Positions 1 to 64,000 of a stretch of 64,000 nt of DNA are shown piece after piece. The stretch covers positions 7,254,001 through 7,318,000 of the forward strand of contig NW_025964383.1 in assembly GCF_023055435.1 (NCBI RefSeq), written 5' to 3'. A model generated the notes under the pieces. That model was not told the DNA's origin. It saw only the letters and a list, made by a program, of their open reading frames with translations, and did no database searches. Source of the stretch: Haliotis rufescens (taxonomy: Eukaryota). Numbering within the stretch: position 1 is the first letter of the stretch; every line of letters starts with the position of its first letter. The position numbers and the translations under genes are program-made.

Positions 1-3000
1 GTGACAAAACGTGTTTCAAAAAAACATTTATGCGTTGCTGAATATGATAGGATATACACAAGTGCGTGATGTATCTATCAATAAAATACTACATACATAT
101 TTTCAGTGTTAGTTTCACATTAAATTTGGGATAGCTCAAAGATTTTTTATAATACATTTATAGAAACTAGCATGGTTTTAGAACAAACTCAGAGCATTTT
201 CAAATTTATTCCATAAAGATCGCCATGATTGCGATTTGTTGATAGATGTGTCAATGTTTAATTAATACATGAACATCAATTATGTGAATAAGTAACTATG
301 TGATGTCATTATTTAATTTTAGTATTCCATGAATAATAAATAAATAGATAAGATCCTTGACACATACATACGAAACTCATATGGACATTAATCTTGTGTA
401 TTAAGTGGTTTGTTTCCAAACGAAACAATTCTAAAATATAACTGTGATATGAATATGATACATTAATTTCTGTAACAGAACATGATATTTTTGTTTGCTT
501 AATCACAAGAACCAGGATGGCACTTCAGCTGGTGAGTTAGCTATATATTTATAAAAGAATGTTATCTTTGGAAAAAGGAATAGGGTACATATATGTACAG
601 TGAAAATTTCTGCAGTCCTGTTCGGTTGGAGAAAGGTACATAAAAAATATCCAACCTCATGTATTTTTATTCTTGGTTCTCACCAATGAAATAATGTGTA
701 ATTACTCTGGCAGGATTTTGCAGGTTTTTGCAGTATGCTCAGGTGTGTGACAGTGACGCTCACGCATGTCCCTGCAGGAACAGGAACCATTGTAACTATG
801 GTCTACAGGTTTTTGTCTATCAGTCAATGTGATGTAAATAATTTAAAAAATGCAAATCATCATCCGCCTTGGATCTGACATCCTTCATCATTTGTAATGG
901 GTTTCTGAATATCCAGTCAGTATAGGTCCTTATTAAGTTCCACATTTCTCAGCCTTCTGGGTGGAGTGAAAGGAAATATCCCTGTCTACATGATTAACCT
1001 TGTTATATTATTTTATCCTGTCAGAAACACCCCATGACGTCATGTCACCTTATGTTGTTTATTTTGCGCATACATGTACTGCTGCAAACCTGTTTTTCCC
1101 TAGTATGCAATCACAGTATCAAACTTCATCAGCTGGTGAGTCACACGTTGCTCAGTTGGTGTGTATAAAAGTGTCCTTGAATTGCTATCATGAAACAAGA
1201 ATTACCAAAAGAAATCGATTATTCTTTGATAGATCAACGTCAAACCATCTGCCAAGTTAGATAGAATTATAACTTTAAAAGCTTTCATTTCTGAGGTGTC
1301 CATAGTTTTCAGATATTTGTTCTACTTTTAGGACAAAACATAAGCCGTCTACCTGCTTGGTTCGTAAACAAATACTCGTTTGAAATTGTGAAAAGCAATT
1401 CTACTGACGATCACAAATTATCCAATGGTTCCACGAAATCCAGTTGAAATGTTATTTTTGTACCCTAAATATCGTGTGGGTTTGTACCCAAACCGATATG
1501 TGATTTTCTACCCAGAATAATTTTGTATTAGTTTCGAAGATACACACGTGATTACTTTTCCTATCAAAACAATACAATTAGCTTAGGCTTAACCAAATTA
1601 ACTGGCCTCTTCTTCAGTGACAAGATGTCACATTCCTATCAAAACCAAACAATCAATTTGAGTTGCGCCAATGTGGACTGACTTCAAACAAGGACCGCGT
1701 ACAGTGAGTCATATTATGGACTTGGAGAAATGTGAAACGTGTCACTTACGCTTGTCAACAACACACGGAATCTTTAGCAAACTCGATAAAAATTAGATAT
1801 TTCTTACAAAGATTTATACATTAATTTAGATATATAAAATGGATTGTAATAGTAGTACAGGATAACAATCCATGCTCACCGCCCATGCCATGATCGTACA
1901 ACTTTCATCCAATCGATGATGTTACGAATCAGATTGCTTCTGTTTATAATTAATTATACCGAAAGACGCTAAATTATAGAAATTAAGGAACTTGATTGTT
2001 CATCGGTTAACAAAACATAATCCATGCCGCGCATGCCACAACATGTCGCGCAACGTGGAGTGTAACAAAAGTCAACAATTGCCGTTTCTGGTAGTTGTGT
2101 GTGGAGAAATTTGGCCGATGTGTTCTTTTTTAGGTAAACAAACTACTGAAATTACTACTTTCACTTCCAAAATGAAGATTCGTCACAATATGGCTGAATT
2201 GTTGCCGAAGTGGCGTAAAATCTTGACTCTCTCACTCATTCACTACAATGGATAGGCGAGATAAAGCAATCCAATAAATTTGATATCACGAACCGATAAA
2301 TGAGCAACTGAAGTTACAGGACAGAATCTATGTTAAGCTCCATCATTTATGAATAAACTATCGACTGACGTTGCCGATAAATGTATATATGTGTTTCCCT
2401 ATGTATGGGTGTTTCTGTGGACAACTATGGCTGTAAATCATTTGGCACTACATTTTGTTTGTTTGTTTGTTGCTTAAACCCGCACTGTGTACAATTCCAG
2501 CTATATGACGGCGGTCTGTAAGTTATCGAGTCAGGGCCAGACAACTCAGTGATTTACCTCATGAGCCTTACATCGATTTTTTAAAGAATGACATTATGTA
2601 GTATAGAGTTTGATTCCCTCGTGTGTTTTCGTGTCATAAATACTATATATTAGGAACATGCCCGCATAATACAATTTGTATCCTAATATATATGATAATC
2701 AGCTCATAATCTCTCTATAACTAGTTAACGTATTAGAGCTATCTACACGTACTAACTATCTTCATAGTCAAGAAAAGATTACTTGCGGAATTTTAAAAGT
2801 GACCTTGCAGTGTTTCAACTTCACTATCAATACCTCCCTGGACAGACTGCCTGCGTCATTCCTCCCACAGGATTTGAACGACTTCTGTTATAGGTCACCC
2901 TGTCAACACGCCGTTCTCCCTGTCTACCAGTTGAGTCAATCAATCTCGGAGAACGATACACCAGTGTGGCGCACGACAGAAATATAACCAGATCTGGGAG

Positions 3001-5509
3001 GTCATATGAGTGTTATGATTGTGTTATATAGCTATTTGGCAAATTGCAGCAGTCTCATTGGTAGCTTATTTCACGACTCGTTTATTGTCACTATTGAACA
3101 CTTAACGAAGACTGAGTGGGGTTTAATGCCACTTTGACAATATCAGGTCATATCTAGGAATTTCAGACTGATTTGAGTGGAACGCCCAAAGCCTCAGTCG
3201 TTTACGCGTTGGTAAAACTTAACTGACAACTGCTTATTTTTAGCGGATCCTGACCAGTCTTGGCCAAGACTTCTTGTCTTACACGTGTCGCATAAAAATA
3301 TCACGGCAAACGTTGTGTATTTCTTTCATAATTAAATAATATATTCTTAAACTTCAAATGGCAAGTCACATATACAGTATGGACATCACGTTGAGACCGA
3401 CACCAGCTGAAGCAGCGCTTCCTCATCCCTGCCGAGTCCAGTACGTCAGAGCGGGTTCTTGACCCACACCCTGTCATCGCGTTACAGCTTAATAAACGCC
3501 AGTATTACATTACCGTGGAATGACTGAGAACCTTGCCGTACACGATAGGTAGCAAAGCTCTTGAGAAGAGAAGATATTTCTATTGAAGATATCCCTGTGA
3601 TAAAACTGGGAATAACTATGCCACGTGTTTAGTATAGTTAAGTTCAGTACTGAACATTTATATATTAATGAAATGGTCGATGTGACTGACGCAGTTAACG
3701 TTGTTGGTGATATTACGTACGTAGGTAACAATGGTCTGAGTGTTGTCATGTCTTACTGCCCACGTGGTGAAGATCCAGGTGGTAAGATACTAAATCCGTA
3801 CGTCGTACAAGGTTGACCTTGTTTTATTCCTTTTGATTGGATAACCGTCACCTCTGTCACACCGGGACTACTTTTTTCATTCATAAAAAATCGCGAGACA
3901 TCATTCATTTTGCAACTACAAGGCAGAACTGAAGCATCTCATGAGAGCGAGAGATATTTACAAACACTTTTATTAAACCAAACAAGATAGTCACACGCAT
4001 CAAATTCGGTTTGCATTCTATATAGGCTACGTATAGAGCTCCTACAGACATTATATAATCGAGCTAGATATCCATTTACAATGTACGACTACCGATCAAT
4101 AGATCGATGGTCCCCAGGAGCGTGGCACTGTTTCGGGAGTTGTTTGTGCACGGCTGCACGACCAGATCACTCAAAGTGAACATTTCCGATACAAATCATT
4201 CGAAAACTCGGTAGAAGTGTGCCTGATTTCTGATTATGTGGTCCAAAATATCCCAAATGTGAACCATAGCATTCCCTATCCCTAGCGTAAAACGATGTGA
4301 GTAGACCACGGTTGTCTTTTCTTATTCAGATGGTGACCTTGCCCTTCGTTCGAAGCTGTCGCTGGCATGAAAGCAGGCTTAAGTTTGTTGATACTCACGT
4401 CTTCAGTACAGGGTCGAACAGTTAACATGAATGTCTTTGGCTAACACTCTGGTTTCCCTCTTCCAAAGCGGTACGTACAGGATATAAATTCAGCTGATAG
4501 ATCAAGGAAACCGCACCATGGGTAAATGAGCAGCCGGGATCCCGGCGGTGCGAGTAACCGACTGTTGGTCCGAGATTCAAAGCGCCGCGCTGTTTGACTT
4601 TTTTAGGTTTTCTTACAGTTGTACTGCCTACCAACAACAATGCGCCTAAATGACCAAAAGTTGCAGAAATTCTTAAATAATGATTTTGAGCATTGGTGCT
4701 GCCACGTTTGCATGCAACAGAAGGAACATGTAAGTTGTTAATGCGTATGCATAGAAATGTCAACAATGCCCATGTTTGGGCATATATCAATATTCAGGCG
4801 CAACCAGATTTGCAACCGGTTTCAGTTTGGTCTGTTTACGAACAATAAATTGTTAGGTATTTTTACTTTAATACATATTCAACGTGGGTAATAAATAAAA
4901 TACCATACTCATTCTCGTTAGATACCATTTTTAAGAAACTCTTGAACTTTCTATGGTATCTGACCTCGCTCTCGCTCGTCCACTCGTTTCGTAAGAATGG
5001 TATCTAATGACCACTGTACTGATTTTACTATCGCAACAGGAGCTGAATCATCACACTTATATAACCGGTCATCTCCAAATGTGTCAGACACCCAATTTGT
5101 CAGACAGTTTAAAACAACAACTTTTATAGTTGAGGGCACATCATGACCAGGTGTGTGCTATATTCCCTAAATCCAAATAGACTAGTCCTGTCGTCAACAA
5201 CAATTCTGTCTGACCAGCTGGTCTCCGGATCCATGGCCACTTCTGCACTTGGGGGTCTTGTCGGTATAGAACCGCCAATCCTATGTCTTAGGTCTTCCTC
5301 CAGATAGCTGGGGTGAAGTGGACGTCATGTAGTATCCCGTGATTCTTTTGATCATGTGTCTTATATATTATAGCTGCTAATAATTTCAGTAAAAACAACT
5401 CGGATGAATTTAGCTATGAGACGGACAGATCTACTCAGTGAACATATCAGTTAAAAACTATTCCACTGTCTGACAAATGGGAGGACCCCATCACTCCAGG
5501 TATTGACAA

Positions 5510-5960
5510 TGAAAAGCCGGAATTTATTTGAGCATTCATCTTATGTAATAGTTCTATATCTAGAAGTTATTTTTGAAATTCAAAGTTTTTCCGAGATTGG
5601 CCAGTGGGTATTATCATTCATCTCTGGGTATAATAAGAGACTAGTGTTTTGGGCTGTACCATTCAGGAAACTAGATGCAGCACAAGCTGGTTTCAGAGAG
5701 GGCTACCCAAACATCTACTCTAGGGGTACTATAACAATTATGTTTGTGTTAAGTTCTCTAATCCAGCGTTATTTATCAAGTATTATAAGTGAGTGAAGTC
5801 TGACGACTTTAACAATTGAAAGCATTCGACCCTGCAAACCATGGCAAACCCTGGACACTTCTTGGGTATCGATGAAGTCGCAGGAAAATGTTGAACTTCT
5901 CATCGAATATATAAGTTAAGTTAAGTGAAAGGTATTTGTTATCATGTCAAATAAATTTGT
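5510..5960 (+). pseudogene. Degenerate LINE reverse-transcriptase fragment
   Basis: KLDAAQAGFREGY...MFVLSSLIQRYL resembles the QxGFR RT motif; probably continues at 8060-8350 (KSYKYLGV, IPILLYGVKVWG) after the Tc1 and SINE insertions. Confidence 0.6.
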
Positions 5961-6214
5961 CTTCTCCAATTTTTTTTATCAAGTTTGACCATATGAGAGC
6001 CTCAAAAGTAATTTTAGGGAATATGTCTAACAAACCTGATGTTAAATCAGGGAATATGTTTAATACCTGAAAAATTTAGGGATTATGTACATTGATATTC
6101 CCTGAGTGAATCAGACAATAAATATATTCCCGGAAAATGTGAGGGAATACACATATTTCCTGATTATACATATTTCCTGTAAGATATTTCCTGTATATAT
6201 ATTTCCTGTATATA

Positions 6215-7745
6215 AACTGAAGTACAAAAGAAAGTACACCCCCCACTATTCTGACAGTAAAAGAAGACAGGGCAAACTTTATTGTGATTGTAATGTTTAA
6301 TGTCATTGTTGAGTCATTTTCAAACATGTTTAGAATGGATTGAAAGATTTTTGGCCACATAAAACTTTTCAGTTGACAATAACGTCCATAGGCGGTCACT
6401 CATCAAAAATCACACTTGTAGAAATGATGACAGTCCCAGGTATGAAGGCCATGCGAGTGGTCTCAGTACCTCGTATGACCCCCATTTGAGTTAATGCAAG
6501 CCAGGACACGCCTTCTCATGGAAAAGGTCAACCGTCGGATGACGTCATTAGGGATCCGCTGCCACTCTTCTCGCAGAGCCTGTTCCAGCTGTGGTATGGT
6601 GGTTGGTGGATGTGCACGTCGTCGCAACTGTCTACCGAGATGGTCCCACAGGTGTTCAATGGGTGACAAGTCCGGAGAGCGTGACGGCCAAGGCAAAAGC
6701 TGAATGTTCTGACGGTTCAGGAAGTCCATAGTGAGTCTAGCGGTGTGTGGTCGGGCGTTATCTTGCTGAAAAAGAAACCCCTGCCTTTGCCCCTGCATGA
6801 AGGGGATCACCACCGGCTGTAACACTTGGTCCCTGTACCTCTGGGCTGTCAGGGTCTGGTGGAGAATGACCAAATCCGTCTTCTGTTCGCCGCAAATGCC
6901 TCCCCAAACCATAACGCTGCCTCCGCCAAAAGGATTAACTTCTCGGACACATGCTCCAGCCAGTCGCTCGCCTCTACGTCGGTAGACTCTCACTCTACCG
7001 TCAGCATGGTAGAGGTTGAATCGACTTTCATCGGTAAAGAGGACTCGTGACCAGTCACGACGTTGCCAGCGACTGACTCTTCGTGCCCAGCGAAGACGGC
7101 TGATACGGTGTTGAGCGGTCAAGGTCATCCCACGGAATGGTCGATAAGCCCGGATACCGGCAGCTCGTATTCGTCTCATGACTGTGTTCCTGCTGATGTG
7201 GTGACCTAACGCTGTCGACGCTGTTGATGCCATGGTGAGGAACCTGTTGCGCAGGTGTAATGTGCGTAAGTACCGGTCTTCTGCAGGGGTCGTCACTCTC
7301 GGTCTTCCTCTTCTTGGGCGGTCGAATGTCTGGCCAGTCTGGTTGACACGACGAAGGAGTCTGATAATGGTTTGCCTGGTGCAGCCAAGGGTCCTTGCGA
7401 TGTGACTGTTCGACGCCCCCACTTGGGACATTCCCACGGCTCTCTCTCGCTCCGCTGCTGTTAAACGTGGCATTTGTCTTTTTTTCGTTGAATGTGTAAT
7501 AAACGATAGAATCCACTGCCTTTTATACTGTTTCTACGCACATTGCACGTGCAAATGGAGAAAATTGCCATTTTCACAATGTGTGCTTTTGTTGCCTATC
7601 ATAATGTCAAGGTTACGTTTCTGCGATATGCTCTCAATGGTTTTGTTCATTACATTACGATAGCGCCAAAAATGTAACAACTTTTTCAACCATATGCGTA
7701 ATATATGATATTTTAGGGGTGTGTACTTTCTTTTGTACTTCAGTT
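6215..7745 (-). mobile_element. Full-length Tc1-family DNA transposon (about 1.53 kb)
   Basis: About 30-bp TIRs (aactgaagtacaaaagaaagtacacccc / ggggtgtgtactttcttttgtacttcagtt), flanking TA at 6213-6214 and 7746-7747, intact transposase inside. Confidence 0.93.
6463..7473 (-). CDS. Tc1-like transposase, intact, DD34E
   Basis: 336 aa; N-terminal HTH region, GRPR motif, FTDESRF, QQDNARPH, then 34 residues to SPDLSPIE. Confidence 0.95.
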   Translation of the reverse strand: MPRLTAAERERAVGMSQVGASNSHIARTLGCTRQTIIRLLRRVNQTGQTFDRPRRGRPRVTTPAEDRYLRTLHLRNRFLTMASTASTALGHHISRNTVMRRIRAAGIRAYRPFRGMTLTAQHRISRLRWARRVSRWQRRDWSRVLFTDESRFNLYHADGRVRVYRRRGERLAGACVREVNPFGGGSVMVWGGICGEQKTDLVILHQTLTAQRYRDQVLQPVVIPFMQGQRQGFLFQQDNARPHTARLTMDFLNRQNIQLLPWPSRSPDLSPIEHLWDHLGRQLRRRAHPPTTIPQLEQALREEWQRIPNDVIRRLTFSMRRRVLACINSNGGHTRY

Positions 7746-7871
7746 TATATTTCCTGTATATATATTAACGAGTAAATGCTTGCATAAGGAGAAATGGCAA
7801 GTGTTCTGAAGAGTTTATGCATTATGGGTGTTATGCAAACAATTTTTGTGGTAGATCGTGTTGCAGTGTTA

Positions 7872-8034
7872 GTGAGTGAGTGAATGAGTATGGTTTTACG
7901 CCGCTTTTAGCAATATTCCAGCAATATCACAGCGGAGGACACCAGAAATGGGCGTCACACAATGTCGGGAATCGAACGCGGGTTTTCGGCGTGACGAGCG
8001 AACGCTTTAACCACTAGGCTACCTGACAGCCCCC
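7872..8034 (-). mobile_element. tRNA-derived SINE family A with 13-bp TSD
   Basis: A-box tagcctagtgg, B-box gttcgattc, (CACT)n tail; TSD tgttgcagtgtta at 7859-7871 and 8035-8047. Confidence 0.88.
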
Positions 8035-8354
8035 TGTTGCAGTGTTAACACAAAAAGACTAAGGTAGTTATATTTTAATACGAAGCTCGAAAGACGTTAG
8101 CAAAGCACGAGTGATATTTTTATACAGGCAGAATCTTGGATGTAGTTAAAAGCTACAAATATTTGGGAGTTTAAATGTCTATTAAAATATCCTGGCTTTT
8201 TAAATTAAAACAAGTTGGAACAAAAGCCAAAAATTACTTTTGAATCTCAGATATTTCAATAGTGTCAACTTCAAGGTATTCTTTAACATCTTTGACACAA
8301 ACATAATTATTCCAATTCTTTTATATGGAGTTAAGGTATGGGGTTTACATCAGT

Positions 8355-10070
8355 TAGAGAAGAAAGCATTAATAATGATGTATCTTTATCGGAGAAGAAA
8401 GTGCTAATAATGATGTATCTATTTCGGAGAAGAAAGCGTTAATAATGAAGTATCTTTATTGGAGAAGAAAGCATTAATAATGATGCATCTTTTTCGGAGA
8501 ATAAAGCGTTGATAATGAAGGATCTTTATTAGAGAAGAAAACGTTAATAGTGATGCATCTCTTTCGGAGAAGAAAGCGTTGATGATGAAGTATCTTCATA
8601 GGAGAAGAAAGCGTTAATAATGATGCATCTTTTTCGGAGAAGAAGGCGTTAATAATGTATCTATTTCGGAGAAGAAAGCGTTAAAAATAATGTATCTATT
8701 TCGGAGAAGAAAGCGTTAAAAATACTGTATCTATTTCGGAGAAGAAAGCGTTAAAAATACTGTATCTATTTCGGAGGAGAAAGGGTTAATGATGATGCAT
8801 CTCTTTCGGAGAAGAAAGCGTTAATAATGAAGTGTCTTTATTGGAGTAGAAAACATAAACAATGATGCATCTTTATTGGAGAAGAAAGCGTTAATAATGT
8901 ATCTATTTCGGAGAAGAAAGCGTTAAAAATACTGTATCTATTTCGGAGAAGAAAGCGTTAATGATGATGCATCTCTTTCGGAGAAGAAAGCGTTAATAAT
9001 GAAGTGTCTTTATTGGAGTAGAAAACATAAACAATGATGCATCTTTATTGGAGAAGAAAGCGTTAAAGATAATGTATCTTTATCGGAGAAGAAAGCGTTA
9101 ATAATCATGCATCTTTTTGGGAGAAGGCGTTGATAATGAAGTATCTTTATCGGGGAAGAAAGCATTACTAATGATGCATCTTTTTTCGGAGAAGAAAGCG
9201 TTAATAATGAAGTATCTTTATTGGAGAAGAAAGCATTAATAATGATGCATCTTTTTCGGAGAATAAAGCGTTGATAATGAAGGATCTTTATTGGAGAAGA
9301 AAACGTTAATAGTGATGCATCTCTTTCGGAGAAGAAAGCGTTGACGATGAAGTATCTTCATAGGAGAAGAAAGCGTTAATGATGATGCATCTTTTTCGGA
9401 GAAGAAAGCGTTAATAATGTATCTATTTCGGAGAAGAAAGCGTTAAATATACTGTATCTATTTCGGAGAAGAAAGCGTTAAAAATACTGTATCTATTTCG
9501 GAGAAGAAAGCGTTAATGATGATGCATCTATTTCGGAGAAGAAAGCGTTAAAAATAATGTATCTATTTCGGAGAAGAAAGCGTTAAAGATAATGTATCTT
9601 TATCGGAGAAGAAAGCGTTAATAATCATGCATCTTTTTGGGAGAAGGCGTTGATAATGAAGTATCTTTATCGGAGAAGAAAGCATTACTAATGATGCATC
9701 TTTATCGGAGAAGAAAGCGTTAATAATGATGCATCTTTTTGGGAGAAGGCGTTGATAATGAAGTATCTTTATCGGAGAAGAAAGCATTACTAATGATGCA
9801 TCTTTATCGGAGAAGAAAGCGTTAATAATGATGCATCTTTTTCGGAGAATAAAGCGTTGATAATGAAGGATCTTTATCGGAGAAGAAAGCGTTAATAGTG
9901 ATGCATCTTTTTCGGAGAAGAAAGCGTTGATGATGAAGTATCTTCATAGGAGAAGAAAGCGTTAAAAATGATGCATCTTTTTCGGAGAAGAAAGCGTTAA
10001 TAATGATGTATCTACTTCGGAGAAGAAAGCGTTTATAATGATGTACTAGTATCTCTATCGGAGAAGGGAA
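8355..10070. repeat. Minisatellite, about 35-bp unit
   Basis: ggagaagaaagcgttaataatgatgcatctttttc, roughly 49 copies. Confidence 0.95.
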
Positions 10071-10264
10071 GAGAAGCAATCTTTTTTTTGACCTGTCAAA
10101 ACATGTTCGTATCTGAGCGCTACGTTAATATGGTTTGTTGTTGAAAATCTCTGACGCGGTTCTTTTGTGCTGACGGCCTGCGCAGATCCGATTCAGTGCG
10201 TGCCGGCCTCTAGAGACACCCGCAACGTATGTCATTGCAGTCAGCAGATTGTTTTTTAATATAC

Positions 10265-10980
10265 AGCTGAGGTAACGCATTTTTCCAGAATGTGTTTTTC
10301 TATGTTAGTGAAGCAAGGTATTTTCCTGAATATCTTTTAACATATTACTGAAGTAACGTATTTTTACAGAATGTTTTTTTATATGTTAGTGAAGCAAGGT
10401 ATTTTCCTGAATATCTTTTAACATATTACTGAAGTAACGTATTTTTACAGAATGTTTTTTTCTATGTTAGTGAAGTAAGGTATTTTCCTGAATATCTTTT
10501 AACATATTACTGAAGTAACGTATTTTTCCAGAATGTTTTTTTCTATGTTAGTGAAGTAAGGTATTTTCCTGAATATCTTTTAACATATTACTGAAGTAAT
10601 GTATTTTTACAGAATGTTTTTTGATATGTTAGTGAAGTAAGGTATTTTCCTGAATATCTTTTAACATATTACTGAGGTAATGTATTTTTACAGAATGTTT
10701 TTTTCTATGTTAGTGAAGCAAGGTATTTTCCTGAATATCTTTTAACATATTACTGAAGTAACGTATTTTTACAGAATGTTTTTTTCTATGTTAGTGAAGT
10801 AAGGTATTTTCCTGAATATCTTTTAACATATTGCTGAAGTAACGTATTTTTACAGAATGTTTTCCCATATTCTATACTGAAGTAACGTCATATGTATATT
10901 TCCTGAATAGCTTTCAGTGTATTGCTGAGATACATTATATTTCCTGAATATTTTTCAATATAATGCTAAAGTAGCGTATT
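10265..10980. repeat. Tandem repeat, about 81-bp unit (dimer of about 40-bp subunits)
   Basis: tactgaagtaacgtatttttacagaatg... alternating with tagtgaagtaaggtattttcctgaatatc... Confidence 0.9.
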
Positions 10981-11120
10981 GAAAATGCCGTACTGTTCAA
11001 AAGAAGGTTCTTGTTCCTACACCGGGTGCATGGACAGGTCGAGTACAGCTATCCGACAAGCTGCATATTTCATAGACCTCTGCGCAGCTGGAGCGTTCAA
11101 TGAAGCCTGTGATATGAAAT

Positions 11121-11393
11121 GAGGGAGTTTGGTTTAACGCCGCTTTTAACAGTATTCCAGTTATATCGCGGCGTGTCAGCTTAATGTGGGAGGAAAGCCC
11201 GAAGTGACGCAGGTCTCAGACGTTTACCACTTCGGGGAAACCCACGAGCACGAGTATGGTGCTGACAAATCTAGAAACATAATCGGGGCGAACCGAGATT
11301 CGAACCCACAATCATAGGTTTCTGGCATGCCCAAGGGAGGCAACTCTGCACAGCGAATCGCTGCGCCTTAGAGACTGGTCCACCCGTGCCCCC
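11121..11393 (-). mobile_element. tRNA-derived SINE family B
   Basis: Head gggcacgggtggaccagtc, B-box ggttcgaatc, tail shared with family A; body recurs at 30871-31041, 47911-48156 and about 3113-3230. Confidence 0.8.
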
Positions 11394-11814
11394 CTCACCC
11401 GTTGGAGATATCATTGTTTTATGAACATAAAGCTGTATTACATATTGTGTTATAACAACACTTGCGGACAGGACTATTTTTGGTCATCAGCTGATCATTT
11501 TAATGGAGGCGGCGGTAGCGCATTGAAAATGGCGGCTACGGCAATGTCATTCACTCGAAATAAAAGTTGCACCCAGTAAAGTAAAAGTTGAAAAGAAATC
11601 CAGACCCGTCTGATGCTGAAAATAGATTGATATTAACGTTCTGTGTACTTTGGGGTTGTGTTTGAGTCAGGCGCGGTTTCCCGAAGCAATATACGAGAGT
11701 GTGGAGCTCAGTGATATCTTTTGGTTAGTCGAGCATTCTCTGTTATAGCTTCCAATGGACGCTTCATTTCGGTGACCCGACATAAACATGATCTGTCTGG
11801 CTTCAAAGCATGCA

Positions 11815-11988
11815 GGAGTGGTCGGGTACCCTAATGGTTAAAGCGTTCGCTCGTCACGCCGAAGACCGGTGTTCGATTCCCGACATGGGTACATTGTGTG
11901 AATCCCATTTCTGGTGTTCCCCGCCGTGATATTGCTGGAATATTGTTAAAAGCGGCGTAAGACCATACTTACACACTCACTCACTCAC
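11815..11988 (+). mobile_element. tRNA-derived SINE family A
   Basis: Same body as the 7872 copy; (cact)n tail; TSD-like tcaaagc(a/c)tgca. Confidence 0.88.
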
Positions 11989-13714
11989 TCAAAGCCTGCA
12001 TCATTCATAGCCTGAATCGATGTCGCTCTCAGACAGTGTGGGCTGTGAAACGTATTGAACACTTTGACTATTTGGAAACATCTGCCATGAAACCTTTGAA
12101 ATGACCCCCTTAACACACTGGTTAAATAGAGAGGAAGCTTGAGTGTCGGTTCTACTGATAAAGGTTTTTAGCATTTAAACTGGACGATAAGACTCGCCAG
12201 TTGAGTACATTCTTTTGACAGCCATTGCCAGTTCATTCTTCCACGTTATTTTCAGACATTGAGGAATTCCCCTAAAGTAGTTTTGTATGTCTCCGCTCGA
12301 TTGACAACGTAATCACGTGACATACTGACGTTCATCGGGAAATGAACGACAGTCAGCTTGGTGGTGTTCACCTGGGCGAGGTCACCCGCTACTGTCAATA
12401 TTCTCAAATATTCACCCACTCGCGCCGTCTGCGGGGTACGACCACAAAGAAGTTCTCAAGGGTAGAGGAAGCATCATAAAATGTCTGTAAATTGGTTCGT
12501 GGTTTGAAATTAGACTGCGTGCATAAACTTAGCATTGTATTATTAAGAGGGAAAATGTAACATAGACTAGCCAAACAAAAAACAGAAAGACATTTTATTT
12601 CAGTAACAGGCCATCTGCCCCTTATACATTGATATAGCATCATAATATATATTGCCAATGGAAGAAAATAACCAGCCTAGATTTTCAGCCGAAACAGATT
12701 CCACTTAAAAAGGCAATTAGCTGTCGAAATAATATGATGCATGCTAGAGTAAACTACATACATTTATATATATAACAATTCCATTAATGAATAAAAGTTG
12801 TTGGGTATTTCTTAATTTGTACCTTTTTGTTCAGTATAAACCCATATTATGAAGAACAAGATTATCACCTGTTTGCATTAGCTGTGTGAATTTTATTAGA
12901 GATGGATATTCAGTGTAAAATGGCGATATATACTTTCTTTTACAGTGGCATATCGTTCACATATAAACATCACACAGTTTCAATATATCTAAAGTTTTTG
13001 GACAAAGAGAAATTACAAAATCGTTCATTATGGGTGGTGTAAGTGTTTCATGCAAATTCAACATTTAAACAGACATTATACAAGTTTGAAATATATATCT
13101 TAATGTAATGTGGAATATCGTTTGTTAAATATCGTTCTGTGTTCAACATAGATTTGTACTGAACAAAGTAATTACATTTCGAAGATAATTTCATTGAAGA
13201 ATGCTAGTTTGGATACAGGTGATCTGATAGGCTTTGTTGAAATTCATTTAGGAACATTGTTATATAGCCGATTTCTTAATGTTACCAGACCAGCCCAAAA
13301 CCTAAGCTGAACCTAAGCTGAACAAAATGCTAAGGTTTTCAGAATTAGTCAATGCCTTTTTAAAACCAACGTACGTGCTGGAATGCTTACCATCATCTGG
13401 TAGCAGATTCCAAGGGCGGGTAGTAGCGGGATGACATGATTTAATGCAAAGCAAAGTCTTACAAAATATGTCTTATAACCTGCACACCATTTCTTAATTT
13501 GTGATGGTTATCTATATCTATCGGACGAGATTACACAGATATTCATTTTGAAATTATTTGGACGAAAAACTGCAGAAAATGCAATATATTTATGGATACA
13601 CAAACTTGACACGAATCACTTCGTACTACAGTTGCAGTTATCAAAGCACAAATCTTTTTTTATGTAACAAATGATGATACTATCAACAAAGCAGCAACGA
13701 TTATAATTATCATA

Positions 13715-13754
<40 letters not shown>
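13715..13754. repeat. (TTG)n microsatellite
   Basis: Seen directly. Confidence 0.95.
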
Positions 13755-14569
13755 ATCATCAGCAGCAGCATTATTATTAGCATTATTTTGTAAAAGGACG
13801 GTCTACCCCATTACCGTGTCACAATTAACTTTATACTGTTCTGCACATCGGACTTAGACGACTGGGCCACCCGTGCCCCCCTCACCCGTTGGAGATATCA
13901 TTGTTTTATGAACATAAAGCTGTATTACATATTGTGTAATAACAACACTTGCGGACAGGACTAGTTTTGGTCATCAGCTGATCATTTTAATGGAGGCGGC
14001 GGTAGCGCATTGCAACTGTATACAACGTTTACTCTGCTCCCAGACGGATGATCTACTCCTGAGAGACACTCCACATCTTCACGAAACAGATGCATACAAT
14101 AGCCATGCATGTCAATATACTGGCTGTAGTTTTGACAAAACATTTTTGAATTGTCCATGTTTTTAAACAGTTGCCTTCAACTGCAGGACTTGTGATGTAA
14201 ACGTCACAATGCGTTTGAAGATATGTGTGGGCCATATTTTAACCAGTGACATTTGCCAAAATAAACTGAAAAATATGTGCTGCCATTGTCACATTATTCA
14301 CTTAAGGGTTTAGTAAAACTAGTTCAGAATGTTCAAGACACTTAATGACCGGAAGCTAGCTTTTCAACTAATGAACACATTTGATCCTGCACTAATTTCA
14401 ATATGAAACTCTGATGTTATGGCAGTGCCACTTTAGAAAGAATGAAACTTCGGGGCGAGAACAAGGTGAGTATCTCAAGTTGAACCGGAAGCGGATCATT
14501 TCGTCACTTTATTTCTAACGAGTAGCCGTGCAACAAGAGAACAATTCACTCCTATATGTAGGAATAGGA

Positions 14570-17256
14570 TAGATACAACCAAGGGCGTGTGGAACGTGTA
14601 ACCACACATCTATATACTGATTGTAATACAACTAGGGGCGTGTGGAACGCGTAACCACACATCTGACTGTAATACAACCAGGGACGTGTAACAACACACC
14701 TATATACTGATTGTAATACAGCCAGGGGCATGTAACCACACCCATATACTGATTTTAATACAACCAGGGGCATGTAACCACACCCATATACTGATTTTAA
14801 TACAACCAGGGGCATGTAACCATGCACACATCTATATACTGATTGTAATACAGCCAGGGGCATGTAACCACACCCATATACTGATTTTAATACAACCAGG
14901 GGCATGTAACCATGCACACATCTATATACTGATTGTAATACAACCAGGGGCATGTAACCACACACCTATCTACTGATTGTAATGCAACCAGGGGCATGTA
15001 ACCACACCCATATACTGATTGTAATACAACCAGGGGCATGTAACCACACCCATATACTGATTGTAATACAACCAGGGGCATGTAACCACACCCATATACT
15101 GATTGTAGTACAACCAGGGGCATGTAACCACACCCATATACTGATTGTAATACAACCAGGGGCATGTAACCACACCCATATACTGATTGTAATACAACCA
15201 GGGGCATGTAACCACACCCATATACTGGTTCTAATACAACCAGGGGCATGTAACCACACCCATATCCTGATTGTAATACAACCACGGGCATGTAACCACA
15301 CCCATATACTGATTGTAATACAACAAGGTGCATGTAACCACACCCATATCCTGATTGTAATACAACCAGGGGCATGTAACCACACCCGTATACTGATTGT
15401 TATACAACCGGGGCCATGTAACCACACCCATATACTGATTGTAAAACAACCAGGGGCATGTAACCACACCCATATCCTGATTGTAATACAACCAGGGGCA
15501 TGTAACCACACCCGTATACTGGTTGTTATACAACCAGGGACATGTAACCACACCCACATCCTGATTGTAATACAACCAGGGGCATGTAACCACACCCGTA
15601 TACTGGTTGTAATACAACCAGGGGCATGTAACCACACCCATATACTGATTGTAATACAACCAGGGGCATGTAACCACACCCGTATACTGGTTGTAATACA
15701 ACCAGGGGCATGTAACCACACCCATAACCTGATTGTAATACAACCAGGGGCATGTAACCACACCCATATACTGATTGTTATACAACCAGTGGCATGTAAC
15801 CACACCCATATACTGATTGTAATACAACCAGGGGCATGTAACCACACCCGTATACTGGTTGTAATACAACCAGGGGCATGTAACCACACCCATAACCTGA
15901 TTGTAATACAACCACGGGCATGTAACCACACCCATATACTGATTGTAATACAACCAGGGGCATGTAACCACACCCGTATACTGGTTGTAATACAACCAGG
16001 GGCATGTAACCACACCCATAACCTGATTGTAATACAACCACGGGCATGTAACCACACCCATATCCTGATTGTAATACAACCAGGGGCATGTAACCACACC
16101 CATATACTGGTTGTAATACAACCAGGGGCATGTAACCACACCCATATCCTGATTGTAATACAACCAGGGGCATGTAACCACACCCGTATACTGGTTGTAA
16201 TACAACCAGGGGCATGTAACCACACCCATATACTGATTGTAATACAACCAGGGGCATGTAACCACACCCATATACTGATTGTTATACAACCAGGGTCATG
16301 TAACCACACCCATATACTGATTGTAATACAACCAGGGGCATGTAACCACACCGATATACTGGTTGTAATACAACCAGGGGCATGTAACCACACCCATATA
16401 ATGTTTGTAATACAACCAGGGGCATGTAACCACACCCATACACCGATTGTAATACAACCAGGGGCATGTACCACACCCATATACTGATTATAATACAACC
16501 AGGGGTATGTAACCACACCCATATACTGGTTGTAATACAACCAGGGGCATGTAACCACACCCATACACCGATTGTAATACAACCAAGGGCATGTAACCAC
16601 ACCCATATCCTCATTGTAATACAACTAGGGGCATGTAACCACACCCATATACTGGTTGTAATACAACCAGGGGCATGTAACCACACATCTATATACTGAT
16701 TGTAATACAACCAGGGGCATGTAACCACACATCTATACACTGTTTGTAATACAACCAGGGGCATGTAACCACACCCATACACTGATTGTAATACAACCAA
16801 GGGCATGTAACCACACATCTATATACTTATTGTAATGCAACCAGGGGCATGTAACCACACCCATATACTGATTGTTATACAACCAGGGGCATGTAACCAC
16901 ACCCATATACTGATTGTAATACAACCAGAGGCGTGTAACCACACATCCATATACTTATTGCAATAAAACCAGGGGCATGTAACCACACCCATATATTTAT
17001 TGTAATACAACCAGGGCCATATAACCACACATCTATATACTTATTGTAATACAACCAGGGACGTGTAGCCACACCCATATACTTACTGTTATACAACCAG
17101 GGGCATGTAACCACACCCAAATACTGATTGTAATACAACAAGGGGCATGTAACCACACCCATATACTGATTGTAATACAATCAGGGGCATGTAACCACAC
17201 CCATATACTGATTGTAATACAACCAGGGGCATGAAACCACGCCCATATACTGATTG
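14570..17256. repeat. Minisatellite, 42-bp unit
   Basis: tacaaccaggggcatgtaaccacacccatatactgattgtaa, roughly 63 copies. Confidence 0.97.
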
Positions 17257-17329
17257 GAATTGTCTTATACAACATTTACTTGACCAATAACATCATTATA
17301 TCCTTACTAAAATCAATTTCTAGAATGAT

Positions 17330-18400
17330 TTGAAAAAGCACACAAAATCATACAATAATGATTCCTTATATTGTTTTCATTGTTTCTAATGACCTGGAAC
17401 CGTTTTTGTATCTCATAACTGCCCTAGTGTTTCGATTTAATCTCTGTCACTTAATGGTCTGTTAGGTCTCTCCGTTGTTTTGTTCGCATTATGCTGTTTC
17501 ATACTGTTTTGTAAGCTTTTAATCATGAACATTTACAAAATATGCAAAACATGGAGATTGCATATCAATACTAGTAAAACAAAAATTATAGTTTTGTTGG
17601 TACAAAAGGCGACAAGAGTAAACATATAATATTAATTGGCTCACCAATCGAATATGTCTGCATAAATATCTTGGAATTCACTTTACAAATAAAAACTCTT
17701 TCAAAACTCCTATTAAAGCAAATTGTGAATCTGTCACTAAGGCCATGTACTTTGTATTACGTAAAAGTAGAAGATTTAATCTTTCCATAAAATGTCAATT
17801 ATATCTCTTCGATGCAACCGGAACACCAATTCTAGTATATGGTTGTAAAATCTTGGGTTTTGAAAATTGTAAACAAATAGAAACTGTTCACGTTAATTAT
17901 TTACGTAAATTTCTTCCCATTAAGGAAAGTACACTTTTACACATGTTGTATGGAGAACTTGGAAGAGTACCTATAAATAATTCTATCAAATGTCGAATGG
18001 TATGTTTTTGGGCTAAGGTCTTATCTGACAAAGAACAAAAGTTATCAAGAATTCTATATCAAATGTTATATAATGATGTCTGTATAAACAATAGCTGTCA
18101 AAAATGGATAAAATATGGAAAGTGGAAAGTGTTTTCAATGAAACGGGCTATAGTTTTTATTGGTTAAGCCAACAAGCAGTTCCTCAATCATTTCGTTAAG
18201 ATTATCTGAAAAAGCAACTCAAACATGGAATGCAGAGATTACATGTTCTTCTAAAGGTATCACATATCGCATATTTATAGCTGAACTCTCCCTTGAAAAG
18301 TATTTATTAGTTATCCCTTTCTCGTTGGCTGTAAAAGTCCCTTTATTTAGAACCTCATGCCACCATTTACCTATTGAACTAAGTAGGTGGCACAAAATCC
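17330..18400 (+). pseudogene. LINE ORF2 3' remnant (L2/CR1-group-like)
   Basis: KYLGIHF, LFDATGTPILVYGCKILG, MLYGELGRVPI and FRTSCHHLPIELSRW across frameshifts. Confidence 0.78.
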
Positions 18401-19174
18401 CTGTCAAATATCCCTGAGCGTAAATAAAGTTCTATTCTGACTACTGTTACAGTTCGCGTACTTGCAGCGTTAATGAATGTCTGTGTCAACAACACGTTCT
18501 AACAAAAAATATGATTGATATAATATATTTAAGGTTATACTCCCATATTTGAGTTTGCAACCAGTGTGTCATTTATTTACCATAAATGAAATGGAAAAGA
18601 CACTCTGACCAGATGCATGTCAATGACACGTACGGGACCGACCATTTGGTATTCTACTATCGAAAATAATATATTGTCCTCTATAATCATGAAAAAAAAG
18701 AATTCTGCTCCAGTTTGTTGAAAATATTGTTTGCCACATTCATTGACGCATAGTGTTAAAAGGTTCAGGCTCTGGTTTAGTGGCTAAGCCATCCATTGTC
18801 AGCGTGTTTACGCCATCACAATAGTGCAGGGTGAACTTCAAACAACTTCATCGGTTGTCCAAGCGCACCTCTACAGCATAACAACGGTGAGACCAAGATA
18901 ACATGTAAAACTTTCAATAATACTTCTCATCTTGGATTGAAAATCGCAATTACTCTGTTGACATGTTTACAACATCAATGTCGCCCCATCACCATGGCGT
19001 CTTAAATGAACTTATTGAAGAACATAACAGATCCAGAAGAGCGCCTTGATGAACATGTATTGCAACCGATAATCCGAGAGATATCATGATATATCGTGAT
19101 AAAATATCACGTACACGGTATACAGGATGGTATGTGTGACACTGATAAAACCAAATGATGATCTGTGATCTTAC

Positions 19175-19265
19175 CTGAATCGACGGCGGCAGATGTACAC
19201 ACAGGTGCTACAGGCGAGCAAGGGGCCAGTTCTTATATGGCCCAGCACAGGTGTAAATATAGCCT
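19175..19265 (-). promoter_or_regulatory. Candidate core promoter and short non-coding first exon of a leftward gene
   Basis: On minus: CTATATTTAC (MEF2-like), CACCTG x2, CCATATAAGA (CArG-like/TATA), then CAG/GTAAGA donor at 19175/19174. Confidence 0.3.
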
Positions 19266-20223
19266 TGTCCCTGCAGGGATACAGTTACATGGGTGAGGTA
19301 GGAGCAGTGGGAGGGGCAGGGGAGGGTCTTGACACCATTCCTCGTGACGATTCCAAGAATTCTATTCTAGAACATCTTCTCTTGTAACCTGTGTTTATTT
19401 TTTTGTAATAATGATGTATGGTGTTGAATTCATGACAGCAAGTTGTGTTATAGCAAGTGCGCGCAGTAATGACATGCACAAGGAGCCGTGTTTACAACAT
19501 GTCTCGAACTGCTGCTAAAAAGCAGCAAATTGTCAGGTTTTCGTGACGTCTGGTGGTTGCTGAAGATACCAGCAGTGCGGGATGACGCGGCCAGGACGGC
19601 CAGGAGATCGTTTGGTCATGGCCCGGTCATGAAGGCTGTCATTACTGGCACAAGGGAATTCTATGTCACACTATATCTCCACTAGAACCAGAGCCCCAAG
19701 GCTAGTTCGGAGTCTTGTCGACCATTTAAACAATACAGCTATCTGAGGCAGTGATTTAATCATAGGTGTGTGCTATGCTGGGGGCGTCTGGTGACGAACG
19801 CAGGCCACACCCACCAGTAAGTCGGTTATGGTATAACTACATGTATGTACTGATACTGCCACAACATGAGCGTCGTATAGTTACATGCACTACATTTGTC
19901 AAAAAAGCAATAATGCTGACATCACAGTTTTACGTAAGACAACAGGAAATGTGTAACTGATGATAGACATATGATGTCATATGACCCATGCTACTGTTGC
20001 CCATGTGTTGTCAACAACATGTGCAAGTATTGCCCAGGACAAAATACATGCATTATCAATAGCTGTAAAGGGTGATAATGACAAAACGCTGATGATAATG
20101 ACGGGTATAGTATGGGTATAGTCTGTTTCATATCTACAGAAGCATATCAGGAGTTTGCCCCCTACAAATTCATGTAAATACACCAATCAACTATTCTGGT
20201 TTGATGATTGTGATGCACTGCTT

Positions 20224-22312
20224 GATAACATCTATATGACCCTGCTGATTCACAGGCCGATACTATGATAACATTTATATGACCCTGCTGATTCACAGGC
20301 CGATACTATGATAACATTTATATGACCCTGCTGATTCACAGGCCAATACTATGAAAACATCCATGTGACCCTGCTGATTCACAGGCTGATACTATGATAA
20401 CATGTATATGACCCTGCTGATTCACAGGCTGATGCCATGATAACATCCATGTGACCCTGCTGATTCACAGGTTGATGCCATGATAACATCCATGTGACCC
20501 TGCTAATTCACAGGCTGATGCCATAACAACATCCATGTGGCCCTGCTGATTCACAGGCTGATGCCATGATAACATCCATGTGGCCCTGCTGATTCACAGG
20601 CTGATGCCATGATAACATCCATGTGACCCTGCTGATTCACAGGCTGATGTCATGATAACATCCATGTGGCCCTGCTGATTCACAGGCCGATACTATGATA
20701 ACATTTATATGACCCTGCTGATTCACAGGCCGATACTATGATAACATTTATATGACCCTGCTGATTCACAGGCTGATGCCATGATAACATCCATGTGACC
20801 CTGCTGATTCACAGGCCGATACTATGATAACATTTATATGACCCTGCTGATTCACAGGCCGATAACATGATAACATCCATGTGACCCTGCTGATTCACAG
20901 GCTGATGCCATGATAACATCCATGTGACCCTGCTGATTCACGGGCTGATGCCATGATAACATCCATGTGGCCCTGCTGATTCACAGGCTGATGCCATGAT
21001 AACATCCATGTGGCCCTGCTGATTCACAGGCCGATACTATGATAACATTTATATGACCCTGCTGATTCACAGGCCGATACTATGATAACATTTATATGAC
21101 CCTGCTGATTCACAGGCTGATGCATTGATAACATCCATGTGGCCCTGCTGATTCACAGGCCGATACTATGATAACATGTATATGACCCTGCTGATTCACA
21201 GGCTGATGCCATGATAACATCCATGTGACCCTGCTGATTCACAGGTTGATGCCATGATAACATCCATGTGACCCTGCTAATTCACAGGCTGATGCCATAA
21301 CAACATCCATGTGGCCCTGCTGATTCACAGGTTGATGCCATGATAACATCCATGTGGCCCTGCTGATTCACAGGTTGATGCCATGATAACATCCATGTGA
21401 CCCTGCTAATTCACAGGCTGATGCCATAACAACATCCATGTGGCCCTGCTGATTCACAGGTTGATGCCATGATAACATCCATGTGGCCCTGCTGATTCAC
21501 AGGCTGATGCCATGATAACATCCATGTGACCCTGCTGATTCACAGGCTGATGTCATGATAACATCCATGTGGCCCTGCTGATTCACAGGCCGATACTATG
21601 ATAACATTTATATGACCCTGCTGATTCACAGGCCGATACTATGATAACATTTATATGACCCTGCTGATTCACAGGCTGATGCCATGATAACATCCATGTG
21701 ACCCTGCTGATTCACAGGCCGATACTATGATAACATTTATATGACCCTGCTGATTCACAGGCCGATAACATGATAACATCCATGTGACCCTGCTGATTCA
21801 CAGGCTGATGCCATGATAACATCCATGTGACCCTGCTGATTCACGGGCTGATGCCATGATAACATCCATGTGGCCCTGCTGATTCACAGGCTGATGCCAT
21901 GATAACATCCATGTGGCCCTGCTGATTCACAGGCCGATACTATGATAACATTTATATGACCCTGCTGATTCACAGGCCGATACTATGATAACATTTATAT
22001 GACCCTGCTGATTCACAGGCTGATGCATTGATAACATCCATGTGGCCCTGCTGATTCACAGGCCGATACTATGATAACATTTATATGACCCTGCTGATTC
22101 ACAGGCCGATAACATGATAACATCCATGTGACCCTGCTGATTCACAGACCGATATCATGATAATATCCATGTGACCCTGCTGATTCACATGCCGATAACA
22201 TGATAATATCCATGTGACCCTGATGATTCACAGGCCAATACCATGATAACATCCATGTTCACAGGCTGATACTATGATAAAATCCATGTGACCCTGCTGA
22301 ATCACAGGCTGA
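20224..22312. repeat. Minisatellite, 43-bp unit
   Basis: gaccctgctgattcacaggctgatgccatgataacatccatgt, roughly 48 copies, two main variants. Confidence 0.97.
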
Positions 22313-22344
22313 CTGGCTGTTGACACACATGATTTTGCATATAA

Positions 22345-22932
22345 CGATGACAACACCCACCTGATCAGGCTTACTTTTGATACGATGATAACACCTACCT
22401 GATCAGACTGACTTTTGATACAATGATAACACCTACCTGATGAGGCTGACGTTTGATACAATGATAACACCTACCTGATCAGGCTGACGTTTGATACAAT
22501 CATAACACCTACCTGATCACGCTGACTTTTGATACAATGATAACACCTACCTGATGAGGCTGACGTTTGATACAATGACAACACCTACCTGATCAAACCG
22601 ACTTTTGATACAATGATAACACCTACCTGATTGGGCTGACTTTTGATACAATGATAACACCTACCTGATGAGGCTGACGTTTGATACAATCATAACGCCT
22701 ACCTGATCAGGCTGACTTTTGATACGATGATAACACCTACCTGATTGGGCTGACTTTTGATACAATGATAACACCTACCTGATCAGGCTGACTTTTTATA
22801 CGGTGATAACACCTACCTGATTTGGCTGACTTTTGATACAATGATAACACCTACCTGATCAGGCTGACTTTTGATACAACACCGACCTGATCAGGCTGAC
22901 GTTTGATACAATGATAACACCTAACTGATCAG
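22345..22932. repeat. Minisatellite, 38-bp unit
   Basis: gataacacctacctgatcaggctgacttttgatacaat, roughly 15 copies. Confidence 0.95.
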
Positions 22933-23132
22933 ATATACCTCGATCTGGTGTAACGTGTCATTTCATACAATTATGACAAAAACACAAACTATTTAGTTTG
23001 GTTTATCATTTATTCAAACGGTTACTAAAAACAAACAAAAATGACCATTTTAGGTACATACGAGCAAGGACATATCTTAATATTTTTACATTCGGAATTA
23101 TCATAGTGCTGATTTGGATATGACTAAACATC

Positions 23133-23634
23133 TACACTGAAGGAAACTGAAAGAAAGTATACCTAGTTTATTTTTTATGGAATTGAAAATTGGAAGAACT
23201 GTTGTTATATTCAATTATGTCTATTTAACCATCACTCATTCCTGTAACAGTTTGTAAAAAGTAATCTGTTGCTTGGTAATTTCGTGTAAAAAAAAATGGT
23301 TCAATGAATTCGCAATTACATGACTCCTACCATGTTTAAAATGTTGTAAATCAGTGCCGAAAAAAGCAAATTTATTAATTTTCAAAGATAAGATGTCTAA
23401 GATACTCATCGGCAGTTGTGTATTATGCGAATTGTATTGTTTTTGTTCTAAAGACTAAATTACATTTTTTTAAATACAACCAAGTAGATGTTTCTATGAG
23501 TGCTGACTATAAGCGCCAGTACAGTTCATGTTTTGGATATACTATACCTATCTTAGGATATATTCAATTGAAAATAAAAAATAATATAATACCCAACTGA
23601 GTTGTATACTTTCTTTTGCTTTCTTTTGAGCTTA
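23133..23634. mobile_element. Non-autonomous Tc1-like MITE
   Basis: Starts TA-cactgaag; inverted aaagaaagtatac / gtatactttcttt resembles the TIR of the 6215-7745 element; no ORF. Confidence 0.55.
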
Positions 23635-23827
23635 TGTGATACATTAATACATGCAGGCTGAAACCGCCATATGGATACACTTTGTTCTATGTACGCATTC
23701 CATTTCTAGAAGTAAGGTCGTTTCACTCAATAAAAAACTCCCCTTCTCATTAACTACTTTACATCGTCAATTTGGGTATGGCATCTTTGATCAAATGATT
23801 TATTGGTGTTGAGAAACAAGAAATGGG

Positions 23828-24078
23828 ATATCCCTCTGATCATGAACAAAGTGTAGTGATATTTCTCTGATCATGGACAAAGTGTAGTCATATTTCTCTG
23901 ATCATGAACAAAGTGTCGTGATATTTCTCTGATAATGAACAGAGTGTTGTGATATTTCTCTGATCATGAATAAAGTGTCATGATATCTCTCTGATCACGA
24001 ACAAAGAGTCGTGATATCTCTCTGATCATGAACAAAGTGTCGTGATATTTCTCTGATCATGAACAAAGTGTAGTGATA
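23828..24078. repeat. Minisatellite, 31-bp unit
   Basis: tctctgatcatgaacaaagtgtcgtgatatt, about 8 copies. Confidence 0.93.
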
Positions 24079-27000
24079 CCAAAGACCCGTCATTCCAATC
24101 TGATCATGACTAACAGGATAGTCGTTTCTGTTTTATCATTCATAAAGAATAGTTTTAAATATCCGTGTAATTATAACAGGAAGAGAGAGAGAAGAGAGAG
24201 AGAGAGAGAAGAGAGAACGATTATATATTGTACAAAGCCACAATATTCATCATATATGGGCAATCCATACTATCATAATTATCAAAGACAGATATTACAT
24301 ACACATTTATACGTACAGCTATATACATTGACGTTAGTAACCCGATCAGTGGACAGTGTGTGTACCATGTGAAGACACGGTCTGAATGTCTACTAGGAAA
24401 CTAAGTGCTAAGAGGACACGGCCAAACGAAACTTTCATCTCCTTTCTTCAACATAAGGGCTTGCCTGCCTAAGGATCACAGGCGATCCACTCCTGCGGCT
24501 TCTGGTCATATCTCGTCATGTGGTAGTTAGAGTGTTGTAACATGGTGATCATTGCAGTGGTAGCTATCGGCAATGCACACGCTTCCCCGACAGTTAACCA
24601 GTCAATTTGAGGTTTCACACAAGTCAAATAAGGCGATGTATTGATGGAATTAAGCCACTGTTTCTCCATCAATAGGAGTTTGTAGATGTGACTTGGGAAT
24701 CTAATGATCCATCTTCCCTGGACTAACGAGGGCATAAACCAATCAAAATCGCGTAACGAAATCGACATCCGGTTCGTAAACTGCCGTGCAGATTTGCAAA
24801 GCATATGTACCGTCAATTTAGCATCAAAATATGTATTCAAAACCTTTTCATGTTTTTAAACTATATGATCACGTGATTTGATGCACTTCGCGAAGTAAGA
24901 CCCGTTTGATTTATCGATCAGATCGTCTTGACTGGGCGCCGCCATCTTGTTTGAAGCAAATGCAAGTGATATGAGAGGTGGGATCTGATAAGTCAATAGG
25001 AGGGACATAGAAAGGACATAACTCGTAATAGCCACTGGTGGCGCTACGATCGAGTCCAGAAATTCCAGCCTTGTTCTGCAAGGGTGGAAACTGTACTTGT
25101 AAAGTCAGTTAACTCCCTTGCCTCGGGAAAATGTACTTACTCATACTCTTAGTTGATTGTAAGCCCGACTGTTTAAAGGAGATCTATTGAAAAAAACGTT
25201 TTTAAAACATGTTAAATAATCATACAAAGTACATATTTACACCCAAAAAAGTCATACGTGATTTCATTGTTATCTTAAAAGCAACAAACAACAATATTGA
25301 TATCCCAGTTGGGGGCCGAGCTGTAGCTGTGACGTCACAGTGGAGAGACGTCCGCCATTTTCTTGTATTTATAGTGCATTAATCTGTATGCCAATTAGGT
25401 GATTTTCGGTGTACTGAAGACGCGAAATTGGGTATTGTGTTGCAAAGGGGTGTACATGTACTCGTTCATCAAACAAATGTACAAAGTGTGATGTCTTCAA
25501 ATGTCAAAGAGAAAGGGCCGATTTAGCGTCTCTGTCTATGAGAGAGATGCAGACAAACAAAAAGTACTTGTTTACGAAGTATATATAGCATTCATTGTTG
25601 ACTGACTACCGCCGTACAACAATTGCAAAAGACCATGCTAATTGATCAGATTACATGTTAAGGCAATACCATATGCTACAGTTTTGGTGTACATAAAGGC
25701 ACATATTCATTTCATGGTCGTGCATACTTGAAGCCCTTGCATGTGTCAGGAAAGACCTCTCATGTTATTCACAAAACATACAGGATGAACGTTTTTACAT
25801 TTTTTGGACATCTTCAGTAAACTAGACTTGAAGGTGAGAATGATCTGTATGCACAGTTGATTGCTATCTGTAAGCCCTGAAATCAACTGAGTGTTTCATT
25901 TTAAAAAAAGAAGAGCAAACAGATTAATACTCACTACCACGTACATTCTATACACCTTCTTTATACAAAACGGGGAAGGGATTTAGATGAAGATGTTTTA
26001 GTCATGAAAATCGAAACATATAAAAAAATATGAAGTACATGTAATTGCCTTTGGAATGATTTTACGATAAATGTTAATGTGAAAAAAAGAATTTGTGTGT
26101 CAGTCTTATTGGATACATGTTTATTATTTATTATTTATAAATGGATCTGGGCTTTTTCAAACGAACTCATTCTACCTTGGTTGGGAGGGGGTAGTTTTAA
26201 CTCCTGGATTTCAAGGGGCAGGGGGGGTTTAACCCCCTGAATCACGCCTCTGGTTCCACCAGCGATAATTATTTCAGTCATATTCTCTCTAAACCTAAGG
26301 TAAGTTATTGTATGACAAAAAACTGTTTTAGGTTAGATACGTATTCATTTCTCGTCTCTCCCTAGTATATGGTAGTCCATGTAATAATCATGCCGAGTGG
26401 AGTCATTGTGCATGTAGGCGGCCATCTGCCGGCCACTAACATCCCTCTATTGGTCAGTGAAGTATGTATTATTACGACTGTTTAAAGGGCAGTATTAACT
26501 GAACCAACCATCACTAGAAATACCATTAACACAGAACATTCATGTTCAAAACAAATTTAGGTTTAGACCTCTACTAATTGTTTTGCATTAAAGACAACAC
26601 GATGAGCAAGGTTTTGACAATGGTAAGTGTTTTACACAGGAAAAAGAAATTCTTTTATTGATAAACATCCATTTTATTTAGAAACGTCAAGATAGCCTTT
26701 TATCACCAGATTGTGTTCCCTTGTCGTTCCGTGTTGACATCTGATTGATAGCCTTCACTCACAGATCTACCTGGCTTTCCTCGCTGCTGTCAAGACTACT
26801 AACCACGGGCTCATATTGACATGGACGAATATGTGTAAGGTCATTGAGCGAAAATAGCATTGCCTGGTGATGCCATGGCGAACGCAAGTCATCTATCAAA
26901 CACTATGCAGAAACAGTGATCTGCAAGTCATCTCTCCACTATGACGTCAGATCACTTGATAACAACTCTTATCAATAACTCTCGGCAGTTTCCGGAATAC

Positions 27001-27699
27001 AAGTACGATTGAAATGTTGCAACGGAAACGATATTCTGTGAACAGTCGCATCTACTTAATTTTCGAGTTATCACCATGACAACATGGCATGACAACTATG
27101 TCTTAAAGTGAAATGTAAAGTGGCGGAATTCTATATGAACATTATATTTTGTATGTTAAATGTTGACGACTATTGTGGCAAATAAACAATACATGTATTT
27201 TGACCTAACATATGTTCAGTGGTAATTCTTACATGACGGGTGCACACATACTACAAAGAGAGATATACTCGGGGTGATGTGACTGAGCTGGTAGCGCCAG
27301 CTACTGAACAGCTCAGGGAGTAAAATCGTGACAACAATTTTAGAATAATAACAATTGTAGAATTTTTAGAATTGTGGGTAATCATTATCGGCTAATTCCT
27401 ATGTTGTAACTGGCAGTAAAAGTTGCATTTCGCGCATGCATACACTGCTCACGTTGAATTAGCCTGCTAGCCATAACAAATAGTACTCCACTGTTGTAAA
27501 ATATTTTCACATCATTTATCATTTGCTTTCTTGGTGAATATTCTCAGCAATGTTTTTGTAAAACGTATCCCGGTTCACCATAATGAGTTCAAGCAATGAC
27601 ACGTGGTGGTCAATAAATACGCAATTGGAACAATCCTTGGAATGAAGTGGAATGTGACAATGTTTAATGATACACCGCGGTACGGTTACATCACTGTCT

Positions 27700-27892
27700 T
27701 CAGTGTACGTTGTAAGCGTCTTTGTCGCCGTCGTCGTCACTGACACAGTCGTAGGCGGGATTCTCTATGCCGTTATCCATCATGACCGGTTCGTCTTTGT
27801 TGTTGTCGGGGAAGGTGATGCGGTAGAAGGTGTCCACACGCTTCGGGTCGTCTTCCAGTAGCTTGCCGTGGGGGATCTTGTACTGGCGGTGT
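27700..27892 (-). CDS. LRP-like exon T: cytoplasmic tail with NPxY and stop
   Basis: gacag acceptor, phase 2 match; [13 protein letters not shown]...[22 protein letters not shown] then TGA. Confidence 0.88.
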
Positions 27893-30800
27893 CTGTCGAC
27901 AGCAGGGGGCAGCACGTTAGTTTGGGGAGGTGTAAGGAAAGGTCACTTACATAATATACTTCTGCCTTACAGTATAAGCGTATAGTTTCAGCATTTAGAT
28001 GAAAATATATACTTCTGCCTTACGTATAGTTAGTTATAGTATAGTTTCAGCATGACAATATATACTTCTGCCTTACTGTATGAACGTATAGTTTCAGCAT
28101 TTAGATGACAATATATACTTCTGCCTTACTGTATGAATGTATAGTTTCAGCATTTAGATGACAACATATACTTCTGCCTTACTGTATGAACGTATAATTT
28201 CAGCATTTAGATGAAAATATATACTTCTGCCTTACGGTATGAACGTATAGTTTCAGCATTTAGATGAAAATATATACTTCTGCCTTACTGTTTGAACGTA
28301 TAGTTTCAGCACGTATTGTGACAATAGTCGTCACTGCCTTACTGTATAAATGAATAATTTTGAATACAATATATACGCACTGGTCTGACTAGTTGTTTCA
28401 ACTTACTTTCGATACATGATGACAGCAACCACCAGTGCTATGACGCTGGCCAGGAGCACCACGATGACAACAGCAGCCACCGTTCCAGGGGATAACCTCG
28501 ACGAAGCTGCAAACAGTTGCCGTGATGCTAAGGTTACTCGTGGACCAAGGACATGTATACAGGTATAATAAGTTGGCGTATTGGACGCCATAGTGACTTG
28601 TGACCAAGGGCATATATACAGGTATAATGAGTTGGCGTATTGGACGCCATAGTGACTTGTGACCAAGGACATGTATACAGGTATAATGAGTTGGCGTATT
28701 GGACGCCATAGTGACTTGTGACCAAGGACATATATACAGGTAAAATGAGTTGGAGTATTGGACGCCATAGTGACTTGTGACCAAGGACATGTATACAGGT
28801 ATAATAAGTTGGCGTATTGGACGCCATAGTGACTTGTGACCAAGGACATATATACAGGTATAATGAGTTGGCGTATTGGACGCCATAGTGACTTGTGACC
28901 AAGGACATGTATACAGGTATAATGAGTTGGCGTATTGGACGCCATAGTGACTTGTGACCAAGGACATATATACAGGTAAAATGAGTTGAAGTATTGGACG
29001 CCATAGTGACTTGTGACCAAGGACATGTATACAGGTAAAATGAGTTGAAGTATTGGACGCCATAGTGACTTGTGACCAAGGACATGTATACAGGTATAAT
29101 GAGTTGAAGTATTGGACGCTATAGTGACTTGTGACCAAGGACATGTATACATGTATACAGAGTTGAAGTATCGGATGCCATTGGGACCAAGGACGTGTTA
29201 AATGTTTTAGTTGCCATGGTGACTACAGAAAAAGGACATGCTTACTGGTAGAGAGTGTGGATGTACTAGTTGCCATGGTGACTAGATACCAAGGACAGGT
29301 TTACAACTAGTTGCCGTGGTGACTTGTGACGTTGGACATATGTATAGGTATTGGGGGTTGACTTATTGGATGCCAAGGTGGCTACTGACATAGGACATGG
29401 TAATGGATGTTGACTTACTGGTTTTCACTGGGGCTACCACATGAACCTCAAACTCCGTGGTGGGGTACTCACTCGTGGGTGTCACTGAAATATATACAGG
29501 GAACTGCTTTAACGAAGACGAGGATACATGTGGAGGTGTGATACACTTTTGCATATATTTGCCAACTGATTTTTTAAGAATTGTAATACTTTCAATATTA
29601 TTTTAGAGAGTCTGAGGTGTGGTGAAATGGGGTTTAACGTGTCTGAGTGTATGTGGCTGCTTGTACCAGTCTGAACTAAGATACCATCCCGCAGTTTAAC
29701 ATGAATACCCCACTCAGACACTGACTCCGAGCCGACAAGCCCTTGTTTTAGCCCTCAAATGCAGAGCGGCAGGCAGGGTTACAACAAGTACCAGCTTTTA
29801 ACGTTTTGGGGCATGACGCTGCCGCAGTTCGAACCCCGGGCACTCCGCTCTCCGGGCGGACGCTCTACAACTAGACAACAGAGGCAGTCTCAGAGGGCGT
29901 GAGTATGGTGGCCGAGAGGGTACATCGCTTTCTCGCATTCTCGCTTTCTCGCGGTATAGCAATATTCCCTCTCGCATGTGTTATGTGTTTCTATACGATA
30001 AAAAGTATATAAAACAACATTAATGAATTGTTAAACCTGACCTCAGAGATTACATTTCAAATTATACATATGGAGGGTATGTTAAAATTTTCTCACTATC
30101 TACTTAACATAACTTAACTGTACAGACGCAGATGATTTTATAACAATCCACGGATTTCTGCGTAAATAGTAATTGATTTATGTATTGCCCTACTTAGGAG
30201 TGTTATGCGATCCCCCGCCCCCAGGCCCAGGAATCAAACCAAACAGCAAATAACACCGCGTATTAGCACTGAGTAGTGTACTTCCTCAAAACAACACTTC
30301 ATATCAATATCAATGTTTATTCTGTTAGCGGAGTTGATGGGATCAAATTGCAAGTCCTCACCCCAGCAATGGTAACACTACCTGATGTCAATTATGTAAT
30401 TTCTATTGTTTGCATGACATATTGTTCTCAGTAACCGTATGTGGAAATAGATGGTTGTTTGGTTTTACATTCAAGTTGGTATTTCCGCTATTCAAAGTCT
30501 GAATTTAGGCTGTCTTATTAACAGTAATTTCTGAGACAAAAATGCAAGTTTATTTAATTAAGTCAACTCTCATTTTTTGCATTTATAATTGATTCTAAAG
30601 TTAATTTCAAGATTGACAGTACAAATACTGAACAACAAAAGTTCCTGTGACATTGGGGTGAGTGAGATGGGTTTAACGCTGCTTTTAACAGTATTCCAGT
30701 TATATCACGGCGTCCTGTGACATTGAATAAGATTTAATGCAAAGTTTGGGTTTTTTACCAAATCTGAAATAATTTCGGTTTGCAACAGATAAAAGACTCC

Positions 30801-33800
30801 GTCCGTGTTCAAATGGTTTAATTTGCCATACTGACTTCAGAAAATGCGTGATTTCATTAAAAAAAAAACATGAGTGAGTGAGTGAGTGAGTTGGGTTTAA
30901 CGCCGCTTTTAACATTATTCCAGTTATATCACGGCGTGTCAGCTTAATGTGGGAGGAAAGCCCGAAGTGATACAGGTCTCAGACGTTTACCACTTCGATG
31001 AAACCCACGAGCACGGGTATGGTGCTGACAAACCTAGAAACTAAAAAAAACAACACACATAAACATGCCAAAATGGCAATTTACAAATCAATAGCGTGTG
31101 TGTCCACCTCTGGTTGCGATGTAAGCAACACATCTTCGTCTCATGGAATGGACCAGACGTCGCACAATGTCCAGTGGGATATCTGTCCATATCTGCTGGA
31201 GCATGTTTCGAAGTTCCTGGAGTGTCTGTGGAACACGTGGTTGACGTCGAAGGCGCCGATCCATCTCATCCCACATGTGCTCGATTGGTGAGAGATCAGG
31301 GGAGCGAGCCGGCCAGGGGATGACATTCACGTTCTTTTGTTGAAGAGAATTCTGAACAAGTCGAGCAATATGAGGCGGGGCGTTGTCATGTTGAAAGGTA
31401 ATGCCTGGGCCATGACTACGCAGAAACGGTAGAACAACAGGGCTGATGATCTCGTCATGGTAGCGCTGTCCATTGATATTTCCCTCTACCACTATCAAAC
31501 AGGTCCTCTGTCTTGCTGTAATCCCACCCCATACCATAACACTGCCGCCCCCAAACCGATCTTCTTCCATGACACAATGATTGACGTAACGTTCACCTCG
31601 ACGTCGGTACACTCGAATCCGTCCATCGCTGTGGCTGAGGTGAAAACGAGACTCATCAGTGAATAGAACTTGTCCCCATTGCATGGCCGTCAAGCGTAGA
31701 CGGTGTCTGCACCACTGTAGACGTGCTTGACGGTGGTTTCCTGTCAAAATGGGACGTCTGGCGGTTCTTTTGGCGACAATCCCTGCACATCTGAGGCGGC
31801 GAGGTACGGTTTGTGAAGATATTCGTCGAGGGCCAGGGATGCTTCTTGCAGTCACTGTTGCTGGCTGGAATCGATTTCGTAGGTGTGTTGTTCGAATCCA
31901 GTTGTCTTGTCTTATTGGTTACGCGTGGCCTGCCACTCCGAGGATGGTCTCTGACTGCATTCGTCTGTTGCCAACGTTAGCATGAACACCAAATGGTGTT
32001 TCTGTGGACGTTAAATTGTCTTGCAACATCACGTTGACTCGATGCTGCTTCAAGCATACCAATGGCTCGCAGACGCTCATTTTCGGACAGGCGTGGCATT
32101 TCGTAATGTTGAATACTTGCTAATTTTGTTGTTTTTCTGAGTGGTTGTTGTCAGCACGATGCTAAACAATGCATATGGAATCCCGTTAACGCACATGTTT
32201 TATATCCATTCTTGGGTAGTGAAATGCATGGGGCTTGTATAGAAGTCAACTTTTGTATGGAATGCATGCTTTTCTGTAGCAGTTGCGTTTTTGTGACTTG
32301 ATTCCATACATGTACTACAATATTGAAAAACAACTTTACTTGTTTGAAAAAAATAAACTAAAATATTGGTGTCACAGGAACTTTTGTTGTTGAGTATACT
32401 ATTCAAAAGAAGTTAAAGAACACCCGATCCTTTCATATGACTATGGTTAGCCATGAGAGAAAGCGAGAAAGCATTAGACCGAGAAAGCGATATTTCCCAT
32501 AATGCCGTACATTAAAAGGGTTTTTGCTGATATTCAGTGACCCATTCCTATAATTCTCACCGCTATTTTGCCTCTTATAATTAGATTTTTAAAAACTCAC
32601 TTACATATATAATGCTATCTCGTTTAGTTTGTATACACGCATATGTTTATTTTCTTGTTGTGAAGTAAATAGCAAGATTCACAGACTACAACAGAATAGT
32701 CGATATTCATTTTGTTCATAATACCACCCCATTCTTCCATCAATCTTAAGCTGAAACTTTAAAGGATAAATTGAACTGGAACAAACAATTAATTTCATAT
32801 AGATAAAGATACATGTACATAATGCAGACAAACGTTTTACATGAACAAAGTTATGGTTCCCTTACAAAATACAGATCGATAAGATATGTGTCTCTACCTT
32901 AAGTCACATATACGACTTTTGAGAGCGTCATCAACCCGTAACCTCATTCATCGGACAATAGAAATGAAATGCGTTGTAAATATTATTTAAAAAACCGACT
33001 CGTTTCTTATAAGTCCTTTCGACAAAACCGTCTTCGGGAATTAAATTTAATGCTAAAGTGCTTGTAAAATAGAGTTTAACTTTCCTACACGGGGAGACTA
33101 GACATCCGATTATAGAATACACTCTCCAAAAAAAGAAACGCACAGGTAGACAGGAGCTCGATAGTCACATGTTGTCGTTGTACGAAGACTTTGAAAACTG
33201 TTCATTGTAATGTCACATAAGGCCACAAGGTAGCGCTGAACTCAGTATCTCGTGTGAGCGCCCCGGGAAGCAATCACGAATCTGCTTCTCCTTGGCACTG
33301 ACTGGATAAGCGTACGAATTCTGTCCTGCGAAATTCAGCGCCATTCTGCTTGTAACGCGTTGGCCAAATTTGGGAGTGTCTGCGGCGTGTTCTGACGTTG
33401 ACGTACACGTCGATCGAGTTCAACCCAGAGGTATTCCATTGGGTTGAGATATGGAGATCTCGATGGCCAGGGCAAGTCATTGATGTTGGCATTATGAAGG
33501 TAGTCTACCGTGACACAAGCTGTGTGCGGTGGAGTGTTGTCCTGTTCAAACAGCTCCCTCTGGCGGTCAATGATTGGAAGAAGGTAGCGATTTGCTGTCA
33601 AATTTCTCTGAAACACAACCAAGTCAGATCTCGTGGTGTAGGATATGGCCCACTAAACCATGACACTACCGCCACCGAAATTGTCGAATTCACGTACACA
33701 TTGTGGGGCAAAACGCTCATTTCGACGACGATAAACACTTTGTCTTTCATCTCGCCGGTGTAGAAGAAATCGTGATTCATCGCTAAACCACACTCGTCTC

Positions 33801-34540
33801 CAGTTTTTCACATTCCAAGGGTGAAAGGTATGGCACCAACGCAAGCGTCGTTGTCGATGGATCTGTTGCAATACAGGGACGATAACTGGTCTTCTTGGTC
33901 GGATTCCAGCCTCGCGAAGATGGTTCCTGACACTCTGGTCCGATATCCACCTCAAACCAGGGATGCGTCCTGTAGTCTCCATAGCTGTGCCATTGCGATG
34001 ACGTGGGTGGAACAGTCGAATGTAGTGATCCTGTGCAGGGGTGGTAACTCTTGGTCGGCCGGTTCTCGGACGCTCTGCAGTGGAATTGAACTCTGTGTAT
34101 CGGTCACAAAGGCGGCAAATGGTGCTGTGGTGGACGTTGAAGTGGCGTGCAACAGAAAACTGCGATTCCCCTCTTTTGATACGTCCTATGGCGATGTTCC
34201 GATCGGCAGAGCTGAGTCACGGCATTTGCGAACTTGAAATATGTTGACAATTAAATGAAAAGTTATTGGCTTATGCTTGCCTTTTTAAAGCCACTATCAC
34301 GAGTTACGAATGCTATAACTTGCACGTGCATTTTGCTTTACTGTTTTCCTCCATGACATTTTTGCAAATCGACAATGGCTGCGTTTTGACGTACCGTTTG
34401 TCGAATACCAGGCCACCAACATTTTCCAATAACATATATCCAATTTATATACTGGATATTTTGTGTAGTCAGGTTCAATGAACTACATACTTCCTGTGCG
34501 TTTCTTTTCTATCTTACCACATATATACACAGACAATGAG

Positions 34541-34601
<61 letters not shown>

Positions 34602-37600
34602 TACATACATAATTTTAACAAAACTATACATACAACTATACAAGTACACATATCAACTGTGGTAACGCCACAGCGATGGAGGCAGTGGGGTAACCTAGTG
34701 GTTAGAGCGTTTACTCGTCACGCCGAAGACCCAGTTCCATTCCCCACATGGGTACAATGTGTGAACCCCATTTCTGGTGTCCCCCGCCGTGATATTGCTG
34801 AATTAATGTTAAAAGCGACGTAAGACTATTCTCACTCCCTCACAGCGGTGTTTATCAAATTACTATATGCAAGTACATATACTTGTATATTTGCACAAGA
34901 CAAGAGACACAATACAAGTTGAAATACAATACAATACAATAGAAATCAAATTTCCAAAAGAATATTTACGGACAACAGTATGACACACTGTAACATCATA
35001 TACTACTGAAAACAAGTTATAGAACACCCACAATTATAAGATTGTATTTTGCAATACAATCAGCCATGACTAATTAACCGTAGTCTTCTTAACTTCTTTT
35101 GAAAAGATTATATTTATATTTTAACCTGATTTATTTAGAGCGTATGGCCATGATCCGCCATGCGTGATGGTCACATAAAACTAAATAGGGCCATAAATCA
35201 ATCAATTACATTTTACGCCGAAATCTGTGGATTGTTTTAAAATCACATACGGCTGAACAGTTAAATTATGTTTTACGTAAATTGTGAGAAAAGTTCAACA
35301 TTCCCTCCCAATTGAAACAGATAACACATGCGGCTCCTGCAGTGGCCGAGAGGGGATATAGTTTACCGCGAGAAAGCGATAAAGCGATAAAGCGAGAAAG
35401 CGATAAAGCGATAGAGCGAGAAAGCGATAGTGCGAGAAAGCGAAAAAGCGATGTCCCCTCTCGGCCACCATACCTGAGACACTTATGATCTCATGTTTAA
35501 ATCTGTGGCATGTTGTGCGCGGTCCATCACACTTCGTCGTGAAGATATCAGTGTCCACGAGAGGACCTCGACTTCAACATATGTAATCCTAAGCGATACA
35601 GCAAATTCATCGCGTGCTAAAGTACCTGTGCTAGAGCTCGGTGATGTAGATGTCGTGTGGGTTGATTTCGAGAGACCTGGAGACGCCGTTGGTATTACAC
35701 TTGTTACTGGAGATTTGGATGTTGGCGATGATGATAAACTCGTCACAGAAGATGGCGAAGACATCAACGTTGTGTGTATGGACGATGAAGTTCTAACTGT
35801 AGTTGTAGTTGTGACGGCGTTTGGCGAAGTTGTCGGTGTGGTCGTGAGTCGTGTTGTAGTAGGTGCTGGTGTCGTTTCTGTGCAGAGGGAGAATATAACA
35901 TACATGTTAACAATGTGCAGCTCGAGGTATCTAAAATAAGCCAAAATTATATCATATTATAATAATAAATAAAAGTTACAAAACCCTTGCCATATTCATC
36001 GATTTACGACTCCGACTATATCATGAGTATTCTATGTGTTTAGGAATCACTATCAAATAGTGATGATACCAGGTGTTCGCGAAAAGTTAAACCAAAAGTT
36101 GGATTTTTGAGAAATGAAAAATACAATACAATAATATTATTTTCACTAATACCCCTTAGGGTGTTGTGCTTATAGTGTGTTTTTTACATGATAATGTGAA
36201 TAATAAAGTCACACTGATATTACCTCGAATGCAGGTCCTCCGATCATCATTACGACGAAAGCCTTCCATGCAGGCACACGTGAACATGTTATGTGGGCGG
36301 GGCAGACACAGCTGCTGGCACTCTTTGAAGACACACACACTGTTGCCTGTCATGAATACACACAATAACGTCTTTATAGTCATCTAGTAGCTAGATCTAG
36401 CGGCCATTTACGTCATGCTGTACAGATTGGAAAGTGATACATATTCATTGGATATTCATGATAAAGGATGGCCAGAGGGAGAAATGCACGCAGTTTTGCA
36501 TGTGATTTCCTGCGACGTGCTCAAATGAATAATGTAAATAGTAACTTGTGCTTCTTCAAAGCGTCTCTTTATGTTTGTATACATTTCCTTTCATAAATTA
36601 CTATTTTGTGCATTTTTTGACATGACTTTACTTGCGTTTCCTTTGCGTTTGAGTATATACATTGTTACATCTCGCCAACGACCACAATTCACACATAGTA
36701 ACCTCTCGCTAACCACCACAGTACACACGTAGTAACCTCTCGCTAACCACCACAGTACACACATAGTAACCCCTCGCTAACCACCACAGTACACACATAG
36801 TAACCTCTCGCAAACCACCACAGTACACACATAGTAACCCCTCGCTAACCACCACAGTACACACATAGTAACCTCTCGCTAACCACCACAGTACACACAT
36901 AGTAACCTCACGCTAACCACCACAGTACACACATAGTAACCTCTCGCTAACCACCACAGTACACACATAGTAACCTCTCGCTAACCACCACAGTACACAC
37001 ATAGTAACCTCTCGCTAACCACCACAGTACACACATAGTAACCTCTCGCTAACCACCACAGTACACACATAGTAACCTCTCGCAAACCACCACAGTACAC
37101 ACATAGTAACCCCTCGCTAACCACCACAGTACACACATAGTAACCTCTCGCTAACCACCACAGTACACACATAGTAACCTCTCGCTAACCACCACAGTAC
37201 ACACATAGTAACCTCTCGCAAACCACCACAGTACACACATAGTAACCTCTCGCTAACCACCACAGTACACACATAGTAACCTCTCGCAAACCACCACAGT
37301 ACACACATAGTAACCTCTCGCTAACCACCACAGTACACACATGGTAACCTCTCGCCAACCACCACAGTACACACATAGTAACCTCTCGCTAACCACCACA
37401 GTACACACATAGTAACCTCTCGCAAACCACCACTGAACACACATAGTAACCTCTCGCTAACCACCACAGTACACACATAGTAACCTCTCGCAAACCACCA
37501 CAGTACACATATAGTAACCTCTCGCTAACCACCACAGTGCACACATAGCACCCTCTCGCTAACCACCACAGTTCACACATAGTAACCTCTCGCAAACCAC

Positions 37601-40600
37601 CACAGTACACACATAGTAACCTCACGCTAACCACCACAGTACACACATAGTAACCTCTCGCTAACCACCACAGTACACACATAGTAACCTCTCGCTAACC
37701 ACCACAGTACACACGTAGTAACCTCTCGCAAACCACCACAGTACACACATAGTAACCTCTCGCTAACCACCACAGTACACACGTAGTAACCTCTCGCTAA
37801 CCACCACAGTACACACATAGTAACCTCTCGCTAACCACCACAGTACACACATAGTAACCTCTCGCTAACCACCACAGTACACACGTAGTAACCTCTCGCT
37901 AACCACCACAGTACACACATAGTAACCTCTCGCAAACCACCACAGTACACACATAGTAACCTCTCGCTAACCACCACAGTACACACATGGTAACCTCTCG
38001 CCAACCACCACAGTACACACATAGTAACCTCTCGCTAACCACCACAGTACACACATAGTAACCTCTCGCAAACCACCACAGTACACACATAGTAACCTCT
38101 CGCTAACCACCACAGTACACACATAGTAACCTCTCGCTAACCACCACAGTGCACACATAGCACCCTCTCGCTAACCACCACAGTTCACACATAGTAACCT
38201 CTCGCAAACCACCACAGTACACACATAGTAACCTCACGCTAACCACCACAGTACACATATAGTAACCTCTCGCTAACCACCACAGTACACACATAGTAAC
38301 CTCTCGCAAACCACCACAGTACACACATTGTAACCTCTCGCTAACCACTTAAAGTTTGAAAGTTGGCATGTTGCCAGGAGTCTCACCTAGGACAACCTCC
38401 GTCCTGTTGAAGCCATAGATGCCGTACAGTTTGGTGAAGGAATCTGTGCCAAACTCCTCCAAGGCACCGCCGTCCTTGTGCATCCGGGATATGTAACTGT
38501 AAGTTCACAGTTGTTAGTAAACAGTTGTAATTAGTTCGCTAACTATTAGATAGGACAACTGGAAATAGAATTAAATAGTCACTAGATCGTGAAGTACAGC
38601 ACTGCAAGTTGGTCAATGACAGGGAAGACTACTCACGTTTTCTTCCAGTCTGTGAGGTAAAGGTAGTCGCCCATGATGGCGATTCCAAAATAGTGTGCCA
38701 CGTCCTCTTTAAGCATAACGCGTTGTCCGGTGCCATTCAGGAAGATCATGGACACTGTGTTATACTGTGCGTCCACCCAAAACAGGCGTCGACCTATTGC
38801 AAAGTTAAGCAGTGTCCATCAGAAGATTCATCTCAGTTGTAAATAGTGGAGCTGGAATTTGTGTCAGAAAGTCTTTTGTATCATACATAAACTTATCTCT
38901 ATACCATACGTGATCATACTGAGAGTTTCCTTATTAGTCTGGTTTGTTTTATACTTTAACAGGGACACTTGCCTTACTGTTTCACTTTTCTTAGTCGACA
39001 GGTATTTCATGATAATTCACTTGTTTTCATCGCAATATGGCTGCAATACTGCCGACGCGATGCAAAATTTTAACTCACTCACTCACTTAATGGATCCGTG
39101 TTGTATGGAATACAGCAGATATGTCCCTAAGGTAACTTCATCCATAATGTAACCGAACCTGAACCGGAATACTCGAAAGTGCCATACCTTGGCAATGTAT
39201 TCTTAACACGACTGGTCGGGTCCATTTTATCATTGAGCGAAACCTGTCAGGAAGACTAGACAACAAGTCTGCAAAGGATCTGATGTCGTGCCTTGTGCTG
39301 TAGTCGCGTTCTGCTCCATGTACCGTTCGTTGCCTATCTGGGGTACGTGTGTCCGTTTTAGGTCAGGGTATATTTCAGTATTCATAAAGATAGGTTCCTA
39401 AAGAAGTACTCCATTCGACAACGTCCCCTTCAAGGAAAATGAGGTTTACAAGTTCAATCTATGTAAATGTTGATCCTTAGGACCTACTCTTTCCGTCCAC
39501 TGCGAGACCATTCGGCCAGGAGTTCTTGTCCAGTATGACAAACTTGGTGCGGTCTGACCCATCCATGGATGCCCGCTCAATCCGGGGCTCTTTACCCCAA
39601 TCTGTCCAGTAGAATGTCCTGCAAGTAGAAGGGTAATGGTCAAGCCATCGACATTGGGTATCCCCAGACGGGTGTAGGACAGAAACCCTTGGGGACTTTG
39701 GTCACGAGATCGCGAGAAAATGAAATGTCGCATTCTCGCGTTCCCGCGATTTCGTGTTTTTGTGGCCTAATTTGACAAGTCGAGATTGCGAGATTTAACA
39801 TCATGTCCAAATGACCAAAATCTCGCGTTCTCGCGTTCTCGCGATCTCGCATTGTCGACTTTTGACAAAAAGTGCTATGTACCAAAAACTAGAGAATGCG
39901 AGATCGCGGGAACGCTAGATTTTGGTCAAATCTCGTCACGGTATTATTTTATTTATTTTTAAGAATTGGCATAAATCAATATAATTGGAGTAAGATCTGG
40001 TACTCCAATGTTGTTGTTTTTTTCTGTTAGCTGAACACTTCAAAGGAAAAACAAAAAACAAAAACAAAAACAGAAGTTGAAGTGGAACTGTAGGTACTGA
40101 CCCCTCCAGAGGAAGCAAAGCAATTGCCCTCGGCTCGTCCACAGCCTCAGTTATTAGAATTTTGCGGTGTGTGTAGTTGGTAAGGGAGACAACTCCGATC
40201 AGGTCATGTCCGGCATCGGTGAAGTATAGAAGTTTATTTATGTGGTCTACAGCCAGGCCGTCCACCACCGCACCTGCAACACGTCGTCAGCGGTCAGAAA
40301 GATACGTCTGTGTTGACGATACGGTATTCCAACAAGTAACTGCGGTTATGTTTTTATTTATATAATATTGTTATTATTTAGATACTGAAAACTCCTCCGA
40401 AGTTGGAACCCTATGCCAATTCCTAAATTGTACGTATTTTACTAAATTTGAAACAAATTCAATTCAATTATAACCCTTGAGAACAAGTTTAAATCAAACG
40501 AGGTACACTGTATACCAAACATGATGTCATGGCGGTGATAACAGTAATTTATACTGCGGCAGTTTCTAGAACCGGAGAGGATATGTATAGTCAAACTCTG

Positions 40601-43600
40601 GGTGGTCTGCCCAGATGTCAGATGTATTTTCGTCATCACCCTACCTTCATCCATCCCAACGACGATCTCGGCGAAGTCTCCGTCCAGGTTGGATCCCTTG
40701 ATGATGCGGACTGTGTTGTCAGACCAGTACAGGCGCATCTTGATGGGGTCGAAGCCAATGGCGATGGGCGAGTGCCTGGTGGAATGGCGAATGGCGTGGA
40801 CCACCCCGTTGCTGGAGCTCACCTGGAAAACCTGTCTCTGGTAGGCGTCGGTCACCAATAGGAAGTTGTTCTCTGATATACCTAGGAAACATGACAGATT
40901 CTAGGACATGTTGGTTTCTTATGACATGAGGCCTCGTGAACATGTCGGGATGTCATGATATGCAGCTTCTAGAAATGTGGAGATGTCGTGACAACATATA
41001 GAAGGACAAGTCGGAATGTCATGACAGAGCTTGTAGGACATGACATGTTGTCATGCAGCTTTTACGATATGTGAGGATTTCATGACACAGTTTCTAGATC
41101 ATGTGAGGATTTCATGACACAGTTTCTAGATCATGTGATGATTTCATGACACAGTTTCTAGATCATGTGATGATTTCATGACACAGTTTCTAGATCATGT
41201 GATGATTTCATGACACAGTTTCTAGATCATGTGATGATTTCATGACACAGTTTCTAGATCATGTGATGATTTCATGACACAGTTTCTAGATCATGTGATG
41301 ATTTCATGACACAGTTTCTAGATCATGTGATGATTTCATGACACAGTTTCTAGATCATGTGATGATTTCATGACCAATCGTTTCGAGGTCATGGGAGGAC
41401 ATCATTGCATGACGTGAGGATGTCATGACATCAATCTTCCATGACATGTGATGCTGTTGTGACATGCAGCTTATGTGTCGGGATGTCATGACACACAGTT
41501 TCTAGGAAATGTCATTATTTCACACATCAGGCTATTGTGTCAAGGTGTTTGGAGGGTTGTTGGACATAATGTAGCATTTAGGATTTGTTTTGATATCACT
41601 GGCTTTCCATGTCGTTACACGGCAGGGATGTTAGAACACCATGGCAACATTAGAATGATACTTGAGCTTCTCTTTAATGTCAGAATAACAGGCAACATGA
41701 TAGAGATTTCGAAATATTCTTGCAAATGTGATACATAGTTTATGTTCAATCTTAATCTGATATCGCTAGAACTAAAATAAATAAGCAGACTTAGTGAGGC
41801 AGGGTTAACACCTCATTGTCCTGGGTATTAACATGGGTATCTCAATAAAAATGCGTTCAAACTTTCCGTTCTGCTTTACATGAACAGCTCTTTATTTGGA
41901 ATGTTTAACTATTATTCCTTTGAAGGAAAATCTTTTGCATTACTTGATATGCAGGTGACGTCATCCTCTGCCAGGTGATATCCCAGACCGCACGTGCACC
42001 AGGTCGCGTCTTCAGCCCCACTCAGACACAGCTGGCTGCACGGGTTGGCACCCTCCCGACAGCTGCCTGCAACAGGGAAGGTTAGAGTCCTTTGCTTATT
42101 TTCTCTATAATGAGTCACAGAATGTCTTAACCCCACAATAGATTATATCACACGTTAATATAACTATCCTAACACAACCGCTGTCTAATAGCATTGTGTC
42201 TATCTTAGCTAGAGATCCTTCTTCTGAACCGCTTCTGTTTCTTGTTACAGATTCATATTAGGAAAATTGGCAGAACCAGCAAGTTTCAATCAAATTGACC
42301 AAGTACCATGTTTATTTTATTGAAAAGTCAAGTTTGATGTTGTTCATAAAACAGTTACTGATGACCCTGATAACAGAGACAATGCCTCAGTTTCACACGT
42401 GGCTCGTGTTACAGCATCTGGAACGAGACAATAGATGGGTGCCAGAGAAAGACCGCTTACTGTTATAGGGAGGCTGGTTGTGAATGTCGAAGGTGACGAG
42501 GTCTTGAGCGATGCCGTAATGGGGGTGTAGGATGCCGCGGATCTTCTCCTCCTTGTCGAGTCTGGCCATGTGGATACCGTTCATGTCGTTCCTGTCGGTC
42601 CACAAGATGATGTCCTGAAGAGGCGCATAAACAAACGTTCACTGATCAATCCATGGACAGCAGGTAGAAGGTTTGTGGTTTGAATGATGCACGATACCGT
42701 CACCGGACAACAAGCTGGCAGGATGTCACTGGACTGGTCAGGTGTCTCTCATATCGTTAATCAGTTTCGTAATTAAATTCAAAATGATCTTTTGATTATA
42801 TATTTACGGCCGACACGTGTCATTGAGAACACTGCAGTTCCTCGTGTAACAGTCTCTAGAGTTGTCTATGTCAGACGTGTGGTAGGTATCCCTGTGTGCC
42901 TGTGTCAGACGTGTAGTAGGTAGCCCTGTGTGCCTGTGTCAGACGTGTGGTAGGTATCCCTGTGTGCCTGTGTCAGACGTGTTGTAGGTAGCCCTGTGTG
43001 CCTGTGTCAGACGTGTGGTAGGTAGCCCTGTGTGCCTGTGTCAGACATGTGGTAGGTAGCCCTGTGTGTCTGTGTCAGACATGTGGTAGGTAGCCCTGTG
43101 TGCCTGTGTCAGACGTGTGGTAGGTAGCCCTGTGTGTCTGTGTCAGACGTGTAGTAGGTAGCCCTGTGTGTCTGTGTCAGACATGTGGTAGGTATCCCTG
43201 TGTGCCTGTGTCAGACGTGTTGTAGGTAGCCCTGTGTGCCTGTGTCAGACGTGTGGTAGGTAGCCCTGTGTTCCTGTGTCAGACGTGTGTCTGTGAGAGA
43301 TGTGGTTATCACTTGTGTCTGTGTGAGATGTAGTTATCCTTTGTGTCTGTGTGAGATGTGGTTGTCACTTGTGTCTGTGTGAGATGTGGTTATCACTTGT
43401 GTCTGTGTGAGATGAGGTTGTCATTGTGTCTGTGTGAGATGTGGTTATCACTTGTGCATGTGTGAGATGTGGTTGTCACTTGTGTCTGTGTGAGATGTGG
43501 TTATCACTTGTGTCTGTGTGAGATGAGGTTGTCATTGTGTCTGTGTGAGATGTGGTTATCACTTGTGCATGTGTGAGATGTGGTTGTCACTTGTGTCTGT

Positions 43601-46600
43601 GTGAGATGTGGTTATCACTTGTGCATGTGTGAGATGTGGTTGTCACTTGTGTCTGTGTGAGATGTAGTTATCACTTGTGTCTGTGTGAGATGTAGTTATC
43701 ACTTGTGTCTGTGTGAGATGTGGTTATCATTTGTGTCTGTTTGAGATGTAGTTATCACTTGTGTCTGTGTGAGATGTAGTTATCACTTGTGTCTGTGTGA
43801 GATGTGGTTATCATTTGTGTCTTTTTGAGATGTAGTTATCACTTGTGTCTGTGTGAGATGTAGTTATCACTTGTGTCTGTGTGAGATGTGGTTATCATTT
43901 GTGTCTTTTTGAGATGTAGTTATCACTTGTGTCTGTGTGAGATGTGGTTATCATTTGTGTCTTTTTGAGATGTAGTTATCACTTGTGTCTGTGTGAGATG
44001 TAGTTATCACTTGTGTCTGTGAGAGATGTGGTTATCACTTGTGTCTGTGTGAGATGTAGTTATCACTTGTGTCTGTGAGAGATGTGGTTGTCACTTGTGT
44101 CTGTGTGAGATGTGGTTATCACTTGTGTCTGTGTGAGATGTAGTTATCACTTGTGTCTGTGTGAGATGTGGTTATCACTTGTGTCTGTGTGAGATGTGGT
44201 TATCACTTGTGTCTGTGTGAGATGAGGTTATCACTTGTGTCTGTGTGAGATGTGGTTGTCACTTGTGTCTGTGTGAGATGTGGTTATCACTTGTGTCTGT
44301 GTGAGATGTAGTTATCACTTGTGTCTGTGTGAGATGTGGTTATCATTTGTGTCTGTGTGAGATGTAGTTATCACTTGTGTCTGTGAGAGATGTGGTTATC
44401 ACTTGTGTCTGTGTGAGATGTGGTTATCACTTGTGTCTGTGTGAGATGTGGTTGTCACTTGTGTCTGTGTGAGATGTGGTTATCACTTGTGTCTGTGTGA
44501 GATGTGGTTATCACTTGTGTCTGTGTGAGATGAGGTTGTGATTGTGTCTGTGAGAGATGTGGTTATCACTTGTGTCTGTGTGAGATGTGGTTGTCACTTG
44601 TGTCTGTATGAGATGTGGTTATCCTTTGTGTCTGTGTGAGATGTGGTTATCACTTGTGTCTGTGTGAGATTAGGTTGTCATTGTGTCTGTGTGAGATGTG
44701 GTTATCACTTGTGTCTGTGTGAGATGTGGTTGTCACTCGTGTCTGTGTGTTAGTTTGTTATTTAACGCCGCACTCAGCAATAATATACAGCGGTCTGTAA
44801 ATAACCGAGTCTGGACCAAACAATCCATTGATTTACATCATGAGCATCGATCTACTCAATTTGGATACGCTGACATGCATCAACCAAACCAGCGAGGATT
44901 ACCAGCCCCTCCCGTTAGTCGCCTCTCACGACAAATATAGTCTCCTCTTACGGCAAACATAGGTTGCTGAAGACCTTCCCGCCCGGATCTTCACAGTCTG
45001 TGTCTGTGTGGGATGTGAGTTATTAGGTTTGTCTGTGTGGTATGTGAGTTGTCGGGTGTGTCTGTGTGAGTTGTCCGGTGTGTCTGTGTGGTATGTGGTT
45101 GTCACTTTTGTTTGTGTGAGATGGGCTTGTCTGCGTGTGTGTGAGATGTGAGTTATAAGGTGTGTCTGTGTGGTATGTGAGTTGCCGGGTGTGTCTGTGT
45201 GAGTTGTCGGGTGTGTCTGTGTGAGTTGTCGGGTGTGTCTGTGTGAGTTGTCGGGTGTATCTGTGAGGGGTTGAGTTGTCGTGTATGTATGTGTGAGATG
45301 TGAGTTATCGGGTGTGTCTGTGCGAGATGTGCTTGTCACCTGGAAGATGCTGATGCCGTAGAAGCCGCTGTTGTCCAGGTTGAAGATGATGGTCAGCCGC
45401 TCTGTCTTGAGATTGTAGCTCCTCACATGGTTCTTGATTGAGTCGCTCCAGTACATGCTGCAACGCAAGGGTAGCACCAGATTAGAGCACCTTTGTCTCG
45501 GATCCCCACTCGACCTTATGTTTATTGTCGATCAACAAATAGTACTGTCCTTGCTCGTCAGAGACCCAAAGGTATTTTACAGCCAGGTGAAGAAAGGTAT
45601 AAAAGCCAGATTTAATAAAGAACATTGCTTAACATTCGGGGACAAATGTTGCTTATATTTCAAATGTTATATTTTTCCTCTTATACGTGTCTGTCTTATA
45701 TCTGTTTCCTATTCTGCTGATGTGTTACTCCGTGTTCCATACGATGTGGCCAGCAGTACTGACATGTCATTGGTGTAGTCAATGTAGAGGTGGTTGGGGG
45801 AGCCGAGGTCGTGGTCGAGAATGGCCCGCCTGTCGCTGCCGTCAGTGTAGGCTGTTTCCACTTTGGGCGTATCTCCGGGGTCCGTGAAGTACAGGCGACT
45901 GGAACATGATCACAGGGGCTCTATGGTCAACATGCACTATTTCTGCAACGTTATATTTCCAAGCAAAGGTAAGGAATCGATTGTTCGGAAAAATGGTTAA
46001 ACTGGTTCTCTGAGGCTTCTTCGAATTGAGTTACGTTTTTTATAACAGCATATACTAAGCGACTGTATCTACAAGAGCGAGAGTTATGGGTAGCATCACA
46101 TACCCGCGTCCCGGGTGTACAGCGATCCCGAGGGGGTTGTCAAGGTTGGTGGTGATGAGGTCTCTCTGGAAGGTGCCGTGCCGGCTGGCCACTTTAATCA
46201 GCTGGTTGCTAGAGTCGGTCCAGTAGAGGTTGCCACTCACCCAGTCCAGGCAGAGGCCTAGAACATACACAGCCACTGTACTATACTGTATACTCAGTAC
46301 ACCACTCACCCAGTCCAGAGTTTCCTAGAGCATACACAGCCACTGTACTATACTGTATACTCAGTACACCACTCACCCAGTCCAGGCAGAGGCCTAGAGC
46401 ATACACATCCACTGTACTATACTGTATAGTCAGTACACAACTCACCCAGTCCAGAGTTTCCTAGAGCATACACATCCACTGTACTATACTGTATACTCAG
46501 TACACCACTCACCCAGTCCAGAGTTTCCTAGGGCATACACAGCCACTGTACTATACTGTATACTCAGTACACCACTCACCCAGTCCAGACAGAGGCCTAG

Positions 46601-49600
46601 AGCATACACAGCCACTGTTCTATACTGTATACTCAGTACACCACTCACCCAGTCCAGGCAGAGGCCTAGAGCGTACACAGCCACTGTACTATACTGTATA
46701 GTCCGTACACCACTCACCCAGTCCAGAGTTTCCTAGAGCATACACAACCACTGTACTATACTGTATACTCAGTACATCATTCACCCAGTCCAGACAGAGG
46801 CGTAGAGCATACACAGCCACTGTACTATACTGTATACTCAGTACACCACTCACCCAGTCCAGGCAGAGGCCTAGAGCATACACATCCACTGTACTATACT
46901 GTATAGTCAGTACACAACTCACCCAGTCCAGAGTTTCCTAGAGCATACACATCCACTGTACTATACTGTATACTCAGTACACCACTCACCCAGTCCAGAG
47001 TTTCCTAGGGCATACACAGCCACTGTACTATACTGTATACTCAGTACACCACTCACCCAGTCCAGACAGAGGCCTAGAGCATACACAGCCACTGTTCTAT
47101 ACTGTATACTCAGTACACCACTCACCCAGTCCAGGCAGAGGCCTAGAGCGTACACAGCCACTGTACTATACTGTATAGTCCGTACACCACTCACCCAGTC
47201 CAGAGTTTCCTAGAGCATACACAACCACTGTACTATACTGTATACTCAGTACATCATTCACCCAGTCCAGACAGAGGCGTAGAGCATACACAGCCACTGT
47301 ACTATACTGTATACTCAGTACACCACTCACCCAGTCCAGGCAGAGGCCTAGAGTCCTGATAACAACCCCAGTTCCATCAACTATCGTCTCCGCTGTAGCT
47401 CACCTGATACCACCCCAGTTCCATCAACTATCGTCTCCGCTGTAGCTCACCTGATACAACCCCAGTTCCACCAGCTATCGTCTCCGCTGTGGCTCCCACT
47501 TCAAGGTTAATCCTGCTGATAGTTTTTGTATTGTTTTCAGAATAATAGAGAAAGTTTTCCCTCGCATCGAATGCTAACGCCAGGTATCCATGACGTTTAT
47601 CCAGGAAGCACTGTTTGTCTAGAGTGACGTTTAGCAGCGACATGTCGGCCACGTTGGCGGGATAGTGACAGATGGCGTCGTGCACAGCGTAGATGTGAGA
47701 GGGCTGAACGAACACCTCCGTCACTGAAAGAAATGATAAGAATGAGGCAAAGGTTACGTCGCCGACAAAAGCCGTTTGTTGTCCACCTTGATCACGTCCA
47801 ACAATATCAGGCGTGAAATGATGTTAACTTTGAACAATATAAAATTCATAACTGTCAAGTCCACTAAGATGGTTGAGAATGTGAGATGATAGATGCCGGT
47901 ACTTAGAAGCAGTGAGTGAGTGAGTTGTATCTAGCATCACTGTGAGCTGTATTTCAGCCATATCGCGGCATGTTAGTCTAACGTGGGAGGAACGCCGTCA
48001 GTGACACCGACCTTTCCCACGCCGGCGTGGTGCTCACATACCAGAGATAATAACCGAAGCAAGATTTCATTATATCAACGGATCCTGGCAAAGCTGAGGG
48101 ACTCAACTCCGCACAACGAATTGTAGCGCCTTAGATCATTGGGCCACCCGTGCTTCTGTTGAATAACCAACAGTACATACAGCCATTTGTATCATGAATA
48201 CTGTATGTGTGTTCATGTATTTATGATCACGAATTGGGGTATGATATTGTATTTGAAAAGTGAAAGGCGCTCACATTCACAAGAGCGATCATCGTCGGTG
48301 ATGTTGAATCCCTCCCCGCAGATGCATCTGGCGCCGGGGTCGGGCATGTCCACGCAGAACTGGTCACACTGCAACGTGTCGCACCTATCTGCACACAGGA
48401 TAAAAACATGGTTAATTGTTTTCCCATCCTGTCATGTTCGTGTGTTGACCAATGGTCATTGCGATATACTCATATATAGATATACTCAGTTACATTACAG
48501 TGTCACAATCAGCTCCTACTCCTGTAGATATCAGCTCGTCAGGAATTTGTCGACGCATGATGAAGAGCCCTAAATTGTACCGTTGCAGCTGTTTAGATGT
48601 GATGAAAGTACATGGTTGCCTGGTTGTATAGATGTGATATACATGTACGTACGTGAAACAATGTTGTATAGCAGTGATTTACGTACGTGATACATTGTTG
48701 CATAGCTGCGATATACGTACGTGACACATTGTTTTATAGGTGTGATATACGTACGTGAAACATTGTTGTATAGATGTGATATACGTACGTGATACCCTGT
48801 TGTATAGATGTGACATGCGTACGTGAAACATTGTTTTACAGATGTGATATACGTACGTGATACACTGTTGTATAGATGTGACATGCGTACGTGAAACATT
48901 GTTGTATAGATGTGATATACGTACGTGATGCCCTGTTGTATAGATGTGACATGCGTACGTGAAACATTGTTTTATAGATGTGATATACGTGCGTGATACA
49001 CTGTTGTATAGATGTGACATACGTACGTGATACCTTGTTGTATAGATGTGACATACGTACGTGATACCTTGTTGTATAGATGTAATATACATGCGTGATA
49101 CACTGTTGTATAGATGTGACATACGTACGTGATACACTGTTGTATAGATGTGACATACGTACGTGATACCCTGTTGTATAGATGTGACATGCGTACGTGA
49201 AACATTGTTGTATAGATGTAATATACGTGCGTGATACACTGTTGTATAGATGTGACATACGTACGTGATACCTTGTTGTATAGATGTGACATACGTACGT
49301 GATACCTTGTTGTATAGATGTAATATACATGCGTGATACACTGTTGTATAGATGTGACATACGTACGTGATACACTGTTGTATAGATGTGATATACGTAC
49401 GTGATACCCTGTTGTATAGATGTGACATGCGTACGTGAAACATTGTTGTATAGATGTGATATACGTGCGTGATACACTGTTGTATAGATGTGACATACGT
49501 ACGTGATACCTTGTTGTATAGATGTGACATACGTACGTGATACCTTGTTGTATAGATGTAATATACATGCGTGATACACTGTTGTATAGATGTGACATAC

Positions 49601-52600
49601 GTACGTGATACACTGTTGTATAGATGTGACATGCGTACGTGAAACATTGTTTTATAGATGTGATATACGTGCGTGATACACTGTTGTATAGATGTGACAT
49701 ACGTACGTGATACCTTGTTGTATAGATGTAATATACATGCGTGATACACTGTTGTATAGATGTGACATACGTACGTGATACCCTGTTGTATAGATGTGAC
49801 ATACGTTCGTGAAACTTTGTTTTACAGATGTGATATACGTACGTGATACCCTGTCGTGTAGATTAGATATACCTACGTGATGACACTGTGATGTAGATGT
49901 GATATACGTACGTGATGACCCTGTTGTGTAGTTGGTATACATGATGATGTCATAGGGGATGTAGCCGAGGCGGTAACTGATTTTATTTTGACCGTCGTTC
50001 TTGTCTACGATTTTAAGGTGGCCTTTACTTTGTTCGGTCACAAACAGGTAGCTCTGAAACAGCAATAGAAACAATGATAAGCAGTGGGCGAGCATCACCA
50101 GACAGACAAATGACATGGTGAAATAGGTGACAAAGCACCTATTATTAGCAGGCATCCGATAATACGTTCTGATTGTGTTGAGGAAAGTCAGTTGTGTAGC
50201 CCCGATGATAACATTATTTCAACCATATCACGATGTGTCTCCTTATTTCGTGCTACTTAACAATAACAGACGGTCGGATCGAGTCGAATCTGAGCCAATG
50301 GTGGCCCTGTGAATTATGTTTAAAGTGAATAAGTGAGTGTAGTATGTCATTTTTATCATTGGTTGTTGCTGAAATGATACGGAGCACCAGTGACATGAGT
50401 TGGATTTTCGGTACAACCTTAAACTCCAGAGTGTCAGTAACTTTAAACATACCCCATAGGCTGCAATGCCAAAGAAATTGGACCCTGAATTTACGACGAC
50501 GATCCGCCGTCCAGTGCCGTCAATGTTGACGGCCTCCACTGTGTCCTTCTGACTGTCCACCCAGTACAACGTGTCTCCGTCCAGAGTGATGCCCCGGGGG
50601 TGCTCCAGGCTCTGGTCAACCAACACGTGGCGGTCAGCTCCCAGCAGGTCGGACATCTCGATCCGCGGACGCTCGCCGAAATCCGACCATATAAGTAATC
50701 TGAAGACATCCCGGCATAACATGTTACAAGAACTACGTACAAGGATTGAGGTCTCCTTACTTAACCAGTAAGGCACAATAACAGTACCATCATTTACAGG
50801 CTACTTAATTTGCTATAGGTACTTAATTAACTACGATGGGAAATTGGAGAAAAATAAGCTCTTTAAAATTGTTGACTTCAAAGTCCCCCTCTTTCCATAT
50901 GTAAACTATCCTGCGTTGGGGGCAATTCCGTCCCAACTCACCATCTTTCTATATGTGAACTATCCTGTGTTGAGATAATTCCGTCCCAACTCACCATCTT
51001 TCTATGTGTGAACTATCCTGTGTTGAGGTAATTCCGTCCCAACTCACCATCTTCTACATGTGACTATCCTATGTTAAGGTAATTCAGTCCAAACTCACCA
51101 TCTTTCTATATGTGAACTATCCGGTGTTCAGGTTATTCAGTCTCAACTCACCATCTTTCTATATGTGAACTATCCTGTGTTGAGGTACTTCCGTCCCAAA
51201 TCACCATCTTTCTATATGTGAACTATCATGTGTTGCGGTAATTCCGTCCCAACTCACCATCTTTCTATATGTGAACTATCCTGTGTTGAGATAATTCCGT
51301 CCCAACTCACCATCTTTCTATATGTGAACTATCCTGTGTTGAGGTAATTCCGCCCCGACTCACCATCTTCTACATGTGACTATCCTATGTTAAGGTAATT
51401 CAGTCCAAACTCACCATCTTTCTATATGTGAACTATCCGGTGTTCAGGTTATTCCATCCCAATTCACCATCTTTCTATATGTGAACTATCCTGTGTTAAG
51501 GTAATTCAGTCCCAACTCACCATCTTTCTATATGTGACTATCCTGTGTTGAGGTAATTCCGTCCCAACTCACCATCTTTCTATATGTGACTATCCTGTAT
51601 TGAGGTACTTCCGTCCCAACTCACCATCTTTCTATATGTGAACTATCCTGTGTTACGGTAATTCCGTCCCAACTCACCATCTTTCTATATGTGAACTATC
51701 CTGTGTTGAGGTAATTCCGTCCCAACTCACCATCTTTCTATATGTGAACTATCCTGTGTTGAGGTAATTCCGTCCCAACTCACCATCTTCTACATGTTAC
51801 TATCCTGTGTTAAGGTAATTCGGTCCCAACTCACCATCTTTCTATATATGACTGTCCTGTATTGAGGTAATTCAGTCCCAACTCACCATCTTTCTATATG
51901 TGACTATCCTGTATTGAGGTGATTCAGTCCCAACTCACCATCTTTCTATATGTGAACTATCCTGTGTTGAGGTAATTCCGTCCCAACTCAGCATCTTTCT
52001 ATATGTGAACTATCCTGTGTTGAGGTAATTCCGTCCCAACTCACCATCTTTCTATATGTGACTATCCTGTATTGAGGTAATTCAGTCCCAACTCACCATC
52101 TTTCTATATGTGACTATCCTGTATTGAGGTAATTCAGTCCCAATTCACCATCTTTCTATATGTGAACTATCCTGTGTTAAGGTAATTCAGTCCCAACTCA
52201 TAATCTTTCTATATGTGACTATCCTATGTTAAGGTAATTCAGTCCCAACTTACCATCTTTCTATATGTGAACTATTCTGTGTTGAAGTAATTCCGTCTCA
52301 ATTCACCATCTTTCTATATGTGAACTATCCTGTTTTGAGGTAATTCCGTCCCAACTCTCCATCTTTCTATATGTGAACTATCCTGTGTTGAGGTAATTCC
52401 GTCCCAATTCACCATCTTTCTATATGTGAACTATCCTGTGTTGAGGTAATTCCGTCCCAACTCACCATCTTTCTATATGTGAACTATCCTGTGTTGAGGC
52501 AACCCCGTCCCGACTCTTTCTGTAGGTAAACTATTTATTGTTGAGTCAACCTACATGCCTCACCCTCGTTCAATACTAGTATGTAAACTACCTGAGAATA

Positions 52601-53085
52601 TTACAGGTTAGAACTCAAGTCGACTCACCCTCTTGTTGTATGTACGGCTATGCCATGTGGGGAATCTAGGCCCGTCTGTATGATGATTTTGTATGTTCTG
52701 GTCTTGTCACTTGCGTGTAGGGGCGCCATGATGATCCAGTTATACAGGGCGTCCGTCCAGTACAGGTTACCGGACTGCCAATCCACGGCCATGCCGTACA
52801 CCTCTGGAGACGTTCCCGTGAAGACGTCTGAGGTGTCGGTACTGCCGTTCAGAACGAGGCTCTGTATTCGTTTGTTCATGGCCTCGCTCCATATCAAGGT
52901 TTGGGTGGTGTAGTCGAAAGCCAGAGCAGAAAACTCCCATCCAAGATGTGGCGCGCTGATGTGCCTGATCTTAACCTTGCCACTAACTACCCACTCATCA
53001 GGGTCTCCCTCAATCCCCACCAGTCGGGACACAGAGTTCCTCAGGGACGGGACTTGGGCCCAGATAAGATTTTGTCCGTGTCGAA
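27700..53085 (-). CDS. LDL-receptor-family (LRP-like) single-pass membrane protein, 20 exons reconstructed, 5' end incomplete: 3x[YWTD propeller-EGF], S/T-rich stalk, TM, NPxY tail
   Basis: join(complement) 52629-53085, 50453-50699, 49912-50053, 48275-48388, 47451-47723, 46104-46257, 45764-45898, 45340-45457, 42461-42614, 41944-42066, 40645-40881, 40102-40273, 39488-39618, 38637-38793, 38387-38496, 36224-36346, 35626-35877, 29419-29484, 28407-28506, 27700-27892. All introns GT-AG with consistent phases; 3458 nt plus 1 upstream nt = 1153 codons. 15 YWTD-like motifs, three 6-Cys EGF domains, hydrophobic helix, IENPAY motif. Confidence 0.92.
27952..28400. repeat. Minisatellite, 53-bp unit (intron S-T)
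   Basis: tatatacttctgccttactgtatgaacgtatagtttcagcatttagatgaaaa, about 7 copies plus a degenerate edge. Confidence 0.9.
28407..28506 (-). CDS. LRP-like exon S: transmembrane helix
   Basis: tttgcag acceptor, gtaagt donor; [24 protein letters not shown] followed by basic YRK. Confidence 0.9.
28541..29200. repeat. Minisatellite, 59-bp unit (intron R-S)
   Basis: gaccaaggacatgtatacaggtataatgagttggcgtattggacgccatagtgacttgt, about 11 copies; degenerate to 29420. Confidence 0.95.
29419..29484 (-). CDS. LRP-like exon R: short stalk exon
   Basis: atttcag acceptor, gtaagt donor; [22 protein letters not shown]; phase 1-1. Confidence 0.75.
29615..29890 (-). mobile_element. tRNA-derived SINE family C (central region resembles the Nin domain as I recall it)
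   Basis: A-box gtctagttgtagagcg, B-box ggttcgaac; core ctgactccgagccgacaagccc...gcagagcggcaggcaggg...aagtacc. Confidence 0.65.
30656..30712 (-). mobile_element. 57-bp SINE 3' end inside the Tc1
   Basis: SINE tail flanked by a 13-bp TSD tcctgtgacattg (30643-30655, 30713-30725). Confidence 0.8.
30871..31041 (-). mobile_element. 5'-truncated SINE family B inside the Tc1
   Basis: Near-identical to 11121-11280; TSD-like taaaaaaaaca on both sides. Confidence 0.85.
31088..32099 (-). pseudogene. Tc1 transposase pseudogene (DD34E; N-terminus disrupted)
   Basis: ATG at 32099 gives [16 protein letters not shown] and hits a stop after about 40 codons; the C-terminal 255-aa frame has [21 protein letters not shown]. 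Confidence 0.88.
33118..34510 (-). mobile_element. Decayed Tc1 transposon (third family)
   Basis: Left TIR cactctccaaaaaaagaaacgcacagg, partial right TIR cctgtgcgtttctttt; frameshifted transposase 33242-34225 ([14 protein letters not shown], [23 protein letters not shown]). Confidence 0.85.
34542..34598. repeat. (CA)n microsatellite
   Basis: Seen directly. Confidence 0.95.
34679..34840 (+). mobile_element. tRNA-derived SINE family A
   Basis: Same body; TSD-like cacagcg(a/g)tg. Confidence 0.85.
35198..35473 (-). mobile_element. Inverted partial copy of the 29903 element
   Basis: Reverse complement aligns by eye with 29903-30181 (gtatggtggccgagagg...gcatgtgttat...aacaatcca...taattgatt). Confidence 0.7.
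35626..35877 (-). CDS. LRP-like exon Q: Ser/Thr/Pro-rich (mucin-like, O-glycosylation) stalk
   Basis: gcacag acceptor, cag/gtactt donor; [18 protein letters not shown]...TSTSPSSST; phase 1-1. Confidence 0.82.
36224..36346 (-). CDS. LRP-like exon P: EGF-like domain 3
   Basis: Phase 1-1; [35 protein letters not shown]. Confidence 0.92.
36670..38348. repeat. Minisatellite, 34-bp unit (intron O-P)
   Basis: acacatagtaacctctcgctaaccaccacagtac, roughly 49 copies. Confidence 0.97.
38387..38496 (-). CDS. LRP-like exon O: end of propeller 3
   Basis: cttacag acceptor, gtgaga donor; [10 protein letters not shown]...KLYGIYGF. Confidence 0.88.
38637..38793 (-). CDS. LRP-like exon N: propeller 3
   Basis: caatag acceptor, gtgagt donor; [12 protein letters not shown]...[17 protein letters not shown]. 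Confidence 0.92.
39488..39618 (-). CDS. LRP-like exon M: propeller 3
   Basis: cttgcag acceptor, gtaggt donor; [23 protein letters not shown]...WPNGLAVD. Confidence 0.93.
39701..39939. mobile_element. MITE-like element with tctcgcg/cgcgaga internal repeats (intron L-M)
   Basis: Ends gtcacgagat / atctcgtcac (1 mismatch); many inverted (tc)tcgcg motifs. Confidence 0.5.
40102..40273 (-). CDS. LRP-like exon L: propeller 3
   Basis: ttgcag acceptor, gtcagt donor; [19 protein letters not shown]...EPRAIAL. Confidence 0.92.
40645..40881 (-). CDS. LRP-like exon K: start of propeller 3
   Basis: ttcctag acceptor, gtaggg donor; [17 protein letters not shown]. Confidence 0.9.
41069..41374. repeat. Minisatellite, 32-bp unit (intron J-K)
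   Basis: catgacacagtttctagatcatgtgatgattt, about 9 near-perfect copies; degenerate copies from about 40890 to 41510. Confidence 0.93.
41944..42066 (-). CDS. LRP-like exon J: EGF-like domain 2
   Basis: Phase 1-1; [38 protein letters not shown]. Confidence 0.92.
42461..42614 (-). CDS. LRP-like exon I: end of propeller 2
   Basis: cttcag acceptor, gtaagc donor; [20 protein letters not shown]. Confidence 0.9.
42867..43288. repeat. Minisatellite, 34-bp unit (intron H-I)
   Basis: tgtgtcagacgtgtggtaggtagccctgtgtgcc, about 12 copies. Confidence 0.95.
43286..45340. repeat. Minisatellite, 28-bp unit (intron H-I), split by a retroposon
   Basis: gtgtctgtgtgagatgtggttatcactt, about 52 copies to 44745; degenerate copies 45000-45340. 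Confidence 0.95.
44746..44998 (-). mobile_element. Interspersed retroposon family D interrupting the 28-bp array; partial copy at about 2455-2560
   Basis: Shared segment gcggtctgtaa...cgagtc...gacaa..ca.tgattta with 2455-2560; tail related to families A and B. Confidence 0.6.
45340..45457 (-). CDS. LRP-like exon H: propeller 2
   Basis: ttgcag acceptor, gtgaca donor; [17 protein letters not shown]...FYGISIFQ. Confidence 0.9.
45764..45898 (-). CDS. LRP-like exon G: propeller 2
   Basis: ttccag acceptor, gtcagt donor; [27 protein letters not shown]. Confidence 0.9.
46104..46257 (-). CDS. LRP-like exon F: propeller 2
   Basis: ttctag acceptor, gtatgt donor; [15 protein letters not shown]...[11 protein letters not shown]. 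Confidence 0.9.
46233..47353. repeat. Minisatellite, 69/67-bp units containing the exon F acceptor junction
   Basis: About 16 units; 477-bp higher-order duplication (4x69 + 3x67) shown by identical ORFs at 46484 and 46961. Confidence 0.95.
47356..47495. repeat. 47-48-bp triplication of the exon E 3' end
   Basis: ctgatacaaccccagttcca..ctatcgtctccgctgt.gctc at 47356, 47404 and 47451. Confidence 0.93.
47451..47723 (-). CDS. LRP-like exon E: start of propeller 2
   Basis: ctttcag acceptor, gtgagc donor; [16 protein letters not shown]. Confidence 0.9.
47911..48156 (-). mobile_element. Diverged SINE family B (intron D-E)
   Basis: (gtga)n tail, gtgggaggaa, gcgccttaga...gggccacccgtgc shared with the 11121 copy. 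Confidence 0.7.
48275..48388 (-). CDS. LRP-like exon D: EGF-like domain 1
   Basis: Phase 1-1 exon, [38 protein letters not shown] (6 Cys); this frame is absent from the ORF track. Confidence 0.9.
48620..49930. repeat. Minisatellite, 34-bp unit containing the exon C donor junction
   Basis: tgttgtatagatgtgacatacgtacgtgatacac, roughly 38 copies. Confidence 0.96.
49912..50053 (-). CDS. LRP-like exon C: end of propeller 1
   Basis: gtttcag acceptor, gtacgt donor; [18 protein letters not shown]...PYDIIMY. Confidence 0.88.
50453..50699 (-). CDS. LRP-like exon B: propeller 1
   Basis: cttcag acceptor, gtatgt donor; [27 protein letters not shown]. Confidence 0.92.
50893..52515. repeat. Minisatellite, 53-bp unit (intron A-B)
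   Basis: ccgtcccaactcaccatctttctatatgtgaactatcctgtgttgaggtaatt, about 30 copies. Confidence 0.96.
52629..53085 (-). CDS. LRP-like exon A: start of YWTD propeller 1
   Basis: Acceptor gtttcag, donor gtgagt; encodes [14 protein letters not shown] and [15 protein letters not shown]; begins in phase 1, so an upstream exon is needed. Confidence 0.9.
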
Positions 53086-54055
53086 CTGAAACAAGCACCA
53101 TGACGACAATGTGTGAGTTACAATCCAGCTGAATGAACAAAGGTCGCCTGTGGGTATCTCCAGAAATGATCAGAAGCTGAACATTAAATAAATCAATTTT
53201 ATCGATCGTATATATGCCTTTTTTTTAAGAGTGTCAGGTATGACGTATTTACAGTTTGTATTTCTTGTTTGTTTCCATTATTATTCTATCAGGACCAAAC
53301 AACAATTAATGGTGCACAAGGATGAGTACTCTGCCGTCGTGCATCAAGGGGATTGTGGACATATATGTTGAGGTCATTTCTGTCCTTAGATCGTAAACAG
53401 ATTACATTGATCGTCCATCTACTTGAATATGGTTAAACGTCCCTGGGACACACATGTGCATATACTCTCATCATGATGTCTCCTACATCTACCACGGGTC
53501 TACGACGTGCAGGTTTCTGCCTGTTAGTATGCTAAGTCCACGTACCCGTTGTTGTGGCATGCGCGTAGACAAATACTTTTATAACGTGCGCGTATATATC
53601 TGTCACGTCCCTGTCTCGTGCTTGTGTCACGTGTACGTCCATAATACCTATGCCCCATGCAAAGTAACATAACTGTATCACATATACTTTGTTTGGTCAC
53701 TTGTATAACAAGTTGTCACATTACACGTTCTTTTGTCATGTCCCTACTGGGTTGCATGTAAACATGGTTGCGTCATACACTGAAAATAAAATATACACAT
53801 TGTCAAACTATGTTTCATCCACAAAAGCCAGAGACATTAAGTACAAAGAAACATCGGACGCTGACATTTTTCGCAAAAAATAGAATTCAGGTGTTTTGTA
53901 AATATAAAAACATGTGCCACTAAGTTGTTGTTGAGCGCTATTGATTGCTGCTATTCGTGATAAGGTACTTGTACATGTTGTCAATCCAACTTGAGTTCAC
54001 TGTATATAATTTGTCATATTTGTTATAGATCCTTGTGGAGGGGTAGGGTGGAGGG

Positions 54056-54192
54056 CATGGGCGGATATAGCTTTTTTGAAAAGGGGGGGGGGGGGGGGGG
54101 GGGGTGCACAATTAAGACCTATTTATTGTCTTTGGTGGTAATTTATACAGAAATAAAGATTTTTTTCGAAATAAAAAGGGGGGGTGCGCGCA

Positions 54193-54229
<37 letters not shown>

Positions 54230-54257
54230 TCTCTCTCTCTCTCTGTATCCGCCCATG
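54056..54257. mobile_element. MITE with catgggcggata TIRs and poly-G/poly-C tracts
   Basis: Perfect 12-bp TIR catgggcggata / tatccgcccatg; flanked by an 18-bp direct repeat. Confidence 0.7.
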
Positions 54258-54259
54258 GA

Positions 54260-54351
54260 GGGGTAGGGTGGAGGGGTAGCTTAGTGGTTCAAGCGTTCGC
54301 TCGTCACGCCGAAGACCCGGGTTTCACTCCCCACATGGGTACAATTTGTGA
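54260..54351 (+). mobile_element. SINE family A, 5' part
   Basis: gtagcttagtggttcaagcgttcgctcgtcacgccgaagacccggg...catgggtacaat. Confidence 0.8.
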
Positions 54352-55368
54352 TTCGTGCTGAACAAAACGTGTATACACAATTGTGTGTGTGCCCCCATAG
54401 TTGTGTCTTGGGGGACGTTCGTGACCTAGAAAACAGCAACCGGAAAGAGTAGACATGAACGGAAGTCAGCCAGTAGGCGAGCATAAAGAACAGTCATATA
54501 AATACAGTGTAAGACGGCAACATGTACTCAAAGAGACGGAAGTCAATACTTGTCGAGTTGGAAATAAATTACGTCAGTTGCACAGAGCTCGTGTACAAGA
54601 AACAAACTACAGTACACACTTCCAACAACTAGCCTGCATGTTGGCACATATTGCCACTGTCGAAGCTGTTTGAACAAGGGGATGAAGGGGTACTTCATTT
54701 AAGATTTCTGATTCGATATTTCATATGTGTGAGTGTCTCCCTGAGAGGGAAGAGATAACGGTTAGGTTACGGTTAGATGTCGGTTAGGTTGCTGCTGGGA
54801 TTTTATGGAAAAAGTAAATTATCCCCGAAAAGTATTGATAAATATAATTATGCTTCAGAATGTTGAAAAAATGAAATTAGCAACCACAAAAACTGTATTG
54901 TTGCAAGGTGCATTTTTCTTAAAAAATCTGGCTCATATGTTTAAATAAAATAATCTGGTTTTGTTGCTACAAAGAATCTCGCAGATCTCGGTCCCTTATC
55001 TATCATATTCTCATTACCGAACTTGACATAGCTGCGGCATGACATTGTCCATCCCACTTCACATATTGCCAGAAGTCTCGGTGAGGAATGTCCCCATGTC
55101 ACACCTGTTAGAGCCCATATTGTCACACCTGTTAGAGCCCATATTGTTACACCTGTTTGTAAAACATATGACGCAGTTTTGTGGACATCGTGTGACCAAA
55201 GTCCTAAGTGGAAGAGAATGCCCCCTTTGAACCCCATCTCTCGTCTAAAGTAAGTACTCCTGCCTAAAGATACAAACATTTCGTTTTTGGCAGCTGAGAA
55301 AGAACTTGCAATGCAATGATGTCCGTTTGATTCACTGGAGATGAGTGTCTCTTATCAAACTCATAAAG

Positions 55369-55524
55369 CACTTTCACGTAGACACACTTTGACGTAGACA
55401 CACTTTGACGTAGACACACTTTCACGTAGACACACTTTCACGTAGACACACTTTCACGTAGACACACTTTCAAGTAGATACACTTTCACGTAGACACACT
55501 TTCACGTAGACACACTTTGACGTA
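55369..55524. repeat. Minisatellite, 16-bp unit
   Basis: cacgtagacacacttt, about 9 copies. Confidence 0.93.
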
Positions 55525-56514
55525 TCTAGGTATTTCCGTAAATTCTCGATTGCGTCAATGTCATATTTTAAACTTTATAGCCACGTCATGACGTCAAGAT
55601 AGTCCGACTATTGTTACGCATTGCGACGTCTTCAGGAGTAACCCGCATTTTTCATTTCGTAATGTTCAACTCACTTCAAGTTGAGAAAATGTTTAAACTC
55701 AGTCTTTAATAAGCATTCTAATAATTGCTGATAATCAAGGTTGTTTATAGCAACTGTATCTGACCTAAAACTAGGCGTTTATCGAGTATATGAACTGAAG
55801 CGTCACGAAGCGTAAACAGAGAAGTTCGATGCATTGCTTGCCATGACCCCGTGTTTTTACTACATCAGCTAATGTTTAAAAGTTTCATTTTACACGAGTC
55901 GATAGAGCATACCGTCACAGCATACGGACACACGAGAGCAGCGTGCGATCCGCGGACAGTCATTATCACTGTATACGTCACCCTGGGGTGGGAGTTTGGT
56001 GTCGGAAATGGGAAGGCGGCGTGAGCCCCCGGGGCAGTGCTACGTGAGCTCCCTACACAGCAACGTGTCAGAATATCCACAATGGTTTGTGGTACTTGTC
56101 TGTGACACAAGTTGCAGGATGTCATTGCACCCATTTTTATCCTGATATTATTTCCTAAACGGTAATTATTGATTAATTTAAGGATTTCATTTTCACATTA
56201 GTTTACTTACAATCGTAGTCAATTACTTTAAATTACTCAATTCGTTATGAGTTACTTGGCAAGAATGTAAATGAAGTACCATTAAAAACTGTTCACTTGA
56301 ATAATACATTCTATTAATATGCATTTATTTAGTTTATACCTGAGATATGATTGTACTAATCCCAACGATGCTTATGTTTGATGTCAGCTGAACATATATG
56401 ATAGTTGGATTCAGGCTTCAGACCAATCACAAAAAACACTGGTAAAGACAATTTCAGTATCATAATGCATTATAAAGTTCATTTTTTATCAATCTTGTCA
56501 AGAACGAGCACATA

Positions 56515-57690
56515 GATGGGTGGCTGAAAGGTTCTGGGCCTAACTATGATGGACTGTGTTGATGGAGTTATTTCTCATCCTATAGTACCCTCATAGGTCC
56601 ACACACTTCTCCCGGCGATACTGAAGTGTCTATATCCCACTGGTGGCTTCTCCTGGCGATACTGAAGTGTCTATATCCCACTGGTGGCTTCTCCCGGCGA
56701 TACTGAAGTGTCTATATCCCACTGGTGGCTTCTCCCGGCGATACTGAAGTGTCTATATCCCACTGGTGGCTTCTCCCGGCGATACTGAAGTGTCTATATC
56801 CCACTGGTGGCTTCTCCCGGCGATACTGAAGTGTCTATATCCCACTGGTGGCTTCTCCCGGCGATACTGAAGTGTCTATATCCCACTGGTGGCTTCTCCC
56901 GGCGATACTGAAGTGTCTATATCCCACTGGTGGCTTCTCCTGGTAGTGTAAAGGTCCTCCACAGCAGATATGACGTCATCATCATTTTCATAATGCTTGC
57001 CAGACAGCGCTTTCTTCAAGTTGGAAAGTTCAGTGTGGGAGCGCTATGATTGCGTTGTGGAACGAGGCCCTGGTGAATACGGAGAATGTCCAATAAGTTC
57101 AGGCTCAGGCACCAAAGCCTAGATGACAACACACCTTGTTCTGTTTTCCCGACGTTTAGTCTAGATATTCTCATACAGTTGCCTGAATATATTAGCATAT
57201 TATTGGTCATTAATGGTCTGACCTTGCGGAGGTAGTCCCCAAGTAGGATTCTTTTGTAATCCCAGAAAAGCGAAGCAATGAACTTGCCAGCTGGCGGAAC
57301 AGACGTATACGTCATAGGAGGAGATGTTAGATGATGCCACTGCTTTGACTGTTGTTGAGTATCTGGCTGATAGTGGCGAACCCACGGCTCATCCATTGTT
57401 ACAACCGCTCACAAAACGACGTACATTCTCACAAGAGATGATGAACATGGAGTCTTTCTGATCAGAAGTCAGAAGCCCTGGACCCCAGTGTGCCGTGACC
57501 TTTGTTATGCTCAGCTCCTTCCCCAGATCGTTCTAGGCGCTCTCATGAGAAATGCCTTCTGTATTGGGTGTGTGGCGTCTGGTGAGACGTTGATCAACCA
57601 TAATCATATCGTGTATTTCATCAACATTTTTCTTGATATTGTTAGATTCTACTATTTTGTGACAACATAGAAACACAGTCATATCATCGG
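56515..57690 (-). mobile_element. Decayed mariner-type transposon
   Basis: Remnants DEPWVRHYQPDTQQQSKQW and AGKFIASLFWD, a WVPRLLT-like WGPGLLT, a C-terminal REKCVD segment, and a mariner-like end gggtggctgaaaggttctgggcct. Confidence 0.8.
56606..56943. repeat. Minisatellite, 41-bp unit inside the mariner remnant
   Basis: cttctcccggcgatactgaagtgtctatatcccactggtgg, 8 near-perfect copies. Confidence 0.96.
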
Positions 57691-57989
57691 TAAGAAAAAC
57701 CAAAAGGGTTCACGAATCCAAAGTAGAAGAAAATATAAAGAATAAAAAAGGAACAAGGAACCAAGGCGCTTAGTTAAAAAAAAGTATGTCAAAACACAAC
57801 CTGATAGTGTATTTTGTCCCTCATTTGTATCTTATGAATGTAGGATTATACTCTAGATATTGTCAATGTCCTAAACGCATTCTACTCGAATTAATCAGAC
57901 CTTCCGATAATCGAATCGTGCAAAATTGATAACCCATTATCGTCAATCGGTCATGGCGATAATGAAGTTAGTGATATCCTGTTATCCAA

Positions 57990-58990
57990 AGACAAAATGT
58001 GTCCTTTATCATGGAAAGAAGCATCAATTACTCCACTCTAAAGGGAGGGTGGTGTATATGATTGTTCAAATTACAGACCTGTAGCCCTTTCAAGTTGCTT
58101 ATCAAAGATGTTTTAAGAAATGTATATTCAAATATGTATTTAAATTCTTCAGAGATAACAGTTTACAATCAGGATTTATGCTTGGTATTAATAATGATTT
58201 GGTTAACATTTCAAACTGGAACGAATGGAAAATAGAATACAATCCCGGTAAGATTGAACGTCGAACATTAACCGTTGAGCCGACCCGGTCTTAGACCGAA
58301 TTTATATGTGAACGATATTTCCCTTCAAGAAGTAGAAAGTCACAAGCACGTGGGTATAACACTTCAAAGTGGTTGTTCGTGGAAAATGCATATCGATGAT
58401 TTTGTCAAAAACGTAAATCCCATGATCTTGCTTAAGAAATTTAATATACCAGGTATGTAGAAAAACTATATAGATAAAGACGCTGCCTATTTTCCACTGG
58501 TGTTGTCATATTTGGGACAGTGGCACAAAAGAACAATTTCTTTTATTAGAACAACCTGCATTTACCGCGCTATGAACAGTTTGCGGTGCGGTTCTTGGCA
58601 CCGGTCATGATAAACCATAGAACGAAACAAGTTCCAGTTCTCAACAAGGAAGATACCAGTTCAAATTGAAGACCTTTTATGAAATGAATATCGGTCTTGT
58701 ATCGGAATATCTTAGTCAACTTTATTGCAGCTCAAAGTTCAGATAATAGCATATGAGAGATGGATCTAATTTATCAACTGAAGGACTGAAAGGTATGGAA
58801 ACTTGTTTCTCCCTTACGTTTAAACTGTGGAACGCACTTCTTAATTAACGCGTGCTCATTAAGAGAACTTAACACTCTTAACAATGGCCCTGACACTACA
58901 AATGAATATATAGACTAACATTTCGGTCCTAGATTCTGTCAAATTATGCATTGTCACCTCGGGCTCGGCTGCAGCGAATTGAACGCTCAT
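57990..58990 (+). pseudogene. Degenerate CR1/L2-group LINE ORF2 remnant
   Basis: WKEASITPL, NYRPVALSSCLSKMF, ESHKHVGITLQSGCSWKMHID, KLWNAL. Confidence 0.75.
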
Positions 58991-60499
58991 AAATATAATA
59001 ACGTCAACGCCAGAGAATAACCAGCATCGATTATCCGACGAAACAGGTTCCAGTGGGCGAAAAGGGCAAATTGGGCGTGAAAACTAAATAGAAGTGCTTA
59101 TACATGCTTTTACATTCATATATAAATAATGTAACCTTTTTCATTTTAACATATAATCCATTACTTACTAATAATGTCACAATATACATCTATGCTCAGA
59201 GCTAAATGCTTTGTTGAAGCCTATTAAACGTTCCATGTTCCAAGTTTGTAACAATATTTTGTAGAGTTCGTTGAGTTAGGCAATTCTACTCAGCACTTTG
59301 TCAGATTTACGTTTGTTCAAACTATACTGAACTTCCCCGTGCTAATTGGAATATACGTCAATGGCCGCTGGAACCAGCCTATGTTTGGTGCGTCACTATT
59401 GTTAGCACTTTTTAATAGTACTGTGTTAGTACAGGCGTTTGATCGGAGGTTAGTTTAGCAGTCGTTAAACAGAGCTTTACTCCATGATTCTGTGGGTATA
59501 TCATAAGTTTGTTTGATCCATAATGTCTGCTAAAAGTGACGCCAGTCATCTCATATCCAGAGTCCAGTCATTCAGCTGTTTACTGATCTGTCTCACAGTC
59601 CCTGAACCCTAATTTCAATTCACCCCAGCCCTTTCTGTAATAACAAAGCCCCCAAATGAAGCAAGTTTAGATTTTCAACAGCTTCTCCCATCACACTGGG
59701 GCTCCTTTTCAATTTAAATGGGGTTATTTGTTTCTATCAACATCATATATTTTCGGGGACTAAGCGTTTGTCTAGCCGTTTACCTTCATCTGGATGTCTA
59801 GTGTATCTACACGTTGGTATCTGTTGCGTGTGTTCATACATAAGCATGTTTGTACTTTGGAAACATATCAAGGAAGTGGAATGGTGCTGCTTCATGTATT
59901 TATTTGTTTATTAAACCATGATGGAACCCCAATAGGTTGCACTGTCACTGGACGCCTCGCACACACTGTCAGTTAGAAATGTTGTGTTGGGATTGACAGA
60001 GGAGAAGTGCATTTGAAAAATCAAGACTGTCTTATCTAGCCTTGATGACGATAAGAACTAACAAGGCATTCATATGCAGATTACTCCCCTCATATGTGTA
60101 ACTCTGCACGAAAATGTTGCCAAGAGACCGAACCGTGTTGTATTTTTGTAATTGGGGGTAACTGATAAAGTAATATGTTTTACTCAATGTAGTTTCAATA
60201 CATGGCAAGTTGCATGCCGCTACACATGATGTTCCTATAACATTTCTCATGCTTGGATGTTATGTTTGTACTGGGCATAGAATCAATGCATGAATAACAG
60301 TAGATACAGGACAACAGAAATCATTCAGTATTTCGACAATCGCTGTCGTGCTAGGGACCTCGTAATCGAGCATGACCTTTGCCAATTTAAAGATATTTAT
60401 AAATAATAATATTGTTAATAAGACACAGTTATTTCACATAAAGTTCTTGAAAGGTAAACATTTACTTTTGTTTTGCTGAACATACATGTAGTGACCTAG

Positions 60500-60650
60500 A
60501 ACCAAGCGGTTACCTGGTGTTTATATTTGTATGGCTCAAGGCCTGGGTTCGATACCCCACGAAGGTAAAATTCATGAAAGACACTTTAGTGACATCTGTT
60601 GTGATCTTTCTTCAATGCTATTAAATGTTGGCTTAAACATCACTGAGACA
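60500..60650 (+). mobile_element. Degenerate SINE (family A-like)
   Basis: B-box gggttcgatacccc and weak similarity to the family A body and tail. Confidence 0.45.
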
Positions 60651-60714
60651 AACTGATCACTGAAGCCAATCGTCTTGGTAGGTTTTGACCATCTTCGTGT
60701 CGACAGCGTAGAAA

Positions 60715-61888
60715 CACCGTATTGAGATCCTCCCGAAATAACCTCTACCCCTGTACGAATTCCCCCTTCCCCGAGTTACCCTCTTCCCTGGAGAAACACC
60801 ACACTGAATGCTCCTGAAATGCCCTCTAACCCTGAGGTAACACCCTATTGAGTTTCCCCTGAATTACCCTCTTCCCTTGAGAAACACCACACTGAATGCT
60901 CCTGAAATGCCCTCTACCCCTGAAGTAACACACTATTGAGTTTCCCCTGAATTACCCTCTTCCCTGGAGAAACACCACACTGAATGCTCCTGATATGCCA
61001 TCTATTCCTGAAGTAACACCCTATTCAGCTTCCCCTGAATTACCCTCTTCCCTGGAGAAAGACCACACTGAATGCTCCTGAAATGCCCTCTACCCCTGAA
61101 GTAACACCCTATTGAGTTCCCCCTGAATTACCCTCTTCTTGGAGAAACACCACACTGGATGCTCCTGAAATGCCCTCCACCCCTGAAGTAACACACTATT
61201 GAGTTTCCCCTGAATTACCATCTTCCTTGGAGAAACACCTCACTGAATGCTCCTGAAATGCCCTCTACCCCTGAAGTAACGCCCTATTGAGTTCCCCCTG
61301 AATTACCCTCTTCTTGGAGAAACACCACACTGGATGCTCCTGAAATGCCCTCCACCCCTGAAGTAACACACTATTGAGTTTCCCCTGAATTACCATCTTC
61401 CTTGGAGAAACACCACACTGAATGCTCCTTATATGCCATCTACCCCTGAAGTAACACCCTATTGAGCTTCCCCTGAATTACCCTCTTCCTTGGAGAAACA
61501 CCACACTGAATGCTCCTGAAATGCCCTCTACCCCTGAAGTAACACCCTATTGAGTTCCCCCTTAATTACCCTGTTCCTTGGAGAAACACCACACTGAATG
61601 CTCCTGAAATGCCCTCTACCCCTGAAGTAACACACTATTGAGTTCCCCCTGAATTACCCTGTTCCTTGGAGAAACACCACACTGAATGCTCCTGAAATGC
61701 CCTCTACCCCTGAAGTAACACCCTATTGAGTTCCCCCTGAATTACCCTGTTCCTTGGAGAAACACCACACTGAATGCTCCTGAAATGCCCTCTACCCCTG
61801 AAGTAACACACTATTGAGTTCCCCCTGAATTACCCTGTTCCTTGGAGAAACACCACACTGAATGCTCCTGAAATGCCCTCTACCCCTG
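60715..61888. repeat. Tandem repeat, 88-bp unit (2 x 44-bp subunits)
   Basis: ctgaatgctcctgaaatgccctctacccctgaagtaacacccta + ttgagttccccctgaattaccctcttccttggagaaacaccaca, about 13 copies. Confidence 0.95.
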
Positions 61889-62931
61889 GACCGAATTGAA
61901 ATCCTGTCATGTGTTTGTTGACATACTACTCTGTGGAGCAGTACCTGGTCAGCTGACTCCGCCACACTTCCTGAGCTGCTAGTACGACTCTCTAGTGCGT
62001 ATATCCCTGCTGCTAAGTGCATGTAAACTTCCCTCCATCCAAGTGTTCTCTCGGGAAGTGTCCCGATTCTATAAATACTTCCTCGTGATTTTGAGGTATT
62101 TACATAAAAGCGTCAAAACACTAACCATATCTGTAACAAAAGTCGATTGTACGATACCGATTATATCACGGGCATGTGTTTATGAATCACGATCACCTCA
62201 GAATGAAACCAAGTGTTCGTGAGAAGGTGAACGTACTCTGCCTCAGCCGTGGCCCCCGTCACAAACACGTTGTCAATATGAGCGGGAAATACCTATTCAT
62301 ATGCATACAGAAAGAGATGGGGATGCCCACTTCTTGCCTCAATGTCTTACCCCAAAAGTTTACATAGGTCTTATTTATCAATGAGGAACTCCAGCATTTG
62401 CTTTCATTTTTGACCAATTGTCATCATGGTTCAGGGAATAGTTTTTCCCTACGATTGTCGAGTGGGATAGTGGTATACAAAGTTGAAAAATCAAATGATT
62501 TGACAGAATTGATCATCCTAGCTTCACTGTATTTAGCATTACAGTTAATCTTTGAGACAGGGGCCTGGTGGTACATTTGCTGACTGCAGCACTTTGTCTC
62601 TATGTGTACAGATTGTTATGGAATCCAGTACAAAAGAGGAATGAACATGTCTTCAGATTTTAGAGTCAAGTCAAAAGTTGGTAGTACTGATGTATTATTA
62701 TCAATTATGTACTATATTATAAATATTATGTCCACCAAACACTGGGAAAATTTAACACACTCATGTCTTCCTCAAACGAAACATTTTTAAGAAATTTAGT
62801 TCCCTTTATCCACAATGAAATGGGTGTTCAGAAACTTATATTATTGCGATATCTGCAAGCTCGACGCAGTGTTATAATGTGTACTGGGTTGAGCTGAAGA
62901 CTGTATCAGATAATGTACCGTGGACCGATGA

Positions 62932-63082
62932 AGGGCGGTGGGGTAGCGTACGCTCGTCACGCCAAAAACCAAGGTTCGATTCCCCGAATGGGTATAATTT
63001 GTGAAGCCAATTTTTGGTGCACCCCGCCTTGATATTACTGAATTATTGCTAAAAGCGGAGTAAAACCATACTCACTCACTCA
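62932..63082 (+). mobile_element. SINE family A
   Basis: gctcgtcacgcc...ggttcgattcccc...aaaagcggagtaaaaccatactcactcactc. Confidence 0.85.
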
Positions 63083-63137
63083 TCCTCATGAGCCGATGGC
63101 CTATATCTGTACGTGATGTATGTGTGGCATAATTACA

Positions 63138-63750
63138 AGTGTTTTGTGTCTGGATTTGAATACCACGATCGAGACAGGCGTGTGATGTTTGTGTCTGCAC
63201 CTGAATATCATGATAGACACAGGCGTTTTGTGTTTGTGTCTGGATCTGAATACCATGATAGACACAGACGTGTGATGTTTGTGTCTGCACCTGAATACCA
63301 TGATAGACACATACGTGTGATGTTTGTGTCTGCACCTGAATACCATGATAGACACATACGTGTGATGTTTGTGTCTGGATCTGAATACCATGATAGACAC
63401 AGGCGTTTTGTGTTTGTGTCTGGATCTGAATACCATGATAGACACAGGCGTGTGATGTTTGTGTCTGCATCTGAATACCATGATAGACACAGGCGTGTGA
63501 TGTTTGTGTCTGGATCTGAATACCATGATAGACTCAGGCGTGTGATGTTTGTGTCTGCACCTGAATACCATGATAGACACAGGCGTGTGATGTTTGTGTC
63601 TGGATCTGAATACCATGATAGACACAGGCGTGTGATGTTTGTGTCTGCACCTGAATACCATGATAGACACAGGCGTGTGATGTTTGTGTCTGGATCTGAA
63701 TACCATGATAGACACAGGCGTGTGATGTTTGTGTCTGGATCTGAATACCA
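63138..63750. repeat. Minisatellite, 45-bp unit
   Basis: ctgaataccatgatagacacaggcgtgtgatgtttgtgtctggat, about 13-14 copies. Confidence 0.95.
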
Positions 63751-64000
63751 AAGCTAGCAAAGTGAATATCAGCCACATGGATATGTTCACCCTACATATT
63801 GCAAAACTGACATTATGAAAAGCATGCTCTGCTACAAATATAATAGTTAAACTAAACTATTACACATTTTCCATTGCTCGATGAAATCAACAACATGCAA
63901 TCAAAGCCTAGCGTGCATTCATACCTATTCAAAATGAGAATTGTCTCAAACAAAATAGTAGCACCGCTTACCACAAGTAGGGGCATTAGTATTATTAGAA

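Follow-up and report, generated by a model that had tools for sequence, protein, structure and literature searches.

Introduction

Minisatellites whose units span exon-intron boundaries are known from amphioxus and from human genes. In amphioxus they are called 'mirages' and occur in Adh3, the globins BflGb6 and BflGb9, troponin C and PGBD5; the available parts of these reports call their mechanism unclear and suggest that they are general in that lineage (PMC3087553, PMC3902484). In humans, the accessible part of one report describes donor-spanning VNTRs in F7 intron 7 (37 bp), CBS intron 13, intron 2 of the interferon-inducible gene 6-16, LAMIN B2 and PDGF intron 4, with the most upstream donor being used in F7 (PMC1557585). 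A search of the literature, for which most subscription papers were out of reach, yielded no abalone mirage and no genome-wide test of mirage frequency. A related concept, the Rogers model, reportedly attributes intron gain to tandem genomic duplication.

Here we describe an LRP4-like receptor gene of the abalone Haliotis rufescens, located in a window of 64,000 nt (the whole stretch of DNA analysed; contig NW_025964383.1, positions 7,254,001 to 7,318,000), together with a sample of introns from dynein heavy-chain genes. The repeat type is already known, and the LRP4-like locus is a dense new example of it. What is new is an estimate of frequency set against a null model: mirages are present in about 3% of the abalone introns sampled, a figure that chance placement accounts for.

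Materials and methods

Similarity between a repeat unit and a junction was scored over the 40 nt at the splice site and ranked against 104 foreign repeat units. This junction test was chosen over anchored-alignment z-scores, as the 70-nt window of the latter inflates them where it reaches the array core (O-P and the R-S acceptor). A site was counted as a strong decoy donor when its score was no lower than the 25th percentile for real donors, and acceptors were treated likewise. Splicing was checked over positions 47285-48640 with contig sets X19 and X16 from two other species, which are of RNA type according to the tool's guess.

Given that array-free introns are short, an array inflating inside one of them looks close to both of its ends. 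For this reason we used a placement null in which each array is collapsed to one unit and placed uniformly, with overlap with exons allowed. An array was called crossing when at least 10 exon bases lay within it and abutting when its edge lay 0-12 nt inside the intron; arrays with a period below 10 or above 200, with fewer than 2.5 copies, or reaching more than one period into the exon were left out.

The sample consists of 18 dynein heavy-chain loci (1 Mb, one gene family) annotated with our own spliced protein aligner. It holds 728 introns, divided into 458 high-confidence discovery introns and a holdout of 270 that mostly have low-confidence junctions, and 223 arrays in 179 of the 728 introns. 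The 19 introns of the LRP4-like gene were left out of all dynein counts, and the distance bins were picked after the discovery table had been seen. As a control, the aligner was run on the LRP4-like gene with three distant mollusc proteins and placed 17, 15 and 17 of 18 introns exactly, with splice matrices that were derived from these very introns; all misses failed the quality filter. The dynein junctions follow the canonical consensus. At one dynein locus (G000:C583, sense ~30370-30660), an 81-bp tandem repeat of 3.5 copies apparently lies inside an exon; the aligner called an 81-nt intron there, which was excluded.

Results

An LRP4-like gene with minisatellites in nine introns

The gene lies on the minus strand at 53085-27700 and comprises 20 coding exons, A to T: exons A-E at 53085-52629, 50699-50453, 50053-49912, 48388-48275 and 47723-47451; F-J at 46257-46104, 45898-45764, 45457-45340, 42614-42461 and 42066-41944; K-O at 40881-40645, 40273-40102, 39618-39488, 38793-38637 and 38496-38387; and P-T at 36346-36224, 35877-35626, 29484-29419, 28506-28407 and 27892-27700. 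Its translation is identical to residues 24-1174 of RefSeq XP_046345368.2, with which all 19 junctions agree. A query with exon A retrieved an LRP4-like family across molluscs, in a cluster that includes this H. rufescens protein, and Pfam assigned LDL-receptor class B repeats (Ldl_recept_b) and EGF domains. The first coding exon, carrying the signal peptide, was looked for within the 64-kb window and was not found.

Several further features were seen in and around the gene. In intron Q-R, the open frame runs on beyond the RefSeq donor of exon Q (35474-35626). Another donor, at 35474 (CAG|GTATGG), keeps phase with exon R in a different frame and may represent an unused or alternative exon end. 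One isoform in H. cracherodii lacks exon R. The same intron holds two Tc1/mariner-type transposase remnants on the minus strand (HTH_Tnp_Tc3_2, DDE_3), at 31091-31918 and 33338-34216, the latter split by a stop over two frames, and a putative further Tc1/mariner-like element was noticed by eye near 6400-7500. At 19141-19345, also on the minus strand, an exon-like stretch containing cysteines ends at a donor CAG|GTAAGA; it resembles a propeller/EGF exon, has an in-frame stop and is perhaps the remnant of a related gene.

Minisatellite arrays occupy 9 of the 19 introns, while the array-free introns measure 140-694 nt. Units are unrelated between introns, and all arrays are given here on the minus strand. 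Intron A-B holds a 53-mer in 31 copies at 50890-52643. Its core (50890-52516) ends 112 nt from the donor, and only degenerate copies extend further, entering exon A by 15 nt. Compared with the end of exon A followed by GTGAGT, the unit agrees at 17 of 21 positions, a score reached by 0/104 foreign units. The array is an eroded donor mirage. Intron C-D holds a 34-mer in 38 copies (48646-49931) that enters exon C by 20 nt, its unit consisting of the last ~20 nt of exon C plus the donor.

Intron E-F (46258-47450) is composed of two fused arrays with about 1 nt of unique sequence left. At its donor stands a 47-mer in three copies (47355-47495), consisting of the last 45 nt of exon E plus GT, and at its acceptor a 68-mer in ~16 copies (46233-47353), consisting of the last ~43 nt of the intron plus the first 25 nt of exon F. 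These ~43 nt have no counterpart in the exons. Twelve of the 68-mer units show a pattern resembling a micro-exon, AG-(15 or 17 nt)-GTGAG, and in 5 of the 12 the length is 15 nt and preserves the frame. In contigs of another species (X12), the fused boundary of the two arrays is present without differences, next to a flank with 24 differences in 1235 nt; both arrays therefore likely predate that species split. X12 shows a far greater depth of 68-mer contigs, relative to the single-copy flank, than X4 does, for one unit and with the reservation that contig depth is not copy number.

Intron H-I contains a 34-mer (42869-43289), a 28-mer (43286-44749) and a degenerate 28/29-mer block (44999-45342) that starts at the donor with 3 exon nt and outscores all foreign units (0/104). 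The block abuts the donor and carries almost no exon, which makes its membership among mirages marginal. The remaining arrays approach junctions more loosely. In J-K, degenerate copies of a 32-mer (40894-41374, core 41069-41374) stop 12 nt before the acceptor, where 8/104 foreign units score as high in the 40-nt test. In R-S, degenerate copies of a 59-mer (28515-29399, core 28543-29181) take up the intron except for 19 nt at the donor and 8 nt at the acceptor, where 7/104 and 14/104 foreign units, respectively, score as high, and in S-T those of a 53-mer (27954-28376, core 27954-28311) stop 30 nt from the donor (10/104); no overlap was shown by this test at any of these four junctions. A junction origin was rejected for the O-P array, a 34-mer in 50 copies (36652-38348) that ends 38 nt from the donor without overlap and is equalled by 33/104 foreign units; it was absent from the junction arrays listed in the initial annotation.

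Units containing exon and intron sequence across the real splice site are thus found at the donors of A-B, C-D and E-F and at the acceptor of E-F, and not at R-S, S-T, J-K or O-P, where extended edges stop 8-38 nt short of the junction. The initial annotation, in which terminal units overlap splice sites, stands for A-B, C-D and both ends of E-F and, by 3 nt only, for the H-I donor; it does not extend to the R-S donor. The weaker links that it drew at the J-K acceptor and the S-T donor fall away, as the units there do no better than foreign ones. The exon-derived parts of the units encode residues conserved across molluscs, suggesting that copying proceeded from exon to array.

Decoy splice sites and use of the authentic sites

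Copies that keep AG or GT occur in the arrays of A-B, C-D and E-F. Intron A-B contains 24 strong donor-like sites, 21 of the decoys reading ATG|GTGAGT, and E-F contains 14 strong decoy acceptors plus one intact decoy donor, with AG kept in 11 of 15 tracked copies. The C-D donor is weak, and GT is kept in 27 of its 36 copies. The claim that the introns hold dozens of decoy sites accordingly applies to these three introns and misses H-I, J-K, O-P, R-S and S-T, which have no strong decoy donor and 0-1 strong acceptors each. The background in array-free introns is 0.84 strong donors and 2.05 strong acceptors per kb.

The X19 and X16 contigs are spliced at the authentic sites of E-F and C-D: exon D is joined to E, exon E is spliced to F from the annotated upstream donor, and the contigs continue from D into the end of exon C. 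Among the joints listed for these two introns there was none at a decoy donor, in contigs that drop rare forms.

Array crossings occur at chance frequency

The proposal that arrays overlap junctions more often than chance finds no support in the LRP4-like gene alone, where strict edges give 3 crossings against ~2.7 expected and extended edges give 8 within 12 nt against 5.0 expected (p=0.083). In the dynein sample, crossing arrays were found in 24 of the 728 introns and in 11 of the 18 loci, with decoys that are mostly intact and near the strength of the real site. Uniform placement predicts 23.4 crossing edges, compared with the 24 observed. Donors were crossed 17 times against 11.7 expected (gene-bootstrap ratio 1.45, 0.69-2.29) and acceptors 7 times against 11.7 expected (0.60, 0.17-1.09). 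The bias between donors and acceptors, a check proposed at the outset, is borderline at 17:7 (p=0.064) and, counting overlaps of at least 3 nt, 21:9 (p=0.043).

Two-copy duplications (n=103) show no excess at junctions, with 3 crossing against 5.0 expected and 4 abutting against 3.0 expected. Under uniform placement, they and the 24 crossings lend no support to the suggestion in the initial annotation that junctions are preferred starting points of arrays. The introns that host these duplications show a length bias, as per-base seeding predicts, with a median collapsed length of 1020 nt compared with 1078 nt expected. Introns with arrays of at least 5 copies collapse to 477-617 nt against the same expectation of 1078 nt (rho -0.31, p=3e-5), a trend for which two-copy repeats carried within inserted transposons could also be responsible. 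Selection on unit length modulo 3 was considered and rejected: multiples of three looked depleted by eye, and the depletion was gone in comparison with the control (6/33 crossing vs 19/86 other arrays, p=0.80).

Three individual loci deserve description. At G000:C2 (L076-L080), a 70-mer in 53 copies forms an acceptor mirage with 52 intact AG decoys, and at G000:C223 (L036-L040), a 34-mer in 50 copies forms a donor mirage; both have low-confidence junction calls, and their introns measure 76 nt and 42 nt, respectively, once the array is removed. At G000:C90 (L081-L085, sense ~11070-11310), a 123-bp two-copy duplication reaches 120 nt into the exon and is close to a duplication of the whole exon.

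A possible pile-up of array edges beside the splice motif

Pooled over the dynein sample, 26 array edges lie 0-12 nt inside the intron against 10.0 expected (ratio 2.59, gene bootstrap 1.53-3.67). The peak is at 5-8 nt, just beside GTRAGT and YYNCAG, where 13 edges were counted against 3.1 expected, and at 13-100 nt inside the count is at expectation (69 vs 64.8). The discovery set supplies 23 of the 0-12 nt edges against 6.0 expected; two genes account for 11 of these 23, and 12 edges against 4.3 expected are counted without them. The holdout, with 210 low-confidence and 60 new introns, gave 3 edges against 4.0 expected at 0-12 nt and none against 1.2 at 5-8 nt, so that replication either failed or was underpowered, and the two sets differ in their 0-12 nt edges (heterogeneity p=0.0016). 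The excess at 0-12 nt climbs with the junction flank score, from 1 vs 1.7 expected through 3 vs 2.6 and 6 vs 2.2 to 16 vs 3.5. Junction error could explain both this rise and the weak holdout, yet the low-confidence junctions looked mostly canonical.

Two origins of the abutting arrays were tried and rejected. If they were eroded mirages, in-phase similarity to the exon might remain, and none was seen (0.21 and 0.24 vs controls of 0.26 and 0.24; n=15 and 18). As mirages purged of their decoys they should retain leftover junction sequence, which they do not (5.9 vs 5.8, n=26, p=0.68). Larger arrays also do not abut more often (p=0.34), with 8 edges vs 1.9 expected below 5 copies and 6 vs 2.2 at 12 or more copies; this flat relation to copy number counts against gradual creep, which predicts growth.

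Discussion

The reading we favour, at a probability of roughly 0.55, is that these are ordinary minisatellites of a repeat-rich genome with short introns, produced by random duplication on which selection then acts, the splice motif being a likely barrier. It builds on direct observation of the unit content, of the frequency in the sample, of the intact decoys and of splicing at the true sites in both RNA contig sets. Duplications of 20-100 bp would be seeded at a roughly constant rate per base; given introns of about 600 bp, several per cent of them would then be expected to overlap a junction. Arrays spanning a donor would be tolerated provided that the most upstream donor is used, as reported for human F7, and arrays spanning an acceptor would be tolerated less often, given that the true AG comes after the false ones. 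A basis for this lower acceptor tolerance would lie in first-AG scanning and exon definition. In what is the least secure step of the scheme, array turnover may remove or overwrite the adjoining unique intron up to a core splice motif of ~6 nt, which cannot be lost, such that arrays would halt there.

It is likely that the arrays were halted at splice signals and did not originate there, and apparently it is the splice motif, and not coding sequence, that halts them. The lack of unique sequence in E-F and the short collapsed introns of arrays with at least 5 copies were counted in favour of such a loss of flanking intron. The initial annotation had offered, as its second possibility, that arrays spread until coding constraint stops them. 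Of this idea, the notion of a stop is moderately supported by the 2.6-fold edge excess within 12 nt; the excess did not replicate in the holdout, and the obstacle is apparently the motif instead of coding constraint.

A plainer account, which we consider rather unlikely, combines pure geometry with tolerance: arrays land at random in short introns and then inflate, and the pile-up reflects a fluctuation, post hoc or confined to particular genes, to which T-rich polypyrimidine tracts contribute. In agreement with this account, the holdout is at expectation in every bin, and the LRP4-like gene alone gives no significant result. Arrays are also dense beyond the gene, where they are unrelated to those within: minisatellites cover 38% of the sequence inside the gene compared with 29% (1-27699) and 21% (53086-64000) outside, which marks high array density as a regional or genome-wide trait. 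In 118 array-free introns, microhomology ends are 1.3-2.2-fold denser 5-8 nt before acceptors, as expected if sequence composition helped to place edges there. However, the pooled 0-12 nt excess survives the gene bootstrap and rises with junction confidence, and 5-8 nt after donors 5 edges were found against 1.5 expected, even though microhomology is depleted at that position (0.3-0.65-fold).

It is doubtful that amplification is instead aimed at junctions. On that account, exon-intron boundaries, and donors above all, would promote duplication or amplification, for instance by way of breaks coupled to transcription or splicing; donors would lie ~3-4 times above sequence opportunity, and further arrays would begin or end exactly next to the core splice motif. 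The supply of microhomology for exon-intron pairs is 0.29-0.45-fold, and if duplications depend on it, as a null weighted by microhomology assumes, the 17 donor-crossing arrays exceed the 4.3-6.4 expected by 2.6-4-fold (p at most 1.4e-4). However, array ends carry no microhomology footprint, as 26 of 74 inner arrays have a short overhang where uniformity predicts 23.2, and this null is therefore not earned. Donor edges at or inside 12 nt number 32 against 20.2 expected, multi-copy arrays lack the intron-length bias, as a per-intron rate would give, and small arrays abut as often as large ones, all of which would suit targeting. On the other hand, two-copy duplications show no preference for junctions, acceptors are crossed no more often than either null predicts, and most arrays lie well inside introns. 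If true, this account would imply a transcription- or spliceosome-coupled mutational process, with ~3% of introns carrying intact banks of decoys.

Intron E-F, with ~1 nt outside its arrays and only junction-overlapping repeats, is also the best candidate for the idea that the arrays created the introns, a Rogers-type gain by tandem duplication that the part of PMC3087553 available to us proposes for amphioxus mirages. We consider this very improbable in abalone. The intron sequence in the 68-mer that lacks an exon counterpart indicates that the intron existed before the array; a position in common with a paralogue was seen for 7 of 12 dynein introns with crossing arrays, compared with 156 of 354 array-free ones; and in the proteins of Bulinus and Lottia, insertions due to misprediction coincide with junctions A and C, a hint of old introns. 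That the arrays serve as alternative donors, acceptors or 15-17-nt micro-exons tuning the receptor is barely credible, for although 12 E-F units have the micro-exon pattern, 5 of them frame-preserving, and in some human cases the first pseudo-site or the first two are used, according to the accessible part of PMC1557585, the joints listed for the two RNA-type contig sets are the annotated E-F sites only (in contigs that drop rare forms), the units are unrelated between introns, and unit length shows no frame preference.

Returning to random duplication bounded by the splice motif, if the sample is typical, the genome is rich in natural arrays of identical donors or acceptors for testing splice-site choice (first donor, last acceptor) in a mollusc. 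If the pile-up replicates genome-wide, it would mean that arrays replace the intron up to the minimal signal, and would reveal how small a part of the intron splicing requires. Gene annotation and read mapping can also be led astray by such arrays.

The abalone arrays resemble the amphioxus mirages, as far as the available parts of those reports describe them, in that units extend over the boundary between exon and intron at either the 5' or the 3' end, AG/GT is retained in many copies though not in all, splicing is normal and cluster boundaries are degenerate. They differ in that the amphioxus cases are single loci, whereas the present ones come from a gastropod with a frequency (24/728) and a placement null. 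The human VNTRs are alike, in the part of the report at hand, in having a first unit that spans the exon-intron boundary and a donor repeated downstream, with splicing from the most upstream one; there, however, each gene has one array and all cases are donors, while the abalone gene has four donor cases and one acceptor case, with E-F being both. The likeness to the Rogers model is that a duplication over splice-like AG/GT leaves exon-like sequence inside an intron. In contrast to that model, the abalone units hold intron-only sequence and lie in introns that are often shared with ancient paralogues, and from this content and these positions it follows that the arrays colonise introns and do not appear to create them.

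What the first reader, a model, noticed from the sequence alone, without database searches (positions are those of the whole stretch)
46258..47450. A 1.2-kb intron built almost entirely from tandem copies of its two flanking exon ends
Seen: intron E-F begins with two 47-48-bp copies of the last codons of exon E. The donor GTGAGCTACAGCGG is itself a variant of the exonic GGGAGCCACAGCGG. After a few-base linker come about 16 copies of a 69/67-bp unit made of the acceptor plus the first about 25 nt of exon F. Essentially no unique intron sequence remains. Inference: either the intron arose by tandem duplication of coding sequence (the classic but rarely observed tandem-duplication route to intron gain), or an older intron was overwritten by junction-spanning repeat expansion from both sides.
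Basis: partly seen in the sequence, partly recalled or inferred. Interest (0 to 1): 0.8.

Follow-up and report, generated by a model that had tools for sequence, protein, structure and literature searches.

The report
Two-sided splice-junction minisatellite in old intron
One intron of a megalin-like receptor gene is filled with head-to-tail copies of its own two exon/intron boundaries. It is still spliced correctly, and relatives have an intron at the same spot, so it is a known kind of repeat ("mirage" minisatellite) that overgrew an old intron, not a new intron.

Summary
The 1193-nt intron (window 47450..46258, minus strand) lies between two exons of an LRP2/megalin-like YWTD-propeller gene. 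It consists of two extra copies of the last 47 nt of exon E, a 4-nt linker, and 16 copies of a 69/67-nt unit. Each unit is a 44-nt intron tail with acceptor plus the first 25 nt of exon F. About 40% of the intron is exon-derived, not "almost all".

Spliced contigs in two RNA-like runs from two studies join 47451 to 46257 exactly, using the first donor and the last acceptor.

Intron gain is not supported. Four clusters of orthologous exon-E fragments (54-66% identity in my alignment) all lose homology right after the same glycine. An exon-F orthologue starts at the same acceptor. The phase-1 intron is therefore old and was overgrown from both ends.

This is the "mirage" minisatellite known from amphioxus Adh3 and globin genes, and from the human F7 intron-7 VNTR. 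The scan already holds 17 notes of such arrays elsewhere in this same, very minisatellite-rich genome, including another two-sided case. Those notes call it red abalone; I did not check that.

Copy number is not validated, and k-mer depth hints at more copies in another sample. I saw no sign that the spare sites are used.

The parts
47451..47723 (-). Exon E of the LRP2/megalin-like gene (first blade of the second YWTD propeller in the window); ends in phase 1
   Evidence: Spliced contig pieces 47450-47723 in X15 and X16 with joints on both sides. Unique in the window's own genome. Orthologues P0001-P0004.
47451..47497 (-). U1: the exonic, coding copy of the 47-nt donor-side unit (GGGAGCC...TATCAG)
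   Evidence: TRF array 47355-47495. Period-47 self-match starts sharply here. It codes [15 protein letters not shown](G), which aligns with the orthologues.
47356..47450 (-). U2 and U3: two intronic copies of the exon-E tail, each starting with the donor GTGAGC. The first donor is the one used; the second is a spare donor 47 nt downstream.
   Evidence: U2 47 nt, U3 48 nt; 5 differences each from U1, 2 from each other; joint at 47450/47451.
47352..47355 (-). Linker GACT, the only letters not assignable to either array
   Evidence: X4 contig 47324-47394 spans it with 0 differences.
46262..47351 (-). 16 tandem units of 69/67 nt. Each holds CTAG (acceptor), a copy of the first 25 (or 23) nt of exon F including GGTGAGT, and about 40 nt of intron tail. 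They form spare acceptors followed by spare donors.
   Evidence: The unit is found nowhere else in the genome.
46875..47351 (-). Higher-order repeat copy 1 (units 1-7, 477 bp)
   Evidence: Units 1-7 are identical to units 8-14. TRF period 477, 97% matches.
46398..46874 (-). Higher-order repeat copy 2 (units 8-14, 477 bp)
46258..47450 (-). The intron itself, 1193 nt, GT..AG, phase 1
   Evidence: Joint 'skips 1193, CT..AC' in one 676-nt contig each of X15 and X16.
46104..46257 (-). Exon F (Ldl_recept_b/YWTD blade). Its first 25 nt are the template of the acceptor-side unit.
   Evidence: Contig pieces 46104-46256. Pfam PF00058, E 9.6e-11. Orthologue P0020.
52628..53140 (-). Paralogous first-propeller exon of the same gene. 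It has no intron at the homologous spot (…[18 protein letters not shown] is contiguous).
   Evidence: Best PDB matches are LRP2 and LRP4.
40274..40644 (-). Predicted phase-1 intron of the third propeller, five codons upstream of the homologous spot (not checked with RNA)
   Evidence: The equal blade lengths of 48/47/48 residues exclude an insertion.

Best explanation
An old phase-1 intron of an LRP2/megalin-like gene has been overgrown from both ends by two locus-specific minisatellites whose units span the exon/intron boundaries ('mirage' minisatellites).

Donor side: a 47-nt unit (41 nt of exon tail plus the donor GTGAGC) was duplicated twice into the intron. The likely cause is slippage between GGGAGC in the exon and GTGAGC at the intron start.

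Acceptor side: a 69-nt unit (44-nt intron tail with its acceptor plus the first 25 nt of exon F) was amplified to 16 spare copies. It diverged into 69- and 67-nt subtypes, and a 477-bp block of seven units was recently duplicated.

A deletion between the two arrays, or a very short ancestral intron, removed the unique middle.

The arrays are neutral passengers. The spliceosome uses the outermost sites, meaning the first donor and the last acceptor, so the mRNA is unchanged.

Shown: the anatomy, the splice junction, and the conserved intron position. Inferred: microhomology seeding, the internal deletion, neutrality, and why the outer sites win. My reasoning for the last point is that the 5'-most of identical donors is chosen, as in F7, and that 15/17-nt pseudo-exons are too short for exon definition, whereas the last acceptor is followed by a real 154-nt exon.
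For: Anatomy.

Splicing: one 676-nt contig in each of two RNA-like runs from different studies carries joints 47723>48275, 46256>47450 (skips 1193, GT..AG on the minus strand) and 45898>46104.

Old intron:
- Exon E is single-copy in the genome.
- Its orthologous fragments P0001-P0004 and their cluster members all diverge right after the same Gly into short unrelated tails: …VVKG|QWCP, …EIRG|KDWG, …EIRG|TKII, …VVKG|KVKI.
- P0020 (63% identical to exon F, against at most 48% for the best paralogue in the window's own genome) reads …AVFSG|LALDW… and ends …HPGRG|Y, as the window does.

Locus-specific repeat.

Genomic context: 21 minisatellite arrays cover about 30% of the window, and nearly every intron of this gene has one.

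Known class: mirages in amphioxus Adh3 and globins leave regular splicing intact (PMC3087553). In the human F7 IVS7 VNTR the most upstream of identical donors is chosen (PMC1557585).

The array also exists in a run of another organism label, about 1.5% divergent (X13).
Against: - Orthologue evidence is at the protein-fragment level only. GT..AG in the relatives is therefore inferred from read-through codons.
- The near-total lack of unique intron sequence needs an extra event, either a deletion or a tiny ancestral intron, for which there is no direct evidence.
- All 47 nt of the donor-side unit are homologous to exon sequence, which is also what a duplication-born intron would look like.
- Contigs cannot exclude low-level use of the spare sites.
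Confidence: 0.85

Rival explanations
1. Intron gain by tandem duplication of coding sequence (Rogers model). Exons E and F were once contiguous, and duplication of the exon-E tail plus a GG>GT change created the donor and hence the intron in this lineage.
For: - U2 and U3 are homologous to exon sequence over all 47 nt, including the donor region (12/14 identity to GGGAGCCACAGCGG).
- U3 + 8 nt + unit 1 looks like the spliced E-F join with a small insert.
- Paralogous propellers of the same gene lack an intron at exactly this spot, as do paralogues elsewhere in the genome.
- Precedents exist (PMC3265369, PMC4974935).
Against: - Five orthologous fragments from other lineages (54-66% identity for exon E in my alignment, 63% for exon F) break at the same codon and phase on both sides.
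- 60% of the intron is a repeated 44-nt non-exonic intron tail, which a pure exon duplication does not supply.
- A loss followed by regain at the identical site and phase would be needed.
Confidence: 0.04
2. The arrays are functional. The spare sites are used, either as a splicing-coupled brake (a 47-nt or 17-nt insertion causes a frameshift and decay) or as a source of in-frame 15-nt micro-exons. Seven units would add the residues GNSGL.
For: - 14 of 16 spare acceptors and all spare donors are intact. Seven units give an in-frame 15-nt pseudo-exon.
- Spare acceptors carry TGC just upstream of AG, where the real one has TGT.
- Repeat-derived contigs have unexpectedly high depth in RNA-like run X16: the 77-nt U contig has depth 201 against exon depth 241.
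Against: - Only the canonical joint was reported in both RNA-like runs.
- The unit sequences drift freely: there are 67/69-nt subtypes, two units have a destroyed AG, and two have a weakened donor.
- The same kind of array is common in this genome.
- Depth of repeated contigs sums over copies, so it is not a measure of use.
Confidence: 0.08
3. Assembly artefact: the arrays, or their arrangement, do not exist in the animal.
For: - Units 1-7 and 8-14 are 100% identical, a pattern that mis-assembly can produce.
- K-mer depths in run X4 (2.5-10 times single copy) do not match the 1-2 copies of those words in the assembly.
Against: - Unique joins (U1/U2, U3-linker-unit 1, last unit into exon F) occur with 0 differences in contigs of an independent DNA run.
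- Unit pieces also occur in runs of two other organism labels.
- The depth mismatch points to more copies, not fewer.
Confidence: 0.03

Closest known systems
'Mirage' minisatellites of amphioxus (Adh3, Canestro et al. 2002, cited as ref. 68 in PMC3087553; globin genes BflGb6/BflGb9, PMC3087553)
   Same: Tandem units span an exon/intron boundary and carry AG or GT signals. Either boundary can be affected. Regular splicing is kept. The arrays show concerted evolution and block duplication.
   Different: Here both boundaries of one intron are amplified and the two arrays abut, leaving 4 unassigned letters. The animal is, by earlier scan notes, a mollusc and not a cephalochordate. Length polymorphism was not shown directly.
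Human F7 intron-7 37-bp VNTR, whose first element spans the exon 7/intron 7 boundary (PMC1557585)
   Same: Identical spare donors follow the authentic one, and the most upstream one is used.
   Different: The F7 array is donor-side only. Here there are only two donor copies, but 16 spare acceptors in addition, for which the last, not the first, is chosen.
Intron gain by tandem/segmental duplication (Rogers model; vertebrate ATP2A1, PMC3265369; potato RdRp, PMC4974935)
   Same: Intron sequence is derived from duplicated exon sequence, and the spliced product equals the unduplicated coding sequence.
   Different: In those cases the intron is absent from relatives. Here relatives have an intron at the same codon and phase, so the duplication did not create it.

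Membership tests
mirage (exon/intron-boundary) minisatellite | Tandem array with a minisatellite-size unit (about 10-160 bp) | tested here: met
   47-bp unit x 3.0 copies and 69/67-bp unit x 17 copies; TRF scores 245 and 1786-2133.
mirage (exon/intron-boundary) minisatellite | The unit spans an exon/intron boundary and includes part of the exon plus the splice signal | tested here: met
   The acceptor unit holds CTAG plus the first 25 nt of exon F (25/25 identical in 5 units). The donor unit holds the exon-E tail plus GTGAGC.
mirage (exon/intron-boundary) minisatellite | Regular splicing is retained at the copy that adjoins the real exon | tested here: met
   Joint 46256>47450 in spliced contigs of X15 and X16. 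No other joint was listed.
mirage (exon/intron-boundary) minisatellite | Length instability or polymorphism of the array | tested here: inconclusive
   K-mer depth in X4 is 2.5-10 times single copy for words present 1-2 times in the assembly. The relative depth of the U contig differs 12-fold between two RNA-like runs. No spanning reads were available.
intron gained by tandem duplication | The intron is absent at this position in orthologues and outgroups | tested here: not met
   P0001-P0004 and cluster members break after the same Gly. P0020 starts at the same acceptor.
intron gained by tandem duplication | The intron sequence is a duplicate of flanking coding sequence | tested here: inconclusive
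   About 40% of the intron is exon-derived. 60% is a repeated 44-nt non-exonic tail.
LDL-receptor-related protein (YWTD propeller + EGF) gene | Ldl_recept_b repeats alternating with EGF-like exons | tested here: met
   PF00058 hits in exon F and other exons. EGF-like Cys patterns at 48275-48388 and 41915-42142. Best PDB matches are LRP2 (E 1e-47) and LRP4.

The most novel reading that the evidence does not exclude
The spare splice sites are not inert. In some tissue or allele the array is used, either to add in-frame 15-nt micro-exons (GNSGL) to a propeller loop or to throttle the gene through frameshifting 17- or 47-nt inclusions. Array length would then act as a heritable tuning knob for this receptor.
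Probability: 0.07. Interest if true: 0.55.

Novelty: new member of a known kind. Interest (0 to 1): 0.3.

Why it matters
The locus looks like a textbook intron born by tandem duplication, yet comparison with relatives shows an old intron whose content was replaced. Repeat content alone can therefore mislead searches for recent intron gain.

It is also a natural test of splice-site choice. Two identical donors and 17 near-identical acceptors are present, and the RNA data reported only the outer pair.

As a single locus it adds little. This class of repeat is described in amphioxus and in human F7, and the scan has already noted many such arrays in this genome. The genome-wide abundance of these arrays in a mollusc is the more interesting point, and it is not established here.

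Tried and rejected
- Hairpin-driven slippage: single-strand DNA folds of the 69-nt unit, the 47-nt unit and two units together are no better than shuffles (z 0.2-0.4).
- Dispersed repeat or transposon origin of the unit: it matches only this locus in the 1.33-Gb genome.
- The other donor-proximal arrays of this gene (34-bp array 48646-49931; 22/29-bp array 44999-45331) do not reach into their exons. Only the E-F intron in this window is junction-spanning.
- An insertion in the third propeller that would make its nearby intron homologous: blade lengths of 48/47/48 residues exclude it.
- The original mirage paper (PMC117041) is not held. I cite it through PMC3087553.
- No paper on such arrays in abalone or molluscs turned up.
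- Not done by rule: a search with the joined E+F protein. The exons were searched apart.
- The large representative protein search was not used, because no claim here rests on absence of relatives.
Full report
**What is there.** The minus strand of the window carries a long gene of YWTD (Ldl_recept_b) propeller exons alternating with EGF-like exons. Its best solved relatives are LRP2/megalin and LRP4.

- Exon E is 47723..47451 and exon F is 46257..46104.
- The intron between them is 1193 nt (47450..46258), GT..AG, phase 1.
- It splits the Gly codon of …[19 protein letters not shown].

The last 47 nt of exon E (U1, GGGAGCC…TATCAG) are followed by two intronic copies (U2, U3). Each begins with GTGAGC. 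They differ from U1 at 5 positions and from each other at 2.

After four letters (GACT) come 16 units of 69 or 67 nt. Each unit holds:
- CTAG;
- a copy of the first 25 (or 23) nt of exon F, which contains GGTGAGT;
- about 40 nt of non-exonic sequence.

The 17th copy is the true acceptor and the start of exon F. Units 1-7 and 8-14 are identical, giving a 477-bp higher-order repeat. 14 of 16 spare acceptors keep AG.

Each unit thus forms a 17-nt or 15-nt pseudo-exon followed by a consensus-like donor. About 40% of the intron is exon-derived; the rest is the repeated 44-nt intron tail. The title "built almost entirely from exon ends" is therefore overstated. "No unique sequence left" is right.

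**Is it real, and is it spliced?** Contigs of an independent DNA run (X4) match three unique joins with no differences: U1/U2, U3-linker-unit 1, and last unit into exon F. Pieces of the units also occur in a run of another organism label that is about 1.5% divergent (X13).

Two RNA-like runs from different studies (X15, X16) each hold a 676-nt contig that joins four consecutive exons. The E-F joint skips exactly 1193 nt. No other joint was reported. So the first of two identical donors and the last of 17 acceptors are used.

Copy number is not validated. Words present once or twice in the assembly have 2.5-10 times single-copy depth in X4. That suggests longer arrays in that sample.

**Gain or overwriting?** Exon E is single-copy in the 1.33-Gb genome, so its database relatives are orthologues.

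Four clusters of ORF fragments (54-66% identity in my alignment; 56-68% by BLASTP) align along exon E. All lose homology immediately after the same Gly and run into short unrelated tails. In three of the four clusters the next residue is K, as expected from reading through G|GTAAG or G|GTAAA.

An exon-F orthologue (63% identity, against at most 48% for paralogues in the window's own genome) reads …FSG|LALDW…, compatible with …tcag|G. It ends …HPGRG|Y, like the window's exon F.

The intron therefore predates the split from these lineages. The tails in the relatives show no copy of the repeats, so the arrays are young additions.

The intron is nevertheless specific to this propeller:
- The first propeller of the same gene has no intron at this spot.
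- The third has one five codons upstream.
- Paralogous genes have introns at other nearby positions, one of them a single codon away.

**How the donor side can be read.** The simplest account is a unit of 41 nt of exon tail plus the ancestral donor hexamer GTGAGC. It would have been duplicated by slippage between GTGAGC and the 5-of-6 matching GGGAGC that lies 47 nt upstream in the exon. No newly created donor and no harmful intermediate are then needed.

The third unit is cut after its first G, and the first acceptor unit keeps only the last 6 nt of its intron tail. This is what a single deletion with end points inside the two arrays would leave. These steps are inference.

**Context and comparison.** The window holds 21 minisatellite arrays covering about 30% of its length, and nearly every intron of this gene has its own array. 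The other arrays do not reach into exons. The unit is not a dispersed element and has no notable fold.

Tandem repeats spanning exon/intron boundaries are known as "mirages" in amphioxus Adh3 and globin genes. There they affect either boundary, leave splicing intact and evolve in concert (PMC3087553). The human F7 intron-7 VNTR shows that the most upstream of identical donors is chosen (PMC1557585).

Earlier notes of this scan list 17 such findings elsewhere in this same genome, including another two-sided intron. They call the animal red abalone. I did not verify the species or those loci. I did verify the literature they pointed to.

**Limits.**
- The joined E+F protein was not searched, by rule.
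- The runs were available only as contigs, which cannot exclude rare use of the spare sites.

**Verdict.** Intron gain is rejected. This is a well-documented, extreme two-sided member of a known repeat class.

Noticed in passing
window 1-64000: 21 minisatellite arrays (periods 16-88 bp, up to 63 copies) cover about 19.4 kb, or 30% of the window. Nearly every intron of the LRP2-like gene carries its own unrelated array.
   Followed up: partly
window 47381-47484: A 77-nt contig (47 + 30, the length expected for a closed loop of a perfect 47-bp repeat at word size 31) stands for the donor-side unit in three runs. Its depth relative to the exons is 0.83 in RNA-like run X16 but 0.07 in X15. This could be copy-number difference between animals or a long-lived intron fragment; it is unexplained.
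   Followed up: no
window 46233-47394: In DNA run X4, words present once or twice in the assembly have 2.5-10 times single-copy depth, including the supposedly unique U3-linker-unit 1 join. The array may be longer, or partly duplicated, in that sample.
   Followed up: partly
window 46262-47351: Seven of the 16 units would give an in-frame 15-nt micro-exon (adding GNSGL). Most spare acceptors have TGC just before CTAG, where the real acceptor has TGT.
   Followed up: no
window 48080-48190 and 47906-47999: Short stretches in the intron upstream of exon E have depths of about 3000-4000 and about 500 in DNA runs, against about 30 for single copy, with many different loose ends. They look like high-copy dispersed repeats.
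   Followed up: no
window 31091-31918 (-) and 6466-7533 (-): Two long ORFs (276 and 356 aa) with the look of Tc1/mariner-type transposases (…DESRF…, …[14 protein letters not shown]…) lie downstream of, or within, the gene region.
   Followed up: no
L013 (G000:C556:60223875-60224024): A paralogous LRP-type blade exon starts with a phase-1 acceptor one codon away from the position studied here (…ccag|GT GGA CTA GCA GTA GAC TGG). This could be intron sliding or an independent intron.
   Followed up: no
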